Translations under genes and position numbers: made by a program
Shown: in pieces, positions 1 through 64,000 of the stretch
Position numbering within the stretch: position 1 is the stretch's first letter
Layout: every line of letters begins with the position of its first letter
Notes under the pieces: generated by a model
What the model saw: the letters and a program-made list of their open reading frames with translations, nothing else
What the model was told of the DNA's origin: nothing
The model's database searches: none
Virus record (IMG/VR): IMGVR_UViG_3300024308_000302
Location: 124,001 to 188,000 of that record
DNA: 64,000 nt
Strand: one strand, 5' to 3'

Positions 1-690
1 TATAATGTAGTTGATAGAATCTGAATGGCCTTGAGGAATCAAATTATTCTGTAGATCATTGGCAAAAACAAGATGATCTGATGTTACATCCATAAAGCTT
101 TGATGTTCTTCAATGCCATTAGGGTAGTTGCATTTTCTTTGAATTCCTTCACCCCAAATAGAAATTTGTTGAACATCATCAAGTTTATCCCAATGTGGGC
201 CATCTTTAACCAAAACAGACCCCATAGAAATAACACCATCTTTCATATAGTATGAAGTAGTAGATCCACAAACATGACAATAAGTAGATGGAGCATGAGT
301 TGGCATAATTGCTTGTTTATAAAAGTAAATTGGAGCATCCATAATTTCATCACGGATTAACTCATAACTTTTTCCCTTTTTAATAGCAATATGAATATCA
401 CATACCATTGATTTTAAACATGTCATAACATTTTGTTTAATACTTTCTAGAACAAGCTTGGCCATTCTGGATTTATCATTAGCAAGATTCCCCAGAGTGT
501 AGCCTGAAAAAAGGTTGCTATTGTGCCCACCAAGATCAAGTAGAGTAGAATTGAAAGCATCATTCAATTCGTTTTGAAAAACAGAATGAGTAATAGTATG
601 TTCAGCCATAGACCAAGAAGTATCGCCAGTGGATGCCGATATGCATTTTTGGTGAATAGCTTTGATTAATTGTTCATAATTAATAATCAT
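1..690 (-). CDS. Hypothetical protein, runs off the window; paralog of 9930..11039 and 11117..12205
   Basis: Manual translation MIINYEQLIK...LNDAFNSTLLDLGGHN...CHVCG...YYMKDGVIS...YPNGI matches the motifs of the two paralogs. Confidence 0.85.
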   Translation of the reverse strand, partial: MIINYEQLIKAIHQKCISASTGDTSWSMAEHTITHSVFQNELNDAFNSTLLDLGGHNSNLFSGYTLGNLANDKSRMAKLVLESIKQNVMTCLKSMVCDIHIAIKKGKSYELIRDEIMDAPIYFYKQAIMPTHAPSTYCHVCGSTTSYYMKDGVISMGSVLVKDGPHWDKLDDVQQISIWGEGIQRKCNYPNGIEEHQSFMDVTSDHLVFANDLQNNLIPQGHSDSINYII

Positions 691-756
691 AGTTAACCTT
701 TTGGTGAAAATTAATACTTGATTATACAACAAAACAAAATATTTGTCACCAGAAAT

Positions 757-782
757 AAAAAAGACCTCCGAAGAGGTCTTTT
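757..782 (-). terminator. Intrinsic terminator with C(UUCG)G loop
   Basis: GACCTC-TTCG-GAGGTC followed by a T run on the - strand. Confidence 0.85.
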
Positions 783-786
783 AAAT

Positions 787-845
787 GTGTAGTAGGATTC
801 GAACCTAACAAATGGTTAACAAACCAAGCTCCCAACTGAGTACAC
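787..845 (-). pseudogene. Shrunken tRNA-Asn(GUU)-like element
   Basis: - strand GTGTA-CTCAGTTGGGAG-C-TTGGTTTGTTAACCA...TAGGTTCGAATCCTA-C-TACAC; 5-bp acceptor, no CCA. Confidence 0.5.
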
Positions 846-880
846 TGGCAATTATATCTAATTAGAGGAATTATTGCAAG

Positions 881-1288
881 TTAATAAGAATAAAATTTTC
901 TCATTCTAATTGATTTGTTAATGATTTTCCTAAGCTCTACTTTTTTCTGAACAACATCAGAAGTAGCTTCGATTACCTTGAAAATACGATTTTGTAAGGC
1001 TTCTACATCTTCCTGAAATTTAAAGTAGCGTGATTTAGAGAAGTCATCCATTTCTTCATTGAATTCATCATTTTTCAAGTTAACTATGTCTGTCATGTAA
1101 AGACAGGTAGCATAGTTATTCATGTCAGAATAAAAAGTGGCATTAGCTAAAGAAAGCTCATGTTTAGCCAGAGCAACCATCGAATTTACTGATCGCATTT
1201 TATCAAAAAGAACATTTCGTTTTTTAATGTATACTCGCTTGCATGCACGATAAGCACTAAAACTGTTCAAAAATGACATGGAAAACAT
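881..1288 (-). CDS. Hypothetical protein
   Basis: 135-aa ORF on the dominant strand. Confidence 0.65.
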   Translation of the reverse strand: MFSMSFLNSFSAYRACKRVYIKKRNVLFDKMRSVNSMVALAKHELSLANATFYSDMNNYATCLYMTDIVNLKNDEFNEEMDDFSKSRYFKFQEDVEALQNRIFKVIEATSDVVQKKVELRKIINKSIRMRKFYSY

Positions 1289-1418
1289 CCTATATGTATT
1301 TGAATATCTATTTTAGCAAAATACGATAAGAAAGTAAAGAAAAAAGCCACTCAATTTTCTTTTTAACTGACATATAAACTCCTGCTAAATATGTTATGTA
1401 CTTAATAAAGATAATTAA

Positions 1419-1886
1419 TCAAGTGCAAAACAGACCAGAATCTTTTGAGTATAAAATATGTTCAGCATCATTTTTAACAACGAACATAATTTGACCGGCT
1501 GATTCAACCACTTCTTTATCGTTATGGATATGAGCAAAATAAGTATCACAAGTCAAAACACCAAATGGTTCATGTGCAGTTTCTGGATACAAATCGAAAA
1601 GGACAGACAATTGAGATTTTTTCTGTTCTCCTTTCGAAAACCCAAAAAGAACAAAATCTTCGTCAGCAGTACAAACATCAATATCGAATTTGTATTTATG
1701 TGCCAGTGCAATATCAAGTGGATTATCATTGAATGAGTCCCAACCAACAGGATCGCAATCTGTAAAATCTGCCATCACCTTAGTAAGTTGGTCAGATGAC
1801 AAACTTGAAATTTTAGCCAAAGAAATAGAGTGGGATAGGCCCACAATGTCATGTACTTTAAATTGATTCTCTTGCTCATTAGACAT
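1419..1886 (-). CDS. Hypothetical protein
   Basis: Start revised to MSNEQ (ATG 1886); the longer track ORF overlaps tRNAs and a terminator. Confidence 0.75.
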   Translation of the reverse strand: MSNEQENQFKVHDIVGLSHSISLAKISSLSSDQLTKVMADFTDCDPVGWDSFNDNPLDIALAHKYKFDIDVCTADEDFVLFGFSKGEQKKSQLSVLFDLYPETAHEPFGVLTCDTYFAHIHNDKEVVESAGQIMFVVKNDAEHILYSKDSGLFCT

Positions 1887-1944
1887 GTTTGATATCCACT
1901 GTGTTAATGGATGTATTATATCAAAAAAGGATTTTAAAGTAAAT

Positions 1945-1969
1945 AAAAAACCATGCCGAAGCATGGTTT
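1945..1969 (-). terminator. Terminator ending the first tRNA operon
   Basis: AAACCATGC-TTCG-GCATGGTTT followed by T run. Confidence 0.85.
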
Positions 1970-1974
1970 CTAAG

Positions 1975-2051
1975 TGGTGCCCCCGATAGGAATCGAACCT
2001 ATGACGCGGAGTTGTCTTAACTCCCGCTCTACCTGCTGAGCTACAAGGGAC
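1975..2051 (-). tRNA. tRNA-like RNA with non-canonical anticodon loop (UAAGACA)
   Basis: Good D and T arms, encoded ACCA; loop lacks U33 and purine 37; bulged or mismatched acceptor. Confidence 0.6.
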
Positions 2052-2056
2052 TAATC

Positions 2057-2132
<76 letters not shown>

Positions 2133-2235
2133 ATAATGATTTTTTAAAAACAGTGTTTACTCACTGATGTTTTATTCAGCATAAACTGCTCTGTGTTTTT
2201 CTTCACAGTTGGATATGCCAAAAACATATCCGAAA

Positions 2236-2312
2236 TGGTTGCGGGGGTAGGATTTGAACCTACGATCTCCAGCTTATGAGACTGGTGAGTTACCGGGCTT
2301 CTCCACCCCGCG
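2236..2312 (-). tRNA. tRNA-fMet(CAU)-like
   Basis: CGCGGGG/CCCCGCA acceptor with C1:A72 mismatch, CAT anticodon; anticodon stem CCAGT/GCTGG. Confidence 0.9.
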
Positions 2313-2320
2313 TCAAAACT

Positions 2321-2533
2321 TTAAATTACTTTCAAAACTTGCCATTGTCGCTCAATGTTACTATGAACATCATCAAATTCGTCAAGCTCATCAGCAATCA
2401 ACTTGTTCTCTTGCATTCTTTCCATGCTATGAGTGATCTTCTTGCTATCTCGACCCGGAGAGCAGCAACTCAGTGCTCGCTTACCCCAATATTCATAGCC
2501 AGTAGATTTTGAACCTTTAACCGTTCTACTCAT
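2321..2533 (-). CDS. Small phage-type hypothetical protein within tRNA operon
   Basis: GAGGTG SD before ATG; MSRTVKGSKSTGYEYW. Confidence 0.75.
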   Translation of the reverse strand: MSRTVKGSKSTGYEYWGKRALSCCSPGRDSKKITHSMERMQENKLIADELDEFDDVHSNIERQWQVLKVI

Positions 2534-2566
2534 ACTACACCTCTAAATAAAGACACATTTCAAAAC

Positions 2567-2642
<76 letters not shown>

Positions 2643-2835
2643 ATTAAACGGTAACTGTTAGAATCATACAGCCATACCTTTGTTACAGATTCATATAGGC
2701 CATCGAGACAGCCTTCCACAAAGGTTTTAAGCAAGTAGGAGGGTAAGCCTTTCCTCTTTCTTCCCACGGTTCAAGCCGCTTGCTTAGGTAAATCATTTTT
2801 TAAATCTTCTTTTTGTATCTCGTCTTGATGTGCTC

Positions 2836-2864
2836 ATTATAAGCATTGGAACTAGGAATGTCAA
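2836..2864 (-). promoter_or_regulatory. Consensus sigma70 promoter for tRNA operon
   Basis: TTGACA-17 nt-TATAAT. Confidence 0.85.
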
Positions 2865-2970
2865 CATATTTTTTTAAAAAATTGGATATTTTTTTTAGAT
2901 AAAAAACAGTAAGTTATTAACATTTGTATCTAATACTGTTAAAAATGAAAATCAATATCATTTCAAAGTG

Positions 2971-3249
2971 TTAACGTTTAAAAAAATCAAATAACATTTT
3001 AGAAATGAATGTCAAAGCTAAAACTATAAATACAAAACTTGATCCCATACCTACAGCATACAAAATTTTTGAAAACTCCATATAAGAATGATATTGATCA
3101 ATTGTACCTATAAACTTCGACGGATCAGATTTTAGATCCATAAAGCGATTCGCTGAAAATAAAATAAAAATGGCAGCAGAAAAAGTAAAAAAAATAAAAG
3201 CTAATTGACTGTTACCCATATTTGCAATTCTTTTTATTGTATTTAACAT
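2971..3249 (-). CDS. Two-TM membrane protein
   Basis: Two hydrophobic segments; AGGAG SD. Confidence 0.7.
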   Translation of the reverse strand: MLNTIKRIANMGNSQLAFIFFTFSAAIFILFSANRFMDLKSDPSKFIGTIDQYHSYMEFSKILYAVGMGSSFVFIVLALTFISKMLFDFFKR

Positions 3250-3383
3250 GAATATCTCCTTTTATTTTAAAAAAGATAACAAGAAAATAAAATAAATCAA
3301 GTTAAGATTAACTATTATTTAAAGGAATATATAAAATAAAAAGCCAACAAGATGTTGGCTCTAAAGTATTAATCTCAATTAAA

Positions 3384-4055
3384 TCAGTCCGATCTGTTTA
3401 ATTGTTCAATCCGTTTCCAAGTTTCACGGTTTTTAGCTTTCAGCCCCAAAAGGTCTTCAATACTTGCGGGTTGGAATGATTCATCCAGCCACTGCTCAAA
3501 CGTTTTATTCGCATCACCAACAAATACACTTGAGTATGGAACTACAAGTTCTTTCATAGCATAATTCACCAATTTGCGAGAGTGTGTAATAACTACAATC
3601 AAACCTAGTTGCTCATGGTGTTCATTAATTTGTTGTGCGATATATTGGCCAAGAGCAGAAGAATATTCATCAGCCAAACCAAGATCTGGTTCATCAAGAA
3701 TCAACACAGAGTTGGTTTCTTCAACTGTAGCCTGAATTCCTTTGATAGCGGAACTAACACTATTCATACCTGTGCTGCTGTCAGCTTCATCACCAAAAAT
3801 CAAACGTTGCCCAAACGAACCAGAAGTCCGATTTCGCATCGAGCATGAACGTTTTGTTGCATTGGCTTCTTCTGACACATATTCTACAATTTTCCCAATA
3901 ACACTTTTTCCGCTGGCATTAGAACCAACCACAAACAAGATTTTTGAAGTGGGGTTAATATTGAAATTAACTGGAATGATTGCGTTGTTTTCATCATTAT
4001 TGAAAATTTCAGCATTTTCAAAACGGTCTTGTACAAGCTGAATAATGTTGGTCAT
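3384..4055 (-). CDS. ABC-type P-loop ATPase
   Basis: Walker A GSNASGKS, Walker B LILDEPD, H-loop VITH. Confidence 0.85.
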   Translation of the reverse strand: MTNIIQLVQDRFENAEIFNNDENNAIIPVNFNINPTSKILFVVGSNASGKSVIGKIVEYVSEEANATKRSCSMRNRTSGSFGQRLIFGDEADSSTGMNSVSSAIKGIQATVEETNSVLILDEPDLGLADEYSSALGQYIAQQINEHHEQLGLIVVITHSRKLVNYAMKELVVPYSSVFVGDANKTFEQWLDESFQPASIEDLLGLKAKNRETWKRIEQLNRSD

Positions 4056-4146
4056 TAAAGTATTCTCATCAATAAAAAGTAGGTTATCATATCGTATTTT
4101 AAGAATCGAGTCAACAAAAAATCCGACTAGAAGTCGGATTATGAAG

Positions 4147-4911
4147 TTATTTTATTAATTCTGTTTTTTGTTTAGGACAAATGGAAGCATCATCACAGGT
4201 TGCATGAGAGCCCAAAATTAATTCTTTTTGAGTGTCAGTGATAATGGCTTGTTCAAAAGGACGGTGAGATTGTTGAATATAATCAATCAAATAAGAATCA
4301 TATGTCATAACTAAACCAGCTAAAACAACAATAATTATGGCTGGAAACAATAATCCTTCTTTGATGTATTCATAAAGAGTGACAAAAATAATTACATATA
4401 AAATGATATTGAAAAAATATCCATCCTCAAAACTAGAATAATCATCTATAAAGTAAATAAAGTTATATAAAGCCCCAATAAGTGATATTACAATACCAAC
4501 TAAGACTAAAAAAAATGAAAAACCTTTAAATAACTTCTTATTTTTGACAGCATCTAATTTCTCATCAACAGATAAAGATGATGACATAACTCTTCGTAAT
4601 TGTAGAGAATAAATGATTTCTCCAATAATACTGATAGCTAATAGTGAAAATAAAAAGAATATAGAATCATAGTCTGTAACCTCTATGCCAACATCAAAGA
4701 AATATAATGCAGCAAAGTTTAAAATAAATGCAAGGCCAATAATAGAAGTAGCTTTGGATAACATTTTAGAAAGATAGGAACTAATGGATGTGTCAAGTTC
4801 AAATGCTTCATTCAATTCTTTAATCTCTTCTTTCAATTGTTGCTCAGGAGTTATAGTGTCAGTAGCATTTTTTGTTAGCTTTTTTATAACTCGTTCATTA
4901 CGTATTTTCAT
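4147..4911 (-). CDS. Multi-pass membrane protein
   Basis: About five hydrophobic segments. Confidence 0.75.
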   Translation of the reverse strand: MKIRNERVIKKLTKNATDTITPEQQLKEEIKELNEAFELDTSISSYLSKMLSKATSIIGLAFILNFAALYFFDVGIEVTDYDSIFFLFSLLAISIIGEIIYSLQLRRVMSSSLSVDEKLDAVKNKKLFKGFSFFLVLVGIVISLIGALYNFIYFIDDYSSFEDGYFFNIILYVIIFVTLYEYIKEGLLFPAIIIVVLAGLVMTYDSYLIDYIQQSHRPFEQAIITDTQKELILGSHATCDDASICPKQKTELIK

Positions 4912-5005
4912 ATAAAGTTGTATATTAATTAATTATAGTATATCAAAGAAAATAAAATATTGAATAGTGTTTTAATATTAATATAATAAATAAAACGAGG
5001 TAATT

Positions 5006-5729
5006 ATGTTAAAAAAAATAAAATCGGCATTAAAAGAAAGGAAATACATAACAGTAAAATATGGTGATGAAATGGCAGTTCATTATCCAAAAAAAAGATT
5101 TTCACCAAAAAATGGTATACATAGAAAATTTTATTTAGGTGATGAATTTTGTTCTAATAATACAGATATTAAAATAGGTTTAATGCCTTATTTAGACAAT
5201 GAATTACCAGATTTAATAATAATAGATGAAAAAACCAATCAGTTGACTGAAATGATTTATGTTGTTGATGGTTTAGGATATATCGGAAGAATAGATTGCG
5301 AAAAACCAGCAAAAATAGTAATTAAAGATGGCAAAATAATAAAAGAACAGTATGCAAGATTCGTAAGAAAAAGAGGTGAAAAGAACCATTATTCGATCAA
5401 ATCAAGGATTGCTAAATTTGGAGTAACACAATACACCATACCAGATACAGTGATATACGAAGAAGATGGAAGTATAAATGAAATAGAATCTTTTTGGAGA
5501 TTTGAAGTTGAAAAAGGAAATCAGTTATACGAATTAGATACTGAACTATTATCTTTTGAAAAATATAGATCCTTTAAATTATAAAAAATGGACACAAACA
5601 GAAAGAATATTGGTAAGTATCTATATGGATGTTGAAGTATACAAAGACATTTTTGATAAATTTGATATTGAATGCAGTATAGAAAGTTTTGAAAAAAATA
5701 AAGAACTATTTGAAATGTACTACACTTAA
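5006..5729 (+). CDS. Hypothetical protein, apparently frameshifted (ORF 5006..5584 continues in +1 frame to 5729)
   Basis: GAGG SD; +1 frame open 5538..5729 ending ...KELFEMYYT just before a terminator. Confidence 0.6.
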
Positions 5730-5760
5730 AAAAAAATCCACCCGAAGGTGGATTAGAATA

Positions 5761-5837
5761 TGGTGGATGTAGATGGATTCGAACCACCACCCCGACCCTA
5801 CACAGGCCAGTATACTACCAATTAAGATTATACACCC
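5761..5837 (-). tRNA. tRNA-like RNA with Ala-type acceptor (G3-U70, A73) and aberrant anticodon arm
   Basis: GGGTGTA/TACATCC-ACCA, T arm GGTGG-TTCGAAT-CCATC; 9-nt loop CTGTGTAGG. Confidence 0.6.
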
Positions 5838-5986
5838 ATAGTCGCAGCATTATGCCACTTGACCTTCGCCCCTAACCTACGCTTGGCCCGGATGAACCTA
5901 ATGTTCATCTCCCGTATAAATAGAGCCGGTTCACCCAACCGTTTTATTCAGACACTAAGTCCAAAGCTCTTTAAAACATAATAATT

Positions 5987-6182
5987 TGGTGCCGGAAAAA
6001 GGATTCGAACCTATACTCACCCAGTTAGCATGCCGCCTTCCAAGTAGCTCTCACTTAAATTTTCACTATGTTCAAAAGTAATCGGCCTAATTACCCATTA
6101 CAAAGCTTCCATTTAAGTTCTATGCCGTTCTGGTGATTGATCGATTCACCCACTTGCACAAACCATTGAGACTTATTCCAAC
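5987..6182 (-). ncRNA. 196-nt tRNA-like RNA with a large structured insertion in place of the anticodon arm
   Basis: GTTGGAA/TTCCGGC-ACCA acceptor, AGG-TTCGAAT-CCT T arm, nested internal helices. Confidence 0.6.
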
Positions 6183-6265
6183 ATGTAAAGTGAGAACAAC
6201 AAACAAGCTGAATTTCTTCGCCTTCACTGACGCCATTAACTAGGTCAATGTGTTCTTCTCAAAAC

Positions 6266-6344
6266 TGGTCGGAGTGGCAGGATTCGAACCTGCGACATCT
6301 TGCTCCCAAAGCAAGCGGTATAAGCCGGGCTAACCTACACTCCG
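6266..6344 (-). tRNA. tRNA-Pro(UGG)
   Basis: CGGAGTG...TT-TGG-GA...CACTCCGACCA. Confidence 0.93.
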
Positions 6345-6365
6345 TATCAACTCTTTATGGTGGCC

Positions 6366-6394
6366 ATTATAGCCTAAAACTAGTTAACCGTCAA
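6366..6394 (-). promoter_or_regulatory. Sigma70 promoter for Pro/tRNA-like operon
   Basis: TTGACG-17-TATAAT. Confidence 0.8.
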
Positions 6395-6417
6395 CACCTT
6401 TTTTTAATTATTTTCAA

Positions 6418-7260
6418 TCATTCATGACATTGGTACAAAGCAAAAACAGTATCATCAGGCATAGAAGACATAGTTGTCCAAATAGATTCCAACCAAGCAA
6501 GCTCATCAGCAATTGGAAGTGGGCCAATACAATGAGGTTTTTTATTGATTTCGCCATTAATGATGAACGCATAAGACGCAACTGAATACAGTTCACGAAG
6601 TCTTACAAACAATTCTCGTTCTGGTTCATAATCATAAATGCTTGCATACATAGGGAAAGTGCCTTTCTTCTGCTCTTCCCAAAACTCATCATGAAAAGCA
6701 TCGCCCAAATAGTTATTATGTTTTGCAGCTAACGCATAGAAGGCATCATAATGGCGACCAGCAAATTCACCAGATTCTTTAAAGATGCGTTCAAAATCGA
6801 TATCACCTTTTAAGACCATATCAGCAGTATTCGGGCGAATTACAGTGCCTTTGCGTGGAATACCAGTTTTAATACCAGTTCGACCTTCTTTAACATAATA
6901 GAATCCAGCCCATCCACCACCAAGGGTAAATCCATTGCATTCAGCAAGATCATTTTGGCGTGAAAGAACTTTTTGAACTTGACCAGTATCATCAAGAGTG
7001 TAATACCCATTGTAATGCTCACCATAAGTATCTACTTCTTGGCCGGGTTTAAGCTCATTAATGCACATGTTTTCACATTCATTCAACAAATAATCTGAAA
7101 GAAATCCTTCAAAATCTGCTGGCATTTGAATGCCCAAGTCATACGTAATATCTTTTAGTACCATATAAGGATTAGGCAGTTCTGGAACATGAACACTGGA
7201 ATATTTCAGCATTTGCTGCTCTGGATTATCACCAATCACAGTTACAATAAACGAACCCAT
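6418..7260 (-). CDS. Phage hypothetical protein
   Basis: Start revised to MGSFIVTVIGDNPE (GAGGA SD); LGGGWAG motif. Confidence 0.8.
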   Translation of the reverse strand: MGSFIVTVIGDNPEQQMLKYSSVHVPELPNPYMVLKDITYDLGIQMPADFEGFLSDYLLNECENMCINELKPGQEVDTYGEHYNGYYTLDDTGQVQKVLSRQNDLAECNGFTLGGGWAGFYYVKEGRTGIKTGIPRKGTVIRPNTADMVLKGDIDFERIFKESGEFAGRHYDAFYALAAKHNNYLGDAFHDEFWEEQKKGTFPMYASIYDYEPERELFVRLRELYSVASYAFIINGEINKKPHCIGPLPIADELAWLESIWTTMSSMPDDTVFALYQCHE

Positions 7261-7317
7261 AAGAAAATCCTCATAAAAAATTTGACTGATTATAACATAA
7301 AAATAAGCATATACCAA

Positions 7318-8187
7318 TTAAATAATATGCATATCAAACAAATCTAAATTACTAGTCAAAGTTGTTTTATCTGATGCATAATCTATCCTAAACTTATATA
7401 GAAAACCTTTAAAACCATCAAGTCCATTAATAGCTAAATCATTATATGATGGATAATCATTAAATATATCACTAAATAGATCTGGAAAATCTTCACAACA
7501 TCTCATTATATTTAAAAAACTATTTTCGAAATTCAAATAATCACTTGAATATAATTCTGGTATGTCATTCACACCAAAAATAATAGTCTTATTTGAAAAA
7601 GATGAATTACAAAAAAACTCAATATTAGTAATTGTTTTTTTGTGATCATTCATTGTCTTAACCAAAAAGATAGACGATTTATTAAGAAAGAGAGTCGTCA
7701 AATCTTTTTCTTTAACAGTAGCTGAAAAATCAAAACGTCTTTCGAAATGAGCAGACATAAAATTGAAAGATGCATCTACAGAAATAGAAACATAATTAGT
7801 ATTCATTAGTATAGTGCTTGGTATATTTGAAATATCAAATTTAAATGTTATAAGAAAACGTTGATTTTCAAAAGGCACAGTAGAGTGATATCTTTTTTGC
7901 TTTAACTCACTTTGGTCAGAATAATAATTTGTTTTATTGTCTAAAGAGATATCAACATAATTAATTGTTCCAAGATAGTTGAAATTATATATCCAACGTT
8001 TACTAGAAGAAGCATGGGGGTTATATTTAAATAAAAAATTATCCATAGGGTGCAAAGAACTTGCCGTAATATCACAAGTGAATTCCAATAATGCAAGTAA
8101 CTTTAAATTTATAAACGATTCAAAGTCATCTGCTATATCTATATCATAATGCTCTACATCACATTTTATTGCGTTAAAAATAGACAT
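7318..8187 (-). CDS. Hypothetical protein, C-terminal motif family
   Basis: 289 aa; ends LDLFDMHII. Confidence 0.75.
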   Translation of the reverse strand: MSIFNAIKCDVEHYDIDIADDFESFINLKLLALLEFTCDITASSLHPMDNFLFKYNPHASSSKRWIYNFNYLGTINYVDISLDNKTNYYSDQSELKQKRYHSTVPFENQRFLITFKFDISNIPSTILMNTNYVSISVDASFNFMSAHFERRFDFSATVKEKDLTTLFLNKSSIFLVKTMNDHKKTITNIEFFCNSSFSNKTIIFGVNDIPELYSSDYLNFENSFLNIMRCCEDFPDLFSDIFNDYPSYNDLAINGLDGFKGFLYKFRIDYASDKTTLTSNLDLFDMHII

Positions 8188-8289
8188 AAAATATCCTAAA
8201 AAATTTTGCTAATTATAACATATAACAAATGAAAAAACCATATTAAATATAGTATATCAACCATTTTAATAGAGCAAAAAAAATAAATA

Positions 8290-8496
8290 AAAAAAAGAGC
8301 TATCCATCACTGGAAGCTCTTCTTAAATTAGTGCTGGCTAGCCAGCCTAGTTCCTATTTTTTAAATTTCCCCTCGAAAGGAGCAAAAATGTGTCTACCAA
8401 TTCCACCACCTCAGCATAACTGAGAGAAGGACTCGAACCTTCAAATAAGAACAATCAGGACGTAAACGCGGGAAACAGTCTGGTTGTTGTCTTGAT
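8290..8496 (-). ncRNA. Stand-alone ncRNA containing a circularly permuted tRNA-Leu-like domain (core 8350..8452)
   Basis: Order T arm, loop-closed 7-bp acceptor, Leu-type D arm; enclosed by a 10-bp stem; promoter TTGTCT-17-TACTCT (8503..8531), terminator 8289..8320. Confidence 0.75.
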
Positions 8497-8538
8497 GCTT
8501 ATAGAGTAACAAAAACTAACTATACAGACAAGATATTT

Positions 8539-8763
8539 TTAATTTTTTATGTCCCATTTAGACGAATGGTTGTGGGTAATTTTGAATATGCTAACCATCA
8601 TAATGCAAATGATAGCCTGAACAACAGAAAAAGAAACAACATCTTTAAGAACATCTTGTTTAAATATTGCGGCAAGTCCAAATAAAATAGCAGATATTAC
8701 AACATGACCAAGCACATACATAATCAAATAACGATTAATATTTTTTGGTTCTGGAGCACTCAT
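8539..8763 (-). CDS. Small two-TM membrane protein
   Basis: Hydrophobic segments; GAGG SD. Confidence 0.7.
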   Translation of the reverse strand: MSAPEPKNINRYLIMYVLGHVVISAILFGLAAIFKQDVLKDVVSFSVVQAIICIMMVSIFKITHNHSSKWDIKN

Positions 8764-8857
8764 AATTGAAGCCTCAAAAGTTAAATAAAAAACACTTAAT
8801 CTAAATTGATACTATTATATCAAAACAGAAAAAGTGTTTCAACTGATTTACTTAGAT

Positions 8858-9343
8858 TTAAACCAAAAAGAGTTTTTTCATTTCTGTAATGCGTTCCTCA
8901 GTAAAACTTCGAGCAGAAAATTTATTAGGCTCCGATTCTTTATTTCGAATGAGTGCAGCTTGCTTTTGAAGAACCTCAATTTGCTTCTCGATTTCGTGAA
9001 GCTTGTTAGCGTCATCTATATCAAGATTACGCTGTGCTGTTTCAAATGCATTATTCAAAAATTTCTCAATAAGATGCCTATCATGAACCAAATGATAAAC
9101 AACAGATTGATCTCCAAGACACATACCATTTGCCTGACTGTATACGTCCATTGATGACCAAGACTTTTCACTTACTGGATCAAGCAACGTAACATCTTTA
9201 CTTGTGCTAAATTGATGTTCAGTAATATGCTCAACAACAGAAATTGCATTTTGCATGAATCGTTTAAAATGATAACTGTTATTCCAAAGATACATATCTT
9301 TAAGATTAACTACTTTATCACCAACTTTAAATTTAGTTTCCAT
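8858..9343 (-). CDS. Hypothetical protein
   Basis: KFKVGDKV start, C-terminal coiled coil; GAGG SD. Confidence 0.75.
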   Translation of the reverse strand: METKFKVGDKVVNLKDMYLWNNSYHFKRFMQNAISVVEHITEHQFSTSKDVTLLDPVSEKSWSSMDVYSQANGMCLGDQSVVYHLVHDRHLIEKFLNNAFETAQRNLDIDDANKLHEIEKQIEVLQKQAALIRNKESEPNKFSARSFTEERITEMKKLFLV

Positions 9344-9352
9344 AAATTAACC

Positions 9353-9871
9353 TCAAATAACAGAAAATGCTGTTTTCAGTTCTTGATTGATACCAAGCTT
9401 AGAGTGTTCTTTTAGAACATCTTTTAACCATGATTTTTTATCAATATTTTGATTTTTGATGCCAAGTTTAGCAACCTCAACAATACTTGAAATCATTTCT
9501 TTTTGGATTTCAACATAGCGTTCGCCATAAACTTCTTTTGCAACTTCGGCTGGATTGTTAATTTTTCCATATTTGTTAAACAGAACAAGAATAGAGTCAG
9601 CACGATAGCGATCAGTTACTGAATTATCGTTAGCATATTTTGAGATTTCATACTTAAAATATTTCAAAGACAGTTCATGTTTCAATGGAGTAGTAATAAA
9701 GAAATCGAGAGCTTGTCGCCAAACCCAAATACCAGTTTCTGAATGCCAAGCATCAATCTTACGATAAACCATCACGAGTTTATCTTGAATAGTAGCCGTG
9801 GCATAAGGGACTTTTTTGATTCGAGCAAATTGCTTCAATGGTTCCATAATGATACTCTCATGTTTTGTCAT
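9353..9871 (-). CDS. Hypothetical protein
   Basis: 172-aa ORF, operon with 8858..9343. Confidence 0.7.
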   Translation of the reverse strand: MTKHESIIMEPLKQFARIKKVPYATATIQDKLVMVYRKIDAWHSETGIWVWRQALDFFITTPLKHELSLKYFKYEISKYANDNSVTDRYRADSILVLFNKYGKINNPAEVAKEVYGERYVEIQKEMISSIVEVAKLGIKNQNIDKKSWLKDVLKEHSKLGINQELKTAFSVI

Positions 9872-9929
9872 AAGCTGTATTATAACAAATTTGAGTTAAC
9901 GAAACAAGAAAAATCAGCCATATGGCTGA

Positions 9930-11039
9930 TTAATCATCTACTGGTTCGATGGAAAATAACATGCCATCACCACCATTAAAGTATGTCATAATTTTATAAC
10001 GACCGGGTTTAACTTTGATAGCAATACCATCATACATCAAAACAGCTTCTTTAAATGACATATTGCAATTTTTAGCATATTCCTCAAGAACTGTACCATC
10101 AACAACTTGAACAGTAAACAGATCGTAGTCAAAAGTTCCTTTTGCTCTAAATCCATCTACATTAATAGGAAATGTTGATTTTGATTTATTCTGCCAAGAT
10201 TCAGCATAAACAGATGCAATAACTTTAGTGGTTTTATTATAAATAACAGAAGTTGGCAATCGCCCAGAATTAACACGAAGAACTCCTTTAGCCAACCAGT
10301 ATTCTTGTGTGTACAAGCGTCCAGCATCTGAATAATGAGACATTGGTAATTCAGATTTACTATCAATATAATCGTTAGCAGCAAAAATATTGAAACCAAC
10401 TAAATCATCAAAATCATTTGCAATAACAATATGTTCAGATTTAATATCAATAAATTGTTCAACAGTATTAATGCCATTTGGATAAGGGCATTCAAGGCTG
10501 TTGTCATCATGAGACATTAAGCTTTGAATACTGTTGTGTACAAAGTTCCAACTTGGATGTTGTGAATTGATTTCTGGACTTAAAGAAATAATTCCATCTT
10601 TCATATAATAGTTATTATTACGACCACAAACACGGCAAGAACCATAAGTGGAATTGAAATGAAGCATTGGAGCCAATTTAAAATGAACAGGGGCTTTCAA
10701 AATATCAGATTTGATTGCTTCATAGGACTCATTTTTAACAATTTTATTATGAACTTCTTCAATCAAACGGCCAAGTAAAGTCATAACATTTGACTTAACA
10801 GTATTGTAAAAATGTTCATTGCCAGATACATGCAATTGAGCAAGCGTTTTACCATTAAACATATTTTTATTATGACCACCAAAATCAAAGACTGTAGCAT
10901 CAAAAGCATCTTTCAAGTCATTGTTAAAAATAGTTTCTTGAACGGATTCAATAGTAGCAGCCCAATCATCATTATTATTGATTGATTTTTGGCATTGATT
11001 GTAAATTGAATCAACAAGTGCTGGATAATTTAGAAACAT
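9930..11039 (-). CDS. Hypothetical protein, CxVCG paralog family
   Basis: DFGGHN, CRVCGR, VKPGRYK motifs shared with neighbour. Confidence 0.85.
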   Translation of the reverse strand: MFLNYPALVDSIYNQCQKSINNNDDWAATIESVQETIFNNDLKDAFDATVFDFGGHNKNMFNGKTLAQLHVSGNEHFYNTVKSNVMTLLGRLIEEVHNKIVKNESYEAIKSDILKAPVHFKLAPMLHFNSTYGSCRVCGRNNNYYMKDGIISLSPEINSQHPSWNFVHNSIQSLMSHDDNSLECPYPNGINTVEQFIDIKSEHIVIANDFDDLVGFNIFAANDYIDSKSELPMSHYSDAGRLYTQEYWLAKGVLRVNSGRLPTSVIYNKTTKVIASVYAESWQNKSKSTFPINVDGFRAKGTFDYDLFTVQVVDGTVLEEYAKNCNMSFKEAVLMYDGIAIKVKPGRYKIMTYFNGGDGMLFSIEPVDD

Positions 11040-11116
11040 AGAATAATTTCCTTAAAATGATGAACAATTATAACATAATTAAAGATCAAAAACAACAAAG
11101 CCAGTAGAAACTGGCA

Positions 11117-12205
11117 TTAGATTTGTTCCATGAAGAAAAAAACAGGTCTATCGCTATATCGATGGGCACTATAGCAGGTCACTTTATATCGACCCGGTTT
11201 GACAGAAATTTTTTCTGCCCCAGCTTGACTTAATGCAAGACTCAGAGTTTTCTTTTGCTCTTTACAAACTTTTTTGAATTCTTTTAATGTCATCATTTGA
11301 ACTGCCCAAACCTCAGTAGAGACAGTCATTTTTTTAACCATATTAGAAATATCAATAGGGAATGAATACATTTTTTTAGATTTCCAAGCATCGGTATCAA
11401 TTGCTGCAATAGATCCAGTTACTTTGTCTACACAAAGATGAGGGCTTGTATTACCACTTTGGACATAAATAACATTTTTGTTATTCCAAAACTCTTGGCT
11501 GTATTTAACACCTAAATCACTGTTAATATCATTGCTATAGCCAGATTTTTCTGAAATGTATTTCGCAGATTCCATATACAATTTTGGAAATACAGAAATG
11601 ATATTATCACTGACAACTAGAGTTGTGTCATCGATATCAATTTCATACGAATATGAATCAAGACCATCTGGCAATGAACAAGTGTGTGAGTTGCGTTCAG
11701 AGAAATGCAAAGAATACAGTTTTTGTTCCATTGCTGATAAGTTATTCCAAAGAGGATGCTTCTCAGTAACATGAGCATCTTTTGAAATTACACCATCACC
11801 CATGAAATAATTTGTTCTGCGACCACAAACAAAACAATAATCATCATGAATTTGAAACATAGAAAAAACAGAAGGTTTTGACAAGAACGAGTCTTGTACA
11901 GACGTTAACGAAAGACCCTCAGAAATAAGGTGTTCAACACTGGCAATCAACATTGACAAATTAGAAACCGTTTTCTTTTTAATTGTATCAAAAAGTTCAT
12001 TTGAATGACGATATTTAGAATTCATAAGATCTTTTAAAGTTTCACCTTCAAAATCCCGTAAATTATGGCCAGAAAAATCAAGCACAGTCGATTCAAATGG
12101 TTCTTTCAAAAATCCATCAATAACACGGATTTCAAGACAATCTTTAGTGCCATTAGAGATTTCTGTAAACAACAGTTCAATTAGACTAGAGTAATTAAAA
12201 ATCAT
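11117..12205 (-). CDS. Hypothetical protein, CxVCG paralog family
   Basis: DFSGHN, CFVCGR, VKPGRYK. Confidence 0.85.
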   Translation of the reverse strand: MIFNYSSLIELLFTEISNGTKDCLEIRVIDGFLKEPFESTVLDFSGHNLRDFEGETLKDLMNSKYRHSNELFDTIKKKTVSNLSMLIASVEHLISEGLSLTSVQDSFLSKPSVFSMFQIHDDYCFVCGRRTNYFMGDGVISKDAHVTEKHPLWNNLSAMEQKLYSLHFSERNSHTCSLPDGLDSYSYEIDIDDTTLVVSDNIISVFPKLYMESAKYISEKSGYSNDINSDLGVKYSQEFWNNKNVIYVQSGNTSPHLCVDKVTGSIAAIDTDAWKSKKMYSFPIDISNMVKKMTVSTEVWAVQMMTLKEFKKVCKEQKKTLSLALSQAGAEKISVKPGRYKVTCYSAHRYSDRPVFFFMEQI

Positions 12206-12240
12206 TTTTATACCTTATAAAAAATAAGCCAACCCGAAGG

Positions 12241-12423
12241 TTAGCTAATATTTTGAGTGACTTGAAGAGCATATCGATGCTGCACAATACGATGGGTCAC
12301 ATTAGGTTCTTTTTCATCAAAGTCTTTTTTGATCTCGCGTGCTTTACGTCGAGTGAATGCACGGTCAATAACTTTTTTACTTAGACCTTGAACAATATCA
12401 TATTCATACTTAAACTGTCGCAT
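12241..12423 (-). CDS. Small hypothetical protein
   Basis: GGAGG SD; followed by UUCG terminator. Confidence 0.7.
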   Translation of the reverse strand: MRQFKYEYDIVQGLSKKVIDRAFTRRKAREIKKDFDEKEPNVTHRIVQHRYALQVTQNIS

Positions 12424-12432
12424 ATGTCCTCC

Positions 12433-13032
12433 TTAAGACTTGTCTGGATTTTGTGCTTGGAACTTTTCCCACTCTTGTTGAATGATATTTCGTGGAAGGT
12501 ATACAGAAACATCAGATTGCTCACCATCAACAAGAACTTTGACAGTAGAGTAGGCTACGTTGATACCCACTACTTCTTGTTTTGCATTAAGAACAGGTCC
12601 ACCAGACATACCACGAATAATCAGAGTTTTCACAGCACGATAATCTGTTTTATCATGAGCGTTTACCGTACCAATATCAGCACCTTGTCGAATAGTAGGT
12701 TCTTTTTGGTAAGGGCGTGGATAACCAGTCATGGAAAGGATTTCGCCTTTTTGAGCGTCTGCCCATACTGGAACTACATTCGAACGTTTTTTAACAAAAC
12801 GAACATCATAATCTTCTGAGTTGTAAGCCACCTGATGTTTTACATCGGAATGTTTTACAGTAACAGCATAATCTTTGTTCCATTGCACATAGCTGGAAGT
12901 AGCATTTCCAACAAGACCATCACGAACAAGCATTTGGCCATAAGGAGAACCAACATCAGTTTTATGGCTAGCACAACCCGTGCAAATAGCAAAAACAGCA
13001 ATCATAGCAAGAGCGATTTTTTTAGAGAACAT
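12433..13032 (-). CDS. Trypsin-like serine protease lipoprotein
   Basis: Signal peptide with lipobox-like TG-C; AVTVKH, YD, GMSGGPV catalytic motifs. Confidence 0.85.
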   Translation of the reverse strand: MFSKKIALAMIAVFAICTGCASHKTDVGSPYGQMLVRDGLVGNATSSYVQWNKDYAVTVKHSDVKHQVAYNSEDYDVRFVKKRSNVVPVWADAQKGEILSMTGYPRPYQKEPTIRQGADIGTVNAHDKTDYRAVKTLIIRGMSGGPVLNAKQEVVGINVAYSTVKVLVDGEQSDVSVYLPRNIIQQEWEKFQAQNPDKS

Positions 13033-13154
13033 TTACAACCTCATTAGTCTGTGTGTTTGATGGGATGATTATAACAAAAGTATTCTATTTAATCAAGAAA
13101 TATAATCTATTTAGGAGCAAAGAAATCTCCAAAAATAAAAAAGGGCCGAAGCCC

Positions 13155-13697
13155 TTATGAAACCTGAATCAGTGTTCGTGCATGCTCAATGTCTTGGATG
13201 CCTTGCAGATAAGTTTCAACACTAAACTCACCTTTTTTACTTTCCATCATTTCGTTGTAATTGTCTACACGTTCTTGGAGTTCATCATTTTCAATGAAAT
13301 AATGAGAGCCGTGATTGGTGAAAACAACTTTATTGCCTTCTTGAGTTTGAACAACCCAAGCAGTACCATCACAATCCCACGATTCCCACATCAAATCAAA
13401 GATGAAAATTGCTTTGTACTCAACCCCGTTCACTTTTACTGGGATTTTTAGTTGTTCTTGCATAAAAAGATATTCCATGCGATCAACACGCGATTTTTGA
13501 AACTCTGGCTCAAGAATTTGAGTGAAATTGATAATTCCTTTTCGTTCTTCCTTAGTGTAAGTTTGTTCAAGAACTTTCCACAATTCAGCAGACCACTGAG
13601 AAATATCCTGAGTTGTATTATAAAAAGAAAAATCCGTGTCTTTGACTTTGACACCAAAAACTACCAATTCTTTAACTTGCTCAACGCCAATAGTCAT
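13155..13697 (-). CDS. Hypothetical protein
   Basis: Start revised to MTIG; WESWDCDG and TNHGS motifs. Confidence 0.75.
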   Translation of the reverse strand: MTIGVEQVKELVVFGVKVKDTDFSFYNTTQDISQWSAELWKVLEQTYTKEERKGIINFTQILEPEFQKSRVDRMEYLFMQEQLKIPVKVNGVEYKAIFIFDLMWESWDCDGTAWVVQTQEGNKVVFTNHGSHYFIENDELQERVDNYNEMMESKKGEFSVETYLQGIQDIEHARTLIQVS

Positions 13698-13769
13698 TTT
13701 GATTATCTCTTTAAGATTGAGAGACAATTATATCACACTAATGAAATTGGAACAATAAAAAAAAGAGGC

Positions 13770-14012
13770 TCAAGCCTCTTTTTCTTCTACAGTGACAACC
13801 AAACCATTAACTAATTCAGCATGAGTACAAACTTTCTGCACAATAATCAAATCGAACTTCAAATCAGATTGTTTAATTTCTGGTTGACCAGTCATATACC
13901 ACACGCCTGCATTATGATAGGCCATCATAATTACAAGACCATATTGAACGGAATAATAAGTATGGTCAGTGATCTCAATATTTTGTGGATTATGGAGACG
14001 TTCTTTTGACAT
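13770..14012 (-). CDS. Hypothetical protein
   Basis: GAGG SD, own promoter-like upstream region. Confidence 0.7.
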   Translation of the reverse strand: MSKERLHNPQNIEITDHTYYSVQYGLVIMMAYHNAGVWYMTGQPEIKQSDLKFDLIIVQKVCTHAELVNGLVVTVEEKEA

Positions 14013-14080
14013 GAAAACCTCTATGATTTGTTTGGATTGACCGTATTATACAAGGTATACGGTTTTTAAACAAGAAAAAT

Positions 14081-14284
14081 TTAGTCTTCTTCTTGTTTTA
14101 CTGGTTGACGCAGTGGGAATTCAGCATAATCATAATACTGACGTTCGCCTTTTTCCTTGAGTTCATCAACCATGGCAATAGCCATTTCTGGAGTTGATAC
14201 TACATCAATAACTTGACGATCTGCAACAGTTGGGTAGTATCGGTCCCAACCATAGACCAGATAAACAAAAACTTCTTTTGACAT
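14081..14284 (-). CDS. Hypothetical protein
   Basis: GAGGA SD; GWDRYYP. Confidence 0.7.
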   Translation of the reverse strand: MSKEVFVYLVYGWDRYYPTVADRQVIDVVSTPEMAIAMVDELKEKGERQYYDYAEFPLRQPVKQEED

Positions 14285-14296
14285 AACTTATTCCTC

Positions 14297-14644
14297 TTAG
14301 AAACGAAGACTCAAAAAATCTTTAATAGTCGTTTTTTCTTCATCAGAAAGACCAATTAATTTTACATCATCCATAGAATCAAGACCAGCCCAACGAGCCA
14401 GAAAAGATGCATCAAACCAAGCTCTTTCCATACAAGTAGAATGAGCTTCTGCTTGAGATTTTTTTTCCAGAAAGTTCTTAGTCTGCCAGCAACTATTATC
14501 AAGAGAAGATGCCATCATGAATTCGTCATCAGAAATGTCAGTTCTTACAAGTCGAGTAAAAAATTGGACATTACCAGAAGACTCACACATTTTAACAATA
14601 TGAACATCAACATTAGGAAGGCGTTTTTTGACAGATTTTTTCAT
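14297..14644 (-). CDS. Hypothetical protein
   Basis: GGAG SD. Confidence 0.7.
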   Translation of the reverse strand: MKKSVKKRLPNVDVHIVKMCESSGNVQFFTRLVRTDISDDEFMMASSLDNSCWQTKNFLEKKSQAEAHSTCMERAWFDASFLARWAGLDSMDDVKLIGLSDEEKTTIKDFLSLRF

Positions 14645-14693
14645 GATACAACTCCATTAATTCAGGCAATTATAACAAAATAACTCATAGTTA

Positions 14694-14981
14694 TCAAGTA
14701 ACCTTTTTCACTTCTTTCATGGCCTGTTGAGCCAGCACACCTTTCTCAAGCTGAATAGTTGTAGGTTCATCCCAATCGGCATATTGATCATTTTTGTAAT
14801 TGTAAGGATTTCCATAGAAAAACAATGCTTTTCGGCAAATTCTAAGCACTTTATTACGAGCAACAGTTTTCTTCTTAAAAACACCAGCAATTCTAACCCA
14901 ATGGTTACGTTGCTCTGTCATCTGAGCCAATTCAGATTGAAGGCGAACTACCTCCAATTGCAGTTCTTCAATGGTTTTCAT
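14694..14981 (-). CDS. Hypothetical coiled-coil protein
   Basis: 95-aa ORF. Confidence 0.65.
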   Translation of the reverse strand: MKTIEELQLEVVRLQSELAQMTEQRNHWVRIAGVFKKKTVARNKVLRICRKALFFYGNPYNYKNDQYADWDEPTTIQLEKGVLAQQAMKEVKKVT

Positions 14982-15014
14982 AGATTTAACACCATATTAT
15001 TGAAAGGTCATCAA

Positions 15015-15275
15015 TTATAGCATATTTTTAAGCCAATTACAGAATGTATGTAATTTTGTAGGTCGATCTAGAATTTTTTTGTCTTGAATAGGAGACATCA
15101 CGACAGTGCGGGCAGACCAACCATATTGAGAGCCTTTACAAGTAACATCCAATCCGCCATTTGAATGTGCATAAGTGACAAGTGCATCATCAAACATAGA
15201 GTTATGATGATATTGACGAACTACATCACCAGCAGCAAAAGGTTGTGTAGAAGTTCGTCTTTTATTATCACTCAT
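15015..15275 (-). CDS. Hypothetical protein
   Basis: Overlaps the stop of the upstream gene; GAGG SD. Confidence 0.65.
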   Translation of the reverse strand: MSDNKRRTSTQPFAAGDVVRQYHHNSMFDDALVTYAHSNGGLDVTCKGSQYGWSARTVVMSPIQDKKILDRPTKLHTFCNWLKNML

Positions 15276-16476
15276 AAACTACCTCACTATTAAAAACAGA
15301 AAGAATATTATGTATTTTAGCATATTCTTTGTATGAAATGCGAATTAATTTAATGTCATTTTCTTGGCAATAAGTATTTTTGTATTGATCTCTATATTGG
15401 AGTTCATCAAAACCATTTTCACCACCAAAAAATGTGGTAGGTTCAAAATGTTGTCTACCATCATATTCAATGCAAGTATTAAAAGATGGCAAGTAAAAAT
15501 CAGCTCTCAAATAAGAACCAGTTTTAGGATTTTTGCAGATAGGATACTGCTCAACAAAATCAATGTTATTATCTTTGAAGAATTCTCTAATACGAGATTC
15601 ACCTTTTGAAGAACGGCAAACTGGGCAACCTTTACCAGAAGCATGACAACGTGAACGTTGCATAAAAATACCATGTTTTCTGCAATTGATGGCAACTTTT
15701 GTCTTAAAGTTAACATAAACAGTCTTGGAATAATCATACAGATCTCCATGAATCTGTTTGAATTCATCAATCAATGATTCAGTAGTAACTACAGGATAAC
15801 TTTTATTTGACTGTGCGGCTTTAATCACACCACATTTTTGACAACCAGCACCTTGTATATGATTGGTAACTCTTTGTTCAAAAGAACCATGCTCTTTACA
15901 AACAATAGTAACAACCTGTTTAATATTTTTATAAGAATGAATATTGGAATAATCATATGCATAATTATGAACAAGATTGAATTTTTCAATCAAACTATTC
16001 AGTGTATAGATAGTAGTAACTTGTTTATCAGGAACTGAAATTAATTTTTTAGGTTGGTTTTTTTTATTAGAATACTTAATTCCCGACAATATAGCCTTAA
16101 TTACACCACAATGTGGGCAACCATACCCTTGAATATGCTGATCGGCTCTTTGTTCAAAAGAACCATGTGTTTTGCAAATGATAATAACTTTAGAACGTAC
16201 ATTTTCAAAAACGACATTTGAATAATCATAGATGTTTGAATGAACAGATTCAAATTTTTCAAGCAGTGTTTCTAATGTATAGCGACGATTACTTTGAGCA
16301 CATACAGGACATCCACGGCCTTTGCAATGAGTCTCAACAGTTTTGAAGAAAGATCCATGTTTGTGACAAATGATTTCTACTTTAGCTGTATGATTTACAT
16401 AATTAACATTAGAGTAATCATAGAGATCACCATGCAATGCTTTGAAACGTTCAATGACAGATTCAGTAGTATTCAT
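15268..16476 (-). CDS. Homing-endonuclease-like protein (four DUF723-type zinc-ribbon repeats plus PD-(D/E)XK/Vsr-like nuclease)
   Basis: Four YDYS...ICxxHG...GCPxC repeats; C-terminal RADFYLP...IEYDGRQH. Confidence 0.85.
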   Translation of the reverse strand: MNTTESVIERFKALHGDLYDYSNVNYVNHTAKVEIICHKHGSFFKTVETHCKGRGCPVCAQSNRRYTLETLLEKFESVHSNIYDYSNVVFENVRSKVIIICKTHGSFEQRADQHIQGYGCPHCGVIKAILSGIKYSNKKNQPKKLISVPDKQVTTIYTLNSLIEKFNLVHNYAYDYSNIHSYKNIKQVVTIVCKEHGSFEQRVTNHIQGAGCQKCGVIKAAQSNKSYPVVTTESLIDEFKQIHGDLYDYSKTVYVNFKTKVAINCRKHGIFMQRSRCHASGKGCPVCRSSKGESRIREFFKDNNIDFVEQYPICKNPKTGSYLRADFYLPSFNTCIEYDGRQHFEPTTFFGGENGFDELQYRDQYKNTYCQENDIKLIRISYKEYAKIHNILSVFNSEVVYE

Positions 16477-16521
16477 AATAGAACCTTTGGAAAATAAAAA
16501 GGCCCGTTAAGGCCATCTTTC

Positions 16522-16619
16522 TATTGAATATTTCTTTTATTTACGTGGGCCTATTCAAGCACCACATCTCATCGATAGGCTTTCTTTTTTTTACATGGGC
16601 ATACCTTAGCACCATATCT
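16522..16619 (-). repeat. Two 50-nt-period structured repeats (putative pseudoknots)
   Basis: AGATRTGGTGCT-N7-GCCCAYGTAAAWAAAAGAAA at 16531..16569 and 16581..16619; stem covariation. Confidence 0.7.
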
Positions 16620-16627
16620 TTCAAAGC

Positions 16628-16701
16628 TGGAGCGGAATACGAGGATCGAACTCGTCTCTTTAGCTTGGAAGGCTAAGGCCCAACCACTAGACCAATTCCG
16701 C
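16628..16701 (-). tRNA. tRNA-Gly(UCC)
   Basis: GCGGAAT...CT-TCC-AA...ATTCCGCTCCA. Confidence 0.95.
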
Positions 16702-16876
16702 ATAAGTCAGCAGTAACTTTTCAGTTGCAGGTCAAAAAATCAACCTACTCCAATTAGGAAACCCGCCGAAGGTTTTAATGTTTAAATTCTAACAAACAAA
16801 TCAAAAACAGTCAAGCACAATTATCAAGAAAATTTAAAAATATGGCACACTTAAAAGCATGCCATAAGCCATCAAA

Positions 16877-17341
16877 TTAGCTACCAGTAGTCAATTCATA
16901 ATTATCATCATTATCTTTGAGATTAAAGCTTTCAATATAGATATGATGAAAATCTTCTGAACTACAAATTAGGTTCTCAGCAAATTCCCACATTTCAAGC
17001 CAAGTAACATTCTTATTAATCTCTAATGTAATTCCTGAATAAGTTAACGTGTCAACAAAACCAAATACAGCATTCATGTCTTTAACTTCATAGATAGACC
17101 AGATGCTAGTGTAGTTGTTAGCTTCTTGAATTTTGTTGAAACGGTTATAATCTGAATCAAAAGCCTTATCTGCAGCCTCAACTTCTGGCTGAATAAGCTC
17201 TTTAACAACAGCAAGAACTTCTGCAAAATCAGCCTGAATCTCTTGTGACATGTTTTGCAACTTATGTTCAAGTTGAGCCAGCTTTGGATAGACAGCAACC
17301 AGTTTGAGCAGACTTTCTTGAGTGGCATTTGCTTGAGTCAT
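16877..17341 (-). CDS. Phage hypothetical protein
   Basis: AGGTG SD; C-terminal HHIYIESF...LTTGS. Confidence 0.8.
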   Translation of the reverse strand: MTQANATQESLLKLVAVYPKLAQLEHKLQNMSQEIQADFAEVLAVVKELIQPEVEAADKAFDSDYNRFNKIQEANNYTSIWSIYEVKDMNAVFGFVDTLTYSGITLEINKNVTWLEMWEFAENLICSSEDFHHIYIESFNLKDNDDNYELTTGS

Positions 17342-17405
17342 AAATCACCTACGAATTAATAATAGACGTGTATTATAGCAATTTTTCACACATAAAGCAA
17401 ACAAG

Positions 17406-17819
17406 TCAGTCAATCTTTTTGCGTTTAATTACATGACGATTGAACTTGAATTTTTGACCAACCAAAGATTGGTACATATGACTTTTACCAACAGCATCAA
17501 CTTTCAGCAAGGTAACATGAGGATTATGAGGACGTTCTTCAACGGCTCCATAACCTTTCAATACAGAGTTAATATAGAAACTCCAATCGCAATCCTCCAT
17601 TTCAGCGACAATATAAACACCGCCACGTACAGGCCATTCAGTAACTGCTTTAACTACTGCAGTCTTAGGCTGGAATCCATATTGTGGAATATCAAGAATG
17701 GAGCCTGATAGATCAAGACAAGTAGTCAGATGAAAATCTTCTTTTTCAAGGCCAAGTGCTTTAATCAAATCATTTGATTCAGGGTCAAGATAAGCAGCAG
17801 CGAAAGCAACTTCTCGCAT
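17406..17819 (-). CDS. 2H phosphoesterase, Acb1/T4 57B-like (candidate anti-CBASS nuclease)
   Basis: Two HxT motifs (FHLTTC, PHVTL), 137 aa. Confidence 0.7.
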   Translation of the reverse strand: MREVAFAAAYLDPESNDLIKALGLEKEDFHLTTCLDLSGSILDIPQYGFQPKTAVVKAVTEWPVRGGVYIVAEMEDCDWSFYINSVLKGYGAVEERPHNPHVTLLKVDAVGKSHMYQSLVGQKFKFNRHVIKRKKID

Positions 17820-17885
17820 AGAATACTCCTTCTAATGATGCCTCAATTATACAAGGTGAAGAAAAAAATGCAAATGAAAGTCAAA

Positions 17886-18140
17886 TTAACAAGATTGTTT
17901 AAGAGAATCAGCCCATTCACCAATCATAACGTTATCTGCTTCAATCTGTTCAAGCTCACTAATAGCCTTATGAGCTTCTGAAATAAGTTCTGTAAGACAT
18001 TCTTTACTCATAGACTGACCACAACTCATCAGGGTTTGTTTAATAGAGGCCAGATGAGATTTAGTGCCATAAATGGTCATACGAATATTACTGGATTTTT
18101 GATTGATTTCTTTCAATGCCATTTCTTCAATTTTTTTCAT
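17886..18140 (-). CDS. Hypothetical protein
   Basis: GGAG SD. Confidence 0.65.
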   Translation of the reverse strand: MKKIEEMALKEINQKSSNIRMTIYGTKSHLASIKQTLMSCGQSMSKECLTELISEAHKAISELEQIEADNVMIGEWADSLKQSC

Positions 18141-18253
18141 CGCACAACTCCAAGTTGAGAATAAATTAATAGGATATGATTATATCAAAAAACAGAATTG
18201 ATGTCACTGGATTTTTATTCAATTGTAAATAGAATATTAGAAAAGGAGTCAAA

Positions 18254-18610
18254 ATGATAAATAGACAAGAGATCTTAGATTATGTGGAAAAACGCTACAA
18301 CACCAAACCTGAACAGCTATTTGCGAAACATCCTACTTATTCTGTGTTAAGAAATGAAAAATCTAAAAAATGGTATGGAATTGTAATGAATATCGAAAAA
18401 AGGAAAATTGGTATTAATGAAGAAGGTAACACTGATATTATCAATATAAAAGGAAATCCAGAATTTAATAGCATATTAAGAAGTCAAAGTTACATATTGC
18501 CAGCTTATCATATGAATAAAAAACATTGGATAACTGTAGTATTAAATAATGATTGTAAAAAAGAAGAATTATTTGAATTAATAGATTGGAGTTATCAATT
18601 GACGAAATGA
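18254..18610 (+). CDS. MmcQ/YjbR family protein
   Basis: KKWYG...INIK...PAYHMNKKHWITV...LIDWSY. Confidence 0.9.
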   Translation: MINRQEILDYVEKRYNTKPEQLFAKHPTYSVLRNEKSKKWYGIVMNIEKRKIGINEEGNTDIINIKGNPEFNSILRSQSYILPAYHMNKKHWITVVLNNDCKKEELFELIDWSYQLTK

Positions 18611-18631
18611 AAAAACCGCCCGAAGGCGGTT
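18610..18631. terminator. Terminator between convergent genes
   Basis: AACCGCC-CGAA-GGCGGTT. Confidence 0.75.
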
Positions 18632-18644
18632 AGTTGTTTCTATC

Positions 18645-19997
18645 TTAATTTGTAATTACTGCGTGAATCTTCTTCTTTTCAACATTTTCTGGATTTTCAT
18701 GGTCATGTTTTTCTGCTTCAACATGAGCATTATTTGGGTCTTCATCTTTATCAAACAAGAGATTAACCAACTTACCAACAGTCAAACCTTGAATCAGAAT
18801 GGAACCCAGTACAATCACATAAGTCAGCGGAAGCAGAATGTCTTTTTCAGGGCTTGGCGGAAGTGCCAGAACAAGAGCAATCGACACGCCACCACGTAGA
18901 CCACCCCAAGCCAACAATGCTGCACTACCTTTGCCAAAGCCTGTTTCTTTACGAATGCCTTTCATGACAGCCAAAGGCGGAATAACAGTAAGAAGACGGC
19001 TCAGAACCAGCACCACAAAGAGAGTTATAGCAATAACAACATGCAGAACCCCAAACTGTACAACCAAAAGTTCAAGACCAATCAGAGCGAACAACACCCC
19101 GTTCAAGAATTCATCAATTACATGCCAGAAACTATCAACTACACGGTGTGTATCGTCATTCATATGTTTGAATGGCTTGTAACCAAGGCAAAGACCAGCA
19201 ACAACAATTGCCAATGGAGAAGATACATGAATGAAGCTTGCAAGAGTAGCACCACCAACAACCATCATCAAAGTAACCATTACAGCAATGTGTGCTTCAT
19301 GAATAGTTTTAAGCAATCCAACAGTCAACATACCAAGAGCAAGACCATAAGCAATACCACCAACAGCTTCTTGCAAGAACAACATAGATACAGAGCTAAG
19401 GGTTGGTTCACCACCAGAAACAATCAAAGCGAACAAGATAGTAAAGGCAACGATAGCAGTACCATCATTAAACAGTGATTCACCTACAATCGTCACACGA
19501 AGGTTCTTAGGAGCACCAGCTTTGCGAAGAATACCCATAACAGCAATAGGGTCAGTAGGGCTAATCAATGCACCAAACAGGAAGCAATAAAGAATGTTAA
19601 CCTTGAAGTTAAGAGCAGTCAGAACCTGATACGTACAAAAGCCAATGACAACAGTTGCAATCAGAACACCCAAAGTAGCCAAGCCTGCAATAGCCCATTT
19701 ATGAGTTTTCAAATCACTTACGTTAACTGTCAAACATCCTGCAAAAAGCAATGCAGGCAGAATCCAGACCATCAACAATTCATGAAAATTAATCTTGGAA
19801 ATCATGTCAATTGCAGCTTCTTCCAAGAATGGATATCCAAGTTTGCTGGCAGTAAGGATGACAACACTCATCATCAGAGAGCCAAACATCACACCAATGG
19901 CATGTGGTAGTTTGAAAAATTTGTAATTTAGATATGTCATGAGAGTAGTAATGCTCATAAAGACAGCCACAACTGTCAACATTTGATCTGGTTTCAT
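18645..19997 (-). CDS. nhaP: Na+/H+ antiporter, CPA1 family
   Basis: LPALLFAG, ISPTDPIAV, GESLFNDG, WGGLRGGVSIAL; many TM segments. Confidence 0.92.
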   Translation of the reverse strand: MKPDQMLTVVAVFMSITTLMTYLNYKFFKLPHAIGVMFGSLMMSVVILTASKLGYPFLEEAAIDMISKINFHELLMVWILPALLFAGCLTVNVSDLKTHKWAIAGLATLGVLIATVVIGFCTYQVLTALNFKVNILYCFLFGALISPTDPIAVMGILRKAGAPKNLRVTIVGESLFNDGTAIVAFTILFALIVSGGEPTLSSVSMLFLQEAVGGIAYGLALGMLTVGLLKTIHEAHIAVMVTLMMVVGGATLASFIHVSSPLAIVVAGLCLGYKPFKHMNDDTHRVVDSFWHVIDEFLNGVLFALIGLELLVVQFGVLHVVIAITLFVVLVLSRLLTVIPPLAVMKGIRKETGFGKGSAALLAWGGLRGGVSIALVLALPPSPEKDILLPLTYVIVLGSILIQGLTVGKLVNLLFDKDEDPNNAHVEAEKHDHENPENVEKKKIHAVITN

Positions 19998-20125
19998 ATG
20001 TAGTCCTATTTAAGTGGTCGATTGATTTATAGGTAAATTATACAAAATGTGATTTCGCAATGCAACACTTTTTTGTCGCAGTTATAGAAAAATATTATAT
20101 TAAAATTTGCAATAATAGAAGAAAA

Positions 20126-20320
20126 TTACACCTTTTCTTCAACAATCCTGATAGGTATATCAAGGAACACCCAAGAACCATTAACAGACTTGATCCAAAC
20201 TGGTGCATCTGTACACATTTCATCGATTTCATCTTGTGTCATTTCGAGAAATGCTGGAGGTAAGCCAACCATATCTTCGTGGTTAGAAATGTATTCAACA
20301 TACTCATGATAAATGCTCAT
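20126..20320 (-). CDS. Small hypothetical protein
   Basis: GGGG SD, 64 aa. Confidence 0.6.
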   Translation of the reverse strand: MSIYHEYVEYISNHEDMVGLPPAFLEMTQDEIDEMCTDAPVWIKSVNGSWVFLDIPIRIVEEKV

Positions 20321-20510
20321 AAAACCCCCTACATAGTCAATAATAACATTTTATCAAATACGAGAAAAATAAGCAACAAAATTTCTCAAAGTGACTTTAT
20401 AATGTTATAATAGTTCTTAAAATGTAAAAAATAAAACATGACAACAAAATGTAATTAAAGACAAGTTGAATTAAAAATAAAAAAGCCTTGATTACTCAAG
20501 GCTTCTTTTT

Positions 20511-20759
20511 TTAGACCTTACGAATGACAATGTAGTCGTCGTAATCACCAGCGTCATAGAGGTCATAGGTGAGACAGCGAGTATGAATCTTCTCGGCCTC
20601 AATCACAATGTCTTCAAAATTGGTGTCAGCACCCCACTTTTCTTTAGTAAGCTCAATGATTTGAGCAAGAGAGTAGTTGGCAGAAGATAACAGATACATT
20701 GTGTTCGCATCATTGTCTGGTTCATAGTTAGTAATCGAACCATTGCGAGTATAACCCAT
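20511..20759 (-). CDS. Phage hypothetical protein
   Basis: Start revised to MGYTR; IHTRCLTYDLYD. Confidence 0.75.
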   Translation of the reverse strand: MGYTRNGSITNYEPDNDANTMYLLSSANYSLAQIIELTKEKWGADTNFEDIVIEAEKIHTRCLTYDLYDAGDYDDYIVIRKV

Positions 20760-20825
20760 TTTATAAGCTTCCTGTTTGGTTTGTGTGTGAGAATTATACC
20801 TGAAAATCAAACTATCATCAAGCTT

Positions 20826-21428
20826 TTAAAACACCATCATTTTAAAAATCTCAAGACGTTCTGTAAATGACTCTGAATTGAAATCATACACACCGTATTC
20901 AAAAAATTCAGGAAACAACTGTCCAACATCATCGTTTTTACTACTGGTGTATAATTTTGCATACAAAAATAAGATTTCGTTACCAGTAAAATCAAAATTG
21001 TGAAAATCAGAGCCATAAGAAGTTACAAAATCTTGTTTAGTCACTTCAAAATTAGCATTCATTTCTGTTCTTGAAATGAGATATGGAGGCTTATTGACTG
21101 GAGTTAAATTTGAAAAAAACAAATAAGTTGGTTCAAAATCATTAATGAACTTTATTGTCATCTTCGCACTTGGAGTGTCCATAAACTTCAAAGGATTAAA
21201 GTTGACTTTAAACCTTAATGGTTCTTTAGGAACAGCATTGACTTTTGGACAAGCAGGGCGATTAAAGTGGCTGAAAATTCGTTCAGCCGCTTCATTGTTT
21301 TTTGAAATAATATATTCATCGACATAAGAAATTGATTCAACAGAATCAGAATCTTGCTCATGATAGGAAGATATTGCCTGAGTTAGTGAACGATTGGAAT
21401 TATCCCAATACATATCAGTGAGCCTCAA
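20826..21428 (-). CDS. Hypothetical protein, C-terminal motif family
   Basis: Ends FPEFFEYGVYDF...LEIFKMMVF. Confidence 0.75.
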   Translation of the reverse strand: MRLTDMYWDNSNRSLTQAISSYHEQDSDSVESISYVDEYIISKNNEAAERIFSHFNRPACPKVNAVPKEPLRFKVNFNPLKFMDTPSAKMTIKFINDFEPTYLFFSNLTPVNKPPYLISRTEMNANFEVTKQDFVTSYGSDFHNFDFTGNEILFLYAKLYTSSKNDDVGQLFPEFFEYGVYDFNSESFTERLEIFKMMVF

Positions 21429-21751
21429 AGTTTTCGAAAATCATTAAAAGTAAATTCTTGTTTTGCATCATTCCCAATTGTAACCGAAAGGATTTCATCA
21501 GAAAAATCGCAGAAATAAGATGCAACACGGACACTATTTTCGTCACGAATAGTCAAACTTGCCCAAGAAATCTCATCACTAAAATCTTTAAATTCGAAAG
21601 AATTCTTTTTTTCTGGGCAGAGATAAGTTTTAATGTTACTTTCAAGACCAGCAATGAATGGATGATTAGCATTGTGATAACGAGCAACAGCTTCTTTCAG
21701 TGACTGAATAAAATCATTCATCGAAGCTTGATTGGTATGTACACTGTCCAT
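21425..21751 (-). CDS. Hypothetical protein
   Basis: GAGG SD. Confidence 0.7.
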   Translation of the reverse strand: MDSVHTNQASMNDFIQSLKEAVARYHNANHPFIAGLESNIKTYLCPEKKNSFEFKDFSDEISWASLTIRDENSVRVASYFCDFSDEILSVTIGNDAKQEFTFNDFRKL

Positions 21752-21827
21752 TGCTTAAACCTCAACTGTTTTAAAGTAGATTGATTTTAGCAAAAAAGTC
21801 AAAATAAAGCAAGCCATTTTGAGAAGA

Positions 21828-22472
21828 CTAATAATTAGCGAATCTCAACAATTCAAGTCTCTGTTGTATATCATTACTCTCAAATACCCAAGCACCATGA
21901 TTATGATATTCTGGAAAAATCTCTTTCATGAATGGATTGTTATAATTAACAAATAGTTCAATAAGTATTAACTCATCTTTAAAATTGGCAATCATAGACT
22001 GATCTTTTGTCAATAAAAAATTAAAAACAGAATCAGTTGAATATTCACGCCTCCAATATCGATAAGAAATAGAAATCAAATTACATTTTGAATCGAATTC
22101 TAAACATAAAGGTTGACGAATATAGCATAAACTATTTTCAAAAGATACTATAGTTGAAATTGAATAAGTATTTACTTCATCATTTTTAATAAATACTTTA
22201 TGTTCATTGTTAATTAGACCAAAAGACTCAATAACTGGAATTATATTTGGTGGACTTTTCAATATATATGAAGAACCAACATCAGAAGAGTTAATTATAA
22301 GTGGCAATCGATAATCAAATTTATCACAAAAAGAAATTTGATATCGGTCAGAAAATTTAATATGAAAATCTTTTATAAGATCAATGGCTTTGAAAGAATT
22401 ATTTAACTCTTTTGGCGGTATATTATGCACAGATTTTTTATATTTCTGATACATAGAAGAAATAGTTAGCAT
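21828..22472 (-). CDS. Hypothetical protein, C-terminal motif family
   Basis: Ends FPEYHNHGAWVF...LELLRFANY, TAG stop. Confidence 0.75.
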   Translation of the reverse strand: MLTISSMYQKYKKSVHNIPPKELNNSFKAIDLIKDFHIKFSDRYQISFCDKFDYRLPLIINSSDVGSSYILKSPPNIIPVIESFGLINNEHKVFIKNDEVNTYSISTIVSFENSLCYIRQPLCLEFDSKCNLISISYRYWRREYSTDSVFNFLLTKDQSMIANFKDELILIELFVNYNNPFMKEIFPEYHNHGAWVFESNDIQQRLELLRFANY

Positions 22473-22607
22473 ATTAAGCCCTTTAAATTTCTATTAAAAT
22501 ATTATAAAAATAGTGATTATAGCACCATATATCAAAAAAATAAAGTGCCATCATAGAAAAATAAAAAATATGTGTTATGATTACTGCAAGTAATTGGAGG
22601 ATTAATC

Positions 22608-22886
22608 ATGAATAAATGTGTAGCAATCAGAATGTTTATTGATAAGGATGATCAATCTAAATTAAATGTCTACAATAGTAATGGAAACTTATATTGCATA
22701 GACAAAGAAAATAGAGTCCATAAATTAAGGGCTGAAAAACATAGTTCCTATGTTGAAGAGGAACTGAGAGAACTTGCAATAAAACATAACTTACGTGAAA
22801 TTGGCACAAGAGTTGTTGATGTTAAGATTTTAAATGAATGTGATGGAAAAGAATATAATCTTGTTGATTACTTAGATCAAATTTAA
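22608..22886 (+). CDS. Hypothetical protein
   Basis: GGAGG SD; terminator downstream. Confidence 0.75.
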   Translation: MNKCVAIRMFIDKDDQSKLNVYNSNGNLYCIDKENRVHKLRAEKHSSYVEEELRELAIKHNLREIGTRVVDVKILNECDGKEYNLVDYLDQI

Positions 22887-22977
22887 AATATAAGTAAAGA
22901 AACAAAAGACGCTGAAGCGTCTTTTTTAATTTGCAGTAAATAAGTGCAATGATACAATTGAAAAAAATGGAGAAATT

Positions 22978-23583
22978 ATGTTTATCAAAAGTATATTGAG
23001 AAGTGTAATAATAGTATCAAGTTTAATGACACAAATAGCATATGCAGATAATAGCATCAAATCAGGAACCTATGAATTTGTTAAATTAGTAGTAACACCA
23101 GAGAAAAAAATACAAGGTGTGTTTCTTGAAGAATTTGGAGTAGGAGTGAACATAAGCTGTAGTTTCAATTTTGAAGGTCAGCTAACAGATAAGAAAGTAA
23201 CCAAATTAAGAACATGGGGCAGTGAAGACATAGACGGATCTATTGAAAGAGTAGGCGACGGCATTGTTAAATTAAAAGTAAATGGTGATCACCCCGGCTG
23301 TATGGGCTTGTCTGGAAACTTCTTGAAAGAAGGCATGGACATTAAACTAGATGAAAGTAAGAAATGGATACGATTTGCTGCTATAAGCAAAGATAAAGTC
23401 TATTTAAGCAAAGCAGATAATAAAGATATCAAAAGTAAAGTCTACATTATAAAAGATAATGTCTTTGCAATATTGAAAGAAGAAGGTGATAAAGTGTTTA
23501 TTGAATATATAAATCATAATGCCAAATCATTTAAAGGCTGGATAAATAAATCTGACTATAAAGATTTTAAAGACTCAATATAA
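22978..23583 (+). CDS. Secreted protein with C-terminal SH3b-like GWI motif
   Basis: Signal peptide ending AYA; FKGWI. Confidence 0.7.
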   Translation: MFIKSILRSVIIVSSLMTQIAYADNSIKSGTYEFVKLVVTPEKKIQGVFLEEFGVGVNISCSFNFEGQLTDKKVTKLRTWGSEDIDGSIERVGDGIVKLKVNGDHPGCMGLSGNFLKEGMDIKLDESKKWIRFAAISKDKVYLSKADNKDIKSKVYIIKDNVFAILKEEGDKVFIEYINHNAKSFKGWINKSDYKDFKDSI

Positions 23584-23643
23584 GAAAAATAAAAGGAGCT
23601 TCGGCTCCTTTTTTAATATCAAGAATATAAAGATATATCCTCT

Positions 23644-24393
23644 TTAAAGAAGAGCCATTTCAACAATATCTGAATACATAGAAATATTTTCATTATTCAA
23701 TTCATAAAGTGGAAAATCAATATCAGAGTAACTTGAATTATTGATTAGAGACATAATATCTGGATAAAGATAATATTGTAATACAAGCCAGAATGCTTTG
23801 TTCCAATAAGTTTTAGAAAATTTACTTAAATGAATCGAAACTTTGTGTTGAGAATTTAAATTAAAGACAACATCTTTTAAATTGAAGTTTAAATCAAAAA
23901 TAAAATCATAGTCAACATATACATTATGAGGCTGAGTAGGTCTAAATTTCATGCATATAATTGAATCTGTTGGTTTCATATAAACAACAAAACTTGTCAC
24001 TGTTGAATTATAAGCCAATTGATTTAGAATATTATCATCAAATTCTTTAAACATATTATTGCGACATTTTATGAACCAATCATGTTTCAAAAAACAATAA
24101 TAATTTTGATTTTTAAAATCTTCAAAGCGAACAAGTGCTTTATAGATAAATGAAATATGATGGCTGACATTCAAAACAAATGATGATTCGCCATTAGGAT
24201 CAATATAATGTTTAAATAGAATTCTTTTAACAGAACTCTTGTCAAAACAAATCTTATCATTCTGAATATAAATGAGCCTTGACGATTCTTCAAATTTTTC
24301 TGGTGTAACAGAAGACTTTATCGCTGAATATAAATCATACACCAGTGGTTTATTAAGCTCATAAATAGCTTTTGCAGATAGCTTCTTTGTCAT
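23644..24393 (-). CDS. Hypothetical protein, C-terminal motif family; paralog of 24461..25189
   Basis: VKRILFK...NGE...HDWFIK...FDLNFN; ends DIVEMALL. Confidence 0.78.
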   Translation of the reverse strand: MTKKLSAKAIYELNKPLVYDLYSAIKSSVTPEKFEESSRLIYIQNDKICFDKSSVKRILFKHYIDPNGESSFVLNVSHHISFIYKALVRFEDFKNQNYYCFLKHDWFIKCRNNMFKEFDDNILNQLAYNSTVTSFVVYMKPTDSIICMKFRPTQPHNVYVDYDFIFDLNFNLKDVVFNLNSQHKVSIHLSKFSKTYWNKAFWLVLQYYLYPDIMSLINNSSYSDIDFPLYELNNENISMYSDIVEMALL

Positions 24394-24460
24394 AGTGATA
24401 ACCTAAATTTGATCTTTCAAATATATATCAAAATAAAAATTTATTTATATCGGATATAAA

Positions 24461-25189
24461 TCAACAACTTTTGTTCATACCAACAAGTTCATAACAGTCA
24501 GACAAATTGGTATCTTTAATGTATTCTCTAAAAGGTACTTCATTAGTAGAGATAGCTTCATCTAAAGCCATCTTAACATCAACATCTGTATAATAATTAA
24601 ACAAAACATAGAATGCTTGAATTCTGTTTTCAACTGTGAACTTTTTTAAATCTTCAATTTGATAACGATCATTATGAAATGGAGCTTGAAATTCAACATC
24701 AATGTAATTGAAATCCAAATCAAATTTAACTTGATAATGAACATTACGCTTCGAAACATATGAGTGCTTAGAGAAACACATAACAATATTTTGAGTAGTA
24801 TCATTCATTCGAATATAGAAATCAATAAGAACAGAAGTCATCATTTCTTCGAGAAGAAATGCACCTAACTGGTCTTTCATCTTTTTCCGACCTGATTTAA
24901 ACCAAGGATGCTGCAGCACAAACTTCTCATCATCAGTCAAATTTGAAAAATCAGAACGAATTAAAACCGCACAAAAATTATGCTTGCTTTTTTCGATATC
25001 AAGGCCAAAACAAGCATCACCATTATGTGCAGCAACATACTTAAATAAAGTTCGTTCAACATTATTTTGTTTAAAAAGAATGGTATTTCGTTTCATGAAA
25101 ATATTTGGATGACCATCATCAGAGTCAATTGATGCAACAATTGTGTCATACAATGTTTTAGCAAATGTTTTATTTTTCATGATAAACAC
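24461..25189 (-). CDS. Hypothetical protein, C-terminal motif family
   Basis: VERTLFK...NGD...HPWFK...FDLDFN; ends ELVGMNKSC. Confidence 0.78.
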   Translation of the reverse strand: MFIMKNKTFAKTLYDTIVASIDSDDGHPNIFMKRNTILFKQNNVERTLFKYVAAHNGDACFGLDIEKSKHNFCAVLIRSDFSNLTDDEKFVLQHPWFKSGRKKMKDQLGAFLLEEMMTSVLIDFYIRMNDTTQNIVMCFSKHSYVSKRNVHYQVKFDLDFNYIDVEFQAPFHNDRYQIEDLKKFTVENRIQAFYVLFNYYTDVDVKMALDEAISTNEVPFREYIKDTNLSDCYELVGMNKSC

Positions 25190-25227
25190 CCTATAAATTT
25201 TACCTATTATATCATAAATACAATAAA

Positions 25228-25986
25228 TTATAAAGAATTATTAGGAATAATATCTTCAATATTAACTTCAATAAGCTGTTCATCAACTACATTATAAATA
25301 GTTTTGATGTAACTGCTAAGATGCTCAAGATCATGGTAAAACTCAACAACATACCAGTCTGGTTTGGGTACATCCTTTGCAACTCTATTGATTTGGTCAA
25401 TGCAGTATTTCATTTCTCGATGATGCTGAAAACTGTAAGTGTTACATTTATAAAGGTTGGCATGTTTTTTATTGCCTTCACGTTTTAACTCGTGAACAAG
25501 ATTATCTCTTGAAGTGACTGCCATTTGAAGTTCACAATATTTACCATCAATCGTATATTTATTATTTTCTTCATCAGGTGTGAATTTCAAATAAATAGTA
25601 GACGCTTTTTTAGGATTAAATGTTTCTCCAAAGAACAAAGAAGCAAAGAAAAGACCTTCATAGGAGTTTTTAAAAGTAAAATCAGCTAGAAAAGTTTTAA
25701 GATTATCAATGTCTCTCTGAGATAATCCATCTTCTAAATATGTACTATCTGAGTCTTTCCAAGAATCACGCCAAAATGGATTGGTAAAATCGAAAACAAT
25801 GCTTTTGAAAGAATAACGTGGGTTTTTCGTATCAATAAAAAGAGAAAAACGATTGGAAGTAGACTGAGCAAAATAACAATCTACAATGTTGCTTTCTGGA
25901 TGGTTGATGATTTCTTTCAAACGGGATAGAAATTCATGATGTTTAGTTAAATCAGTATAAAAAGAAACGCGGTTGTCAGAATACAT
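25228..25986 (-). CDS. Hypothetical protein
   Basis: Start revised to MYSDN (GAGGTG SD). Confidence 0.75.
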   Translation of the reverse strand: MYSDNRVSFYTDLTKHHEFLSRLKEIINHPESNIVDCYFAQSTSNRFSLFIDTKNPRYSFKSIVFDFTNPFWRDSWKDSDSTYLEDGLSQRDIDNLKTFLADFTFKNSYEGLFFASLFFGETFNPKKASTIYLKFTPDEENNKYTIDGKYCELQMAVTSRDNLVHELKREGNKKHANLYKCNTYSFQHHREMKYCIDQINRVAKDVPKPDWYVVEFYHDLEHLSSYIKTIYNVVDEQLIEVNIEDIIPNNSL

Positions 25987-26255
25987 AATAACACCTCTTA
26001 ATAATAATTGAATAATAATACAAAAGTTGCTAAATTTTGTCAAATGATATGAGATTAAGAGCTTGAATGTTATTTAGATAAAAGAGAAATCAATAAAAAA
26101 TCATTTTCAAAACATTTTTTTCGCAATTATAATAATCATGAATGTTTAAAATAAAACGAGATAAAGTTTTAAATTTAAAAAAAGTAAACATATTTGACAA
26201 CAATTAAAACAAAAGATATTTTATAAAAGTTTACTTAATAAATAATGGAGAATTT

Positions 26256-26726
26256 ATGTTAAAAACAATACTGGCTACAACATTATCAATATTAGCTTTA
26301 TCATCACATGCTGACACAGTAATATCACCAAAACCTGAAAATATTTATCTTTTTGATATTAAAGATAAAGAAAAGACTTTTGAAGGGACATATGCAATAG
26401 GTTTAGACGAAAATGTATTATTAAAATGCGACAATAAGAACAAAGTACCAGATGAAATTGATTATAGTTGTAAATTTGATTTAAAAACTGACAATAATTT
26501 TAATATAAACAATGAAGCTATAACAGGAGTTCAAATATTATTGATACCAACAGTGATTGAAAAAGATGTATTAAGAACTAACATTGTATATAGACAAAGG
26601 ATTGATCAAACACATTCCATAAATTCTGTTATGGTAGACCAACAATTGAAATTAAACAAAAAGAATGAAATAAAATTAACAGATGATAATAATCTTTACA
26701 TTACTGTTAAAAAAGAAAAATATTAA
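26256..26726 (+). CDS. Secreted hypothetical protein
   Basis: Signal peptide ending SHA; GGAG SD. Confidence 0.75.
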   Translation: MLKTILATTLSILALSSHADTVISPKPENIYLFDIKDKEKTFEGTYAIGLDENVLLKCDNKNKVPDEIDYSCKFDLKTDNNFNINNEAITGVQILLIPTVIEKDVLRTNIVYRQRIDQTHSINSVMVDQQLKLNKKNEIKLTDDNNLYITVKKEKY

Positions 26727-26774
26727 TATAAAAAAAGCACCATCAAGGTGCTTTGTTATACAGCGAAGAATACT

Positions 26775-27542
26775 TTAAATTTTGGACATATCCAGTAAAT
26801 CAACCAAATCTTTAAAGCTCATACCTTTACCATCAAATGCTTCTCTATTTTTTTGCTCGATCAACATTGAAAGAAAGTCATTCAGATAAGCATCCAATTG
26901 GGTATCAAGTTTCAATACAGCATTCTTTTCAAAGAAATCATTATAACTGTTAGATGCATCAGTAACAATATTCGCAACTTTATTGTCAACATCAAAACCA
27001 ACTGCAAAACGAACTTGTTGTCTACTGGAAAGACAAAGAGCAATCAAACCTTTCAGTTTGGTATTATCTGATTCATCTTCAAAGTGCCAGTCAAACTGAA
27101 TACCACAGCTAAAAGACTTTTTGCTAAATTTTGGCTGCATGACAAACGATACAGAGTCTTCAACTTCATATTCACCAGAAGGCTCATGAAGATCAGGTTT
27201 CAAAATGCTTTCAAAGCTGACAGGTTTGATAGGTTCGAACAACTCCTTGAATGAAGGATGTTCGTTAACTTCGAGCAGGAAGTCATTCAGCATTTCAAAT
27301 TGAGCACGATTGACATTATCAAGACCAAAAATTGGTGCAATCGTTTCGTAGTGCTCTTTGTTGATGGTAAGACGATAGATCGAAGTACCCACAACGTTAA
27401 AAATAAGTTTAGAATTTTTTTCTTCACCAACAGTCACATAAAAATCACTACAGTAATCTTTGAACGTGTGTTCATCGTTAGGAAAATGGAAATTCAAGAA
27501 ATCCTGAATTCGTGCTTTGAATTTTTCTTGATGTTCGTTCAT
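26775..27542 (-). CDS. Hypothetical protein, C-terminal motif family
   Basis: Ends VDLLDMSKI. Confidence 0.78.
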   Translation of the reverse strand: MNEHQEKFKARIQDFLNFHFPNDEHTFKDYCSDFYVTVGEEKNSKLIFNVVGTSIYRLTINKEHYETIAPIFGLDNVNRAQFEMLNDFLLEVNEHPSFKELFEPIKPVSFESILKPDLHEPSGEYEVEDSVSFVMQPKFSKKSFSCGIQFDWHFEDESDNTKLKGLIALCLSSRQQVRFAVGFDVDNKVANIVTDASNSYNDFFEKNAVLKLDTQLDAYLNDFLSMLIEQKNREAFDGKGMSFKDLVDLLDMSKI

Positions 27543-27723
27543 AACAATTTACCATTGATGGATAGGAATGGCAGTATTATACCAAAAAAAGGGTTCGTAG
27601 ACAAGTTAATTTGTGACAAATGATAATTTGAAAATCTTGATTATGTTTTTTAATGACTTATAGTCACACTATAACGAGAAAGAAAAAAGAGGCTGGTGCC
27701 TCTTTTATTAGTAAAAACTTTAT

Positions 27724-28470
27724 TTAAGGAATTTTAAAGATGTCTAAATAATTTGAAATAACAATATCATCTGAAATAATCACATCACCATTTGAAAGAT
27801 CAATAAATAGTTCTTTGTCAGAACTTGTTTTTCCAAAATTAAACTTTGTAGTAACAGAATTATTTATCGTTCTTAAATAATCAAAGCCATAAATAAAATC
27901 AATGGTATCACAATATTTAATATTCTTATAAACATAAGTAATATGTATATGGTTAATACCATATTTAACAATACTCAAAAAATCAGCCAAAATTGGACTG
28001 TTAATATGATTAAGCGAACAGATTTCGTTATCAGTAAACTTAAATATGACACATTCATCATCTTCGTCATTTTCTGACAGACAGTTAATTAACTCTGAAA
28101 GAGGCATAGATAGTTCAGAAAAATGATAGAAGTTTATTTCACCACAATAATAAACTAATCCAGTGTCAGCATTAAAAACAAAATAATCGCCGCCAATGTC
28201 TGTTGCAAAAATAAAAGAATTATTAGGCATTGATGGAAGTTTATCACGCAATATTTGTGTTTGATATGATTTTGTCTCTTTTAGTATAGATTTAGCATTT
28301 AAAATCTCATAAACAGAAACAATATTTTCTTTGGCATTAAAAACAAAACTAATGTCAGGACTTAAATAATAGCCTGAATTCATTTTGTTAAAGATTTTCT
28401 CATCATCTACATTAATTGAAATATTAAGAGATTTTTTAATTTTATCTAATTTAATCAAATTTTCCACCAT
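27724..28470 (-). CDS. SMI1/KNR4 (SUKH) immunity protein, probably duplicated domain
   Basis: NSGY...FATDIGGDYFVFN...GLVYY; overlaps the toxin stop codon. Confidence 0.75.
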   Translation of the reverse strand: MVENLIKLDKIKKSLNISINVDDEKIFNKMNSGYYLSPDISFVFNAKENIVSVYEILNAKSILKETKSYQTQILRDKLPSMPNNSFIFATDIGGDYFVFNADTGLVYYCGEINFYHFSELSMPLSELINCLSENDEDDECVIFKFTDNEICSLNHINSPILADFLSIVKYGINHIHITYVYKNIKYCDTIDFIYGFDYLRTINNSVTTKFNFGKTSSDKELFIDLSNGDVIISDDIVISNYLDIFKIP

Positions 28471-29116
28471 TATTAAAAACTGCTTGACCACCAGTATGTT
28501 TTACTTCATCATGTATCTTTCGAGGTACTAATTGCATAGTTTTACCATTTTCATGATGATGCCACGTATAACCTTTTGGAGTTTTCGAAAAACCAGCTTG
28601 CTTGTTTGCAAGAGCAAAGTCTTTAGCTCTAACACCTGTCAGTTGAATATCAACTTGCTTAATTGAAACTTTAGAAAAATCAGGAAAACCTTGTGGTGTA
28701 AATTTTATACCACTTGGATGAACTTGTCCAGCATATTTACTATTTATTGGAGCACGTCCACCAATAGTCGGAATAAGAGACGGAGGGCCAGTTGCAGGCG
28801 GTTTTGTTACTATTGTTTTAGGAACATTAATATTCTGAACTTTAGAAAGAAATTGCTGAGATTCATTTTTTAAATTCGCATATTTTGGATTAGCAACTAT
28901 TTTTGATAAATTATCAACTGCTTTTTGTTTTAAAGCAGGATTTTTAATAATGTTATTAACAACAGTTGATTGTAATTTAGGATTCTTAATTGCCGAAACA
29001 AGAATTTTAGTACCAACCAATAATGCAATTTTACTTTTAATACCAGCCTCTGCTAAACTCATATTCAGAATAAGCAAAGAAGATAAAAAACTTGCTATTA
29101 ATAATTTAAATTTCAT
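28451..29116 (-). CDS. Secreted HNH/EndoVII-fold nuclease toxin, WHH family
   Basis: Signal peptide; GFPDFS...DFALAN...GYTWHHHENGKTMQLVPRKIH...HTGG. Confidence 0.88.
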   Translation of the reverse strand: MKFKLLIASFLSSLLILNMSLAEAGIKSKIALLVGTKILVSAIKNPKLQSTVVNNIIKNPALKQKAVDNLSKIVANPKYANLKNESQQFLSKVQNINVPKTIVTKPPATGPPSLIPTIGGRAPINSKYAGQVHPSGIKFTPQGFPDFSKVSIKQVDIQLTGVRAKDFALANKQAGFSKTPKGYTWHHHENGKTMQLVPRKIHDEVKHTGGQAVFNNGGKFD

Positions 29117-29179
29117 AGTATCCCTTAATAAAATATTAGAATAATACTGTAAAAAGGGGGAATGTCAACTGATGAAAAT

Positions 29180-29204
29180 AAAAAAAGAGGCCGAAGCCTC
29201 TTTT
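29180..29204 (-). terminator. Intrinsic terminator
   Basis: AAAAGAGGC-TTCG-GCCTCTTTTTT. Confidence 0.85.
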
Positions 29205-29218
29205 ATGAAATCTGGAAT

Positions 29219-29428
29219 TTAATCCAGTTTGATTTTTTTGAACAGCAACGAAGTGCTGACGCTCATGATTCGACCCATTCCCTTGATGGTCAAAGCCTCA
29301 GTATCGAGTAGGGCGACCATGTAAACACTCAGACTTTGAAAGTGCTGATGTGCTTTCGATGGTTCATTCTCATGCTTGATAGCGTTGAGGAAAGAACGAA
29401 TACGTTTACGGCAAGTTTGGTTGGCCAT
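29219..29428 (-). CDS. Hypothetical protein
   Basis: Start revised to MANQ (GGAG SD). Confidence 0.7.
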   Translation of the reverse strand: MANQTCRKRIRSFLNAIKHENEPSKAHQHFQSLSVYMVALLDTEALTIKGMGRIMSVSTSLLFKKIKLD

Positions 29429-29554
29429 TCTCAAATCTCCATTATTGGCAAACAAAATTGTTAAAAATGATTAGGAAGCATCGCTAGACATAATGTTGTC
29501 TCCTTATTCTATTAAGCAAAGTGTACTATAAATGAACATCAAAAACAAGCTATT

Positions 29555-29884
29555 TCAACGAATTAAACGGCTCAAATCAGTGAAAAACGCCGCTTTCTTT
29601 TCATAGTTCAATTGAGCATTATCAAAGAGAGCTTTCAATTCTCTTTCAATTTTTTTATAATTATCATCAATTTCTGGATTAAACATCAAATAAAGACGAT
29701 TAAGGAATTTAAGCATAATATCATGCAGAGCAAAAAACTCAACAAATGCCCGTCTATTTTGAATTCTCTGAACAGATGAATAGGACTCTTTATAAATCTT
29801 CACCAAATTAACAAACACAATCGATTGATGAACAGTTACATCCAAATTTTCCAGTTTTGCGAGTGCTTCATTAATGATAGTCAT
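29555..29884 (-). CDS. Hypothetical protein
   Basis: 109-aa ORF. Confidence 0.65.
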   Translation of the reverse strand: MTIINEALAKLENLDVTVHQSIVFVNLVKIYKESYSSVQRIQNRRAFVEFFALHDIMLKFLNRLYLMFNPEIDDNYKKIERELKALFDNAQLNYEKKAAFFTDLSRLIR

Positions 29885-29886
29885 AT

Positions 29887-30132
29887 TTATTTTACCTTTT
29901 TGAAACCACAGTCATAAGAAGTGTTTGCATAACGATGGTACTGACCTTTGTTGATACGCTGAGCATAAAGTTCAGCCAACCAACGGGACTTGAATTTATA
30001 CTTCACTTTAAAACCAGTGCTCACAGTACGAATATCGGCTGTTTCAAATTCCCCGCTGAAATAAACTCTTACGGTACGGAAAAGGCGTTTGGTGAATACT
30101 TTGAAAATAAGACCTGTAAAACCATAGCTCAT
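29887..30132 (-). CDS. Hypothetical protein
   Basis: GAGG SD. Confidence 0.65.
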   Translation of the reverse strand: MSYGFTGLIFKVFTKRLFRTVRVYFSGEFETADIRTVSTGFKVKYKFKSRWLAELYAQRINKGQYHRYANTSYDCGFKKVK

Positions 30133-30195
30133 GGTAAAGCCCTCGGGTGTTTTAAAGCTGAATTATAGCATCATTAAGAAAAATGAGCAAGATAT

Positions 30196-31323
30196 TTAAG
30201 AAATCTTATTTTTGATTTTGCTGGTTTTAAAGAGTTGTTTTAAATCAGTTCTACTAACTTTACCAACTTGCTCTAACTGATGTATTTCTTGTATTTTAGA
30301 TAAAAGATGAGCATGCACTGAATCATAATTGTCCGCATTAAGATTGGCATTGATATAATCTGATGTAAATGGTAAATATGAGTTTTTAAGAACAGGAACT
30401 TTATCTGCATTTTTTAACATGTAATCATGCATTTTTGACTTCAAATAAAGACTGCCATCATCAGTAAATTGAGAACTTTCATAGAAGTATTTTTTATCTG
30501 CACAATAGTCAATAATAGAATTTGATACCATTGTTCCTAAATTCTGTCCTCTAAAATCATAATTGACAGCAATGAATCCTAAATATTTAAATTTGTCTAC
30601 ATGATGAGAAGGGCTAACAAAAGGATTTTTCATAATAGAACCTATTGCAGCAATGTCTTCATCATTATGATAAATAAACCATGTATCATTTTCTTGCTTT
30701 TCCATATTAACAAAAGTTAAACCATTATTGAGATTTAAATAATGTTCTAACCCAGCGTTAGAAGCAAAAGATTGTTCTTTAATCAAATTTGAAATTGATT
30801 CAAGCGAAATATCACCTTCAATAATGGAAAATTGAAGATCATTTTTTGATTTCAAATGTAGTTGTTGTTTTAATGGATTTTTCTCAAACAACTTAGCGTA
30901 ATAAGGATCATTACAGAGATCATTAATGATAGATAAAACTTCTGGTGTATGTTCTGTAACTTCTTTTATCTTGTGACTAAAAAAATCACTGCTATCTATT
31001 ATTTTTTTGACAAATAATCCATTTTGAATGTGATAGTTGAAACGTTCATTAAGCTTATGCTCTTCCAAAACACGTAAATCTTTTTGAAAAGGTGAAGAGA
31101 TATAGGTAAAAGAAACACCATCATCAGTAGCAGATTCAAACAATTTGAAACCCTGATATTTTTTATCAAAATAATAAGACTGTGTTATAGCATGTAATAC
31201 CGTATTACAAACATGAGAAGCTACCGACAAGGAATTAATATCATTTTCATTGATTATGCCATAATTATCTTCATAAGATTTTTTAATAGCATTTTCAAAA
31301 TTAGAAAAATAGTAATGAGACAT
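30196..31323 (-). CDS. GNAT-family acetyltransferase domain protein
   Basis: IAVNYDFRGQNLGT acetyl-CoA motif A. Confidence 0.7.
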   Translation of the reverse strand: MSHYYFSNFENAIKKSYEDNYGIINENDINSLSVASHVCNTVLHAITQSYYFDKKYQGFKLFESATDDGVSFTYISSPFQKDLRVLEEHKLNERFNYHIQNGLFVKKIIDSSDFFSHKIKEVTEHTPEVLSIINDLCNDPYYAKLFEKNPLKQQLHLKSKNDLQFSIIEGDISLESISNLIKEQSFASNAGLEHYLNLNNGLTFVNMEKQENDTWFIYHNDEDIAAIGSIMKNPFVSPSHHVDKFKYLGFIAVNYDFRGQNLGTMVSNSIIDYCADKKYFYESSQFTDDGSLYLKSKMHDYMLKNADKVPVLKNSYLPFTSDYINANLNADNYDSVHAHLLSKIQEIHQLEQVGKVSRTDLKQLFKTSKIKNKIS

Positions 31324-31430
31324 GTTTATAAGTAAGTGTTATATACTAATTATTATACTACATATTTAAAATAAAAAAAGTATTAATAAAAAATCAACTT
31401 ATAAAAAAAGCCCACTGATGTGGGCATTAT

Positions 31431-32402
31431 TTAAGCGAACTTATGAAGCTTGTTAACTAAAGTTTTCAAATTTTCTTTATACTCAGCAGTTACAATGCTG
31501 TTAACCAGACCAGCCATTTGTGGAATACTGATATAGTGAATGTCATCAACTTTTTGAGAAAACTGTCTGAAAGAGTCAATAACACCATCAGATTTGTAAC
31601 CACAAACCTTTTGAACAATAGATGATTGAAGTACCACATTATCATCAACAATCACATAAGGGATAACATCAGAACCAATAATGATTACAGATTTATCTTT
31701 ATCAATATTAACAACTGCAGCTTTACGTGGAGTATTGCGGTTAAAACTGTTAAATAGTGTTACCAATTTTTTAGCATAAGTCTGATTGTTCATTTCGCTT
31801 GCAATAAGCGGGAACTTACTGAGAGGAATAAAGTTTGAAATACCATTCTTTGTTTTAAGTTTAACAGAAAATTCTTGAAAGTTATCACGAACTTTTAGAT
31901 TCTTATAACCACAATAACGCAAAATATCAGTTGCTTTAACAACAATCTCACCAGAATTAGTTGCTACAGAGAAGTAGTGTTTATTAACTTCAATAAAATC
32001 TTCAAGGTCATCTTCAATGGCAACTTCTTTTCGATTTTTGATAGCAGTCATAAAATTACGCAAAAGCCCAGCAACAGCGGCATTCAAAAGAGAGTGGTGA
32101 TTTTGATTGTTAGACAACACACCTACTACATAAGGCAGGTTTTTGATAGCATCAACTGGAATAAAAGAAGCTGATGGATAAAGCTCAATGAAGCTTTTGA
32201 GTTTCAATCGAGCATCATAACGCTTGACCAGATCTCTGTTTACACTACCATTGTCATCCAATTTATAATTCAAGATAGCCATCATGTCATCAAAACAGAA
32301 ATAGGATTTATTGCTTTCAGTTTCATAGACAATACGAATGTCTTGCTTGAGCATTGTGAAGGTGGTAAACAGGTAATTTTTGTATTTGGACCAAGTATGC
32401 AT
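31431..32402 (-). CDS. Bro-N-like repeated DNA-binding domain protein
   Basis: IRIV...YFCFDDMMAILNY; ATDILRYCGYK and VQKVCGYK repeats. Confidence 0.5.
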   Translation of the reverse strand: MHTWSKYKNYLFTTFTMLKQDIRIVYETESNKSYFCFDDMMAILNYKLDDNGSVNRDLVKRYDARLKLKSFIELYPSASFIPVDAIKNLPYVVGVLSNNQNHHSLLNAAVAGLLRNFMTAIKNRKEVAIEDDLEDFIEVNKHYFSVATNSGEIVVKATDILRYCGYKNLKVRDNFQEFSVKLKTKNGISNFIPLSKFPLIASEMNNQTYAKKLVTLFNSFNRNTPRKAAVVNIDKDKSVIIIGSDVIPYVIVDDNVVLQSSIVQKVCGYKSDGVIDSFRQFSQKVDDIHYISIPQMAGLVNSIVTAEYKENLKTLVNKLHKFA

Positions 32403-32488
32403 TAAGAGAAAACCTTACAAATTTAAGATGGGGTAATTATAACAAAGAAACAGGCGTTAAACAAGAAAAAAAGGCATAAAAATATGCC

Positions 32489-32812
32489 TTAAACGAAAAC
32501 AACATCTGAACGAGTTCTTGGCGTGAACTCAAGAGGATAACCAGCAGAGACACCCATTTGAATAAGGTTATCAGTGACAAATTCAACCAAAACACAGTCA
32601 ACATCAAAATCAAAAGAACTCTGGCCTTTGTCATAAACCATAAAATCAGAGCTAATAGAGTGATTTGATCTTTTTAAACTGATTTCAAAATCTTCATAAT
32701 CACTATTCGAGTGATATTTTGAATAATAAGCGGCTTTAACAGAAGGACCAAACATATCTTTAAAAAACTTGGTAAGACCTTCATTCAGAATTGCATATTG
32801 AATAGAAGACAT
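32489..32812 (-). CDS. Hypothetical protein
   Basis: Start revised to MSSIQ (GGAGG SD). Confidence 0.7.
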   Translation of the reverse strand: MSSIQYAILNEGLTKFFKDMFGPSVKAAYYSKYHSNSDYEDFEISLKRSNHSISSDFMVYDKGQSSFDFDVDCVLVEFVTDNLIQMGVSAGYPLEFTPRTRSDVVFV

Positions 32813-32850
32813 GATTAAACCTCCAAAAAATAAAGGCACATTGCTGTGCC

Positions 32851-32976
32851 TTAGTATTGTTCCTTTAGATGGGCACGCTTATCGCGGCCTTTCTTTTCCT
32901 TGCGTTTTTTGTCCACCTGAACAGAAGATTTGTTGTAGGTGTTCATGTGTTTTGCAACAAAGTTGTTTTTCATCAT
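32851..32976 (-). CDS. 41-aa basic phage protein (not in ORF track)
   Basis: MMKNNFVAKHMNTYNKSSVQVDKKRKEKKGRDKRAHLKEQY; GAGG SD, own promoter and terminator. Confidence 0.75.
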   Translation of the reverse strand: MMKNNFVAKHMNTYNKSSVQVDKKRKEKKGRDKRAHLKEQY

Positions 32977-33047
32977 AAAACCCTCAATAAGTTTGGAATG
33001 CGAGCATTATACACAAAATCCAAACTAAAATCAAGGATTTTGCGAGT

Positions 33048-33380
33048 TTACTTCACCTGACGTAGTTCTTGTGCCAGATTTGGATGATGCAGATTTTGCA
33101 GCAAGATGTTACGAATAAATGCACCATGTTTGTAAAGACTGATTTTAGTTACATGACCATCAGCACCATGACTGATAACCAATTTAAAATGGTCACCTAC
33201 TAATGAAACCTGAATATTTTTGCGGTCAGCAACTACTGAAACTTCATCACCAAAGCCACATGATTTATGGACCTTATCAAGCTCTTTTTGAGCATTACTG
33301 ATAAAAGCCCGAAGCAAATCTTTGGTGGTATGGTCAATAAACTGATTTTCAAATTTATTCAGAGAACTCATAGCAATCAC
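33048..33380 (-). CDS. Hypothetical protein
   Basis: 110-aa ORF. Confidence 0.65.
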   Translation of the reverse strand: MIAMSSLNKFENQFIDHTTKDLLRAFISNAQKELDKVHKSCGFGDEVSVVADRKNIQVSLVGDHFKLVISHGADGHVTKISLYKHGAFIRNILLQNLHHPNLAQELRQVK

Positions 33381-33437
33381 CCGAAGTTAGTTAAAGAAAA
33401 TCCAGAAACCCTATTAGAATCTCTGGAGGTAATGAAT

Positions 33438-33497
33438 TGGAGGTGCGTATGGAATTTTACCACGGATGTTGCAACTGGATTTTATAGTCTCCGCACC
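33438..33497 (-). ncRNA. 60-nt reduced tRNA-Cys-like RNA
   Basis: GGTGCG/CGCACC-TCCA acceptor (U73), TTGCAA; own promoter TTTACA-17-TATACT at 33553..33581. Confidence 0.5.
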
Positions 33498-33587
33498 TAC
33501 AGACCACCAGCATCCCCTTTCGTTTGGCCAAAACTTTCACATCAACGGAGCAAGTATATCAAAAAAACACACCGCTGTAAAGCCTTT

Positions 33588-34037
33588 TCAATCTTTTAAA
33601 GAGAAATTTTTAACAGTGTTTTTACCATTTTCAACGGTATGGATTTGTACAGATTCATTGTATACAATAATAACAGACATTTGTGTATTTTTTATATCAT
33701 TGACCATATCAAGAGAAGTATAACCACTTGAGAAAGAACATTCAGCAGATGAACATTCTGTAAAAAAATCACTAATGATATCTTTAATTTTTTTGACAAA
33801 GTTCAAATGAAGCTCTTCATCAAAATAATCACCTTTACGGGTAACAAAATTGATCGATTCGTGAACTCGTTTTGGCATTGTATAAAAAGAAGATTCTAAA
33901 TTGGAAATAAAAAGGTCAAGCGAAGCTTTATTATTCGCTTTCTGTAAAATGGTGTTAAGTTCTTCATCGGTTCCCTGCCAACCACCTACAGCAAGAAGGC
34001 CACGAACGTAATCAAGATTATATTCAGCAATGTTCAT
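33588..34037 (-). CDS. Hypothetical protein
   Basis: AGGA SD. Confidence 0.7.
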   Translation of the reverse strand: MNIAEYNLDYVRGLLAVGGWQGTDEELNTILQKANNKASLDLFISNLESSFYTMPKRVHESINFVTRKGDYFDEELHLNFVKKIKDIISDFFTECSSAECSFSSGYTSLDMVNDIKNTQMSVIIVYNESVQIHTVENGKNTVKNFSLKD

Positions 34038-34081
34038 AGTTAATCCTATTATATAAAGATATTTATTATACCATGATAATG

Positions 34082-35125
34082 CTAAATTTCAATCATTTCA
34101 AGCAGAGCAACATCCTCTTTTGTAAGTGTATTTGTTTCAAAAGGGATATCTAATAGGCTTTTCACTTCTCTAGTTGGCATATACATTAAAGTTAATTGTT
34201 TAATATAATCTAAAAAATATATTCTATAATATTGAAAGCTTAAATCACAATTTAAATTATTAAAATCGATCTTTAATTCAATTGATTCATCAAATAAAAC
34301 ATTGCAATCATGTTCCTCATGATAATTTATAACGACTGTTTCAATGAAACTTGTTTGCAAATTAGAATCAATGTGCCACATAATATTGATAAATGACTCA
34401 AAACCAATATGGCTTGCAGTAGTGTTGATTTTAAAATATAAGATAAAAGAGCTTTTTGATACAGATTCTAATAAAAGAGGTTTATCAATAATGAATTTCC
34501 CATGTCTTTTGAGATTACCTACTTCAGAATCAGTCCACTGCAAAACTTGTTCAATATAACGAATTAAAGATAAAGCCTTGCAACTGTCATCTGTAAATTT
34601 CAATTCATTTGAAATATGGCCTGCATTTTTATAAGCATCATCTTTATACGTGCCAATTAGTAAAGATGTCTTTTCATTGTTGTAACAAATAAAATAAGTA
34701 TGTAAATTAAAATAATGTTTGTTTTTTCTTAGATTAAAATTATCAAGATCTCCATAAACAATAGTTTCAATAGATGGAAGCATTTTTGAAAATACATAAC
34801 TATCAAGTTGCTTATAATAAATGAAATTTTTATACATGTAATTGTAAATGAATTTCTTTTTTGAAAACTTAAAGCTATCAGGTAAAATTGAATGATTATT
34901 AGCAACTAAGGCATCATTAAAAAGAACATAAGTATGACAAAAGGTAGTAGATATATCAGACTGCTTAATAAAACTTAGAAAAATATCAAACCCATTAACA
35001 TGATAAGAATAAGTTTCATAGTACATAGCAGAAGCTGTCGAAATAGTTTTAGTGATTTTTTTGTTATCGATGATTAAAGAATGAAAATTTAGATTGTTCT
35101 TAACATAACGAATAATATTAAACAT
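34082..35125 (-). CDS. Hypothetical protein, C-terminal motif family
   Basis: Ends VALLEMIEI, TAG stop. Confidence 0.75.
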   Translation of the reverse strand: MFNIIRYVKNNLNFHSLIIDNKKITKTISTASAMYYETYSYHVNGFDIFLSFIKQSDISTTFCHTYVLFNDALVANNHSILPDSFKFSKKKFIYNYMYKNFIYYKQLDSYVFSKMLPSIETIVYGDLDNFNLRKNKHYFNLHTYFICYNNEKTSLLIGTYKDDAYKNAGHISNELKFTDDSCKALSLIRYIEQVLQWTDSEVGNLKRHGKFIIDKPLLLESVSKSSFILYFKINTTASHIGFESFINIMWHIDSNLQTSFIETVVINYHEEHDCNVLFDESIELKIDFNNLNCDLSFQYYRIYFLDYIKQLTLMYMPTREVKSLLDIPFETNTLTKEDVALLEMIEI

Positions 35126-35217
35126 AATTTAGTCCTGTAGTCAAAAAAGTATAGGCTAAAAATATTTAATGTCAAAAAAAAACCGCCCGAAGGCGGTTGT
35201 AATGAACTGTCAAACAG

Positions 35218-36126
35218 TTATTGAATTTTCCCTTCGTGTGAAAGGATGATGAATCGAGCAACTTTAACAGCGTCTTCAATGCTGCCTTTGAAGAAGGTCA
35301 AGAAACCACTTTTATGGCAGAACCACAGACCTTCAATACCAGATACTTTCACCAATTCATCTTCTTTCAGTCCCCGCCAAGCCATTGGTGTTGGCGATTT
35401 CTGAGAGAAATCATTACGTGGGTCAGATGGAACAGTTTTAATGGCCCAAGTACCATTGCTATGTGGGTAGATAACCATTTTCTTGTCAGTCAATTTAGCC
35501 ACACGTTTTGTAGCATCCTTCACGTTGCTTTCGCAGACAACAACATCTGGATAAATTTCACTTTTCTTGATTGCTTTCACAATTTCTTTATCAGCCTTGA
35601 TGTTACCACGCACATAAGTAAAGAAGTTGATGAAGTAATCAACAGCAGCACGCAAAGCACGCTTGAACTGACGATCTTGTGCCGAAGGATCATCTGGTTT
35701 ACGGTTGTACATGACCAAGAAAATCAATTCAGACATTTTTTCAAGACCATTATCGTGCATATCAACACGACGAATCAGGTCATTTTCAATAACATCCATA
35801 GTATCTTCGTTCATGTGCTGATGAAGTTTCTTATTTTCACGCAGCCATTTCCAAACGATGCCGCAAGAAGACATAGGAAGGCCGTCTTTCCAACGCAAAG
35901 AATCATCGTTTTGGTGATGGTCGAAGTTACGCATTTCTGGGTCATAAACACCACCAACATCGACTACAAAGGTGTCTTTGTCAGCACGAGCAGCAGCAAG
36001 AATTTTTTCGTCACGGGTACGAATGAGTTCAACTTTTTCATCTTTAGCAGTAAAGTAGGTTTCCAAAAGAGCGATTGCGATCAATTCGTCAATGTGGAAT
36101 TGTTGAGAGTGAGTAACGACTTTCAT
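35218..36126 (-). CDS. MYG1 family (DHH-related) exonuclease/hydrolase
   Basis: VTHSQQFHIDE, IRTRD, VDVGGVYDP...FDHHQ, DMHDNG, FCHKSGF. Confidence 0.9.
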   Translation of the reverse strand: MKVVTHSQQFHIDELIAIALLETYFTAKDEKVELIRTRDEKILAAARADKDTFVVDVGGVYDPEMRNFDHHQNDDSLRWKDGLPMSSCGIVWKWLRENKKLHQHMNEDTMDVIENDLIRRVDMHDNGLEKMSELIFLVMYNRKPDDPSAQDRQFKRALRAAVDYFINFFTYVRGNIKADKEIVKAIKKSEIYPDVVVCESNVKDATKRVAKLTDKKMVIYPHSNGTWAIKTVPSDPRNDFSQKSPTPMAWRGLKEDELVKVSGIEGLWFCHKSGFLTFFKGSIEDAVKVARFIILSHEGKIQ

Positions 36127-36300
36127 TTCATTAGTCCTTGTTTATTTGATGAGGCTATTATACACAAAAAACTGAATAGAAGCAAGAAAATTAATAATTG
36201 AAAAAACTGAGATACAAACCATATTATGTACAATCATTTTAATAGCACAAAAAATGTGTTACAATATTACCATAAACAAAACAAAACAAAAAGGAAAGAT

Positions 36301-36837
36301 ATGTTGTTATTCAAAAAATCATTGGCTGATAAATTAGAAGCAAAAATAATCGAATTATCAACAGAATTCAGGGATGAATATCAAAAAAGACACAACCAGA
36401 ATTATTTGGATGGATTAGAGCAAAAAGTAAAATCAAACAAATTTAAAGCTGCTGCTGGTTTTGTTGGTGCAACAGTTGCAGGAGTTGCTAGCATCGGTGG
36501 AGTATTTGGCGTTGCAGCAGGTGCAATAGCCACAACAGCAATTATCCCAGTTGTAGGTGTCAGTACAGTGATAGGTATCACAGCACTTGGGTATGCAGGG
36601 ATAAAAAAATTGGTAGCTGATAAGGCAAATAAAGAATTGTTAGACAACTACGATCCAGTAGTAGGACATAAGCTTGAGAATAAATTTGAAAGTAAATTAA
36701 GAAAATTATTATCAAAAACTGGTGATTCAATGAGTGAGCAATTAAACCAGATAAAAGATGCAATAAAAAATAATGATATGAACAGCTATGAAAAAGCAAT
36801 TAATGATGTAAAAAAGGCTGCCAAAAATAAAATTTGA
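36301..36837 (+). CDS. Membrane protein with Gly/Ala-rich hairpin
   Basis: Start revised to MLLFKK (AGGA SD); long Gly/Ala hydrophobic segment. Confidence 0.7.
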   Translation: MLLFKKSLADKLEAKIIELSTEFRDEYQKRHNQNYLDGLEQKVKSNKFKAAAGFVGATVAGVASIGGVFGVAAGAIATTAIIPVVGVSTVIGITALGYAGIKKLVADKANKELLDNYDPVVGHKLENKFESKLRKLLSKTGDSMSEQLNQIKDAIKNNDMNSYEKAINDVKKAAKNKI

Positions 36838-36908
36838 AATAATTTAAAAATAAAAAAGAAGCTGAAGCTTCTTTTTTTAACAATTAATTTCTGTATGTTA
36901 TTAAATTT

Positions 36909-37367
36909 TTAGGAATTTTTATTTAATTCAACAGCTTGAAGTGTCTTTGCGTTCTTAATTTGATCATGAAGAATACCAATAAAAAATACAAGAAAGAAAC
37001 AATAAAACATGGGTAAAATACTAAAAAAGAAAGAAAGGAGTAATCCAAAAGAGATCGGTAATATTGAGATATTACGTAAAACTAAAAAACTTTTAAGATC
37101 ATCTTCTTTAACTTGTAAAAACGTTAATGTCCACCAAGCCATATATAATAACCAAGATATGCTAACATATACTAGATATTTATCAACAAAATGAATTAAA
37201 GGTCCGAGCGTGTAATCATAGATAAATTTTAATGTATCATATATATAACCTGACTGACTGACTAAACTTTGAAGAGTTATTGTTATAACGCTCAAAATTA
37301 AAATAATACCAACAAGTTGTAAGAAAGATTTAAACATAACAGAGCATAATTTTTTATTTTGTATCAT
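36909..37367 (-). CDS. Membrane protein
   Basis: Several hydrophobic segments. Confidence 0.65.
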   Translation of the reverse strand: MIQNKKLCSVMFKSFLQLVGIILILSVITITLQSLVSQSGYIYDTLKFIYDYTLGPLIHFVDKYLVYVSISWLLYMAWWTLTFLQVKEDDLKSFLVLRNISILPISFGLLLSFFFSILPMFYCFFLVFFIGILHDQIKNAKTLQAVELNKNS

Positions 37368-37514
37368 AATATATCCTTTATATAAGCTAAATAATAAAAT
37401 AACAAAAATAGAATACCATTCAAAAATACAAAATCAACAATTAACTAAGTAGTATTTAAATTTTAAAAATCAAAAAAAACCGCCTAAGCGGTTTAGTTGT
37501 GTCGAACATAAGCT

Positions 37515-38126
37515 CTATTGAAGTAAATTCGCAAGATTTTTAAGTTTTTCTGCAACTTCTGGAGAAATTGTTGGTAAGAACTTCTTTTGAATATCTTTTA
37601 ATTTTTTAAATTGCTCAAAATGCATAGGATAAGTCCAATCATCAACAGAATGCCCTGAACAATTGTTTTTACAGTATTCATTTCTAAGAACAATAATGGA
37701 AACATCAGTAAGATCAACTACAGCTTTTTTCCAACTACTTTCAATATTTTCTGGCAAGTTAAATAGCAAAGAATAATTATTCAGAGAATGTAAATCAGTA
37801 GTTGTAAATGGTTTTTCAAATTCCATAGTATTAGCAACAACAAAATCAAAATTTTCTTCAATAATTTTAAGCTTTGAAACAATAATCTGATTAGTAATTG
37901 ATTGATTTGATTTCAAGCCACTAATAGGGAAATCAGTTAGATCAATTTTTCCAGCAGGATCATCTTCAAGTGAAATTTTACGTGAAAGAATAGTACCATC
38001 AGGAAGCCATTCTGATTCAGGATCACGGATAAGTACATGTTTCAAAACATCCATTCGGCTTTGAAAAAGGAGTGGATATTTGATAATGTGATTTTTGATA
38101 TTAATTTCTGCTGGAGCTAAAGGCAT
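37515..38126 (-). CDS. Hypothetical protein
   Basis: GAGGA SD; KYPLLF...RMDVLKH. Confidence 0.75.
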   Translation of the reverse strand: MPLAPAEINIKNHIIKYPLLFQSRMDVLKHVLIRDPESEWLPDGTILSRKISLEDDPAGKIDLTDFPISGLKSNQSITNQIIVSKLKIIEENFDFVVANTMEFEKPFTTTDLHSLNNYSLLFNLPENIESSWKKAVVDLTDVSIIVLRNEYCKNNCSGHSVDDWTYPMHFEQFKKLKDIQKKFLPTISPEVAEKLKNLANLLQ

Positions 38127-38203
38127 GACTGTATCCTCTAAATAATTAGATAATTATAGCATAGACCAATATAATAAACAATAAAAAAGCACCCGAAGGT
38201 GCT

Positions 38204-38428
38204 TTAATCCAATTCTACTGCATATAACATGTCATAATAAACAAAAACAATTTTGTTATGTTCAACAGAAACATTTTTGATTCTTTTCTTTTGTAAACTA
38301 CGACCTGATTTTTTTAGAAACTGAGCATGAGCAATTTCAATGAGTTCTGGTTCAAGTACAGACAGTTCTTTTTTGAGTGCTTCAAATCGTGAAAATTTTT
38401 CTTTAATTTCATCTGAAACGAGTTGCAT
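38204..38428 (-). CDS. Hypothetical protein
   Basis: AGGA SD; UUCG terminator follows. Confidence 0.7.
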   Translation of the reverse strand: MQLVSDEIKEKFSRFEALKKELSVLEPELIEIAHAQFLKKSGRSLQKKRIKNVSVEHNKIVFVYYDMLYAVELD

Positions 38429-38508
38429 ATTTTTTCCTTATAGATAATGTTAAAACAGGAACCTACCTGTTTCAAGCCAATTATATAGTAATATATAGTA
38501 AATGTCTA

Positions 38509-38955
38509 CTACATTTTTTTACCATCAAAAATGACAGTTTCATCAGGATCAAATCGAATGGCTGCACATATGACAATAGATTTGTCATAGTCCAATTCAT
38601 AATTCATATGTGTGCTTGGCTCAAGACTTCTAAGACTACGAATTAGAGCATCAGACCTATCATGAGTGATTAAAGAAGCAATAATTTGCAATTGGCCATA
38701 ATTGACGATGTTGCGAATAACAATCCTCAAAGACGATTTATCTTGAGAAATAGAAGCTGGTCTGGCATAAATAACTTCTTTTTTGCAGAGAAGTTCAATG
38801 GATTTGTCATCATATAGCATGAATTCCAAACATCGATCTGGCTGTAATGAGCGTGCTTTATCAACACGATCCTTAGTTTTGATGAATGTACCCAAGACAT
38901 TAAAATCTGCTGGCGTAGCAAATCCTTGGGCTACTAAAAAATTTGTATGTGCCAT
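38509..38955 (-). CDS. Hypothetical protein
   Basis: GAGG SD. Confidence 0.7.
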   Translation of the reverse strand: MAHTNFLVAQGFATPADFNVLGTFIKTKDRVDKARSLQPDRCLEFMLYDDKSIELLCKKEVIYARPASISQDKSSLRIVIRNIVNYGQLQIIASLITHDRSDALIRSLRSLEPSTHMNYELDYDKSIVICAAIRFDPDETVIFDGKKM

Positions 38956-39040
38956 AATAGAAACCTCATTAATGCAAAAACTATATCACTAATACTTAAA
39001 AAATACAAATAAAAAAACCGCTCGAAAGCGGTTTAGTGTT

Positions 39041-39117
39041 TGGTACAGTCAGGAGGATTTGAACCTCCAACCTTCCTCGGCAAAATGAGGATGCTCCACC
39101 CATTGAGCTACAACTGT
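39041..39117 (-). tRNA. tRNA-like RNA with 8-nt anticodon loop (AUUUUGCC), identity undetermined
   Basis: ACAGTTG/TGACTGT-ACCA, intact D and T arms, stem TCCTC/GAGGA. Confidence 0.65.
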
Positions 39118-39130
39118 AGAAATTAGGTCA

Positions 39131-39213
39131 GGGATGGAGAAACCTCTCAACATCCCCTAGTGACACGCCCCGCGACACCGCTGTCACCTCGCACCCTTTA
39201 GCGGATGCCCCAC
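39131..39213 (-). ncRNA. Structured three-hairpin RNA, copy 1
   Basis: Homologous to 59608..59694 with compensatory changes. Confidence 0.75.
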
Positions 39214-39282
39214 AAGTCTTTCATGTTCTGTATGTTGCTTATAATATCAAACTTTGAAGCTTTAGTCAACATCTTTTTAATT

Positions 39283-39356
39283 AGGCTCCGTGGTCTGGAT
39301 TCGAACCAGAGACTCCCCCTAATCGCGGAGTTGTTTTACCACTAAACTACCACGAA
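39283..39356 (-). pseudogene. Atypical tRNA (loop GCGAUUA, 3' end GCCU)
   Basis: TTCGTGG/CCACGGA acceptor, good D and T arms, no U33 and no encoded CCA. Confidence 0.55.
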
Positions 39357-39652
39357 ATAACATCTTGTTTCAATGTGTGTATAATATCAAAAAATAGAAA
39401 ATAAGTAAAGATATTTATTATAAAAAATATCTAACAACATATCAATTATAATAGTTTTTTTTAATTTAAAATCATGGAAATAATTTAATAAAATTTATGA
39501 TAAAGTATAGATTATGCTTAAAAAATAAAATTTTATTTTGTGTCATGGTGGTTTCTTTACTTATATAAAAAATGCTTTTAAATCAATTTAATTTAATTTG
39601 ATTTATTTTAAAAGTATATTAAAATATAAATATAACAACATCTAATATAAGC

Positions 39653-40192
39653 ATGAAAAAGAAAATAATAAAAATAATAAGTACATTTAGTTTAATAATT
39701 GTAAGCAACCATGTTATAGCAAAAGACTATTATATGCATATACCTCTTGAGAAAGACCAAATAATAATTGGAAATGAAAATGAAAATAGTCAGGAAGGTA
39801 ATAATGGAGTTGGACAAGAACCGGGAGAAACTTGTTCCAATAGTTTTGCCTATGTAGGAAAAGAATCTTTCGATATAACATATAGTGCAGGAATGATAGT
39901 TTTTACATTAAAAAATACAACTGGTTATGATTCATATACATCAATGATTGGTAAAAGTTTTGTAAAATTATTAGTTGTTACAGAATTACAGGGAATATCA
40001 AGTCATACTGCTGGAGCATTATTAGTGGAAGGGACTCCATTACAGTACACAGTTCGTTCTGGAGAATCAATCAAGATGACAATAACACCTAAATCATACA
40101 ATATGGAAACATTTGAAGAGTGTGCAAGCGGAATACCAGTAGAAGTTATTAATGCAACATATGATCAAATAACAAATTTGCCGTCTAATTAA
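39653..40192 (+). CDS. Secreted protein, K(I/V)PLE family (divergent)
   Basis: Signal peptide then KDYYMHIPLE..QIIIG. Confidence 0.75.
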   Translation: MKKKIIKIISTFSLIIVSNHVIAKDYYMHIPLEKDQIIIGNENENSQEGNNGVGQEPGETCSNSFAYVGKESFDITYSAGMIVFTLKNTTGYDSYTSMIGKSFVKLLVVTELQGISSHTAGALLVEGTPLQYTVRSGESIKMTITPKSYNMETFEECASGIPVEVINATYDQITNLPSN

Positions 40193-40228
40193 AAAGGAAG
40201 CATAAGCTTCCTTTTTTTAATTAAGGAA

Positions 40229-40912
40229 TTAAGAGTTGTAGCCTCGTAGCTGTTCAAACCCAGCTTTGAAACCTTTTTTAACAAAGTCTTTTGCATCAAT
40301 TTTGTTAATGAAACGTTGTCCATAGCTTAAATTATCAGTGCCAAGGAACAAAACAACCCAATCAAGACCTTTAATGTTCTCATCTGTGTCTGTATCAAAA
40401 AAATGCCCTTTTCTTTCCATAATAAAAACTGGAACATAAGCTTTTTTATTGTCATTAACAAAAGACATATAAGAAAGCTGGCAATAATTAGATAAAATTT
40501 GATGATTATATGAATTAGGTACTTCAATATATCCTACAAAACTACCATCAAAATAGGAACTAAAATCAGAACCCCAATCTTTCAAATCAGCAACATCATT
40601 ATTACAAAGTTCAAGAGGAATGCCAGAGTTTTTAGTCAAAGACTCAATATCTTCATTTGTAATAGTTTTAACACTATCCATAAATGATTGAAGATTTTTT
40701 GTGTCAGTATAATTGGGTTCTCGCAAAATATTGCCCACTTTTCGCTCAACCCGTTGACCTAACATATCTACAACTTCACACACAACAGATTTATCATTCT
40801 CAAGAAGAATACCAGTACGCTCAAAGAAATCTTCTGATGATTCAGCAAGGATTTCAACAGCAACAACGTGCTTGCCCCAGTTCATATAAACCTTACGACC
40901 AATAACTTGCAT
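40229..40912 (-). CDS. Hypothetical protein
   Basis: Start revised to MQVIG (GAGG SD). Confidence 0.75.
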   Translation of the reverse strand: MQVIGRKVYMNWGKHVVAVEILAESSEDFFERTGILLENDKSVVCEVVDMLGQRVERKVGNILREPNYTDTKNLQSFMDSVKTITNEDIESLTKNSGIPLELCNNDVADLKDWGSDFSSYFDGSFVGYIEVPNSYNHQILSNYCQLSYMSFVNDNKKAYVPVFIMERKGHFFDTDTDENIKGLDWVVLFLGTDNLSYGQRFINKIDAKDFVKKGFKAGFEQLRGYNS

Positions 40913-40990
40913 AATTAAAACCTCATAGGAGTTTGAGAATATGAGTATATTATAGCAAAAAAACATTGCTATTGGAAGCTATTGTTTAGA

Positions 40991-41725
40991 TTAAAATTCT
41001 GCCATTTCAAGGACAGACATATCTGTTTTCAACAAATTTAAGTTTTCACCATACGTATTCATCCAATTTAATAAAAATTTAACAAAACTAACAATATCTT
41101 GATTTACAATTGATGGATGACTTCCCTCAAAAACCTGATAAAAACTATCATTAGCCCTATGATATTTTGACATAAAATAATTGAAGTAATAATGAACATC
41201 TTTGTTATAAACAAAAAATTGTGATAATTCTGGAAGTTTATTAAGTTTGAATTTTATTAATGGATCTTCTGCAATATGCCAATACATCAGAATAGAAAGA
41301 TGGGCGTCTTTATCAAACGAATAATGAATATCTATACAACTTAGTGCAAAATTATCATGAGAATGTTGAACACCACCAATAGTATAGCTATTTTTAGCAA
41401 TTGCTGATAAATAGTTAAAATTATTATCAACATTGATAGTGACATTATAAAAGAATGAATTAATTCCTTTAAATAAGTTATCATGATCGAAGTTAAAAGA
41501 AACTTGTAAATTGTCTTCATAGAGAAGAACAATTACATAACCATAAGGATATTCATATTCTAATCCATAGTTGCTATGGGCACAATTAAATGAAAAATCT
41601 TTTGAACAAACATCAATAGAACAAACCTTATTGAGTAAAAATGAAAGTTGTTGCCTGATAAACTTGTGATGCTCACCAGACAACTTTAGATTATTTCTTT
41701 TGAAATCAGAAAACAGTGACATCAA
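40991..41725 (-). CDS. Hypothetical protein, C-terminal motif family
   Basis: Ends MSVLEMAEF. Confidence 0.72.
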   Translation of the reverse strand: MMSLFSDFKRNNLKLSGEHHKFIRQQLSFLLNKVCSIDVCSKDFSFNCAHSNYGLEYEYPYGYVIVLLYEDNLQVSFNFDHDNLFKGINSFFYNVTINVDNNFNYLSAIAKNSYTIGGVQHSHDNFALSCIDIHYSFDKDAHLSILMYWHIAEDPLIKFKLNKLPELSQFFVYNKDVHYYFNYFMSKYHRANDSFYQVFEGSHPSIVNQDIVSFVKFLLNWMNTYGENLNLLKTDMSVLEMAEF

Positions 41726-42136
41726 TTAACTCACATAAATACAACGACTTTGTAATGCCAAAAATTCATTTGGAATAAAGCCCGGATATGTATAACAATC
41801 ACAAATCAAAATTAGAGGACATGGTTTATTAACTACAAGATCATAAATAACTTTGAATTGTGATTCATTAGAAAAATTAACATTAGAAAGTATTAACATA
41901 GCATTTGAATGGCTCTTAATTAAATCATTAATAAAATCAAGGTCAAAATTGACATCAAAATTAGAGGCCCTTGTATAAATTGAGTCAGCATTTGGATGTT
42001 TTGCATCAAGCAACATGATAGTTGCATCGCTATGCTCACGAGCAATATGTGCAAGATCGGTTTCGCCTAGAGTTTTAACCATCAAAGGAATATTAGAAGA
42101 AACAAAAGATTTAAAAGCGTCTATTTTATTCATCAT
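41726..42136 (-). CDS. Hypothetical protein
   Basis: AGGTG SD. Confidence 0.7.
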   Translation of the reverse strand: MMNKIDAFKSFVSSNIPLMVKTLGETDLAHIAREHSDATIMLLDAKHPNADSIYTRASNFDVNFDLDFINDLIKSHSNAMLILSNVNFSNESQFKVIYDLVVNKPCPLILICDCYTYPGFIPNEFLALQSRCIYVS

Positions 42137-42197
42137 TTATCACCTAATTGTTTGAAAAAATGATTATAACACGAATCAAAAAAAGAAACAAGAATAA

Positions 42198-42449
42198 TCA
42201 AGTGTCTTCAGTACCTAATGCATCATCCAAAACACGTTCACAAATACCCAATAAAGACTCAAATTGTTCTTTTACATGAGATTTTTCCAACAGTACAGCC
42301 TGTTCTTCTTGAGAAAGCTTAGAAATGTCAATATTTGCTACAGTGTTAATCTTTTTAGAACACCCTAGCAATGGTGTTTGCTGAACAGAAGGAATAATAA
42401 CATGTTCTGGAGGATCTTGTTTCTTCAAATTATCTAATTTATGTTCCAT
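42198..42449 (-). CDS. Hypothetical protein
   Basis: 83-aa ORF. Confidence 0.6.
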   Translation of the reverse strand: MEHKLDNLKKQDPPEHVIIPSVQQTPLLGCSKKINTVANIDISKLSQEEQAVLLEKSHVKEQFESLLGICERVLDDALGTEDT

Positions 42450-42460
42450 TGATCAATCAC

Positions 42461-42841
42461 TTATTCATCTGGAAAAATAATTGAATTATCTTTGATTTCA
42501 GACCAAAGCACACGAATGTCATCACCTTTAGTGTAATCATAGATACCTTCAAAACCAATACAGTCATCTAATACAAGATAGCGATCATCATGACCATAAC
42601 CACAAACTTGCCAGTGATCAGACCAAAACATATGCTCTACCAAGTCTTTGAGATTAGGATAAGTTTTACGCATCACATCCCAACTCGAAGCTTCAACACG
42701 GTCAGAAATGTCTTGATCAGGAGCATCAGCATCTTCTGCAATAACAACACATTTGAAGTGTTCAGTGCCACGAATACGCTCTTCTTTAAAAACAAGATTA
42801 ATCGTGCAAATTTCTGCTGATACGGCTACTTGTTGAGACAT
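42461..42841 (-). CDS. Hypothetical protein, YPxLK paralog family
   Basis: EERIRGT...SW...YPNLKDL...GFEGIYDY shared with 44085 and 55981. Confidence 0.8.
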   Translation of the reverse strand: MSQQVAVSAEICTINLVFKEERIRGTEHFKCVVIAEDADAPDQDISDRVEASSWDVMRKTYPNLKDLVEHMFWSDHWQVCGYGHDDRYLVLDDCIGFEGIYDYTKGDDIRVLWSEIKDNSIIFPDE

Positions 42842-42860
42842 TCAGAATTCTCCAATTAGT

Positions 42861-43331
42861 TTAAAAACAAGTGAAACGTTTGGTGATTTCGCGGGCTTCT
42901 TCTTGTGTACAAGGCCCAATACCGAGGCCAGTAATAATCAACTGCCCATTAAAATGTGGTGGATAAATATGCCCTCGATCAACAACAATGGCACAAGGAA
43001 TACCCGCTTTACGTGCCAAATTGTAAGCTTTGACAAGTTGATTACTATTTTTTGCCTTCATTGCAACTTTGGCACCACCATTATAAGCATCATTATGCTC
43101 ATTACACCAAACACGATACGCTTGAGCAACTTCTGGTTTATGATGTTCAGCAGAACGCAAAGCATCAGTATAGGCGTGACCAGCCTGCGGAAGAAGTTTG
43201 CCAGTTTCCATCACAATATCAGTACGCAAAATAGCATACTGATAATAATAAGGCTTATCATCTGGCCGACTATTGGCAAGAGCTTGTGCCAAAATATCTT
43301 CTTCGGTCAAATCAATAATATCAAGGCTCAT
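42861..43331 (-). CDS. pth2: Peptidyl-tRNA hydrolase, Pth2 type
   Basis: ILRTDIVMETGKLLPQAGHA...KVAMK...VVDRG...TGLGIGP. Confidence 0.85.
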   Translation of the reverse strand: MSLDIIDLTEEDILAQALANSRPDDKPYYYQYAILRTDIVMETGKLLPQAGHAYTDALRSAEHHKPEVAQAYRVWCNEHNDAYNGGAKVAMKAKNSNQLVKAYNLARKAGIPCAIVVDRGHIYPPHFNGQLIITGLGIGPCTQEEAREITKRFTCF

Positions 43332-43360
43332 AGGGCATCCTAAATTATGTATGTTAAAAA

Positions 43361-43678
43361 TTATTTGATGATGGTCAGTTCGTCAAGACCCATTTTACTC
43401 ATCAACATGACACCAGATTCAGTATCAAATTGCCATTCAACAATTTTACCACTTGTGAAGACAACAATGCAAGTGTGTTCAAAATTCAAGCCAACAATAC
43501 CTTGTCGAAAATCTTTGAACTCTTCTTCAAGATCGGCATTGATAGCACGAAACTGAGTCAGATCATAATCATCATCTGCCGTAACAGCCAGATAAACTTG
43601 ATCAACAACATTACCAAAGAATTGATAAAAAACATCAGTCAGTGCATTGTTAGCAATAGCAAAGTTTTTGATGGACAT
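43361..43678 (-). CDS. Hypothetical protein
   Basis: 105-aa ORF. Confidence 0.7.
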   Translation of the reverse strand: MSIKNFAIANNALTDVFYQFFGNVVDQVYLAVTADDDYDLTQFRAINADLEEEFKDFRQGIVGLNFEHTCIVVFTSGKIVEWQFDTESGVMLMSKMGLDELTIIK

Positions 43679-43742
43679 GATACTGTACCTATTGGTTTAA
43701 AGTATCCTATTATAACACAATGAAGGTTGCATGAAAACCTTT

Positions 43743-44063
43743 TTATCTTAAATATCCAAAACATGAGTGTTTTTCAATATCGTTTACATTAAGATGAACA
43801 GATTTAATACCATTTATTTGATGAACAATTTGTTCAACCACTACAATTGAACCTACATTTATAACATTATTACATTTTTCTGGAATTGATAGTTTTTCAA
43901 ATATAAGACCATCATTAGATTTCAAATTCAAATAATTATTTCCAGTATCATCCTGATATTTTGCAGTTACACTCCACAAAGCGGGCCTAACATCCGTTTT
44001 TTCGTGATAAAATGTACATCCACTAATAATTAGCAAAACAAAAATAAAAAGAATATTTTTCAT
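43743..44063 (-). CDS. Putative lipoprotein
   Basis: Lipobox ISG-C. Confidence 0.7.
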   Translation of the reverse strand: MKNILFIFVLLIISGCTFYHEKTDVRPALWSVTAKYQDDTGNNYLNLKSNDGLIFEKLSIPEKCNNVINVGSIVVVEQIVHQINGIKSVHLNVNDIEKHSCFGYLR

Positions 44064-44084
44064 AATAAAATTCCCAATAGTTAA

Positions 44085-44435
44085 CTATGATTGATTATAG
44101 TTAGCCCAGAATGATTTAACTTCTGGCCAAGAAACTTCAATTGTATCTGATTTATTAAATTCATAAATACCATCATGTCCAATAACAGAATTAACAAAAA
44201 GAACATTATGTTGATCAACAGCAAATATAGGATGCCAACTATCTGTTTCAAATAAATCAATTAAGACTTCTTTTAATGTGGGATATGCAGATTTAAAATC
44301 TTCCCAACTTTGAAGAACAATTTCCTCTTGCTTATCGTAATCATTTTTTTGGATTGCCACCAAAGTACAAATTTTTTTATCTGAACCTCTAACATTAGAT
44401 TCAATGAATTCTAAGTTTAAACCAATTCTTTCCAT
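44085..44435 (-). CDS. Hypothetical protein, YPxLK paralog family
   Basis: ESNVRGS...SWEDFKSAYPTLKEVL...GHDGIYEF. Confidence 0.8.
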   Translation of the reverse strand: MERIGLNLEFIESNVRGSDKKICTLVAIQKNDYDKQEEIVLQSWEDFKSAYPTLKEVLIDLFETDSWHPIFAVDQHNVLFVNSVIGHDGIYEFNKSDTIEVSWPEVKSFWANYNQS

Positions 44436-44471
44436 TCTCTAATCCTTTTAATGTTAAATAAAAAAAGACGC

Positions 44472-44726
44472 CTAAGCGTCTTTAATTTCGAAAGTTTCTC
44501 CTACATAGTATAGGATACTATGATGGCCTTTATCTCTGGCATAATCAATGCCCACAGTGTCTAGCCAATCATTGTATGAACCTGAATACGCTCTGATTGT
44601 ATTATCACCATTTGGGTAATCAGGATCACTCCAAATGAAATTGCCACAAGTTGTTTCAATGAAAAACTCATGTCCAAAAGACCAAAAAAAATGGCCATCA
44701 AGCAACAACAATTCTTCTTTTTTCAT
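44472..44726 (-). CDS. Hypothetical protein
   Basis: AGGAG SD; FFWSFG...WSDPDY. Confidence 0.75.
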   Translation of the reverse strand: MKKEELLLLDGHFFWSFGHEFFIETTCGNFIWSDPDYPNGDNTIRAYSGSYNDWLDTVGIDYARDKGHHSILYYVGETFEIKDA

Positions 44727-44811
44727 CTTTATTTCTCCTTGGTTGAAAGCTTTAAAGTAATTAGTAGGAAATATAAATAAAGATAAAGAAAAACATTACG
44801 TTAGTAAAAGC

Positions 44812-44895
44812 TGGTGCCCGGAGCCGGACTCGAACCGGCACGGCTTTCGCCGGAAGATTTTAAGTCTTCTGTGTCTACCATTTCACCATCCGGGC
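44812..44895 (-). tRNA. tRNA-Leu(UAA) copy 1
   Basis: GCCCGGA...CT-TAA-AA, long variable arm, ACCA. Confidence 0.95.
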
Positions 44896-44963
44896 ATAAA
44901 CAAAGATAACTCTTTGTTAACGGATATATTTTAAAAGATTTAAGTTAAATAATCAAGTTTTAA

Positions 44964-45278
44964 TTAATTATTTTTTGTCATTCTCGCTTTTAAAGTCTCT
45001 GCACCGAAAATAAAAGAATCAAACATCATTTTGAATTCTTCAATAAGTGTGTCTTCTGGAACTGAAAGAATACGTTCGTAAATTACTCGAAAAGCATGAT
45101 ACTGACCACAGCCAAGCTTTTGGTGCAGCAAAAAAGATTCTTTAAAACATGCAATTTTAAAATCACCCGGAGCAAGCTCAACCAAGCGACCAGACATATC
45201 AGAAAATTTTTCTTCAATGTCATCTGCAACAGAATTGACAAAAACAAGATCAGAAACAGAAAGTGGTGACATATTCAT
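44964..45278 (-). CDS. Hypothetical protein
   Basis: HQKLGCG motif. Confidence 0.7.
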   Translation of the reverse strand: MNMSPLSVSDLVFVNSVADDIEEKFSDMSGRLVELAPGDFKIACFKESFLLHQKLGCGQYHAFRVIYERILSVPEDTLIEEFKMMFDSFIFGAETLKARMTKNN

Positions 45279-45308
45279 TTTTTAGACCTTTTCTAATATT
45301 AAGAAATT

Positions 45309-45393
45309 TGGTGCCCGGTGCCAGACTCGAACTGGCACGGATTTCGCCGGAAGATTTTAAGTCTTCTGTGTCTACCAATTTCACCAACAGGGC
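45309..45393 (-). tRNA. tRNA-Leu(UAA) copy 2 (one acceptor mismatch)
   Basis: GCCCTGT/ACCGGGC; CT-TAA-AA. Confidence 0.9.
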
Positions 45394-45399
45394 ATAATT

Positions 45400-45476
45400 T
45401 GGCCCATGCGGCAGGACTCGAACCTGCGACCATCCGCTTAGAAGGCGGATGCTCTATCCAACTGAGCTACGCACGG
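45400..45476 (-). tRNA. tRNA-Arg(UCU)
   Basis: CCGTGCG...CT-TCT-AA...CGCATGGGCCA. Confidence 0.95.
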
Positions 45477-45485
45477 ATGTTTGTC

Positions 45486-45614
45486 TTAGGCGTCCTGATG
45501 ACGATTGCGGCGTTTGTCACGGAATTTACGGTCATTTTTCGCAAAATTGCGGGTTTCTTTGTCACGACCCTTGGAAGTGAATTTTTCGGTCATATCGCGG
45601 TGAGAACCTTGCAT
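45486..45614 (-). CDS. 42-aa basic peptide, paralog of 47022..47156
   Basis: MQGSHRDMTEKF...KRRNRHQDA; AAGGA SD. Confidence 0.75.
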   Translation of the reverse strand: MQGSHRDMTEKFTSKGRDKETRNFAKNDRKFRDKRRNRHQDA

Positions 45615-45770
45615 TTCGTATTTCCTTGTATGTTTCGTTTTGATGGCTCCATTATAGAGAAATTGGTACTGCATGTAAAGCATTATTTTCGTTTTTTCTA
45701 AATTGTTTTTGATTGATTTTAAACAATAAATTAAAATAAACCAGAGGGCAGATTTAATAGAACCTGAAAA

Positions 45771-46106
45771 CTACAGGTTCATAGCTGACAACTTATGCCG
45801 AGCGAATTCTAAGACTTCTGCAAGTTCAAAACCATCCAAATCACCAAGATGAGCCACAACATGTGGATTGCGAGATGCCCACAGATCACCTTCTTTTTTA
45901 ATCACTGTAGTGCCTTCTGTAGCTCCCCAACCAGCAATCACCGTGCCACGGCAAGCAAAGCCTGTATGACAAACACTGGAACTGCCATCAGCAAAAATGA
46001 TTTCTTTGGGTTCATCAGACATAATAACACCCCAAACATTTTTACTGCAGAGAGCTAGAGCATATTTTTTAATTGTCAGACTTGTGATGTTTTTTACTTG
46101 AGTCAT
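45771..46106 (-). CDS. Hypothetical protein
   Basis: 111-aa ORF. Confidence 0.7.
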   Translation of the reverse strand: MTQVKNITSLTIKKYALALCSKNVWGVIMSDEPKEIIFADGSSSVCHTGFACRGTVIAGWGATEGTTVIKKEGDLWASRNPHVVAHLGDLDGFELAEVLEFARHKLSAMNL

Positions 46107-46247
46107 GTGAAAATACCTATATATCGTTGATTTAATAAAGTAATTTTGGTAAAAATTAGAATTTGAAGCAAGAAGTTTGAATTATACCATATTGAATAAT
46201 CGTAAGCAAAAAAAATCTGGCTAAAACCAGATCTTTAAATTATTGAT

Positions 46248-46610
46248 TTAGGTTACTGCAATTTGATTTGTATATTTTCGTTGATTTTTATAAATGTCAT
46301 TCGCCTTTTCTTCACTGATTTGAACAAGATTGATAAGGGGAGCGTTTTCAAAGACATTATAAAACCAATCAGAAACAGCCTGAGTATAAGTATATCCGGG
46401 GACACAAGAAACTCTTTTAAATTTCAGAATAGGACGGCCACGACCATCAACAACTACGCTCTTAGAAATATACAAAGGAGAGTCTTTTCCTGCATCAGCA
46501 TCAACAAAGAAAGTTGAACCAATGTAAGGATTATTGTTATAACAGATGAACACATAACAAAAACAACCCAAAAGGAATAGAGCACACACAATAAAAATCA
46601 ATGTTGGCAT
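46248..46610 (-). CDS. Membrane-anchored hypothetical protein
   Basis: N-terminal TM; GAGGA SD. Confidence 0.7.
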   Translation of the reverse strand: MPTLIFIVCALFLLGCFCYVFICYNNNPYIGSTFFVDADAGKDSPLYISKSVVVDGRGRPILKFKRVSCVPGYTYTQAVSDWFYNVFENAPLINLVQISEEKANDIYKNQRKYTNQIAVT

Positions 46611-46905
46611 AATTTAATCCTCTTATTGTTCAATTTTTTAAATGTTATAAAGCTAAACTGATATTCAAGAGTATGGTAAAATTTACAAAAGTTGAATGAA
46701 CAGTTGCGAGAGGTTTATTTTATCAAAAAATGACACAAAATACAACAATAAGTGATGAATTCACACAAAAATTAAATAACAAAAAACCCCTTCTAAGAGG
46801 GGCTGTTCAATCTCTATTAATTAGTTTTCTATAAGTAACTTACTGAATGGATAGCTTACATTTTGAACGTTCATTAATTATCAGTAGTTTTATTGTAGTT
46901 GAATT

Positions 46906-46989
46906 TGGTGCCCGAAGCCAGACTCGAACTGGCACGGCTCTCGCCGGAAGATTTTAAGTCTTCTGTGTCTACCATTCCACCATTCGGGC
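46906..46989 (-). tRNA. tRNA-Leu(UAA) copy 3
   Basis: GCCCGAA...CT-TAA-AA...TTCGGGCACCA. Confidence 0.95.
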
Positions 46990-47021
46990 TTAAAAATGGT
47001 CTACCGTAGTAGACCTGTTAA

Positions 47022-47156
47022 TCAGTCTGCGTCTTTATGACGGTTTCGGCGTTTATTGCGTCGGTTACGATCTTCTCGATGAGCACGAGCTTTTTCTGGA
47101 TCTTTTTGTTTACGGCCACTGAAACGTTCTGTTGCATCACCATAAGAACCTTGCAT
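47022..47156 (-). CDS. 44-aa basic peptide (not in ORF track)
   Basis: MQGSYGDATERFSGRKQKDPEKARAHREDRNRRNKRRNRHKDAD; GAGGA SD. Confidence 0.75.
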   Translation of the reverse strand: MQGSYGDATERFSGRKQKDPEKARAHREDRNRRNKRRNRHKDAD

Positions 47157-47247
47157 TTTTTACATCCTCTTTTTTGGGTAATCTTTGTAACTTTGTAGCT
47201 TTATATTATCAACGTTTTTTTAAATGTGCAAGCTTTTTTTTGCAATT

Positions 47248-47466
47248 TTAAGTCAATTTTTGTGCAGCATCGTAGGCAAGTGCAAATGTACGGAAAGCGT
47301 CAATCTCAACAGCTTCACCACCATGAGTTGGAATCTCAAAAAGATGGAAAAGACCACCATCACGGATTTCAATATACCACCCATCATCAATATATGGGGC
47401 ATTTTGAACAATCATATGGCCAGTTGACGGATCAAAAAAAGAAAAAAGCGGAATATTAGTAGACAT
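47248..47466 (-). CDS. Hypothetical protein
   Basis: GAGGTG SD; LFEIPTHGG. Confidence 0.75.
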   Translation of the reverse strand: MSTNIPLFSFFDPSTGHMIVQNAPYIDDGWYIEIRDGGLFHLFEIPTHGGEAVEIDAFRTFALAYDAAQKLT

Positions 47467-47554
47467 AAATCACCTCATAATTTAAACCTATAATAGCATA
47501 AAACACTATAAATTCAAGAAAAAAATTTTGGTGAGGTCTTTATTGTGTTTGAAA

Positions 47555-48550
47555 TTAAATAGAATACATACTGAGCAACATTAAAGTGTCTTCTGACAGT
47601 GGCAATGCAGGTGAAATATCAATCTCTTTTAACATTCTAATCGTTTGCATTGATGGGTATCTTGATAAACAATAATTATATCTGGACATGTAAACTTTTT
47701 TAAATTTATTTACATAGTCAATATAATCATTATTGAGGTACTGTTTATATTGAATAGATAATGTACCAGACTCATATGTTATAATCATGAATCTATCATA
47801 AGATTTAACAGAAGAGTCTGACTTATCACTATCAGATGGATGATGTTCAACAATAAGCTCATACTTTCGTCCATTTTTATACAACAAACATGGATTGTAG
47901 TCATTTTTAAGAATTCTAACTTTTTTTGTATCAATGTATTTTTCAAAACTAATAGCTATATCACGCACAGCTTCCATTGATGTAAAATCACTGAATCGGC
48001 CAACTTCAAAAATCAACTTATCAGCAATATAAAAGTGAGCTTTATTTAAGATGGAACCTGTTTTTGAAAGTAGACAAAAAGAGATACGCTCAACACCAGT
48101 AACAACTGTTTTTTGTAATATTTTAATTTCTGGATAATAATTTTCATCTAAAGTAAGTAAGTTAGGGACTTTAGATAAACTTTGAGAATCGTTGCCTGTC
48201 AATAAGTCCATTAAATCTGGATGATTGTTAAACACGCCTACATAACGATTTTTTAAATAAGGAAAAACAGAAGAATCCATTGTTAAAAGTATGTTTTTAT
48301 TAATACATTCCATAATGAAATCTTGATGATTTAAAGATGATTCATACTTCATACAATAATCCATAGAAACTTGACTAACAAAATCTTTTATACTTAAAAA
48401 TAAGAAGCCATCTAAAAATGTAGCGTTAGCTAATAGATTATTATTTAATTTCAATGAATAGGAATTATTAGTAAATTCTTTAATAGAAGATACAACTGAA
48501 TCTACGTCCTCTTTTTTCTTGAAATAATCCTTTAACTTATTTAAAAACAT
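47555..48550 (-). CDS. Hypothetical protein, C-terminal motif family; paralog of 57692..58852
   Basis: Ends PS...PLSEDTLMLLSMYSI. Confidence 0.75.
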   Translation of the reverse strand: MFLNKLKDYFKKKEDVDSVVSSIKEFTNNSYSLKLNNNLLANATFLDGFLFLSIKDFVSQVSMDYCMKYESSLNHQDFIMECINKNILLTMDSSVFPYLKNRYVGVFNNHPDLMDLLTGNDSQSLSKVPNLLTLDENYYPEIKILQKTVVTGVERISFCLLSKTGSILNKAHFYIADKLIFEVGRFSDFTSMEAVRDIAISFEKYIDTKKVRILKNDYNPCLLYKNGRKYELIVEHHPSDSDKSDSSVKSYDRFMIITYESGTLSIQYKQYLNNDYIDYVNKFKKVYMSRYNYCLSRYPSMQTIRMLKEIDISPALPLSEDTLMLLSMYSI

Positions 48551-48661
48551 AATAATATTAAATGTGCATGATTATAGTATGCAACATAATAATACTTTTT
48601 CAAATAAAAAAGCCAACATTGAATGCTGGCTTATTAATGGAATTATTTAATTAGAAAAGTG

Positions 48662-48913
48662 TTAAATTCTTGATATAAGTAGACAAATTATGAAAGTAAT
48701 AATATAAGCAGAAAGCCAAATAACTTTAAAAGGTCTGGTTTTAATTTTGGTTGCAAAAGGTGTAACACGTTCAACCATTTGAACAACAATTGGATATGAG
48801 GCCAATAACTCTTGTTCACATTTAATAAGAATGTGATTATTTGGACTATGATAACGTTCAAGCAATATAGTAGGTATCAGACAACAACTTACAAACAAAA
48901 AAATAAATAGCAT
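48662..48913 (-). CDS. Small membrane protein
   Basis: Two hydrophobic segments. Confidence 0.6.
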   Translation of the reverse strand: MLFIFLFVSCCLIPTILLERYHSPNNHILIKCEQELLASYPIVVQMVERVTPFATKIKTRPFKVIWLSAYIITFIICLLISRI

Positions 48914-48922
48914 TACACATAC

Positions 48923-49159
48923 CTAATAAATAATAGTAACAAGATGTGAAACACCATTTTTAAGAATAACATCTCTTTTTTCAACTTTTGTTTGAACATT
49001 TTTACCATTATTCCCACAATCAACAGAAACTACAGTATTGAGTGCAGATGCAATGCAAGCATCAGGTAGAATAACCAAGCGAACTTCAATATAGCCAGTC
49101 ATTGTGCCAGCATGCACACTGAATGGAATCAACAACAAAGGCAATATCTTTTTCCACAT
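48923..49159 (-). CDS. Small secreted protein
   Basis: Signal peptide ending VHA; two Cys. Confidence 0.65.
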   Translation of the reverse strand: MWKKILPLLLIPFSVHAGTMTGYIEVRLVILPDACIASALNTVVSVDCGNNGKNVQTKVEKRDVILKNGVSHLVTIIY

Positions 49160-49185
49160 GATTATTTTACCTGTACTGGATGATT

Positions 49186-49524
49186 TTAATTAGGTTTAAT
49201 CAATGAAAGAGAGAATTTGAAAGCTTCATACATGCTTACATATTCTTCACGCACTTTAGTTTCATTGAATGAGCAAACCATAGAGCGGAAATAACGATAA
49301 GCTGGATAAGCTTTAATTCCATCTTGTTTGAGTTCTGCTTTGATAGCTTCTGCAAAGCAAGCAGAAATGAAAATGCCATGACTAACAGAACCTCGACCAG
49401 TAATATCAAAACATTTAAAATCAATATCATCAAAGCTAGCTCGCAATGATTCAATTTGTGCATCACTCAGATCATGAGTAGTTTGCTTAGTGTTATCAAT
49501 AGCATTGTGCATATGCATCTCCAT
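49186..49524 (-). CDS. Hypothetical protein
   Basis: 112-aa ORF. Confidence 0.65.
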   Translation of the reverse strand: MEMHMHNAIDNTKQTTHDLSDAQIESLRASFDDIDFKCFDITGRGSVSHGIFISACFAEAIKAELKQDGIKAYPAYRYFRSMVCSFNETKVREEYVSMYEAFKFSLSLIKPN

Positions 49525-50165
49525 TAGATAAGAATCATTTTTAAGGCTTCAATTTTATCATTTAACATATGTTTTTGCAATGCAACTTTGAAATCTTTTT
49601 CCTGAAATATTTCAAAAAAGGCATCTGGTCTTTTATAAGCTATGTAGCTGAGTCTTATTGTTTCAAGAATTTCATTATAATCAAGAGTATCGTTCACAAT
49701 TTCTACGATACTATTATTTTCAATGTAAAAATCCTTAAAGTATGACAAATAGTTAGACTTTGTATAATATTCAAACCTATTTTCAAGGTGGTATAAATCA
49801 ACTCCAGCAGAGTAAATATGATTTTCATTAAGAATAAAACAACTCCAAGATTCTCTATCAACAGTAAATTGAGATGAAATTTTCATGTTATAATTAGTAT
49901 TAAATGGCAATTTAAGTAAGTAACTAGAAGGTAAGCGAATTTCAAACCCCAGAAATCCACTTTTACCATAAGCCACGTTCAATGTGGCAATTACTGATTG
50001 TTTAAAAGAAAATTCAAATTGTTCATAATCAGCACAATAAACATGAACTACACCGTTATTAATAAGTTGAAACTTATCATTAATAATTTTGAAAAGCTTA
50101 ACAATGGTTTCCTTCTCAACTTTTGGATACCATTGATCTTGATTAACTAATAAGAAATCAATCAT
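49524..50165 (-). CDS. Hypothetical protein, C-terminal motif family
   Basis: Ends IEALKMILI. Confidence 0.72.
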   Translation of the reverse strand: MIDFLLVNQDQWYPKVEKETIVKLFKIINDKFQLINNGVVHVYCADYEQFEFSFKQSVIATLNVAYGKSGFLGFEIRLPSSYLLKLPFNTNYNMKISSQFTVDRESWSCFILNENHIYSAGVDLYHLENRFEYYTKSNYLSYFKDFYIENNSIVEIVNDTLDYNEILETIRLSYIAYKRPDAFFEIFQEKDFKVALQKHMLNDKIEALKMILI

Positions 50166-50166
50166 G

Positions 50167-50682
50167 TTAGATTTCCAGATTTAAATGCATACGCATAAGG
50201 TGTCTAACTCTTGAGATCTCTTCAATAATCCAATCATATTGAGGAACAGTAATGATTTTTGCATTTTGCTGATCTTTACCAAAATAATAATAATGAACAA
50301 GAGGCAATGTTGAATAGGTCAATTCTTTAAGGATATCTTTATTTTGACGAAGTTTACAACGAATGGCTTCACAAACGTCTTCTTTGAAATAATAAGAAAA
50401 AATACCAGAACTGTCATCGTCTTTTACAGGAAGAAGTTTACGACCTAATTCTTTTGCAGCAAGTCCATAGGTCAATTTGATTTCTTCTGAATCAATGCCA
50501 TGTTCCAAAAGAAGACGGAAATACCAAAAGGCTTCTACTGATGCAAATTTACCATATTTGGGATGAACAAAATAACTACGATTAAAGTTAGTTAGCTTTT
50601 TGCCAAGAGCAGTTTTACCACGACTAAACACATTGATGTGATCGACGCCATCATTCAAGGGCGAAAGGATTATGTTTGTCAT
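50167..50682 (-). CDS. NADAR-like protein
   Basis: LTNF...FASVEAFWY...AAKELGR...IRCKLRQNKDILKEL pattern. Confidence 0.6.
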   Translation of the reverse strand: MTNIILSPLNDGVDHINVFSRGKTALGKKLTNFNRSYFVHPKYGKFASVEAFWYFRLLLEHGIDSEEIKLTYGLAAKELGRKLLPVKDDDSSGIFSYYFKEDVCEAIRCKLRQNKDILKELTYSTLPLVHYYYFGKDQQNAKIITVPQYDWIIEEISRVRHLMRMHLNLEI

Positions 50683-50745
50683 AATTAGCTCCTTGTCAAA
50701 TCAGAATTATAACATAATATCAATCGAAAATAAAGAAAAACCCGC

Positions 50746-51318
50746 TTAGAGCGGGTTATCATTCACTTCAACTACACAAGGTTTAATGATGCCTGAATCA
50801 AGCAAAATATCAAGTTCAGTTTTACCAGTGCCTGCCCAAGCAGCAGTTCGAAGATTTTTCGGAGCATCAGGGGTCATGTGAACCACAACAAGACCAGAGC
50901 TTTCAACGCGACCATGATAGCTGGAACATGCTTTCATACGGAGTTCATACAGTTCATCTACCGAAACTTTACAAGCGTAAAGGTGAGTATTTTGAGTAAG
51001 GCGTTTTCCAGTCATATGATGAGAACAAATTAGGGTAAGGTCTTCTGCATTTGGTGTATGCCCAATTTCTTCACCAGACTCACGAAGTGCAGCAGTAATG
51101 AGGTCTTCACCTTCATCTACCTGACCACCCACAAAGCCCATACTACCATCCCAACGAACCATAACACCAAGCAGAGAAACTTTAGCAAACCATGCACCTT
51201 CACCCCATTTGCGGCAGTCTGGGTTAGTTTGATACAGGTGGGTTGGGTCAGCATAAAATGCAATGAACACAGAGTTTTTGTCAGCCATAGTGCCATTAGG
51301 AACGCGGGATACTTGCAT
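50746..51318 (-). CDS. Nudix hydrolase, NUDT16-like
   Basis: MVRWDGSMGFVGGQVD...ALRESGEEIG Nudix box; THLYA. Confidence 0.85.
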   Translation of the reverse strand: MQVSRVPNGTMADKNSVFIAFYADPTHLYQTNPDCRKWGEGAWFAKVSLLGVMVRWDGSMGFVGGQVDEGEDLITAALRESGEEIGHTPNAEDLTLICSHHMTGKRLTQNTHLYACKVSVDELYELRMKACSSYHGRVESSGLVVVHMTPDAPKNLRTAAWAGTGKTELDILLDSGIIKPCVVEVNDNPL

Positions 51319-51372
51319 GGTAAATCCTCAATGATTAATGTAGATCTATTATAATATATCCTGAATAATCAA

Positions 51373-52164
51373 TCAACACCTATTTGGGGATTTTGATTCA
51401 TGCAGGCCATATTTGACAACAAAATCACAAAAGTCAGCATAAGTGATTGAGCCACCTTTTGAGAATAGCTGATTCAAATCTTCTGAAAACGAACGATGGA
51501 GAACAGTCAGATCAACTGGATAGATTTTATTGATGTTTATATTTTGCATATAGCGAGTAGTTTTTTCTAAATTATGCTCAAATTCAAGCTCAATACTTTC
51601 TGCAATCTTAATAATATCATTTTTTCCAATGTGGTGAATACCACTAAACATAGCACCAGATTCAAAGATCCAATGACGTTCAATCAACTTATCTCGATAT
51701 TTCTTACAAGACAACTCAATAACATCTTTCATATCAGACAAGGCATCAAAAATATTTTTTATATCACCATCTTTTACAGCACTATTAAAACCATCAACTT
51801 CATAAGAATCATTAGTATTAAAATCAATGCAATCCATAACGTCAGATTCATGGTCGCATCCATAGACAAGATTATGTAGGAGAGCCACTGTAAATTGATG
51901 ATGCAGTTGAGATTTTAATTCCATTTCAGCTAGCCTCATCTTATAGGTGTTAGATGTTTCTACCAAAACATCATAATTGATAGTCTCAACAAATTTTGGC
52001 ATAAAAGTTTTTACAAAATTATCAAAATCTGGGCCAATAAGATATAAAGGATCATGTGTATTATAGCTATCTACCCAAAAATAAGTAGCACGAGCAGCGA
52101 CTACACCAGACATAAGGTATAGCTGAGGATTGGTCAAAGAACAAATATCAGTAACTCTTGTCAT
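51373..52164 (-). CDS. Hypothetical protein
   Basis: 263-aa ORF. Confidence 0.75.
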   Translation of the reverse strand: MTRVTDICSLTNPQLYLMSGVVAARATYFWVDSYNTHDPLYLIGPDFDNFVKTFMPKFVETINYDVLVETSNTYKMRLAEMELKSQLHHQFTVALLHNLVYGCDHESDVMDCIDFNTNDSYEVDGFNSAVKDGDIKNIFDALSDMKDVIELSCKKYRDKLIERHWIFESGAMFSGIHHIGKNDIIKIAESIELEFEHNLEKTTRYMQNININKIYPVDLTVLHRSFSEDLNQLFSKGGSITYADFCDFVVKYGLHESKSPNRC

Positions 52165-52292
52165 AGATAACCTTTATTAAATTAAAATGGTTGAATTTTC
52201 AATATTCAACCAATTTGGTTGTTAAAAAAAACAATAAAATTTTACTTTTGTCAAGTTTAAAATAGAATTTTTATTCAAATAATTCAATTATT

Positions 52293-52502
52293 TTAAAGAT
52301 CTGTGAATCCACCATAGCCATTTTGCGGATAATGGTCATTTTCAAGCTTGCTCAACGCTGCCTTACGTTTTTGTTCGATAAATGCGGTCGATGAAAAAAT
52401 GGACTTGTTTTTTAATTCATTATCGTATGTTTGATTGATTTGCTGTTTTTCACTACGATAATGATCTTGTGCAGAATAACCAGAATCAGAATTGCTCATC
52501 AT
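52293..52502 (-). CDS. Small hypothetical protein
   Basis: AGGAG SD. Confidence 0.6.
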   Translation of the reverse strand: MMSNSDSGYSAQDHYRSEKQQINQTYDNELKNKSIFSSTAFIEQKRKAALSKLENDHYPQNGYGGFTDL

Positions 52503-52600
52503 ATAATAAATACTCCTTAAACAATAAAAATAATATCAAATAAATAAAAAAAAGGCAATAAAAAAGCCATCATTAGATGGCCTTTTAAACAACCTACATA

Positions 52601-52915
52601 TTAACTTTCGAAAAGCTCACCAATTTTGAGAGCCATCATCATATCTCCTTCGATACGGAGCTTACCACTCATGAAAGCCTGCATACCGTCAAGTTCACCA
52701 GTAGACATAGCATACAGGGTGTCTGAATCAGCTACAAAGGTAGTAGTCGATTCCTTTGGAGCAGTTTCAACAACAGTACAGGCAGAATTTTTAATTTGCA
52801 AGTAGAAGTCTTTGTCATCAGGAACATTGAAATGATAAATCAGATCAAGACCAGAAGCCGCTTCTGCGTTGAATTTAGCAATGAAATTGGTTTGTGCTTG
52901 TGCTGTTTTAGACAT
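52601..52915 (-). CDS. SCP2 sterol/lipid carrier domain protein
   Basis: KFN...GLDL...GELDGMQAFMSGKLRIEGDMMMALKI. Confidence 0.9.
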   Translation of the reverse strand: MSKTAQAQTNFIAKFNAEAASGLDLIYHFNVPDDKDFYLQIKNSACTVVETAPKESTTTFVADSDTLYAMSTGELDGMQAFMSGKLRIEGDMMMALKIGELFES

Positions 52916-52936
52916 ATTGTTTCTCCACGATTAATT

Positions 52937-53023
52937 TGGTGCCCAAAGCCAGACTCGAACTGGCACTCCGATTAAGGAAAGGGATTTTAAGTCCCCCGCG
53001 TCTACCGATTTCACCATTTGGGC
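52937..53023 (-). tRNA. tRNA-Leu(UAA) copy 4
   Basis: GCCCAAA...CT-TAA-AA...TTTGGGCACCA. Confidence 0.95.
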
Positions 53024-53065
53024 GTGCGACTATTCTAATAAAGAATATTAAAACAGTCAATACTT

Positions 53066-53305
53066 TTATGATTTTTCTTGAGATTTTTTGAGTTGATGTT
53101 CTGCATCAAGCTCACGAATAGCAATATCCATTCTCATTCGATCAAGAACAGTGCTCTTTGCAATATCATTAGCATCAGCAATTTGATAAGGATTCAAAAA
53201 AGTTTCAAGATAAGCTAATGCTGTATTCCGGTCAGCCTCATTCATGAAACTCAACATCAATTGGCCACGGTTGAGGTCCAATTCAGTCTTGTCAATTTCA
53301 AGCAT
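53066..53305 (-). CDS. Hypothetical protein
   Basis: GAGG SD. Confidence 0.7.
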   Translation of the reverse strand: MLEIDKTELDLNRGQLMLSFMNEADRNTALAYLETFLNPYQIADANDIAKSTVLDRMRMDIAIRELDAEHQLKKSQEKS

Positions 53306-53439
53306 AATAACCTCTACACCTTATCCGTTGATTGGATGTGTAGTATAACAATATTCTGAAACATGGTCAATCATTAATGATGCGGATTATAGCAAAATTT
53401 TCTCAAAGTTAGCAAGTTAATTCTGTGATTTTGGAGCAG

Positions 53440-54051
53440 TCATTTGTATCGATAGGAAGTCACACGCTGACCTTGGACAAAATGATAAATATCAGTAACA
53501 ACAGAATCTACATATTCAACATAATGTATGCCAAGTGTATTAATGCTTTTGTTATTATATTGTCTGGTATGGATTTGTTTTATCTTGTCATCAATATAAA
53601 TATAAGATGCATACCAATAACCTTTATTTTTATCAACTTTTAAAGATTCCATAATTCGACCATTAACACAAATAACTTCTGATATTGAATAAACCCCATA
53701 ATTTAAATCTAAATCTACTTCAAAAATAGAATCATTCTCTTTAAAATAATAAATAGTATTTGTTTGAACTTGCTGCTTATCAGTAATTGTAATTTGAGCA
53801 ATGAAATCATCAATCATACGATGTTCATACAATGAAGTATATGTAAGAGGCTTAACTCTCAGATATTTAGAATGTTTCACATCCACTAACTCAAGCCCTA
53901 ATGGCTCAAGAGAATAGGTTAAATCTTTAGACCAGAATATTCTGTTGAAAGTAGTTGGTGCTTCATTAATAACTTTTTTAATAAATTCTGGATCTTTTAT
54001 TTTTAAAGAGAAATCATCTATTTTATGTTTAATATCATTCACTGTTAGCAT
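53440..54051 (-). CDS. Hypothetical protein
   Basis: 203-aa ORF. Confidence 0.7.
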   Translation of the reverse strand: MLTVNDIKHKIDDFSLKIKDPEFIKKVINEAPTTFNRIFWSKDLTYSLEPLGLELVDVKHSKYLRVKPLTYTSLYEHRMIDDFIAQITITDKQQVQTNTIYYFKENDSIFEVDLDLNYGVYSISEVICVNGRIMESLKVDKNKGYWYASYIYIDDKIKQIHTRQYNNKSINTLGIHYVEYVDSVVTDIYHFVQGQRVTSYRYK

Positions 54052-54204
54052 AATTATAATGTAATCATTTTGATATTAGTTTAAGTGAAAAGAATGAAAA
54101 AATCAAATATCAAAACAATACATTACAAAAAATATCATATAACAAATTGTATTATTTTAAAATAGATATATAATGATAAATATATATAATAATTTGGGTG
54201 CGAC

Positions 54205-54972
54205 ATGAATAAATCAAAATTAAGTTTCCCAGCAATAGTTGTTTGTATGTTAAGTTACAATGCTTCAAATGCAGCATATGTAGCAAAAGTTCCATTAGAG
54301 ATTCCACAAGGTGGATCGCTACCATATAATAGTATAATAATTGGTTCAGGTAATAAAGAATTAGATTTCGATCCACCTGATCCATTACCCACAGATGATG
54401 GTGTTGTATGCGAATACAATCTAACCAATTCTCCTAATATATCTGTTTATACAGATGGAATAATGAAGAGTCCTGATAATGAATGGATATCCTATAAGGA
54501 GATTTATTATCAAGGACAAAAAGTAATCAATGCTTTTAAAGGCAAAGAAATATTTAGACAAAATGATGAAATGTATAATATAGGTTACTATGAAGTATGT
54601 ATACAAGGTTCTCCATTATATAGTAATCAAAATAATGAAGTAGAAAATCAAGAATGGGATCAAGATGATTGTAGATATAATAACGAAACGGGAACTCAAT
54701 ATTCTTGGACTACCACCACTACAAGTGATGGTAGATATGCATTCCTGAATGCAAGTCTAGGAAGCTTTGGATATGTTACAGCAAATAGTAGTAATATAAT
54801 ATTCCCAGTAGGTACTATAACTGTACCAGAGGGAAAAATATTACCAGAAGGAAAGCAAAGAATAATAATAGGGAACACTGCATTTGATAGAGGTAACTAT
54901 TATGGATCTGTAAATATAGGTAATAATGTTTTCCAAAGCAAATATGAAGTATGTAAAAAAACAGGAAAATAA
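54205..54972 (+). CDS. Secreted protein, K(I/V)PLE family
   Basis: Signal peptide then AYVAKVPLEIPQGGSLPYNSIIIG; two C..YN..YEVC modules. Confidence 0.8.
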   Translation: MNKSKLSFPAIVVCMLSYNASNAAYVAKVPLEIPQGGSLPYNSIIIGSGNKELDFDPPDPLPTDDGVVCEYNLTNSPNISVYTDGIMKSPDNEWISYKEIYYQGQKVINAFKGKEIFRQNDEMYNIGYYEVCIQGSPLYSNQNNEVENQEWDQDDCRYNNETGTQYSWTTTTTSDGRYAFLNASLGSFGYVTANSSNIIFPVGTITVPEGKILPEGKQRIIIGNTAFDRGNYYGSVNIGNNVFQSKYEVCKKTGK

Positions 54973-55004
54973 AAAAAGCCATCAAAAGATGGCTTTCTTA
55001 TTAA

Positions 55005-55358
55005 TCATGTTTCGTTATCTTTTAAAATTTGACATAGCCAGCTTGATGCATCATTAAGATGAGATTCACCAGCGTCAATTTCATCCAGAAGCTTTCGGAA
55101 AGTATCAATATCGTTACAGCGTTCTTTTCGTGTATTTGTAAGCAGTTCAATAGCATCCGCTTTACCAGTTAGATCATCTGGTGATGAACTAAGCGTTGTC
55201 AGAACTCGATCAATACTAATTAAGTCATCACGAACTTTTTTGTAAAGCTTATCAATTGTTTGTCGAATTTCATATAATTTGAAATTAGATTTACCAACAA
55301 GATCATTTGATTCTTTAATAGCTTTTAGTACAAGTTTTTGCATGAATGATAACTCCAA
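55005..55358 (-). CDS. Hypothetical helical protein
   Basis: 117-aa ORF. Confidence 0.65.
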   Translation of the reverse strand: MELSFMQKLVLKAIKESNDLVGKSNFKLYEIRQTIDKLYKKVRDDLISIDRVLTTLSSSPDDLTGKADAIELLTNTRKERCNDIDTFRKLLDEIDAGESHLNDASSWLCQILKDNET

Positions 55359-55574
55359 TTAAATAATAGTCTCAAATCTATCAGAAATGTGATAACCATT
55401 AAGTTTAAGCCAATGTTTAATTTTCCCAGAGTCGTGCTCATGAAAAGTTTGTAATTGCTTGGTTCTCTCAGCATCCCAAAGAATAAAAAGACCTGAGCCG
55501 TATGAAGCAAGATATTCCAGACAAGCTGGTGTTGTGATTGGTTTTGAAAAAATAGATAGGAATTTTTTAAACAT
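55359..55574 (-). CDS. Hypothetical protein
   Basis: Start revised to MFKKF (AGGAG SD); the track extension overlaps tRNA-Leu(CAA). Confidence 0.7.
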   Translation of the reverse strand: MFKKFLSIFSKPITTPACLEYLASYGSGLFILWDAERTKQLQTFHEHDSGKIKHWLKLNGYHISDRFETII

Positions 55575-55609
55575 ATTTATTGAAACTCCTTTAGGTATTA
55601 TTTGAAAAT

Positions 55610-55693
55610 TGGTGCCCAAGGTCGGACTCGAACCGACACGTCTTTCGACAGAGGATTTTGAATCCACCGCGTCTACCATTCCACCACTCGGGC
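55610..55693 (-). tRNA. tRNA-Leu(CAA)
   Basis: GCCCGAG...TT-CAA-AA...CTTGGGCACCA. Confidence 0.93.
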
Positions 55694-55839
55694 TAAAAAT
55701 TCTACCCGCTGCGTAAGCTAAAAGCGTCCTCACACTGAAACACAAGTGTTAATGGCGATTTTGCTATTAACTTGCAACACACTAGTCAATTCGGTGTCCA
55801 ATGAGATTGGATTCAGCAAATTGAACGGCGTAGAAAAAC

Positions 55840-55914
55840 TGGTGCTAAGGACGGGATTCGAACCCGTGACCATCGGATTTAGAGGCCGTTGCTCTGCCGC
55901 TGAGCTACCAAAGC
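55840..55914 (-). tRNA. Amber suppressor-type tRNA(CUA), copy 1
   Basis: Loop CT-CTA-AA; acceptor GCTTTGG/CCTTAGC, ACCA. Confidence 0.85.
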
Positions 55915-55980
55915 ATGTTATTACTATCACTTGTTTTGTTGAGCCATTATACAACAAGACCCAACAAGAAACAAGTATTT

Positions 55981-56328
55981 TTATCGTTTAATTGCGACTT
56001 CCGTATCCCAATCCACTTCAACTCGCTGATTTTCATCGAAATCATAAAGACCTTCATGTCCAGATATTGATTCAATGTAAAGAGTTCGTTCACCACCTCG
56101 CCAACGAGCACTCCAGCTATCAGTATCAAAAATATCAATCAGAATATCTTTTAATGTAGGATACTTTTGTTTAAAAGACTTCCAACTCTTGTCAATCAGG
56201 ATTTCATCAACATGACCACCATTATTACCGAGTTCGGTGGCCCTCATGATACATTGATATTTTTTTGTGCCACGAATTCTGGTTTCTTCAAAGGTTATAT
56301 CTAAACCAATTTCTTCATTCAGAGCCAT
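55981..56328 (-). CDS. Hypothetical protein, YPxLK paralog family
   Basis: EETRIRGT...SWKSFKQKYPTLKDIL...GHEGLYDF. Confidence 0.8.
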   Translation of the reverse strand: MALNEEIGLDITFEETRIRGTKKYQCIMRATELGNNGGHVDEILIDKSWKSFKQKYPTLKDILIDIFDTDSWSARWRGGERTLYIESISGHEGLYDFDENQRVEVDWDTEVAIKR

Positions 56329-56351
56329 AGCAAAATCTCCATGTATAAATT

Positions 56352-56428
56352 TGGTGGGACTTGTAGGACTTGAACCTACGACCTGCCGATTATGAGTCGG
56401 ACGCTCTAACCAACTGAGCTAAAGTCCC
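56352..56428 (-). tRNA. tRNA(CAU), probably Ile2 (lysidine, reads AUA)
   Basis: GGGACTT acceptor; CGA-CTCATAA-TCG and TTCAAG resemble ileX. Confidence 0.85.
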
Positions 56429-56434
56429 GTAATT

Positions 56435-56845
56435 TTACATCAAACTATCAGCATAAAGCTTTTTGTGTTGATCTACAACACAACCAAAAGAATCTTCATA
56501 CAGATAAACAGATGATTTAATGGTTTCAATTGGTCTTGCCAACTCTGAATACATCAAAGTGTCAACACGATATCCACCACGCCCATTTTTACCTTTCCAA
56601 AGCTCCCAAACAAGTACAGCAAGCGTACCAATTTTGAAAACTTTTTCAGGTTTAAAGCTGCTCACATAATCTACACAACCAAAACCAGCAGCTATATGAA
56701 CTTTAATACCTTTTGGATTAACCTTTACTACAGTGCCAGAACATAACGAATAATCAATTAAGACTTTAACATCATCACCAATAGACAATGTTTTAGTTTC
56801 AATAATTTGTTTGATATGTTCTTCATATAGCATAATGTTATCCAT
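56435..56845 (-). CDS. Hypothetical protein
   Basis: WELWKGKNGRGGYR motif. Confidence 0.75.
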   Translation of the reverse strand: MDNIMLYEEHIKQIIETKTLSIGDDVKVLIDYSLCSGTVVKVNPKGIKVHIAAGFGCVDYVSSFKPEKVFKIGTLAVLVWELWKGKNGRGGYRVDTLMYSELARPIETIKSSVYLYEDSFGCVVDQHKKLYADSLM

Positions 56846-56848
56846 AAT

Positions 56849-56923
56849 TGGTGTTAAGGGTGGGATTCGAACCCACGACCATCGGCTTTAGAGGCCGCTG
56901 CTCTACCGCTGAGCTACCAAAAC
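56849..56923 (-). tRNA. Amber suppressor-type tRNA(CUA), copy 2
   Basis: Loop CT-CTA-AA; acceptor GTTTTGG/CCTTAAC, ACCA. Confidence 0.88.
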
Positions 56924-56968
56924 ATTTATTCTATAAATAAGATACAATTAAAGCATATTTATATAAAC

Positions 56969-57053
56969 TGGTGCCCGGTGCCAGACTCGAACTGGCACGA
57001 CTTTCGCCGGAAGATTTTAAGTCTTCTGTGTCTACCGATTTCACCAACCGGGC
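56969..57053 (-). tRNA. tRNA-Leu(UAA) copy 5
   Basis: GCCCGGT/ACCGGGC; CT-TAA-AA. Confidence 0.95.
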
Positions 57054-57331
57054 GTAAAAAATGAATTAAAAATTTGCGTGTGTCGAACTTAACTTTACAA
57101 CACAATCTGATTTACCCAGAGCCTTAGCTAGCCCTGTCTTCACAAGAAGAAAACACACCTAACTCTACAAGAAGTCAGATTTGGTAACTGAATACCTGTG
57201 AAACCATATTGTTGTAAAATAATATCCTTTTTTTCAACCCCTTCGTTTGGGCTGTCAACGTAACATCCGCTGAATAACACCTATATACCTGCAACTGGAT
57301 ATAGTTACAACTTTTTAACTCATTGCAAAAC

Positions 57332-57417
57332 TGGTGCCCGAAGCCGGACTCGAACCGGCACTCCGATTAAGGAAAGGGATTTTAAGTCCCCCGCGTCTAC
57401 CATTTCACCACTCGGGC
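57332..57417 (-). tRNA. tRNA-Leu(UAA) copy 6
   Basis: GCCCGAG...CT-TAA-AA...TTCGGGCACCA. Confidence 0.95.
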
Positions 57418-57586
57418 TTAAATAAAACATCAATATGGTCTACTCTATTTATGTTCGCACCGAGTAGTTTTCCATACTTACAAGCTATATTGGCAACCGA
57501 AGCTGTTATTCCAAAACAAGCCACTTGTAAGAAGTGCTGTTTCATTGCTGCAAGATTTTGTATCTCCGTTTCGTCTTGATGGGCCT

Positions 57587-57615
57587 ATTATAAAGAAGGT
57601 GACATACAAGGTCAA
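57587..57615 (-). promoter_or_regulatory. Sigma70 promoter for Leu/amber tRNA operon
   Basis: TTGACC-17-TATAAT; leader CATCAAGACG shared with the promoter at 2836. Confidence 0.8.
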
Positions 57616-57691
57616 GTGTTTTTTTTGTTTATTTTTCAAATATTTATCGAAAAAATCTTTGACAAAATCTTAAAGAATATGTTAAGGATAA

Positions 57692-58852
57692 TCAAACAAC
57701 AAACATGTCCACGACCATTAAATCATCTTGATTCAAAGGTGTATCTGTTGAAAGTCCCAAATTATCTAATTTTTCTAGGACAGAAAAAGATGGATGAAAT
57801 GACTTGAAATAGTCAAGTTTATTCACAATGACATTATTAATTGACATTTCATGCTCTTTAACCATATCCAAAGTAAATTTTGAAGACGATTTTTTTAATT
57901 TTCCGTAAAAATAAGTATAAGTAACTAATCTATCATTCTTATATCTAATCAAAGGTGTTTCTTTATTCAAAAGACTTTGCCGGAAATTTGAATAGCTGGG
58001 GCTTTCATCAAGAGCACTGGTGTATTCATTAAATTTTGTAATATAGCTTACAGAAAAAACACGATTTGTTTTTCTAAATAAGCAATATTGATTATCTAAC
58101 GTTTTTAAAACCCGAATATTCTCAAGATTTAAATGCTTCAAATAAAACTCTTTTTTACCTTTTAATTGATCGTTAATACCTTCACGAGTATCCACATCAG
58201 CTAAAAATGAAAAAGGACTTGAAACTATCGTTGATGTAAAGAATGATTCAAAATCACTCAGATGAAAAATATTATTATCAACATAATAATAAACAACAGG
58301 ATCAGTTTTTACTTGATCATTATCATATATAGAATAAAAACTATATTTGAAAATATTTTTTAAAATTTTTTTTCTTTTGAAATAAATAATCTGATATTTT
58401 TTATGTTCCCGATAAATATGTGAATGATATTTATCAAAATCATATCTTTTATGAAATTTAGTTGTTTTTTTCACCAATTGATACATATGTTTAAGATGAT
58501 TATCAAAAGGAGTTTGATGAAAAGACTTAAAAAAACCATTATGGAAATTAACAAAGTCAATTAAATTTCTTTTTGGGATTTTAAATAGAATATTATTTTT
58601 AATGGTATCAACAACAAAATCATCTAAAGATAGTTGACTATCATCCATAGGAGTTGCATAGTTTATTTTTAGAAGTTTTCCTAGCTCATCATGTTGGATT
58701 GTGACATACATAATACGATCATCAAAATCAATAAATGCTTTCAAACCATTATTTGCATTGACATCGTAACGACAGTCACCCAGTTGAGTCACAAAAAAAT
58801 CTGGCTCACTGTATAAACAAATATTTAAAAAGTTAATAAGTTTATGGAGCAT
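57692..58852 (-). CDS. Hypothetical protein, C-terminal motif family
   Basis: Ends PS...PLNQDDLMVVDMFVV. Confidence 0.75.
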   Translation of the reverse strand: MLHKLINFLNICLYSEPDFFVTQLGDCRYDVNANNGLKAFIDFDDRIMYVTIQHDELGKLLKINYATPMDDSQLSLDDFVVDTIKNNILFKIPKRNLIDFVNFHNGFFKSFHQTPFDNHLKHMYQLVKKTTKFHKRYDFDKYHSHIYREHKKYQIIYFKRKKILKNIFKYSFYSIYDNDQVKTDPVVYYYVDNNIFHLSDFESFFTSTIVSSPFSFLADVDTREGINDQLKGKKEFYLKHLNLENIRVLKTLDNQYCLFRKTNRVFSVSYITKFNEYTSALDESPSYSNFRQSLLNKETPLIRYKNDRLVTYTYFYGKLKKSSSKFTLDMVKEHEMSINNVIVNKLDYFKSFHPSFSVLEKLDNLGLSTDTPLNQDDLMVVDMFVV

Positions 58853-58919
58853 AATAGATCCCAAAAATTAAATTTATAGAACCTTCATGATATCATAATT
58901 TTTGTAGGCTTACTAGATA

Positions 58920-59198
58920 TTAATCGCCACGAAAAACAAAATTGCTTGGTGGTAAAGATTTAGAAGGGCCTTCTTTATCAGCCAATGGTTGAATGGTGTA
59001 TAAAACGGTATCCCAGCTTTGATACTGAGTGTTAAACATATAGAGTTTTTTTGTTCTCATGTTCTGTTTGTAATTTTGATTATTGTGGTTATCAATGAAA
59101 TAAACAAAACCATCATAGATATAAGTACATTGAAGCGTTGATTTCGCTTTGTTTTCAACGGTTAAAAGATAAAGAGAGCCTTCATTATATGTTGTCAT
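58920..59198 (-). CDS. Hypothetical protein
   Basis: AAGGA SD. Confidence 0.7.
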   Translation of the reverse strand: MTTYNEGSLYLLTVENKAKSTLQCTYIYDGFVYFIDNHNNQNYKQNMRTKKLYMFNTQYQSWDTVLYTIQPLADKEGPSKSLPPSNFVFRGD

Positions 59199-59328
59199 TC
59201 CTTATACTCCATTAGAAAGGTTACAGGCAATTTGAAGATCAATCGCCTACATTTACATTATATAAAGATTCATATTTTTTACAAGGCCGTTTCAACAATA
59301 AATAAAATAAAAATTGTTTTTAGAAAAA

Positions 59329-59436
59329 GATAAACCTCTTCAAACTTACTTACACACATTAACATTAATAGAGCTGCTACCTTCCGGTCCTGACTCGGTT
59401 TTCAATGCAATGTTATAAGGGCCGAAGAGGTCTATC
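59329..59436 (-). ncRNA. ffs: Bacterial small SRP RNA (4.5S)-like gene
   Basis: 108-nt rod with 15-bp terminal helix and domain IV GAG-TCAGGACC-GGAA-GGTAGCAG-CTC. Confidence 0.9.
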
Positions 59437-59523
59437 ATTACAACAACAATAATAACAGAGATTCTAAAATATGCAAGCAAAAAAATAAAAAAAGCCACCA
59501 CAAGGTGACTTTATTTTTTAAGT

Positions 59524-59600
59524 TGGCCCAGCCAGCAGGAATCGAACCTGCAACCGTCCGCTTAGAAGGCGGATGCTCTATCCAATTGAGCTATGGCTGG
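59524..59600 (-). tRNA. tRNA-Arg(UCU)
   Basis: CCAGCCA...CT-TCT-AA...TGGCTGGGCCA. Confidence 0.95.
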
Positions 59601-59607
59601 ATAAGTT

Positions 59608-59694
59608 TGGAGCGGAGAAAACTTTCTCAACACTCCATCAGTGACACACCCCGCGACACCGCTGTCACCTTGTATCCTTTAGCGGATACCCCAC
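59608..59694 (-). ncRNA. Structured three-hairpin RNA, copy 2
   Basis: Homologous to 39131..39213. Confidence 0.75.
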
Positions 59695-59735
59695 TTGTTC
59701 TATTAATATAATCTCATAATCTAAATTAAAAATTC

Positions 59736-59956
59736 TTACTGCATTGGAAGCTCACCTCTGGCACTTATCAACTTTAATGAAATGTGAATTAAATTACTGA
59801 TTTTTACAGGTCATCATGTTCGTCTTTCATAGTAACACCTCTTTTTTAAATATCGTCAAATTCTTCTTTCATTATTTTATCCTCAATATGCTAAATCAAA
59901 ATAGTATCTAATAATATATTAGTGCTGCATTACTGGCTCACCTCCGAGCACCTATC
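59736..59956 (-). other. Cluster of four SD-led minigenes: MQH (59919..59930), MKEEFDDI (59846..59872), MKDEHDDL (59804..59830), MQ (59736..59744)
   Basis: Each ATG has GAGG(TG/A) a few nt upstream and an early TAA. Confidence 0.55.
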
Positions 59957-59983
59957 TAATTTTTTACTTCGTTTGTGTCATCT

Positions 59984-60012
59984 ATTCTAATTTATTCAAT
60001 ATTTGGTGTCAA
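59984..60012 (-). promoter_or_regulatory. Sigma70 promoter upstream of the minigene/ncRNA/tRNA-Arg unit
   Basis: TTGACA-17-TAGAAT. Confidence 0.8.
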
Positions 60013-60121
60013 TCATTTTTTTTATGCGAGAGCTATGATATTTTTCCTTATTTTTCAATTGTTTATCTTGTCTTGTTGATGAGAAGTATACAAAAAACAG
60101 GCATAGGCGTCAAGCATTTTT

Positions 60122-60535
60122 TTATGAGTTTTCAAATATTTTTATGCTTTCTAAAACTAACCACTCAACGAAGTGTTTAGTTTGTTTTTTTGACAGATTA
60201 ATAGAAATGTTTGTATTGGCTGGGAATGTCAAAAATGTGATTTTAGTATCATTATTAGATAGCTTCCAATGAAAAATGTTGTTTTCAATATTAATGCCTA
60301 ACACACCACCTTGCAAAAAATGAAGTCTTAAATCATAGCCATACATATCTTTATCAACACAAGGCTCGCCAACAACAAAGCAATTTGGATTATAATATTT
60401 TTTAATCGAAATGATTTCAACAGAGGCAAAGTGATCTTTTATACAATAAGCGGCATCATTTTCATTATACGCATAGATAGGTGTCTCATATTGAACATTA
60501 TCTACAATATATCTGGCATAGAAATAAGAAAACAT
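60122..60535 (-). CDS. Hypothetical protein, paralog of 60652..61122
   Basis: MFSYF...FVVGEP...YGYDLR..F..G. Confidence 0.75.
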   Translation of the reverse strand: MFSYFYARYIVDNVQYETPIYAYNENDAAYCIKDHFASVEIISIKKYYNPNCFVVGEPCVDKDMYGYDLRLHFLQGGVLGINIENNIFHWKLSNNDTKITFLTFPANTNISINLSKKQTKHFVEWLVLESIKIFENS

Positions 60536-60651
60536 AAATATACCTCAATTTTATACTTTCTATATTACATGGAATATAGCAATATAGCAAAACATAATAA
60601 TTAAAAACGACAAAAGGAGCCGAAGCCCCCTTTTATATCGATTAAAATATA

Positions 60652-61122
60652 TTAAACTGTTACTGCTATTGTTGAATGGAGTTTAATGATAGCTGCACTC
60701 AGGCGATCAATAAGGTGTGATTCATCAATTTCTTCAAGAACAATACTTGAAATTTCATTTTGCTCAATATCATGAACAATGGCTTTACCAATTTCAGTAA
60801 TTTCAAACTCATCCTCAAGACGAATAACTTTTTCAGGATAAGGTTGATACTCAAAAACATAGGTGCTTTCAAAAACATCAACACCGATCAAGCCTTTATT
60901 GAAAAACTGTTGACGTACATTGTATCCATGCAGTCCTTTTTCAACCTTCAACGGCTCTACAACAAAAAATTGAAGATCTGGATATTCAATAACATCTAAG
61001 ATTTCTGCATCAGGTTCTTTATTTTTGAATTCAATGCCAACATCCTTAGCATTAAAGCCAACAACGACAGTGGCTGCTGATTCACCATTCAAATTGTATT
61101 TAATTAAAAAATAAGGAAACAT
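60652..61122 (-). CDS. Hypothetical protein
   Basis: MFPYF...FVVEP...HGYNVR..F..G. Confidence 0.75.
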   Translation of the reverse strand: MFPYFLIKYNLNGESAATVVVGFNAKDVGIEFKNKEPDAEILDVIEYPDLQFFVVEPLKVEKGLHGYNVRQQFFNKGLIGVDVFESTYVFEYQPYPEKVIRLEDEFEITEIGKAIVHDIEQNEISSIVLEEIDESHLIDRLSAAIIKLHSTIAVTV

Positions 61123-61134
61123 ATAGAACTCCTA

Positions 61135-61461
61135 TTATTCCGAAAAGATAACAACATCAACAGCAGAAGTTGAAAAAATGAGGTTCCATTGCTGAAAGTC
61201 ATGTTCACTATTAAAATCATTTTGACTAAGTTTGCGAACAGCAGCCGCATAATCTTTGAAAAATGCAAGTGCTTTTGTTTGGTCCAGATCTTGAAGGTTC
61301 ACAATAGCACCAGAAGGAATTTCCTTAAAGGTAGTACCTACAAGAACAGTCTGTTCCTCTTCATCAAGCGTCCAAACTTTAACACAATCTGGGGCTTGTT
61401 TTGCAAAAAAAGTCCAACTGTCAGTTACAACACCTACCGCGATAATGGTTTTGGAAGTCAT
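61135..61461 (-). CDS. Hypothetical protein
   Basis: GGAG SD. Confidence 0.7.
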   Translation of the reverse strand: MTSKTIIAVGVVTDSWTFFAKQAPDCVKVWTLDEEEQTVLVGTTFKEIPSGAIVNLQDLDQTKALAFFKDYAAAVRKLSQNDFNSEHDFQQWNLIFSTSAVDVVIFSE

Positions 61462-61466
61462 AAAGA

Positions 61467-61916
61467 TTACTCCGAAAAATAGAATTTTGAGATAGCTGAG
61501 TAAACATCATCTGCTTTCTGTTTAGAAAAGAATTGTACCACAATTGGTTTATATTTGGAATGGAATTTTACAGAGAAAGTGTAAAATTCAATACGAGAAC
61601 CAGACCCAAAATAACAGTAGAAAAGATCTTCACTTTTGAGGATATTAGCAAATTCATCAGACAAAGAGACATCGTTTAGATCAATAAAGTCATTTTGAAG
61701 ATTAGAGATAAAAGAAATATTTTTTCTTGAAACCTTCATAGAAAAATCAACAAAATCTTCAACCATTTTATTTAATGGGTTAATAAAAAGACATTGATTT
61801 TCAATGACAAATGTATCAGATGGCAGAACAAAATCATTAGACTGATTATAATTTCTGCTCAAAACATTAGGAGGAATCATAAAATGAACAATATTAGAAG
61901 ATTCGTGATTTTTCAT
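61467..61916 (-). CDS. Hypothetical protein
   Basis: 149-aa ORF. Confidence 0.65.
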   Translation of the reverse strand: MKNHESSNIVHFMIPPNVLSRNYNQSNDFVLPSDTFVIENQCLFINPLNKMVEDFVDFSMKVSRKNISFISNLQNDFIDLNDVSLSDEFANILKSEDLFYCYFGSGSRIEFYTFSVKFHSKYKPIVVQFFSKQKADDVYSAISKFYFSE

Positions 61917-61972
61917 AAAATAATCTCATTGATTTGAAGCCATATGATAACAAAATAAAGAAGAAAAAACAA

Positions 61973-61995
61973 GAAAAACCTCCGAAGAGGTTTTC
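61973..61995 (-). terminator. Intrinsic terminator
   Basis: AAAACCTC-TTCG-GAGGTTTTT. Confidence 0.8.
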
Positions 61996-62008
61996 TAAAA
62001 GAGAGTTA

Positions 62009-62464
62009 TTAACGGTTCCAATAATTTTCACTATCAACCCAACTGCCGGGTTCAGGTGCTACAGTAGGATATGAATTCAAGTCTTTTGAACAAATTTCAA
62101 AAATATCAGTAGTTCCTTGCGTGATTACATGGTTGCCTTTTTGTATACCTGCTGGCATGTTAGTTGGAAAACCATATAAATTATAGCCAATTATAGATCC
62201 ATTTAATTGAGCTATCACATTACCCTTTTTATAAGGATATGTATCAGCATTATATTCAGCATAAAAAGTAGTTGAATTAAACGTGCATGGAACAGGTTCT
62301 TCTGGGATTACAGGAGTTTCAGTCTCTAAACTTGAAATAATGATTGCATTATTAGGTAAATGTCCACCACGATCAAGTTCTAATGGGATTTTCATTACAA
62401 AATCGGCAAAAACAAGCGGGCTTAAAAACAATAATGTTAATGTAAATAGCGATGTCTTTTTCAT
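62009..62464 (-). CDS. Secreted protein, K(I/V)PLE family
   Basis: Signal peptide then DFVMKIPLELDRGGHLPNNAIII. Confidence 0.8.
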   Translation of the reverse strand: MKKTSLFTLTLLFLSPLVFADFVMKIPLELDRGGHLPNNAIIISSLETETPVIPEEPVPCTFNSTTFYAEYNADTYPYKKGNVIAQLNGSIIGYNLYGFPTNMPAGIQKGNHVITQGTTDIFEICSKDLNSYPTVAPEPGSWVDSENYWNR

Positions 62465-62571
62465 AATCTTAAAATAGTTATCCTAATAATATTATACACT
62501 ATAATATATATATAACAAATAAAAAACCATCATAAGATGGTAATTATTAAGACAACATATAATTAATATAG

Positions 62572-63207
62572 TTACAATGCTATATTAACGCCAACAGATT
62601 CAAACTCTTGAATGATACCACTATTCCAATCATCACTTGGATTATGAACATCCGCCATACAATTACCATTGCTGGACATATAATACAAATTAGTAACAGT
62701 AGCTCCATAACTTGAAGCAATGCCATCAACTGTACTTCTTTTATCCAAGCAAGCAGTTTCAGCAGCATTATCATTACCACCCCATAATGGATGATTTAAT
62801 ACTGGTTTAGTATTTAAATTGTCACCACATATTTGATAATAGTTTGCTTGCATAATTGAATTCATTAATTTACCACGCTTAACACCAGAAGGAATCTGTT
62901 GAGGATAACCAGCTAAATTATAGCCAATGAGATCACCATTGTAATAATATTCTGTATCGCCAACAGTATAAGGAGTTTCTGGTTTTCCAAGTTTAACAAC
63001 GACAATAAAATCACCATTGTCAGGATTGAAAAGACAATTAGAATCATTATCTGGGTTGCTTTCATTACCGTTACCAATGATAATACTATTATCTGGTAAA
63101 CGACCACCATTAAGAACTTCCAAAGGAACTTTAGCAGTATAAGTAGCTGCAAAAGATAATGGTGTTATCAATACAGTGAGAAGCATTATTTGTTTTGTTA
63201 TATTCAT
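62572..63207 (-). CDS. Secreted protein, K(I/V)PLE family
   Basis: Signal peptide then TYTAKVPLEVLNGGRLPDNSIIIG; start revised to MNITK. Confidence 0.8.
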   Translation of the reverse strand: MNITKQIMLLTVLITPLSFAATYTAKVPLEVLNGGRLPDNSIIIGNGNESNPDNDSNCLFNPDNGDFIVVVKLGKPETPYTVGDTEYYYNGDLIGYNLAGYPQQIPSGVKRGKLMNSIMQANYYQICGDNLNTKPVLNHPLWGGNDNAAETACLDKRSTVDGIASSYGATVTNLYYMSSNGNCMADVHNPSDDWNSGIIQEFESVGVNIAL

Positions 63208-63296
63208 AAAAGAAAAGATATAATTATTCAATAATATTTTAATATATCACAAAGGATAGTCAATAAAAAAACATCCGAAGATGTTTTTATTTTTGA

Positions 63297-63908
63297 TTAC
63301 ATACCAATACCAATACCAATTTCATTAAAATCATGTACAATACCATCCCAACCACCTTCTGGATACCTAACATCTGCCATACAATTACCACTGATGTAAT
63401 ATAACCCAGTAACAATCGTTCCATAATTTGCAGCAATAGCATCAGCTTCTGATCTCTTATTTAGACAAGCTTGTTGTTGAGGATCTGACGGAATACTTGG
63501 AAGCCCAGGTGGTGGTACGGCAGGATAGCTACCTAAGTTATCACCACAAATCTCATAAAGTTCACCATATTCATCAGTTGACATGAATTTACCAGCAGAT
63601 AGACCTGCTGGAACATTAACACCATCTTCTGTTGAATAACCAATGAGGTTAGAATTATATGAATAATAAGTTCCACTCTCTTCTATAATGACAAAAGTAC
63701 CAGAATTTTCATCATAATTATATTCACAATTACCTAATTCTGGAGTAGTTGGTTTAGGCGATGAAACATCACCAATGATAATGCTATTGTTTGGTAATCT
63801 GCCACCATTATTGACTTCTAATGGAATTTTAGCAATATAATCAGCAAAAGAAAAGTTTAAAGAAGCTATTAATGCAGCAAATAGAAGAGGTTTTTTTATA
63901 TTTATCAT
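63297..63908 (-). CDS. Secreted protein, K(I/V)PLE family
   Basis: Signal peptide then DYIAKIPLEVNNGGRLPNNSIIIG. Confidence 0.8.
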   Translation of the reverse strand: MINIKKPLLFAALIASLNFSFADYIAKIPLEVNNGGRLPNNSIIIGDVSSPKPTTPELGNCEYNYDENSGTFVIIEESGTYYSYNSNLIGYSTEDGVNVPAGLSAGKFMSTDEYGELYEICGDNLGSYPAVPPPGLPSIPSDPQQQACLNKRSEADAIAANYGTIVTGLYYISGNCMADVRYPEGGWDGIVHDFNEIGIGIGM

Positions 63909-64000
63909 TATATAAGTAATTGTTTTAATTAAATAATACTATGAGTTACATACAAGTCAATATATTTACAAAAATAAAAAAGCCCCGAAGGGCCATTTTA

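Follow-up and report, generated by a model that had tools for sequence, protein, structure and literature searches.

What role might one and the same C-terminal peptide play on proteins that otherwise have little in common? The question is raised by a stretch of 64,000 nucleotides (the window), positions 124,001 to 188,000 of the IMG/VR record IMGVR_UViG_3300024308_000302, for which about 12 divergent proteins with a common C-terminal motif had been predicted. The motif was there but the count was too low: about 45 ORFs in the 290-kb record carry this tail, together with one just past the record's end, and most of them lie at genome positions 190-290 kb, beyond the window. The carriers thus number at least 46 orphan proteins, otherwise unrelated and fast-evolving. 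Across the record the tail has the consensus h-x-L-h-x-M-x-x-h-COOH, with Met at -4 in 38 of 45 cases, and is preceded by an acidic, T/S-capped stretch; the whole conserved module spans ~30 residues and comprises a helix end, L-[GN]-I, a short linker, an h-[TS]-x-x-D cap and the terminal helix motif. The members in the window are as follows, with scores in bits from a 14-residue leave-one-out matrix:

5006..5729, plus strand: broken tail gene ending KELFEMYYT; the ORF at 5006-5584 stops early and a second frame runs on to the stop at 5727-5729
7318..8187, minus strand: orphan of 289 aa ending LDLFDMHII; 10.2 bits, no Pfam or PHROG match
20826..21428, minus strand: orphan of 200 aa ending LEIFKMMVF; 16.0 bits, in a subfamily with a longer FPE..G.Y..S..F..RL C-terminal module
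21828..22472, minus strand: orphan of 214 aa ending LELLRFANY (Phe for Met); 8.8 bits, paralogues at genome 242912-243559 and 282093-283055
23644..24393, minus strand: marginal member of 249 aa ending SDIVEMALL; -1.7 bits, paralogue of 24461..25189
24461..25189, minus strand: doubtful member of 242 aa ending YELVGMNKSC (polar end, with Met shifted from its place); -5.8 bits
26775..27542, minus strand: orphan of 255 aa ending VDLLDMSKI; 13.0 bits, paralogue at genome 226256-227017
34082..35125, minus strand: orphan of 347 aa ending LTKEDVALLEMIEI; 21.2 bits, the top consensus match in the window
40991..41725, minus strand: orphan of 244 aa ending MSVLEMAEF; 8.1 bits
47555..48550, minus strand: orphan of 331 aa ending LMLLSMYSI; 16.7 bits, with orthologues and an AlphaFold model
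49524..50165, minus strand: orphan of 213 aa ending IEALKMILI; 16.1 bits
57692..58864, minus strand: orphan of 390 aa ending LMVVDMFVV; 10.6 bits, distant paralogue of 47555-48550

Translation confirmed all 11 intact C-termini on the minus strand, each at its predicted stop position, and likewise the prediction that 10 of the 12 tails first listed have Met at -4; the exceptions are 21828, with Phe there, and 24461, whose Met is shifted by one place. Nine of the 11 intact tails match robustly (8.1-21.2 bits). The other two, at 23644 and 24461, belong to genes that are paralogues of each other, and this kinship is the sole reason for counting 24461..25189 as a member. In the twelfth gene KELFEMYYT is encoded at window positions 5700-5726 of the plus strand in a frame that differs from that of the preceding ORF (5006-5584), and the gene is therefore broken in the assembly; the two frames were left unjoined. 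The same sequence is found across the break in contigs of the source run, and in other samples unrelated sequence stands in place of this locus.

The possibility that such a motif reflects composition alone was tested by scoring 422 C-termini against 70,609 internal windows with the leave-one-out matrix. At 10 bits or more there are 28 matches among the C-termini compared with three among the internal windows, and at 8 bits or more 33 C-termini match where 0.08 would be expected; the strict pattern occurs at 29 of the 422 C-termini against an expectation of 0.4 derived from its internal frequency. With about 0.02-0.08 expected by chance for the 28-33 robust matches, chance is excluded, and the motif is strictly terminal. 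Its chemistry is equally well defined. Acidic residues are never found at -1, -4 or -7 (0%), where 91-93% of residues are hydrophobic, whereas they make up 16-42% at -18 to -10, mainly as single Asp or Glu residues with no Glu run. Over the last 20 residues the net charge is -2.1 in the tail proteins versus +0.2 in other ORFs. At the DNA level conservation in the tail is confined to second codon positions and the ATG; because the Leu codons vary and no conservation was seen 3' of the stop codon in the tail genes, selection acts on the protein and not on the DNA.

As predicted, most of the bodies upstream of the tail cannot be aligned with one another, and profile-profile comparison does not change this. 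BLAST and phmmer join the members into small clusters only (5, 3, 3, 3, 2 and so on), and once the last 16 residues are cut off just 8 of 990 member pairs are still detectable; profile iteration from the members recruited nothing, hhalign gave a probability of 0.2% for the bodies of subfamilies A1 and A2, and none of 43 tail proteins had a real Pfam or PHROG match. Orthologues at 36-55% identity still carry the tail pattern, and those of 47555..48550 (36-89% identity) keep PL..DTL.LLSMY.I. Compared with a relative, the tail genes show 30-55% identity and their neighbours 60-93%, and the GC content of the tail genes is 27% versus 34%. On these sequence comparisons, the bodies diverge faster than neighbouring genes and the tail is retained.

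Could the tail simply be the slowest-evolving remnant of an ancestral C-terminal domain, with no addressing role of its own, left by one huge and ancient lineage-specific expansion of paralogues? The paralogous subsets, the clustering of the tail genes and a common module of ~30 residues, not just nine, would all fit such an origin, as would the two AlphaFold bodies, both built of repeated beta-meander-plus-helix units with a long helix before the tail and having one weak AFDB match in common; the repeat architecture may be common to both. In neither model, however, is the tail packed on the body: in the first it is detached, with a pLDDT of 36-47 against ~88 for the body, and in that of 47555..48550 the last 20 residues fall below 50 and stand away from a confidently predicted body. 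Neither full-length homology nor a tail that forms the last helix of one common fold was found among these proteins, and a detached peptide at the terminus that is kept by strong purifying selection in 46 diverged genes and across species would still need a function. We consider a single family without such a function unlikely. What was originally proposed, an element at the end of variable bodies that serves for docking or targeting, agrees with strictly terminal placement, protein-level selection, retention in orthologues and detachment in two models, although the phage setting in which it was placed is not supported.

The 290-kb record belongs to a larger contig of 1.54 Mb, probably a circular, gammaproteobacterium-like chromosome, on which a genuine FtsZ is encoded together with metabolic genes and a type IVB secretion system of the IncI/Dot-Icm-like kind. 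Beyond the record's start, 4-45 kb off, the contig encodes DotD, TraI (T4SS_TraI), a DotB-like T2SSE ATPase, IcmT, two DotI proteins, DotH, DotG/TrbI, DotM and a thin pilus, and the JGI contig of 1.54 Mb has the same type IVB proteins. The record itself encodes a PilV-like shufflon pilin; an ankyrin protein adjoins dotM. The tail genes form a cluster that spans 44-291 kb of the record, away from the secretion machine. Neither a coupling ATPase (DotL/TrbC) nor an adaptor of the IcmS/IcmW/LvgA type was found in the 60 kb examined. The DotM homologue is clear (DotM_C, E=2e-49), but of the basic residues that bind the Glu signal in Legionella only R314 is kept, with R196 replaced by N, R197 by E, R217 by N and R315 by E. 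Since four of these five residues are missing, DotM, if it is the reader, would have to use another mode of binding. Co-folding of its cytoplasmic domain (residues 140-415) with a consensus tail, that of 34082..35125, gave a score of 0.01, which is uninformative either way. None of 401 genomes sampled from a gammaproteobacterial class carries the tail, and DotM is present in 85 of them.

The reading that we favour, with a probability of roughly 40%, sees in the tail a C-terminal translocation signal, specific to this lineage, for the type IVB system on the same chromosome. A flexible linker, followed by a short acidic-hydrophobic helix that runs out to the free carboxyl terminus, would form an address label, marking at least 46 rapidly diversifying orphans as substrates of the IncI/Dot-Icm-like machine. 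The candidate reader would be the substrate-recruiting coupling complex, of DotL/DotM type, or an adaptor working like LvgA, and the tail proteins would be exported into a target cell, whether a protist host or another bacterium. The placing of the tail genes away from the machine, the lack of a coupling ATPase or adaptor in the 60 kb, the changed DotM residues, the sharp, Asp-rich consensus and its absence from the 401 genomes count against this reading. If the tails do converge on one hub, that putative hub is more likely to be this recruiting complex than a phage hub; another secretion system or hub elsewhere in the 1.54-Mb genome may also serve.

Type IVB signals are notoriously fuzzy, and effector repertoires are therefore guessed by machine learning. 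Dot/Icm substrates have a hydrophobic extreme C-terminus, depleted in Asp and Glu, with enrichment of these residues upstream, and some carry a defined C-terminal motif, FxxxLxxxK, that is read by an adaptor (PMC12981334, PMC5802825). In effectors of Legionella, Coxiella and Rickettsiella the upstream acidic residues form an E-block that is read by DotM. The tail resembles these signals in lying at the extreme C-terminus, within the last 20-35 residues and outside the folded body, in being unstructured, and in having a hydrophobic end from which Asp and Glu are excluded, with enrichment 10-18 residues upstream. Its carriers too are many unrelated, AT-rich, fast-evolving orphans in a genome that encodes a Dot/Icm-type machine with DotM. 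Unlike these signals, it is a sharp consensus, far sharper than any described for Dot/Icm, and not a compositional bias, and it is Asp-rich with no Glu-rich block of the kind read by the basic patches of DotM. The machine also differs from that of Legionella, being IncI/R64-like with a thin pilus. The LvgA-dependent FxxxLxxxK of Legionella offers a parallel in form, as a short, defined C-terminal motif on unrelated effectors that is read there by a coupling-complex adaptor, as described in those parts of PMC12981334 that cite Kim et al. 2020. The tail, however, has a different sequence without Lys and is anchored to its final residue; only Legionella is reported to have LvgA, and the 60 kb examined here yielded no adaptor.

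Conserved C-terminal recognition elements are also known from modular effector families, as in the BID domains of Bartonella effectors. The tail would be like these and like the XVIPCD of the antibacterial type IVA effectors of Xanthomonas (PMC10025392) in that one type IV system is served by a conserved C-terminal element on variable N-terminal effector domains, but XVIPCD and BID fold into domains of at least ~100 residues and are recognised by VirD4 in type IVA systems, whereas the tail is a flexible peptide of 14-30 residues in a type IVB context.

More tentatively, and with less confidence than in a translocation signal as such, we suggest that in an uncultured, small-genome gammaproteobacterium a crisp peptide that is easy to search for, h-[TS]-x-x-D-h-x-L-h-x-M-x-x-h-COOH, might feed at least 46 hyper-diverging orphan effectors to an IncI-like type IVB machine by way of a receptor site unlike the electrostatic DotM/E-block pairing of Legionella, which would represent a new, consensus-type code. 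If true, the whole effector set of the lineage could be read from sequence, a defined peptide would be at hand for locating the receptor on the coupling complex, and one could test the proposal, already in the literature, of co-evolution between DotM-type platforms and tails that differ from lineage to lineage (PMC5802825).

Docking to some other cytoplasmic hub, with no export, is also unlikely in our judgement. Its most concrete form is a clamp-interaction motif that tethers proteins to DNA-loaded sliding clamps. Clamp motifs are usually presented on flexible C-terminal tails, and RB69 DNA polymerase has a C-terminal peptide that was reportedly crystallised in complex with the RB69 sliding clamp. 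Its end, SLFDMFDF in RB69 gp43, matches the tail in register (L at -7, F at -6, D at -5, M at -4, F at -3 and F at -1) and scores 5.0 bits over the last nine positions, within the top 0.13% of windows; the related SLDFL[FY] ends T4 gp43 (SLDFLFG) and gp55 (SLDFLYEAND), and all three are flexible, extreme C-terminal acidic-hydrophobic peptides. The RB69 match is, however, a modest one to a single candidate, and the T4 gp43 and gp55 tails score below zero on the matrix. The carriers differ as well, being replication and transcription proteins in the T4 family, whereas domain searches found no DNA-enzyme domain in the 45 tail orphans. Nor was a T4-type clamp or a beta-clamp domain (DNA_PPF and DNA_pol3_beta_3, six frames) or a family B polymerase found in the 290 kb.

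Improbable, too, is a C-terminal degron, recognised by proteases or unfoldases of the Clp, Lon or FtsH type or by the record's own trypsin-like peptidases (two Trypsin_2/PHROG-protease paralogues), that would make its carriers short-lived or turn them into adaptors dragging targets to degradation. A label indifferent to function, placed on unrelated bodies and ending in a free, hydrophobic C-terminus that is disordered in the models, would suit a degron. Met at -4 and the conserved module of 14-30 residues nevertheless resemble a specific contact of the helix-in-groove type; the C-degrons known from bacteria are short, non-polar ends, the encoded peptidases have no evident link to the tail, and keeping 46 fast-evolving genes just to destroy their products needs an extra assumption.

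That cargo can be addressed by a terminal peptide is known, and the T4 capsid-targeting sequence (N-terminal and cleaved), the encapsulin cargo-loading peptide and the encapsulation peptides of microcompartments all direct cargo to protein shells. Like the tail, these are short terminal peptides on flexible linkers that bring unrelated proteins to one binding site, but no shell, capsid or scaffold gene was found here. A giant phage that packs the tail-tagged proteins into its capsid, in the manner of T4 internal proteins or encapsulin cargo, and ejects them with its DNA is very improbable despite the IMG/VR class of the record (provirus), its co-oriented genes, its many tRNA genes and its T4-type RNA ligase, HNH, Acb1-like and endolysin-like genes, given that no capsid, portal, terminase or phage tail gene was found in the 290 kb, that 80 of the larger non-tail ORFs and 43 tail proteins matched no PHROG for capsid, portal, terminase, sheath or baseplate, that a six-frame search of the record gave no Terminase_6N, that no ORF exceeds 633 aa, that ~135 canonical sigma-70 promoters drive the whole region, and that this runs on into the cell-division (FtsZ), type IVB, pilus and metabolic genes of the 1.54-Mb contig. 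The giant-phage frame is largely refuted for this record by the lack of virion genes and by the chromosomal surroundings, and the earlier suggestion of a capsid packaging or ejection signal or a phage hub is not supported. The 290-kb "provirus" is probably a chromosomal effector island, and the lesson would be that an entry of this size in a virus database can be one. With its T4-type RNA ligase, HNH, Acb1-like and many tRNA genes the island may have originated as a mobile element, which would count against the type IVB reading. The record also contains eukaryote-like and conflict genes, namely MYG1, NAGPA, Nudt16-like, RLIG1 and Bax1-I, which with the ankyrin protein beside dotM speak for that reading.

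By eye, the C-terminal motif that the original prediction had described in about a dozen proteins of the window is carried by about 45 proteins of the whole record and by one directly beyond its end, with most of the further examples lying at 190-290 kb. The 11 intact proteins first noticed have exactly the translations and end positions reported for them; nine are robust members, whilst those at 23644 and 24461 are marginal. The window covers positions 124,001-188,000 of the record. Among all 422 ORFs of at least 80 aa in the record (290,157 bases, 32% G+C), a strict pattern finds 29 C-termini where 0.4 are expected, and a 14-residue leave-one-out matrix finds 28 C-termini at 10 bits against three of 70,609 internal windows, and 33 at 8 bits against 0.08 expected. 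These frequencies rule out a composition artefact as the source of the motif. The consensus of this ending (hereafter the tail) is h(-9) x L/V/I(-7) h(-6) x M(-4) h(-3) x h(-1)-COOH, preceded by h-[TS]-x-x-D and, further upstream, by L-[GN]-I, so that the whole module spans about 30 residues. No described family or motif matches it.

The twelfth predicted tail, KELFEMYYT, is also present (window 5700-5726, plus strand), in a frame that differs from that of the upstream ORF (5006-5584), indicating that the gene is broken in the assembly; the two pieces were left unjoined. Checked against reads, the source run has the same sequence as the window, and other samples diverge too far at the locus to be informative on the frameshift. 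Contigs from other samples carry 450-610 bases of unrelated sequence in place of window 4968-5731, between nearly identical flanks, and this stretch, broken tail gene included, is a strain-variable spot.

At the DNA level most of the information in the tails is carried by the second position of codons and by the ATG codon, all six Leu codons are used and no conservation is seen 3' of the stop codon among the tail genes. This shows selection on the peptide and excludes a promoter, terminator or recombination site across the gene ends. The bodies to which the tails are attached are largely unrelated by sequence. Pfam and PHROG searches with 43 members gave no real match, BLAST yielded small clusters only, and once the last 16 residues were cut off, eight of 990 member pairs remained detectable and profile iteration recruited no additional members; a profile-profile comparison of two subfamilies gave a probability of 0.2%. 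Two subfamilies were modelled with AlphaFold, giving confident bodies and detached, low-confidence tails (pLDDT 36-47 in one, below 50 over the last 20 residues in the other). Foldseek searches with both models against PDB, AFDB clusters and ESM Atlas found no match with TM >0.3, and an ESM Atlas feature search with a tail returned nothing usable. Both modelled bodies consist of beta-meander-plus-helix units, making a very old common ancestry possible. The idea that the tail is simply the relic of one old family of paralogues holds in part, for subsets, but would leave purifying selection on a detached peptide unexplained, and we consider it unlikely as a general account.

Homologues in metagenomes are confined to a handful of contigs (3 and 9 matches among 5.8 billion proteins), and all retain the tail pattern at 36-55% identity. 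In a syntenic relative, tail genes are 30-55% identical whereas their neighbours are 60-93% identical; the G+C content of tail genes is 27% versus 34%. A TPR receptor, prompted by a neighbouring gene in a relative, has no orthologue here. No relatives were found in IMG/VR or GenBank phages, no relevant account of such a tail family turned up in searches of the jumbo-phage literature, and the Ralstonia phage RsoM2USA shares an RNA ligase, and nothing else, with the record.

The record corresponds by exact-protein matches to positions 268,255-558,411 of the JGI contig Ga0247725_1000001, of 1,539,155 bases. A second sample holds a contig of the same length that is rotated and oriented differently, suggesting that the 1.54-Mb contig is a closed circle. 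No terminase was found in the record, and the longest ORF does not exceed 633 aa. Of the larger non-tail ORFs, 80 were searched and none matched a capsid, portal, sheath or baseplate family. Beyond the record's end, the additional tail gene is followed by HMG-CoA reductase, UbiA, a PEP-utilising enzyme and an AMP-binding enzyme (opposite strand); beyond its start, small co-oriented ORFs continue for a further ~4 kb, followed by a lytic transglycosylase, FtsZ and pilus/type IVB genes. The FtsZ is genuine, scoring 366 bits to its best solved relatives, PDB entries of gammaproteobacterial FtsZ proteins. FtsZ lies on the 1.54-Mb contig together with metabolic genes and a type IVB system, and with no virion gene in the record the IMG/VR 'provirus' is likely to be a misclassified chromosomal island. 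The phage setting originally assumed is thus not borne out: the window is most likely chromosomal DNA of a gammaproteobacterium that has a small genome and probably lives in association with a host, though it may possibly belong to a large integrated mobile element.

The secretion genes follow FtsZ in this order:
PilS pilin, DotD, TraI, DotB-like ATPase, IcmT, secretin, pilus ATPases
then an ankyrin protein, DotM/TrbA homologue (DotM_C, E=2e-49), DotO-like ATPase, two DotI-family proteins, DotH, DotG

Together these genes make up a type IVB system that resembles IncI/R64 and has a thin pilus; its PilV-like shufflon pilin is encoded within the record. No coupling ATPase or adaptors were found in the 60 kb examined. 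Relatives of the DotM protein with 68% identity lie on contigs of 1.07-1.86 Mb. On the stretch with the dotM homologue (L097), the ankyrin protein and one more gene have these positions:
L097:12274-12948, minus strand, ankyrin-repeat protein of 224 aa without a tail, adjoining the DotM homologue
L097:4313-5326, integrase-like gene inside the type IVB cluster

A peptide that many unrelated bodies carry, and that is function-agnostic, strictly terminal, flexible and conserved, is an address label. The general idea of a terminal handle on modular effectors stands. Type IV systems read C-terminal signals, and the tail may be such a signal for the type IVB system on the same chromosome, the reading that we favour, with a probability of roughly 40%. 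Substrates of the Dot/Icm system have hydrophobic residues at the extreme end, where Asp and Glu are depleted, these being enriched upstream, and some effectors carry a defined motif that is read by an adaptor (PMC12981334; PMC5802825; PMC10025392). The tails fit the hydrophobic end and the Asp/Glu distribution quantitatively and resemble the adaptor-read motif in kind. Co-folding of DotM residues 140-415 with the best tail gave no answer. Of the five basic residues through which Legionella DotM binds Glu-rich peptides, four are missing from the DotM encoded here, which would fit the co-evolved DotM-type interfaces suggested by others (PMC5802825), as compatibility rather than proof. In its own record the tail profile has 33 sites; in a sample of 401 genomes from a gammaproteobacterial class, 85 of them with DotM, it has one, showing that the tail code is lineage-specific. 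Were the tail a type IVB signal, it would be a new, consensus-type form of a known kind of signal.

Other functions for the tail appear less probable. At its clamp-binding C-terminus, RB69 DNA polymerase matches the tail in register, Met at -4 included, but the score is weak, the tail carriers are not DNA enzymes and there is no clamp nearby (neither a T4-type nor a beta clamp, nor a family B polymerase, was found in the record), making a clamp-binding motif improbable. Somewhat more doubtful still is a C-degron, with which the logic of a label is compatible but which a long, specific module does not fit. Packaging into a capsid, the function originally suggested, fails for lack of virion genes and is very improbable.

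Two paralogous cassettes (480-500 + 630 aa) were considered as hub candidates and matched nothing when compared with Pfam, PHROGs and PDB sequences:
genome 209584-212924 (L010), orphan two-gene cassette
genome 230593-233972 (L011), orphan two-gene cassette
Their genes encode 480-498 and 628-633 aa, and tail genes flank each cassette.

The island also contains eukaryote-like genes (MYG1, NAGPA, Nudt16-like, RLIG1, Bax1-I) and conflict genes, namely WHH and colicin-type nucleases with SUKH-1, Acb1-like phosphoesterases, DEDDh exonucleases and a pentapeptide-repeat-related family of 11 members (BLAST). Clear pentapeptide repeats are present in one member of this family, and several share a C-terminal pattern of their own, E-F/L-x-x-I/V-G-V/I-x-I/T-x-L/M. 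The family comprises eight others in the record and these three, in the window:
54205-54972, plus strand
62572-63231, minus strand
63297-63908, minus strand

Many genes of the record are separate promoter-gene-terminator units, and canonical sigma-70 promoters (TTG-N17-TGnTATAAT) number ~135 on the gene strand versus 24 on the other across the whole record. About 45 tRNA genes occur in the 290 kb, at window 1975-59600 and throughout the remaining record, and represent a small set of anticodons, present in many copies (Leu-UAA ~10, Met-CAU ~8, Arg-UCU 5), that match the A/T-ending codons of the AT-rich island. Recoding of TAG would lengthen ORFs only slightly. Further features are:
window 39041-39117, tRNA call with an odd 4-base anticodon
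window 55840-55914 and 56849-56923, minus strand, a pair of tRNA genes (anticodon CUA) that resemble amber suppressors and are called Pyl by ARAGORN
window 15268-16476, minus strand, large HNH homing-endonuclease-like gene (PHROG E=2.5e-82)
window 18645-19997, minus strand, full Na+/H+ exchanger gene (E=1e-59) amid the orphan island
genome 190065-191459, PepA-type M17 aminopeptidase
elsewhere in the record, TnpB/IS605-type genes and a 585-aa transposase

What the first reader, a model, noticed from the sequence alone, without database searches (positions are those of the whole stretch)
5987..6182. 196-nt tRNA-shaped RNA with ~120 nt of structured insertion
Seen: the ends form GUUGGAA/UUCCGGC plus ACCA, with a T loop (AGG-UUCGAAU-CCU) and a D-like UCAAUGGU. 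Between them are nested helices CAAGUGG/CUACUUG, GGUGA/UCACC, ACUUAAAU/AUUUAAGU and GUAAU/AUUAC. The architecture is tmRNA-like, but it lacks G3-U70 and an obvious tag ORF, and the insert is small for a group I intron. Inference: an ncRNA that uses a tRNA-like end for RNase P maturation and stability.
Basis: partly seen in the sequence, partly recalled or inferred. Interest (0 to 1): 0.62.

Follow-up and report, generated by a model that had tools for sequence, protein, structure and literature searches.

The report
tRNA-shaped RNA with D-loop insertion
This is a real, conserved non-coding RNA built like a tRNA but with a roughly 110-base two-armed module inserted in its D-loop; it is a previously undescribed family from huge, largely unannotatable bacterial-type replicons, and its function is still unknown.

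Summary
The 196-nt element (minus strand, 6182..5987) is real. ARAGORN and Rfam do not call it, and its single-sequence folding energy is unremarkable. However, I recovered 11 further distinct homologues (187-189 nt) from related metagenomic contigs.

On the 12-sequence alignment, a cloverleaf-plus-insertion structure is 92% paired. It has 18 pairs with compensatory changes, and no shuffle or slid control comes close.

The frame is a full tRNA cloverleaf:
- a 7-bp acceptor stem, 100% paired, with covariation;
- a GCUC/GAGC D-stem with A14, R15, G18, G19 and A21;
- an anticodon-like arm;
- a T-loop and an encoded ACCA end.

The 110-113 nt insertion sits inside the D-loop, directly after G19. 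It does not replace the anticodon arm. It forms two arms, with an AGUA/GAA internal loop and two apical loops that always carry a 6-nt palindrome.

It is not a tmRNA: position 3:70 is U·G, there is no tag ORF, and the topology is wrong. It is not a group I intron either. It probably does not decode, because the anticodon loop varies and is 15-17 nt in the window.

The likeliest reading is a stable RNA on a tRNA chassis, processed by RNase P, whose insertion is the working part. The function itself is inferred, not shown. Two relatives have lost or truncated it.

The parts
6366..6394 (-). Sigma-70-type promoter of the operon (TTGACG, 17-nt spacer, TATAAT).
   Evidence: Matches 11 of 12 consensus positions. 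The same TTGACG-N17-TATA(A/C)T promoter sits upstream of the homologous operons in L036, L037, L038, L040 and L108.
6266..6344 (-). tRNA-Pro(UGG), the first gene of the operon.
   Evidence: Called by ARAGORN and by Rfam tRNA at 61.8 bits.
6183..6265 (-). Conserved, apparently structured 5' leader in front of the element.
   Evidence: It lies in a stretch 100% identical to L036 over window 6173-6379, although the flanking coding DNA is about 90% identical. It aligns with the leaders of nine homologues (alignment A4).
5987..6182 (-). The 196-nt tRNA-shaped RNA (element X).
   Evidence: Covariance model R1 scores it at 109.5 bits, E = 2e-25. nhmmer gives E = 2e-35. Alignment A3 holds 12 distinct sequences.
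6176..6182 (-). Acceptor stem, 5' strand (GUUGGAA).
   Evidence: Pairs with 5991-5997. This helix is 100% paired in 12 sequences, with both-side changes at two pairs.
6163..6171 (-). D-stem 5' strand (UCUC) and D-loop nucleotides A14, A15, U, G18, G19 (AAUGG).
   Evidence: GCUC/GAGC is invariant in 11 of 12 sequences. AAUGG is invariant except for one U-to-C change.
6119..6162 (-). Insertion arm 1. It has a basal helix UUUGUGC/GCAUAGA, an AGUG/GAA internal loop (AGUA/GAA in relatives) and the hairpin GGUGA-AUCGAUCAA-UCACC.
   Evidence: Helices 3-5 carry 4, 1 and 2 pairs with both-side changes. AGU and GAA are invariant. The loop palindrome is AUCGAU here and UGAUCA in relatives.
6053..6118 (-). 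Insertion arm 2. It has a basal helix ACUUAAAU/AUUUAAGU and the hairpin GUAAU-GGGUAAUUAGGCCG-AUUAC.
   Evidence: Helices 6-8 carry 2, 1 and 3 pairs with both-side changes. The loop palindrome UAAUUA is conserved, and is UAGCUA in L037.
6047..6052 (-). GAGAGC: the D-loop A21 equivalent and the D-stem 3' strand.
   Evidence: A-GAGC is invariant in all 12 sequences.
6019..6045 (-). Anticodon-like arm, with stem ACUUGG/CUGGGU. In the window the loop is expanded to 15-17 nt, depending on whether the G143-C159 pair is counted, and carries an inner 3-bp hairpin. Relatives have a 7-nt loop.
   Evidence: Helix 9 is 96% paired, with both-side changes at 143:164 and 144:163.
5998..6014 (-). T arm (AUAGG-UUCGAAU-CCUUU, with one U-U mismatch).
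   Evidence: The T-loop GUUCRAAUCC is conserved apart from one substitution in L097. Relatives use a stem register shifted by one position, which is 88% paired against 55% for the canonical register.
5987..5997 (-). Acceptor stem 3' strand (UUCCGGC) with discriminator A and encoded CCA.
   Evidence: ACCA is invariant in 12 of 12 sequences.
5838..5986 (-). Spacer holding a second conserved RNA element (Y, core about 5842-5913). It acts as the leader of the next tRNA-like gene.
   Evidence: 81-85% identical copies occur in L037, L038 (two copies) and L039, and a 95% identical copy in L036.
5764..5837 (-). Marginal tRNA-like gene, the last gene of the operon.
   Evidence: Rfam tRNA scores 29.5 bits against a gathering cut-off of 29. 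ARAGORN calls it only at a relaxed threshold.
5735..5754 (-). Intrinsic terminator (AAUCCACC-UUCG-GGUGGAUU followed by a U run).
   Evidence: Found and conserved in L036.

Best explanation
The element is a member of a previously unannotated family of tRNA-derived non-coding RNAs.

What is shown:
- It keeps a complete tRNA cloverleaf frame. This comprises a 7-bp acceptor stem with an encoded ACCA end, a D-stem with the tertiary-interaction nucleotides A14, R15, G18, G19 and A21, an anticodon-like arm and a T-loop.
- A conserved 110-113 nt module is inserted in the variable part of the D-loop, directly after G19.
- The module folds into two arms. Arm 1 carries an invariant AGUA/GAA internal loop of the loop-E or S-turn type. 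Both arms end in loops that contain a 6-nt palindrome.

What is inferred:
- It is transcribed from a sigma-70-type promoter as part of a small operon of tRNA and tRNA-like genes.
- It is released at G1 by RNase P and ends at the encoded CCA.
- It folds into an L-shape from whose elbow side the two arms protrude.
- It does not act as a decoding tRNA.
- The tRNA chassis supplies processing and stability, and perhaps binding to tRNA-handling proteins.
- The insertion is the working part. It is most likely a platform for a partner, or for self-association through its palindromic loops.
For: Homologues:
- Eleven further distinct homologues were found next to homologues of the neighbouring 280-aa gene and by a metagenome pattern scan.
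- There is one copy per locus.

Structure on alignment A3:
- 91.8% of cells are paired.
- 18 pairs show changes on both sides.
- 0 of 500 shuffles reach any of the five measures.
- Slid controls reach at most 47% paired.
- RNAalifold independently gives the same topology.

The frame is a tRNA:
- Deleting alignment columns 21-133 leaves 76-77 nt in relatives and 86 nt in the window. ARAGORN of these 12 as tRNA at the 90% threshold.
- Ordinary tRNAs align end to end with model R1 at about 10-31 bits, with the insertion skipped.

Conservation:
- Element X is more conserved than the adjacent protein gene at DNA level in 44 of 55 pairs, with means of 83% against 76%.
- The diverged window copy keeps helices 3, 5, 6 and 8 with entirely different sequences.
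- All 12 members have palindromes of at least 6 nt in both apical loops. There are two independent replacements, UAGCUA in L037 and AUCGAU in the window. The chance per random 9-nt loop is about 0.06.

Operon setting:
- A promoter and a terminator frame the operon.
- ACCA is invariant.
Against: - No expression or end-mapping data were available, so the RNase P cut, the retention of the insertion and any function are inferences.
- The D-stem never varies, so covariation says nothing for or against it. In the window its first pair is a U-C mismatch.
- The single-sequence fold is no better than shuffles (z = -0.43).
- X is dispensable. L036 has an imprecise 110-nt deletion. L108 and L109 lack X and its leader.
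- The window copy is the most diverged member, at 65-70% identity.
- An engineered insertion between positions 16 and 18 of the D-loop of E. coli tRNA-Tyr was not stably expressed (PMC5397188).
- The palindromes could instead be DNA-level protein-binding sites.
- Twelve related sequences are a small sample.
Confidence: 0.6

Rival explanations
1. It is an interrupted tRNA gene. The D-loop insertion would be a new kind of intron, either self-splicing or removed by an unknown enzyme. Its removal would leave a working 76-77 nt tRNA with anticodon AAU or UAU (Ile) or UAC (Val) in relatives.
For: - The insertion boundaries fall exactly between G19 and A21. Its removal leaves a canonical D-arm, GCUC-AAUGG-NA-GAGC, and an exact tRNA length.
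- Five of the eleven relatives have an anticodon loop of standard form, CUAAUAC, with U33 and A37.
- ACCA is kept in all members.
Against: - The anticodon is not conserved: it is AAU, UAC or UAU.
- Position 37 is C in six of the eleven relatives.
- The window copy has a 15-17 nt loop.
- The T stem is non-canonical in relatives.
- ARAGORN rejects all 12 'spliced' forms at its default threshold.
- No Rfam intron or self-cleaving ribozyme model matches.
- The base at the 3' boundary (column 134) varies among G, A and U, so there is no conserved terminal G as in group I introns.
- In the consensus structure the two boundaries do not lie in one bulge-helix-bulge.
- The loops of the insertion are more conserved than a passive intron would need.
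- The loss in L036 is imprecise, so it is not an intron-sized excision.
Confidence: 0.12
2. The tRNA-like body is mainly a processing signal, as mascRNA is for MALAT1. Cleavage by RNase P at its 5' side and trimming at its 3' side would release the conserved flanking RNAs (the 5' leader and element Y), and these would be the functional products.
For: - The roughly 85-nt leader is conserved and appears to form hairpins (by inspection). It lies in a stretch 100% identical to L036 although the flanks are about 90% identical.
- Element Y is conserved and recurs as the leader of another tRNA-like gene.
Against: A processing signal alone does not explain why the 110-nt insertion is conserved in structure and loop sequence. 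An ordinary tRNA would serve as a processing signal just as well.
Confidence: 0.12
3. In the window's own lineage the element is a decaying or neutrally drifting tRNA-derived relic with no present function.
For: - The window copy is the most diverged member.
- It has an expanded anticodon-like loop and a D-stem mismatch.
- Its closest relative, L036, carries a destructive 110-nt deletion.
- L108 and L109 lack X altogether.
Against: - All helices of both insertion arms, the acceptor stem and the T arm remain intact in the window through compensatory replacement.
- Both loop palindromes and the GAA and AGU motifs are kept.
- This pattern is not expected under neutral decay at 30-35% divergence.
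Confidence: 0.1
4. It is a miniature tmRNA-like molecule that is charged and used in trans-translation.
For: - It has a tRNA-like acceptor and T arm with CCA, plus an extra structured domain.
- Short in-frame stretches ending in UAA or UAG can be read in the loop region of arm 2. I saw these by eye only.
Against: - Position 3:70 is U-G in 12 of 12 sequences, not G-U.
- ARAGORN in tmRNA mode finds nothing even at a relaxed threshold.
- The Rfam tmRNA model gives only a 5.8-bit T-loop fragment.
- The molecule has a D-stem and an anticodon-like arm, which tmRNAs lack.
- The candidate 'codons' lie inside covarying helices.
- No pseudoknots were found.
Confidence: 0.02

Closest known systems
Canonical bacterial or phage tRNA (Rfam RF00005)
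   Same: - A 7-bp acceptor stem, discriminator A and encoded CCA.
- U8, a GCUC/GAGC D-stem, and A14, R15, G18, G19 and A21.
- A 5-6 bp anticodon-type stem and a GUUCRAAUCC T-loop.
- Location in tRNA operons.
- Ordinary tRNAs align end to end with the family model.
   Different: - A 110-113 nt two-arm insertion after G19.
- One or two extra bases between position 9 and the D-stem.
- An anticodon loop that is variable, or 15-17 nt in the window.
- A shifted or mismatched T stem.
- It is not detected by ARAGORN or Rfam.
tmRNA (SsrA)
   Same: A tRNA-like acceptor and T arm with CCA, joined to a larger structured domain. It is presumably an RNase P substrate.
   Different: - No G3-U70, no tag ORF and no pseudoknots.
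- It keeps a D-stem and an anticodon-like arm.
- The extra domain comes out of the D-loop.
- It is 187-196 nt long.
GOLLD and ROOL RNAs of phages and prophages
   Same: - Structured RNAs of unknown function encoded next to tRNA islands in phage-like DNA.
- They assemble through kissing loops (PMC12286853). X has two conserved palindromic apical loops that could do the same.
   Different: - GOLLD and ROOL are 580-800+ nt and are not built on a tRNA frame.
- There is no Rfam match here.
- Self-association of X is only inferred.
Engineered tRNA scaffolds and aptamer-tRNA fusions (for example the 183-nt Spinach-tRNA of PMC5397188)
   Same: A tRNA body carrying a foreign structured module of about 100 nt. 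The total size is nearly identical. The tRNA body provides processing and stability.
   Different: - X is natural and conserved.
- The engineered fusion was stable only with a variable-loop insertion. Its D-loop insertion at positions 16/18 failed.
- X is inserted after G19, which leaves G18 and G19 intact.
YrlA (bacterial Y-RNA-like) tRNA mimics and the phage T4 stable RNAs species 1 and 2. I cite both from memory and did not test either here.
   Same: tRNA-like modules within non-coding RNAs. The T4 RNAs are co-transcribed with phage tRNAs and their function is unknown.
   Different: - The YrlA tRNA module has a closed acceptor stem and is permuted.
- There is no sequence or Rfam relationship.
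- X has free ends with CCA.
Intron-containing tRNA genes: bacterial group I introns, and archaeal bulge-helix-bulge introns at non-canonical sites
   Same: A tRNA gene interrupted by an extra segment.
   Different: - Bacterial group I introns sit in the anticodon loop (bioRxiv 10.1101/2020.01.27.920355, abstract seen). From memory, they are about 200 nt or longer.
- No catalytic core or bulge-helix-bulge is seen here.
- The 'exons' do not make a convincing decoding tRNA.

Membership tests
tRNA (functional decoding tRNA) | A 7-bp acceptor stem, a discriminator base and a CCA end. | tested here: met
   100% paired in 12 sequences. ACCA is invariant.
tRNA (functional decoding tRNA) | A D-arm with conserved A14, R15, G18, G19 and A21. 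| tested here: met
   GCUC-AAUGG...A-GAGC is conserved. However, it is split by the insertion, and the stem is invariant, so there is no covariation evidence for it.
tRNA (functional decoding tRNA) | A 7-nt anticodon loop with U33, a purine at 37 and a conserved anticodon. | tested here: not met
   The window loop is 15-17 nt. Relatives have anticodons AAU, UAC or UAU, with C37 in six of the eleven.
tRNA (functional decoding tRNA) | Recognised by tRNA finders, with a length of about 70-95 nt. | tested here: not met
   ARAGORN, including its intron mode, and Rfam find nothing at 196 nt. Even with the insertion removed, 0 of 12 pass the default ARAGORN threshold and 9 of 12 pass at 90%.
tmRNA | The G3-U70 alanine identity pair. 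| tested here: not met
   U3-G70 in 12 of 12 sequences.
tmRNA | A tag reading frame with a resume codon, flanked by pseudoknots. | tested here: not met
   ARAGORN in tmRNA mode finds none. The consensus structure is fully nested, and candidate codons lie inside covarying helices.
tmRNA | A tRNA-like domain without a D-stem or anticodon arm, with the rest of the molecule in place of the anticodon arm. | tested here: not met
   A D-stem and a covarying anticodon-like arm are both present. The insertion is in the D-loop.
tmRNA | A match to the Rfam tmRNA clan models. | tested here: not met
   Only 5.8 bits over 11 nt of the T-loop.
Group I intron in a tRNA gene | A catalytic core (P3-P9) detectable by the Rfam Intron_gpI model, with a size of about 200 nt or more. 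| tested here: not met
   No match at E <= 10. The insertion is 110-113 nt.
Group I intron in a tRNA gene | Location in the anticodon loop and a conserved terminal G. | tested here: not met
   The insertion is in the D-loop. Column 134 varies among G, A and U.
Archaeal-type bulge-helix-bulge intron | Both splice sites lie in 3-nt bulges separated by a 4-bp helix. | tested here: not met
   By inspection of the consensus structure, the 5' boundary abuts helix 3 and the 3' boundary abuts helix 6. No bulge-helix-bulge joins them.
GOLLD/ROOL-type self-assembling phage RNAs | Homo-oligomerisation through inter-molecular kissing loops. | not testable with these tools
   The only evidence is the conserved palindromic apical loops. 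There is no Rfam match to GOLLD or ROOL.
RNase P substrate (tRNA-like) | Cleavage at position +1, directed by the acceptor/T-arm stack and the 3' RCCA. | not testable with these tools
   The sequence prerequisites are present. No end mapping was available.

The most novel reading that the evidence does not exclude
X would be a natural 'tRNA-scaffolded' RNA. The two palindrome-tipped arms grafted onto the D-loop would make tRNA-shaped units self-assemble by kissing loops into dimers or larger assemblies. It would be a small cousin of the ROOL and GOLLD cages, encoded in tRNA islands of Mb-scale, ORFan-rich replicons. Alternatively, the arms would tether a partner to tRNA-handling machinery.
Probability: 0.22. 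Interest if true: 0.8.

Novelty: new variant of a known kind. Interest (0 to 1): 0.62.

Why it matters
tRNA-derived non-coding RNAs are known (tmRNA, YrlA, mascRNA). As far as I could find, none is a complete cloverleaf that carries a conserved domain of more than 100 nt in its D-loop.

Reasons it would matter if true:
- It would show that the outer D-loop can host a large module in nature. An engineered insertion at a nearby D-loop site, between positions 16 and 18, was not stably expressed.
- It would add a compact member of about 190 nt to the poorly understood set of structured RNAs encoded in phage-like tRNA islands.
- It gives a well-defined and cheap target for structure and oligomerisation work.
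- It flags a clade of 0.8-1.9 Mb replicons that is rich in odd tRNA-like RNAs and almost devoid of recognisable proteins.

Tried and rejected
- **tRNA, tmRNA and intron detection.** ARAGORN in default, intron, tmRNA and relaxed modes, and Rfam at gathering and at E <= 10, do not call the element. At the lowest ARAGORN threshold only implausible chimeras appear.
- **Phage database.** INPHARED phage genomes, in near and distant modes, match only the neighbouring tRNAs.
- **IMG/VR scans.** An exact 27-mer found only the window's own contig. Three gapped patterns found only chance pairs of tRNAs, coding DNA or nothing. Single-protein locus searches found only self.
- **GTDB genome scan.** All 13 hits were chance tRNA pairs, with no family member.
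- **Mobility of the insertion.** The 110-nt insertion has no second copy in the window or in any fetched locus, so it is not an obvious mobile repeat.
- **Origin of the frame.** The nearest ordinary tRNAs are of the Met(CAU) type at only 68-69% identity. This does not decide the origin.
- **Neighbouring 280-aa protein.** It has no Pfam hit and one PHROG family of unknown function. The AlphaFold2 model has pLDDT 85 but no PDB fold match, with the best E = 1.8. It gives no functional lead.
- **Alternative pairings.** Columns 23-28 with 79-84 are 83% paired, with 3 pairs changed on both sides. I kept this as a possible alternative conformer and did not resolve it. A first attempt at this helix was mis-registered by one column. 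An extension of the D-stem, AAU/AUU, is invariant and therefore uninformative.
- **Literature.** Searches found no description of a tRNA-like RNA with a D-loop insertion.

Full report
**1. Observation**

The features are GUUGGAA...UUCCGGC-ACCA, the T-loop UUCGAAU and a UCAAUGG motif near the 5' end.

- ARAGORN in default, intron, tmRNA and relaxed modes does not call it. Rfam at gathering score and at E <= 10 does not call it either.
- Its minimum free energy is no better than that of shuffled sequences (z = -0.43).
- On the window alone, therefore, the case is weak. It rests on comparison with homologues.

**2. Setting**

The element lies in a compact unit on the minus strand, in this order:

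| Part | Window coordinates |
|---|---|
| Promoter TTGACG-17-TATAAT | 6394..6366 |
| tRNA-Pro(UGG) | 6344..6266 |
| 83-nt leader | 6265..6183 |
| The element (X) | 6182..5987 |
| 149-nt spacer with a second conserved element (Y) | 5986..5838 |
| Marginal tRNA-like gene | 5837..5764 |
| Intrinsic terminator | 5754..5735 |

The window is 100% identical to part of IMG/VR contig UViG_3300024308_000302 (290 kb). It is also 100% identical over 14.2 kb to a locus from the 1.54-Mb contig Ga0247725_1000001.

**3. Homologues**

- No phage in INPHARED and no other IMG/VR contig carries the element.
- The upstream ORF (6418-7317; 280 aa in relatives) has 19 homologues at 59-94% identity.
- I fetched their contigs and ran one metagenome pattern scan. 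Together these gave 11 further distinct copies of the element, each 187-189 nt.
- There is one copy per locus, always inside an operon of tRNA and tRNA-like genes with the same type of promoter and terminator.
- A scan of GTDB species genomes found only chance matches.

**4. Structure**

On the 12-sequence alignment A3, RNAalifold predicts the following:

- the acceptor stem;
- a helix joining GCUC (columns 12-15) to GAGC (columns 136-139);
- two arms between them;
- a hairpin of anticodon-arm type;
- a T arm.

I counted this structure explicitly, using the better T-stem register:

| Measure | Result |
|---|---|
| Cells paired | 91.8% |
| Pairs with changes on both sides | 18 |
| Shuffles reaching any measure | 0 of 500 |
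| Slid controls | at most 47% paired, at most 8 such pairs |

Per helix:

- The acceptor stem is 100% paired. Pair 1:72 takes the forms G-U, A-U and G-C. Pair 2:71 is G-C or U-G. Pair 7:66 is A-U or G-C.
- Helices 3, 5, 6, 8 and 9 each have 2-4 pairs with changes on both sides.
- The diverged window copy keeps these helices with quite different sequences: UUUGUGC/GCAUAGA, GGUGA/UCACC, ACUUAAAU/AUUUAAGU and GUAAU/AUUAC.

However, it conflicts with the D-stem, with the covarying helix 4 and with the anticodon-like arm. Its pair 29:143 also fails in exactly the three sequences where 143:164 has switched to C-G.

**5. The frame is a tRNA and the insertion is in the D-loop**

- The bases around the insertion read U8-A9-(A/AG)-GCUC-A-A-U-G-G | insertion | N-A-GAGC-U. 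This is the most common D-arm, with A14, R15, G18, G19 and A21 in place.
- Deleting columns 21-133 leaves 76-77 nt in relatives and 86 nt in the window.
- ARAGORN accepts 9 of these 12 as tRNA at its 90% threshold and none at the default threshold.
- Model R1, built from the family, aligns ordinary tRNAs of the window and loci end to end at about 10-31 bits by skipping the insertion. It finds no second copy of the family in the window.
- The insertion therefore sits in the variable stretch after G19. From established tRNA structure, this stretch points to solvent. The G18/G19-T-loop elbow can thus be kept.

Departures from a working tRNA:

- The anticodon-like loop is CUAAUAC, CUAAUCC, CUAAUCA, UUUACCG or UUUAUCG in relatives, and 15-17 nt in the window.
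- The T stem of relatives pairs in a register shifted by one position (88% paired against 55%), which gives an 8-nt loop.
- There are one or two extra bases before the D-stem.

**6. The insertion**

- Arm 1 (window 6162..6119) has a basal helix, an internal loop with invariant AGU(A/G)G opposite invariant GAA, and a hairpin. I read the internal loop as a loop-E or S-turn-like motif. That reading rests on the sequence pattern only.
- Arm 2 (window 6118..6053) has a basal helix of 4-8 bp, an inner helix and a hairpin.
- Both apical loops contain a perfect palindrome of at least 6 nt in all 12 members.
  - Hairpin ii carries UGAUCA in 11 members and AUCGAU in the window.
  - Hairpin iii carries UAAUUA in 11 members and UAGCUA in L037. 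The L037 form is a double change that keeps self-complementarity.
  - A random 9-nt loop has such a palindrome with probability of about 0.06.
- The sequences are related, so this amounts to one conserved state plus two independent replacements.
- An alternative pairing of the arm-1 5' strand with columns 79-84 is also fairly well supported. It may be a second conformer.

**7. What it is not**

- **tmRNA.** Position 3:70 is U-G in all members. There is no tag frame and there are no pseudoknots. A D-stem and an anticodon-like arm are present. The tmRNA models do not match.
- **Group I intron or known small ribozyme.** There is no Rfam match. The insertion is 110-113 nt, lies in the D-loop and has no conserved terminal G.
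- **Bulge-helix-bulge intron.** The two boundaries abut different helices.
- **Mobile repeat.** No second copy exists in the held sequence.

**8. Evolution**

- X is more conserved than the adjacent protein gene at DNA level in 44 of 55 pairs, with means of 83% against 76%. The window copy is the outlier at 65-70%.
- The closest relative, L036, is about 90% identical in the flanks and 95-100% identical in the operon. It has an imprecise 110-nt deletion of positions 10-119, which destroys the D-stem and both arms.
- L108 and L109 join tRNA-Met directly to the downstream RNAs. This looks like a deletion between the similar ...CGCUACCA ends of tRNA-Met and X.
- X is therefore an accessory element that has been lost repeatedly.

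**9. How it probably works**

Shown:
- a conserved family;
- a tRNA frame with a two-arm D-loop insertion;
- an invariant ACCA end;
- location inside an operon.

Inferred from established tRNA biology:
- RNase P cuts before G1, helped by the encoded RCCA.
- The 3' end is the CCA.
- An L-shape forms with an intact elbow.
- The variable or expanded anticodon loop argues against decoding.

Most likely, the tRNA body gives processing, stability and perhaps access to tRNA-binding proteins. The insertion would then be the functional surface. The palindromic loops suggest self-association by kissing loops. This is known for ROOL and GOLLD, which are also encoded near tRNA islands in phage DNA (PMC12286853).

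An engineered Spinach-tRNA fusion of 183 nt was stable and active in translation only with a variable-loop insertion. The version with an insertion at D-loop positions 16/18 was not detectable (PMC5397188). Large modules on tRNAs can therefore be tolerated, and the site matters.

**10. Host replicon**

- Contigs carrying the family or its neighbouring gene reach 0.77, 0.83, 1.54, 1.84, 1.86 and 1.92 Mb.
- Thirty ORFs were scanned across the two libraries (twenty in each, ten in both) and gave only a handful of hits.
- The window is 32% G+C and has more than 20 tRNAs on one strand, two CUA-anticodon tRNAs and a bacterial-type SRP RNA.
- I did not settle whether this is a giant phage-like element or an unusual cell.

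**11. Limits**

- The alignment has twelve related sequences.
- The D-stem is invariant, so it has no covariation support.
- No expression data were available.
- Every functional statement is an inference.

Noticed in passing
window 1083-15323 = L053; contigs behind L040, L051, L053, L105: The window belongs to a 1.54-Mb contig (100% identity over 14.2 kb). Relatives lie on contigs of 0.77-1.92 Mb from independent assemblies. Almost none of 30 ORFs tested has a Pfam or PHROG hit. This looks like a Mb-scale, ORFan-rich replicon with bacterial-type promoters and terminators, and IMG/VR lists a 290-kb piece of it as viral. Its nature is unresolved.
   Followed up: partly
window 8380-8470 (-), up to the terminator near 8300: A circularly permuted tRNA-Leu-like module. 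It consists of a T arm (GAAGG-UUCGAGU-CCUUC), then a closed acceptor hairpin (UCUCAGU-UAU-GCUGAGG), then a Leu-type D arm (GUGGAAUUGGUAGACAC). All of this is enclosed by the stem GUUCUUAUUU/AAAUAGGAAC. The topology resembles the YrlA tRNA mimic. It has no Rfam match and is 89% conserved in L036.
   Followed up: partly
window 5842-5913 (-); L037:4990-5062; L038:3011-3141 and 6598-6671: Conserved element Y (GGGAGAUGAAC...GGCAUAAUGCUGCGA), of about 73-130 nt. It recurs as the structured 5' leader of tRNA-like genes and matches no Rfam family.
   Followed up: partly
window 6183-6265 (-); alignment A4: The leader in front of X is itself conserved. By eye it forms two hairpins (GGCUUAG..CUAAGCC and GACAAA..UUUGUC in relatives). 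It lies in a stretch 100% identical between the window and L036, although the flanks are about 90% identical.
   Followed up: partly
L040:7410-7650 and the same position in all non-window relatives: Downstream of X, relatives carry another conserved RNA (Z). This is followed by a tRNA-Ser-like gene of about 115 nt with a long extra arm and no encoded CCA (Rfam tRNA 35 bits). The stretch is 84-98% identical across relatives and is absent from the 64-kb window.
   Followed up: partly
window 790-850 (-): A miniature tRNA-like gene with its own promoter-like site and terminator. It has a 5-bp acceptor-like stem (GUGUA/UACAC), a D arm, a 4-nt 'anticodon' loop, a T arm and no CCA.
   Followed up: no
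window 55840-55914, 56849-56923, 39041-39117 (-): Two tRNAs have a CUA anticodon and so are amber-suppressor types. One tRNA has an 8-nt anticodon loop (UUUG). There are also seven tRNA-Leu(UAA) genes. These suggest stop-codon recoding or unusual decoding.
   Followed up: no
window 59334-59429 (-): A bacterial small SRP (4.5S) RNA gene (Rfam 58.7 bits against a gathering score of 40), next to tRNA-Arg.
   Followed up: no
L036:4810-4895; L108:5719-5800: Two independent losses of X. L036 has an imprecise 110-nt internal deletion. L108 and L109 have a clean deletion of leader plus X between the similar ...CGCUACCA ends of tRNA-Met and X.
   Followed up: yes
window 15268-16476 (-): An HNH-type homing endonuclease ORF (PHROG 559, E = 2.5e-82) lies just downstream of tRNA-Gly (16628-16701).
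   Followed up: no

Follow-up and report, generated by a model that had tools for sequence, protein, structure and literature searches.

A covarying modular RNA, in places joined to tRNA genes, in a lineage of very large phage-like elements

What kind of RNA is encoded, in GC-rich copies of about 85 nt, just ahead of tRNA genes in a 290-kb viral record, and what could it do there? The purpose of the big tRNA islands found in very large phages is a matter of debate, and the few structured RNAs described in them (GOLLD, ROOL and the small RNAs of phage T4) are still without a function. Two copies of such an element, 20 kb apart, had been noticed in the window, by which we mean the whole 64,000-nt stretch of DNA analysed here. 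We looked at their fold, their relatives, their surroundings and their likeness to catalogued RNAs.

Two copies and their fold

Both GC-rich copies claimed by the original prediction were found, copy A at 39213-39130 and copy B at 59694-59608, each on the minus strand, which is also the orientation of all 20 tRNAs of the window. The minus strand was assigned because the G-U pairs of the helices would become A-C mismatches on the opposite one. Their likeness exceeds chance, with 85% identity over 78 nt (E = 1.8e-19 in a search within the 290-kb record), and the sequence differences between them are compensatory. Copy A is, at 68% GC, the 60-nt stretch richest in GC in a genome of 32% GC. As had been noted, the copies end 7-13 nt before a tRNA: a spacer of 12-13 nt separates copy A from the tRNA at 39117-39041, and one of 7 nt separates copy B from tRNA-Arg(UCU) at 59600-59524. 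The features of the two units are as follows.

39241..39269 (-): predicted sigma-70-like promoter for unit A, TTGACT and TATTAT spaced by 17 nt, a TG preceding the -10, its end 28 nt short of the element
39191..39208 (-): copy A hairpin 1, 6-bp stem GCAUCC/GGGUGC with the hexaloop GCUAAA
39159..39188 (-): copy A hairpin 2, 6-7 bp stem GUGACA/UGUCAC, whose near-invariant apex, A-GCGGUGUCGCGGGGCG, occupies 39166-39182
39130..39157 (-): copy A hairpin 3, outer stem GGGGAUG/CAUCCCU, UU bulge, inner GAGA/UCUC
39118..39129 (-): copy A tail, AU-rich and single-stranded, GACCUAAUUUCU, linking hairpin 3 to the tRNA
39041..39117 (-): tRNA after copy A, 8-nt anticodon loop (AUUUUGCC), ARAGORN anticodon 'tttg', CCA encoded, 51.8 bits with the Rfam tRNA model
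39015..39034 (-): intrinsic terminator at the end of unit A, 8-bp stem and then a run of T
59672..59689 (-): copy B hairpin 1, GUAUCC/GGAUAC with the loop GCUAAA
59640..59669 (-): copy B hairpin 2, apex A-GCGGUGUCGCGGGGUG
59608..59637 (-): copy B hairpin 3, UGGAGUG/CGCUCCA, UU bulge, GAGAA/UUCUC
59601..59607 (-): copy B tail, AACUUAU
59524..59600 (-): tRNA-Arg(UCU), immediately 3' of copy B
59491..59512 (-): intrinsic terminator at the end of unit B

The promoter of unit A is predicted from its consensus match only, 10 of the 12 positions agreeing, and four such sites were found against 1.4 expected from shuffles. Upstream of copy B, no strong sigma-70 match was present within 150 nt.

The helices originally drawn for the two copies are exact in every letter: hairpin 1 pairs GCAUCC/GGGUGC in copy A and GUAUCC/GGAUAC in copy B around GCUAAA, hairpin 2 pairs GUGACA/UGUCAC enclosing GCGGUGUCGCGGGG, and hairpin 3 pairs GGGAUG/CAUCCC in copy A and GGAGUG/CGCUCC in copy B with an inner GAGA/UCUC. 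Covariation in a larger alignment had been set beforehand as a check, and it was clear in the 13 distinct core sequences that we could align from 8 contigs. When the alignment was built blind to structure, 94.7% of cells paired and two-sided changes occurred in 11 of the 16 pairs, a result that none of 500 shuffles equalled; across alignments, 94.7-98.3% of cells paired, with 10-11 two-sided pairs, while registers slid out of place gave 28-50%. All six pairs of hairpin 1 are kept in the 13 sequences, five of them with two-sided changes, and the stem of hairpin 2 shows such changes in six of its seven pairs. RNAalifold, given the structure-blind alignment, recovered the same two hairpins. Hairpins 1 and 2 are thus strongly supported by covariation. 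The alignment draws on few independent lineages, the family being narrow (8 contigs).

Against these variable helices, some unpaired bases stand still. The loop of hairpin 1 has the consensus GNNAAA on a 6-bp stem that varies freely, and the apex of hairpin 2, A-GCGGUG..GGGC-R, has identical bases in the 13 sequences on a 6-bp stem that is likewise variable. About 14 nt of this apex stay unchanged among elements that share only 30-75% protein identity. The further proposal that CCGCU of hairpin 1 pairs with AGCGG of hairpin 2, as a pseudoknot or a switch, was not borne out: 78% of the cells paired, which is the shuffled mean, with zero two-sided changes in the 13 sequences. A pairing of leader and tail that would close a cloverleaf was dropped after a check by eye, being inconsistent between copies.

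A family of modular units in one lineage

A third copy (C) lies elsewhere in the 290-kb record, a fourth (D) on an independent metagenome contig, and six related large viral records contain two or three copies each, bringing the family to 13 distinct core sequences on 8 contigs. Members were defined with two models, R1 and R2, by a hairpin 1 with a GNNAAA loop, a hairpin 2 whose apex reads A-GCGGUG..GGGC, and an R2 score of more than 50 bits. The scores were 54-66 bits for copies A, B and C and 56-70 bits for the relatives; decoys picked because they carry the loop strings reached at most 19.6 bits, against 54-70 bits for members. The carriers form a single lineage of phage-like elements that are very large (160-440 kb) and highly divergent. 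Two large proteins searched for relatives had no close ones, the phage hallmark Terminase_6N was searched for and not found, and the sole link to a known phage is a weak match to an uncultured 642-kb phage. Code 11 was used throughout because no clear signal of stop-codon reassignment was seen.

The distribution is narrow. When viral contigs were scanned with exact and semi-degenerate patterns of the short form, the yield was nothing or one chance match in coding sequence, and neither the element nor a long-form unit had a blastn match among 50,697 phage records. In 185,579 prokaryote genomes the pattern returned chance matches only, in GC-rich genomes and without stems or tRNA. A scan for the signature of the M module described below retrieved no records beyond the six viral ones already known, and the invariant strings were not found printed in the literature. 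A 2023 catalogue of 8,495 unnamed candidate structures from IMG/VR could already include the present family (PMC10690425).

Comparison of the members also changed the picture of a self-contained unit of about 85 nt, since copies A and B proved to be the short form of a modular RNA. The order of modules is promoter, a short purine-rich leader, hairpins 1, 2 and 3, zero to two M modules and an AU-rich tail. The M module is a three-way junction of about 65 nt, present once or twice per RNA in the relatives, and two-sided changes occur in 16 of the 24 pairs of its fold. Copies A, B and D share the design of hairpin 3 with the relatives, the outer stems differing; it is missing from copy C and from two of the units labelled G002. 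The tail that closes units in the relatives, R-A-C-Y-U-W-A-U-U-U, is similar to that of copy A. The window holds two further pieces, of which the M-like module stands apart from copies A and B.

5915..5976 (-): M-like module, a three-way junction that contains ..AUAAAAC.. and has a GGUUGGGUGAACC hairpin (model R3, E = 2e-8)
5844..5914 (-): 'gamma' domain, three GC-rich hairpins, the middle one CCAA-GCG...GGGGCG-AAGGUC, read by eye

We tentatively regard 'gamma' as a possible distant relative of the 5' domain. It stands 5 nt before a weak tRNA at 5764-5837, and a near-identical second 'gamma' precedes a tRNA-Met at 114.9 kb of the genome. A scan with the core model R2 detected neither 'gamma' nor a domain labelled 'E', and both were therefore left out of the member count.

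The original description of the element as lying directly 5' of a tRNA holds for all copies of this genome, for copy D and for one G002 unit; it fails for most units of the relatives, in which further RNA modules are followed by a terminator or by the next promoter, and a tRNA is absent within 1.5 kb. Where the junction exists, the spacer from RNA to tRNA is 5-13 nt, single-stranded and free of terminators, and a terminator comes right after the tRNA. The tRNAs so joined are of five kinds (an odd UUG-type, Arg-UCU, Leu-CAA, Leu-UAA and Cys-GCA); the junction is therefore maintained by selection and does not stem from one segmental duplication. The record has 35 tRNAs, several of them with abnormal anticodon loops.

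In this genome a unit is made up of a promoter-like site, the RNA, one tRNA and an intrinsic terminator, in that order, and its predicted transcript is about 225 nt long. For copies A and C, and for every alpha, beta and G002 unit, no other structured element comes between a promoter-like site and the domain. Copies B and D are without a convincing sigma-70 promoter nearby; in copy D a homologous -10 box abuts hairpin 1, and a start there would truncate the hairpin. Units in five relatives have their own TATAAT boxes and a terminator, and contain neither a tRNA nor an open reading frame; in the alpha-beta arrays, the first unit is without a terminator. A 167-nt contig of a run labelled as RNA reaches from the terminator across the tRNA into the 3' part of copy A, and it proves nothing on expression.

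Comparison with catalogued RNAs

A comparison with Rfam 15 (4227 models, applied at gathering score or at relaxed E) had also been set beforehand, and no family in it matched the element. At gathering score, the whole window yielded tRNAs and one small SRP RNA only; with E allowed up to 10, the region around copy A had no match on the element, and four loci of relatives (E up to 1) and a composite locus (E up to 10) had none either. These results support the presence of a structured RNA accounted for by no catalogued family. ARAGORN and RF00005 call the neighbouring tRNAs, and neither the element nor the M modules.

Individual candidates were also considered. Short strings had suggested bacterial RNase P RNA (RF00010), which was rejected: no candidate was seen in the whole record at E up to 10, the model being detected in 11 of 14 control genomes, and the composite locus gave no match either. 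A likeness to the SRP Alu domain was set aside, as the order of hairpins is reversed and SRP models do not match the element. A TnpB guide RNA is unlikely, the sole IS605-type gene lying more than 80 kb away. Known self-cleaving ribozymes (hammerhead, HDV-like, twister, twister-sister, pistol and hatchet) were rejected as well, with no Rfam match at E up to 10 or 1.

Two kinds of phage RNA come closer in context. GOLLD and ROOL are encoded by phages and prophages, often by tRNA islands and sometimes with tRNAs inside or linked; they are supported by covariation, their partner protein and function are unknown, and at 500-800+ nt, with many pseudoknots, they assemble into multimeric cages (10.1101/2024.12.08.627333). 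The RNA described here resembles them as a covarying, tRNA-adjacent phage RNA and differs as a string of simple hairpins and three-way-junction modules, its units measuring 85-330 nt against 500-800+ nt, and neither family had an Rfam match in the window or in the relatives. The arrays associated with the reverse transcriptase (RT) UG27 are likewise modular, with ~150-nt units gained and lost in phages, each a single long hairpin with AUCNNNNNNNUANAG and UUYA, beside the RT and two accessory genes (10.64898/2026.09.22.753630). What they share with our units is the modular array of structured RNAs in phage genomes, and they differ in fold, in motifs and in the RT. A UG27-type array was rejected for want of an RT: with E allowed up to 0.01, PF00078 was found in none of five records, two of which are 96% complete or more, while the controls were detected. 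AUCNNNNNNNUANAG and UUYA were absent from the unit sequences read, in which short hairpins stand in a row together with a three-way junction.

Possible roles of the RNA

The functions first suggested for the element, namely a processing element, a ribozyme, an antiterminator or a protein sponge, are guesses that our results did not confirm. We propose, as a plausible though tentative reading, that the element is a small stable RNA, cut from a tRNA co-transcript by tRNA-processing enzymes and acting in trans through its invariant apex. The RNA and the tRNA would be made as one co-transcript; host RNase P would cut at the 5' end of the tRNA, and RNase E possibly in the AU-rich tail; a discrete stable RNA of about 100 nt would be freed, and it would then act in trans via the hairpin 2 apex, with protein binding as the most probable mode. 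The copies, the fold and its conservation, the modular layout, the linkage to different tRNAs and the lack of an Rfam match are established by the analysis, whereas transcription, processing, stability and the action on a protein partner are what we infer. Since units of the relatives have a TATAAT box and a terminator of their own, with no tRNA or open reading frame, the RNA itself would be a product and not a mere tRNA leader. The short single-stranded spacer, with no terminator before the tRNA, supports processing by tRNA enzymes, and the invariance of an apex of about 14 nt despite 30-75% protein identity supports trans action through it. Its sense-strand complements (9-mers) in the 290-kb genome number one, about the chance expectation, which favours protein binding over base pairing. 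We found no candidate for a protein partner encoded beside the RNA in both lineages. A 70-aa open reading frame recurs 0.7-1 kb from the arrays and matches only a family of unknown function. To be transcribed first after a promoter would suit a leader that acts in cis just as well.

The nearest precedent for the proposed mechanism, compared by description only, is found in the tRNA cluster of phage T4, whose small stable RNAs (species 1 and 2, rnaC/rnaD) are structured non-tRNAs, co-transcribed with tRNAs and freed by host tRNA-processing enzymes. To our knowledge, no function has been assigned to them. The lineages are unrelated, and the T4 RNAs lie within the tRNA cluster, whereas ours is the first element of a short promoter-to-terminator unit. 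The same 3'-end logic operates, by analogy only, in the eukaryotic, nuclear MALAT1-mascRNA transcript, where an RNase P cut at a downstream tRNA-like structure forms the 3' end of the upstream non-coding RNA; there the structure is a mimic, here it is a real tRNA.

The alternative that competes most is a cis-acting transcription leader, in which the nascent RNA would bind its own RNA polymerase and make it resist pausing, Rho or terminators, and the structured, untranslated genes that follow would thereby be transcribed to their end. The model for it is the put RNAs of phage HK022, cis-acting antiterminators of ~70 nt that stand just after phage promoters as two adjacent hairpins with conserved unpaired bases; by description only, copies A and C and the relatives are compatible with them in promoter position and two-hairpin shape. 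The promoter-proximal position noted above for copies A and C and for every alpha, beta and G002 unit speaks for such a leader, as do the two neighbouring hairpins, whose bases outside the helices are invariant, the wholly untranslated RNA that follows (M modules and tRNAs), and the lack of a terminator in the first unit of the alpha-beta arrays. However, put precedes long protein-coding operons and suppresses their terminators, whereas the units here are 100-600 nt, non-coding and mostly end in a strong terminator 100-250 nt downstream, leaving little to antiterminate, and read-through would defeat the terminators; moreover, the tentative gamma domains have internal positions, away from a promoter. 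We consider this leader rather unlikely. Somewhat less probable again is a helper or shield directed at tRNAs, which would guide or delay maturation of the attached tRNA or serve as a decoy for tRNA-cutting host defences; the element's investment in tRNAs and RNA repair is heavy. The canonical copies here, copy D and one G002 unit abut varied tRNAs at 5-13 nt, the record has 35 tRNAs, several with abnormal anticodon loops, and it encodes a T4-type RNA ligase 1, an enzyme that in T4 repairs nuclease-cut tRNA. But the RNA is found on only 3-5 of ~36 tRNAs of the record, most units of the relatives have no tRNA at all, the ligase gene is distant from every copy, and the RNA itself shows no resemblance to a tRNA.

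Of the remaining explanations, a new class of self-cleaving ribozyme trimming the transcript beside the tRNA would fit the small size (50-85 nt), the mostly non-helical invariant bases, the tandem phage-like context typical of small ribozymes and the lack of a match to any known class. We judge it very unlikely, as independent hairpins in a row offer no supported multi-helix junction or pseudoknot for an active site, hairpin 3 is dispensable (copy C and two G002 units) and RNase P would cut at the tRNA regardless. A riboswitch or ligand sensor controlling the downstream tRNA or RNA seems slightly less credible even than this: the highly conserved, pocket-like apex and the promoter-proximal position would suit it, and hairpin 3 could be an expression platform, but no U tract follows hairpin 3, which some units do not have, alternative pairing is unsupported, the downstream genes are non-coding and differ among units, and no Rfam riboswitch matches. 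The lowest probability falls to a functionless selfish or relic repeat, left for instance by a mobile element or by recombination, which would fold by chance. The narrow distribution and the abundance of transposases and homing endonucleases in the region speak for it; against it, compensatory changes preserve both stems despite sequence divergence, the apex is invariant among elements at 30-75% protein identity, the repeat is always oriented with transcription, and terminal repeats and target duplications are absent.

A broader speculation, less probable than the cis-acting leader and a little more so than the tRNA shield alone, is that the invariant two-hairpin domain would be a new RNA class acting on the tRNA economy of the infection, either as a decoy that binds a protein or nuclease and shields the element's own tRNAs from tRNA-cutting host defences or as a new small ribozyme that matures them, with M as a second new structured module shuffled among several small RNAs of these elements. 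The family is small and cleanly defined, with a 14-nt invariant motif, a simple and easily synthesised fold and natural short and long forms, and these properties make it a tractable handle on the non-tRNA RNAs of phage tRNA islands. The locus was also near-identical in sequencing runs of 15 studies covering many habitats; the carrier is therefore common and might be culturable.

Copies, fold and specificity of the RNA

We found that the repeated element belongs to a structured RNA family that is real, well supported, apparently uncatalogued and narrow in distribution. The two repeats on which the original prediction was built (copies A and B) share 85% identity (E = 1.8e-19), and re-reading of the sequence gave their three hairpins exactly as first described. 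In both, the sense strand of the element is the minus strand, and no other 60-nt stretch of the record is as GC-rich as copy A. Two further copies are listed with them ("genome" marks coordinates in the whole record).

Copies of the RNA and the tRNA genes that follow them
Window 39213-39130 (-): copy A; 12-nt tail, then a tRNA at 39117-39041
Window 59694-59608 (-): copy B; 7 nt, then tRNA-Arg(UCU) at 59600-59524
Genome 40234-40300 (-): copy C, from a GC-island scan; 7 nt before tRNA-Leu(CAA)
Independent 2.6-kb metagenome contig: copy D, found by the three-copy consensus pattern; 9 nt before tRNA-Leu(UAA)

Copy C is divergent, with hairpin 1 fully compensated (GUAGAC/GUCUAC) around an unchanged GCUAAA loop and hairpin 3 absent, while in copy D two pairs of hairpin 2 are compensated. 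The three-copy consensus pattern gave chance matches only in 185,579 prokaryote genomes. Three related viral records were reached via a second motif that is repeated in the lineage and three more via a subfamily pattern, and covariance models from the copies detected two or three units per record in these six relatives, which have many proteins in common with the window's record (30-75% identity). Members score 54-70 bits with the model, and decoys that carry the loop strings do not exceed 19.6 bits.

Covariation, proposed as a check in a larger alignment, was present among 13 distinct cores (hairpins 1 and 2). In the model-fitted alignment 98.3% of cells were paired, with two-sided changes at 10 of 15 pairs; a structure-blind MAFFT alignment gave 94.7% and two-sided changes at 11 of 16 pairs, a pairing equalled by none of 500 shuffles and falling to 29-49% in slid registers. 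Hairpins 1 and 2 were independently predicted by RNAalifold, and hairpin 3 keeps one design wherever it is present, with differing outer stems. The pseudoknot also suggested at the outset, pairing CCGCU of hairpin 1 with AGCGG of hairpin 2, did no better than shuffled columns and showed zero two-sided changes. As hairpin 2 has an invariant apex in the 13 cores, covariation cannot choose between the two predicted apex folds, and either an inner GCG/CGC stem or a G-rich loop closed by G-C/C-G may form.

We also compared the element with known RNAs. In agreement with the expected novelty, it gave zero Rfam 15 matches at any threshold tried. Identity with RNase P RNA was rejected by covariance-model search, a tRNA-like identity because neither ARAGORN nor RF00005 calls the element, and a UG27 reverse-transcriptase array because five records contain no reverse transcriptase and the unit design differs. 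The invariant motifs were not found printed in the literature; the 8,495 unnamed candidate structures catalogued from IMG/VR in 2023 (PMC10690425) could already include this RNA.

Modular units and their link to tRNA genes

In the relatives, the 5' domain (hairpins 1 and 2) begins about 13-20 nt after a TATAAT box and precedes hairpin 3, after which come one or two modules of about 65 nt, which we call M. Each M is built from a closing helix, one hairpin, the linker UGAUUAAAAC and a second, 5-bp hairpin with the loop R-G-G-Y-G; of the 24 pairs in its fold, 16 change on both sides. Considering that the relatives' units carry these further modules, the 85-nt element is a short form of a modular RNA.

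Every unit is closed by an AU-rich tail. The position directly 5' of a tRNA, assigned to the element originally, holds for copies A-D and for one unit of the related record G002; in the other units the tail is followed instead by the next promoter or by a terminator. In the window's genome the RNA is joined to five different tRNAs, with a short single-stranded spacer between; the RNA family as a whole does not share this linkage, which is particular to this genome. A promoter-like site (TTGACT-17-TATTAT, with TG upstream) ends 28 nt ahead of copy A, and a strong terminator lies directly after the tRNA of this unit. Unit B also has a terminator, and a search near copy B found no strong promoter match. 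The homologous -10 box of copy D directly adjoins hairpin 1, so that start sites are uncertain.

Copies of M without the core lie at window 5915-5976 (-) and genome 114.96 kb, and G002 has one in a further small RNA unit. Both M copies of the window's record are adjoined by GC-rich three-hairpin domains (gamma), which the core model does not recognize and which we therefore regard only tentatively as distant relatives of the core. These M copies lie in composite non-coding units, whose gamma domains are near-identical and were matched by neither Rfam nor the core model.

Composite non-coding units
Window 5764-5976 (-): M-like module, gamma domain, weak tRNA (29.5 bits), terminator
Genome 114792-115640 (-), longer: promoter, "E" domain, M, gamma domain, tRNA-Met

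Possible release and function

Since the relatives' units hold nothing but this RNA, we consider it a product in its own right. The short single-stranded spacer and the terminator placed after the tRNA make release by tRNA-processing enzymes the simplest reading: the RNA would be co-transcribed with the tRNA and freed by RNase P, perhaps with an RNase E cut in the tail. In the T4 tRNA cluster, small stable RNAs are likewise released from a co-transcript, and the niche of the RNA is the same as that of GOLLD, ROOL and the T4 small RNAs. The element's own genome held no apex-complementary target beyond chance, which, together with the invariance of the apex, points to a protein partner that the apex may contact; no protein gene travels with the RNA in the neighborhoods compared.

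Release from a tRNA co-transcript with a protein-bound apex is thus the account we tentatively favor, at somewhat below even chances. That the element acts in cis, as a put-like leader, is rather unlikely, and a role as helper or shield for the attached tRNA has a still smaller chance. We consider a new ribozyme quite improbable, a riboswitch even more so, and a functionless repeat the least probable of all.

The carrier and other elements of the lineage

The window covers bases 124001-188000 of a 290,157-bp IMG/VR virus record (32% GC; the minus strand carries all 35 tRNA genes), which is classed as a provirus with 96% completeness (CheckV) and recurs in a 1.54-Mb metagenome contig at about 268-558 kb. 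Only about 20 of its 113 ORFs of at least 170 aa have any family match, among them an endolysin, a virion structural protein, a protease, IS605/TnpB transposases, DEDDh exonucleases and a T4-type RNA ligase 1. Terminase_6N was searched for and not found; "huge phage" is the database's label for the carrier, backed by a few phage genes, rather than a proven identity. Long ORFs lie mostly on the strand of the tRNAs (157 of 183 on the minus strand). Contigs with near-identical locus DNA (window 37000-41000) come from sequencing runs of 15 studies, with metagenomes of subsurface, food, soil, silage, freshwater, wastewater and plant origin and several single-organism-labelled runs, which shows that the carrier is widespread. 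The ligase (Pfam RNA_lig_T4_1 E = 4e-27; phrog_562 E = 1e-66) and a metallophosphoesterase are common to both near-complete records, so that a capacity for RNA repair may accompany the tRNA islands.

Genes and RNAs of note
Window 18645-19997 (-): Na+/H+ exchanger, cell-like (E = 1e-59)
Window 35218-36126 (-): MYG1-family exonuclease, cell-like (E = 2e-49)
Window 15268-16476 (-): HNH homing endonuclease, listed with the cell-like genes (phrog_559, E = 2.5e-82)
G000:66576-67160 (-), outside the window, and G002:363206-363790: T4-type RNA ligase 1
Window 59334-59429 (-): 4.5S-type small SRP RNA gene (58.7 bits; gathering score 40)
Window 39041-39117 (-): tRNA after copy A, 8-nt anticodon loop AUUUUGCC
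Genome 35401-35477: odd tRNA "ga"
Window 55840-55914 (-) and 56849-56923 (-): tRNAs with CUA anticodon
Window 59735-59775 and 59915-59955, genome 59312, 59102, 58999, 36486, 36383 and 32806 (all -), L046:1535-1565 and 1640-1672: second repeated motif

The second motif, R-GTGCC-N-GAGGTGA-R-C-N5-ATGCAG, has eight copies in the record, every one of them on the coding strand, and is also present in L046 and three related records. Copies B and D each have two instances of it upstream. A strong Shine-Dalgarno sequence is followed after 7 nt by ATG CAG, at most one further codon and a stop, so that the motif reads as a putative mini-ORF of 2-3 codons (MQ*, MQH*, MQI*), reminiscent of the lambda bar minigenes; a lineage-specific promoter or an RNA motif would be an equally good reading. 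The SRP RNA gene, unusual in a phage-like element, lies just downstream of the unit of copy B and tRNA-Arg and its terminator.

With 51.8 bits, the tRNA that follows copy A is a good match to the tRNA model, and ARAGORN gives it a 4-base anticodon, "tttg"; another odd tRNA, "agaa", stands in G002 at the place of the window's tRNA-Ser(AGA). The two CUA-anticodon tRNAs would read the TAG stop, and open-frame counts allowing read-through of each stop did not clearly point to recoding. The tRNA set, on one strand, is extremely redundant in the window (44812-57417 (-)) and in the whole record, with at least 11 tRNA-Leu(UAA), 6 tRNA-Met(CAU) and 4 tRNA-Arg(UCU) among the 35.
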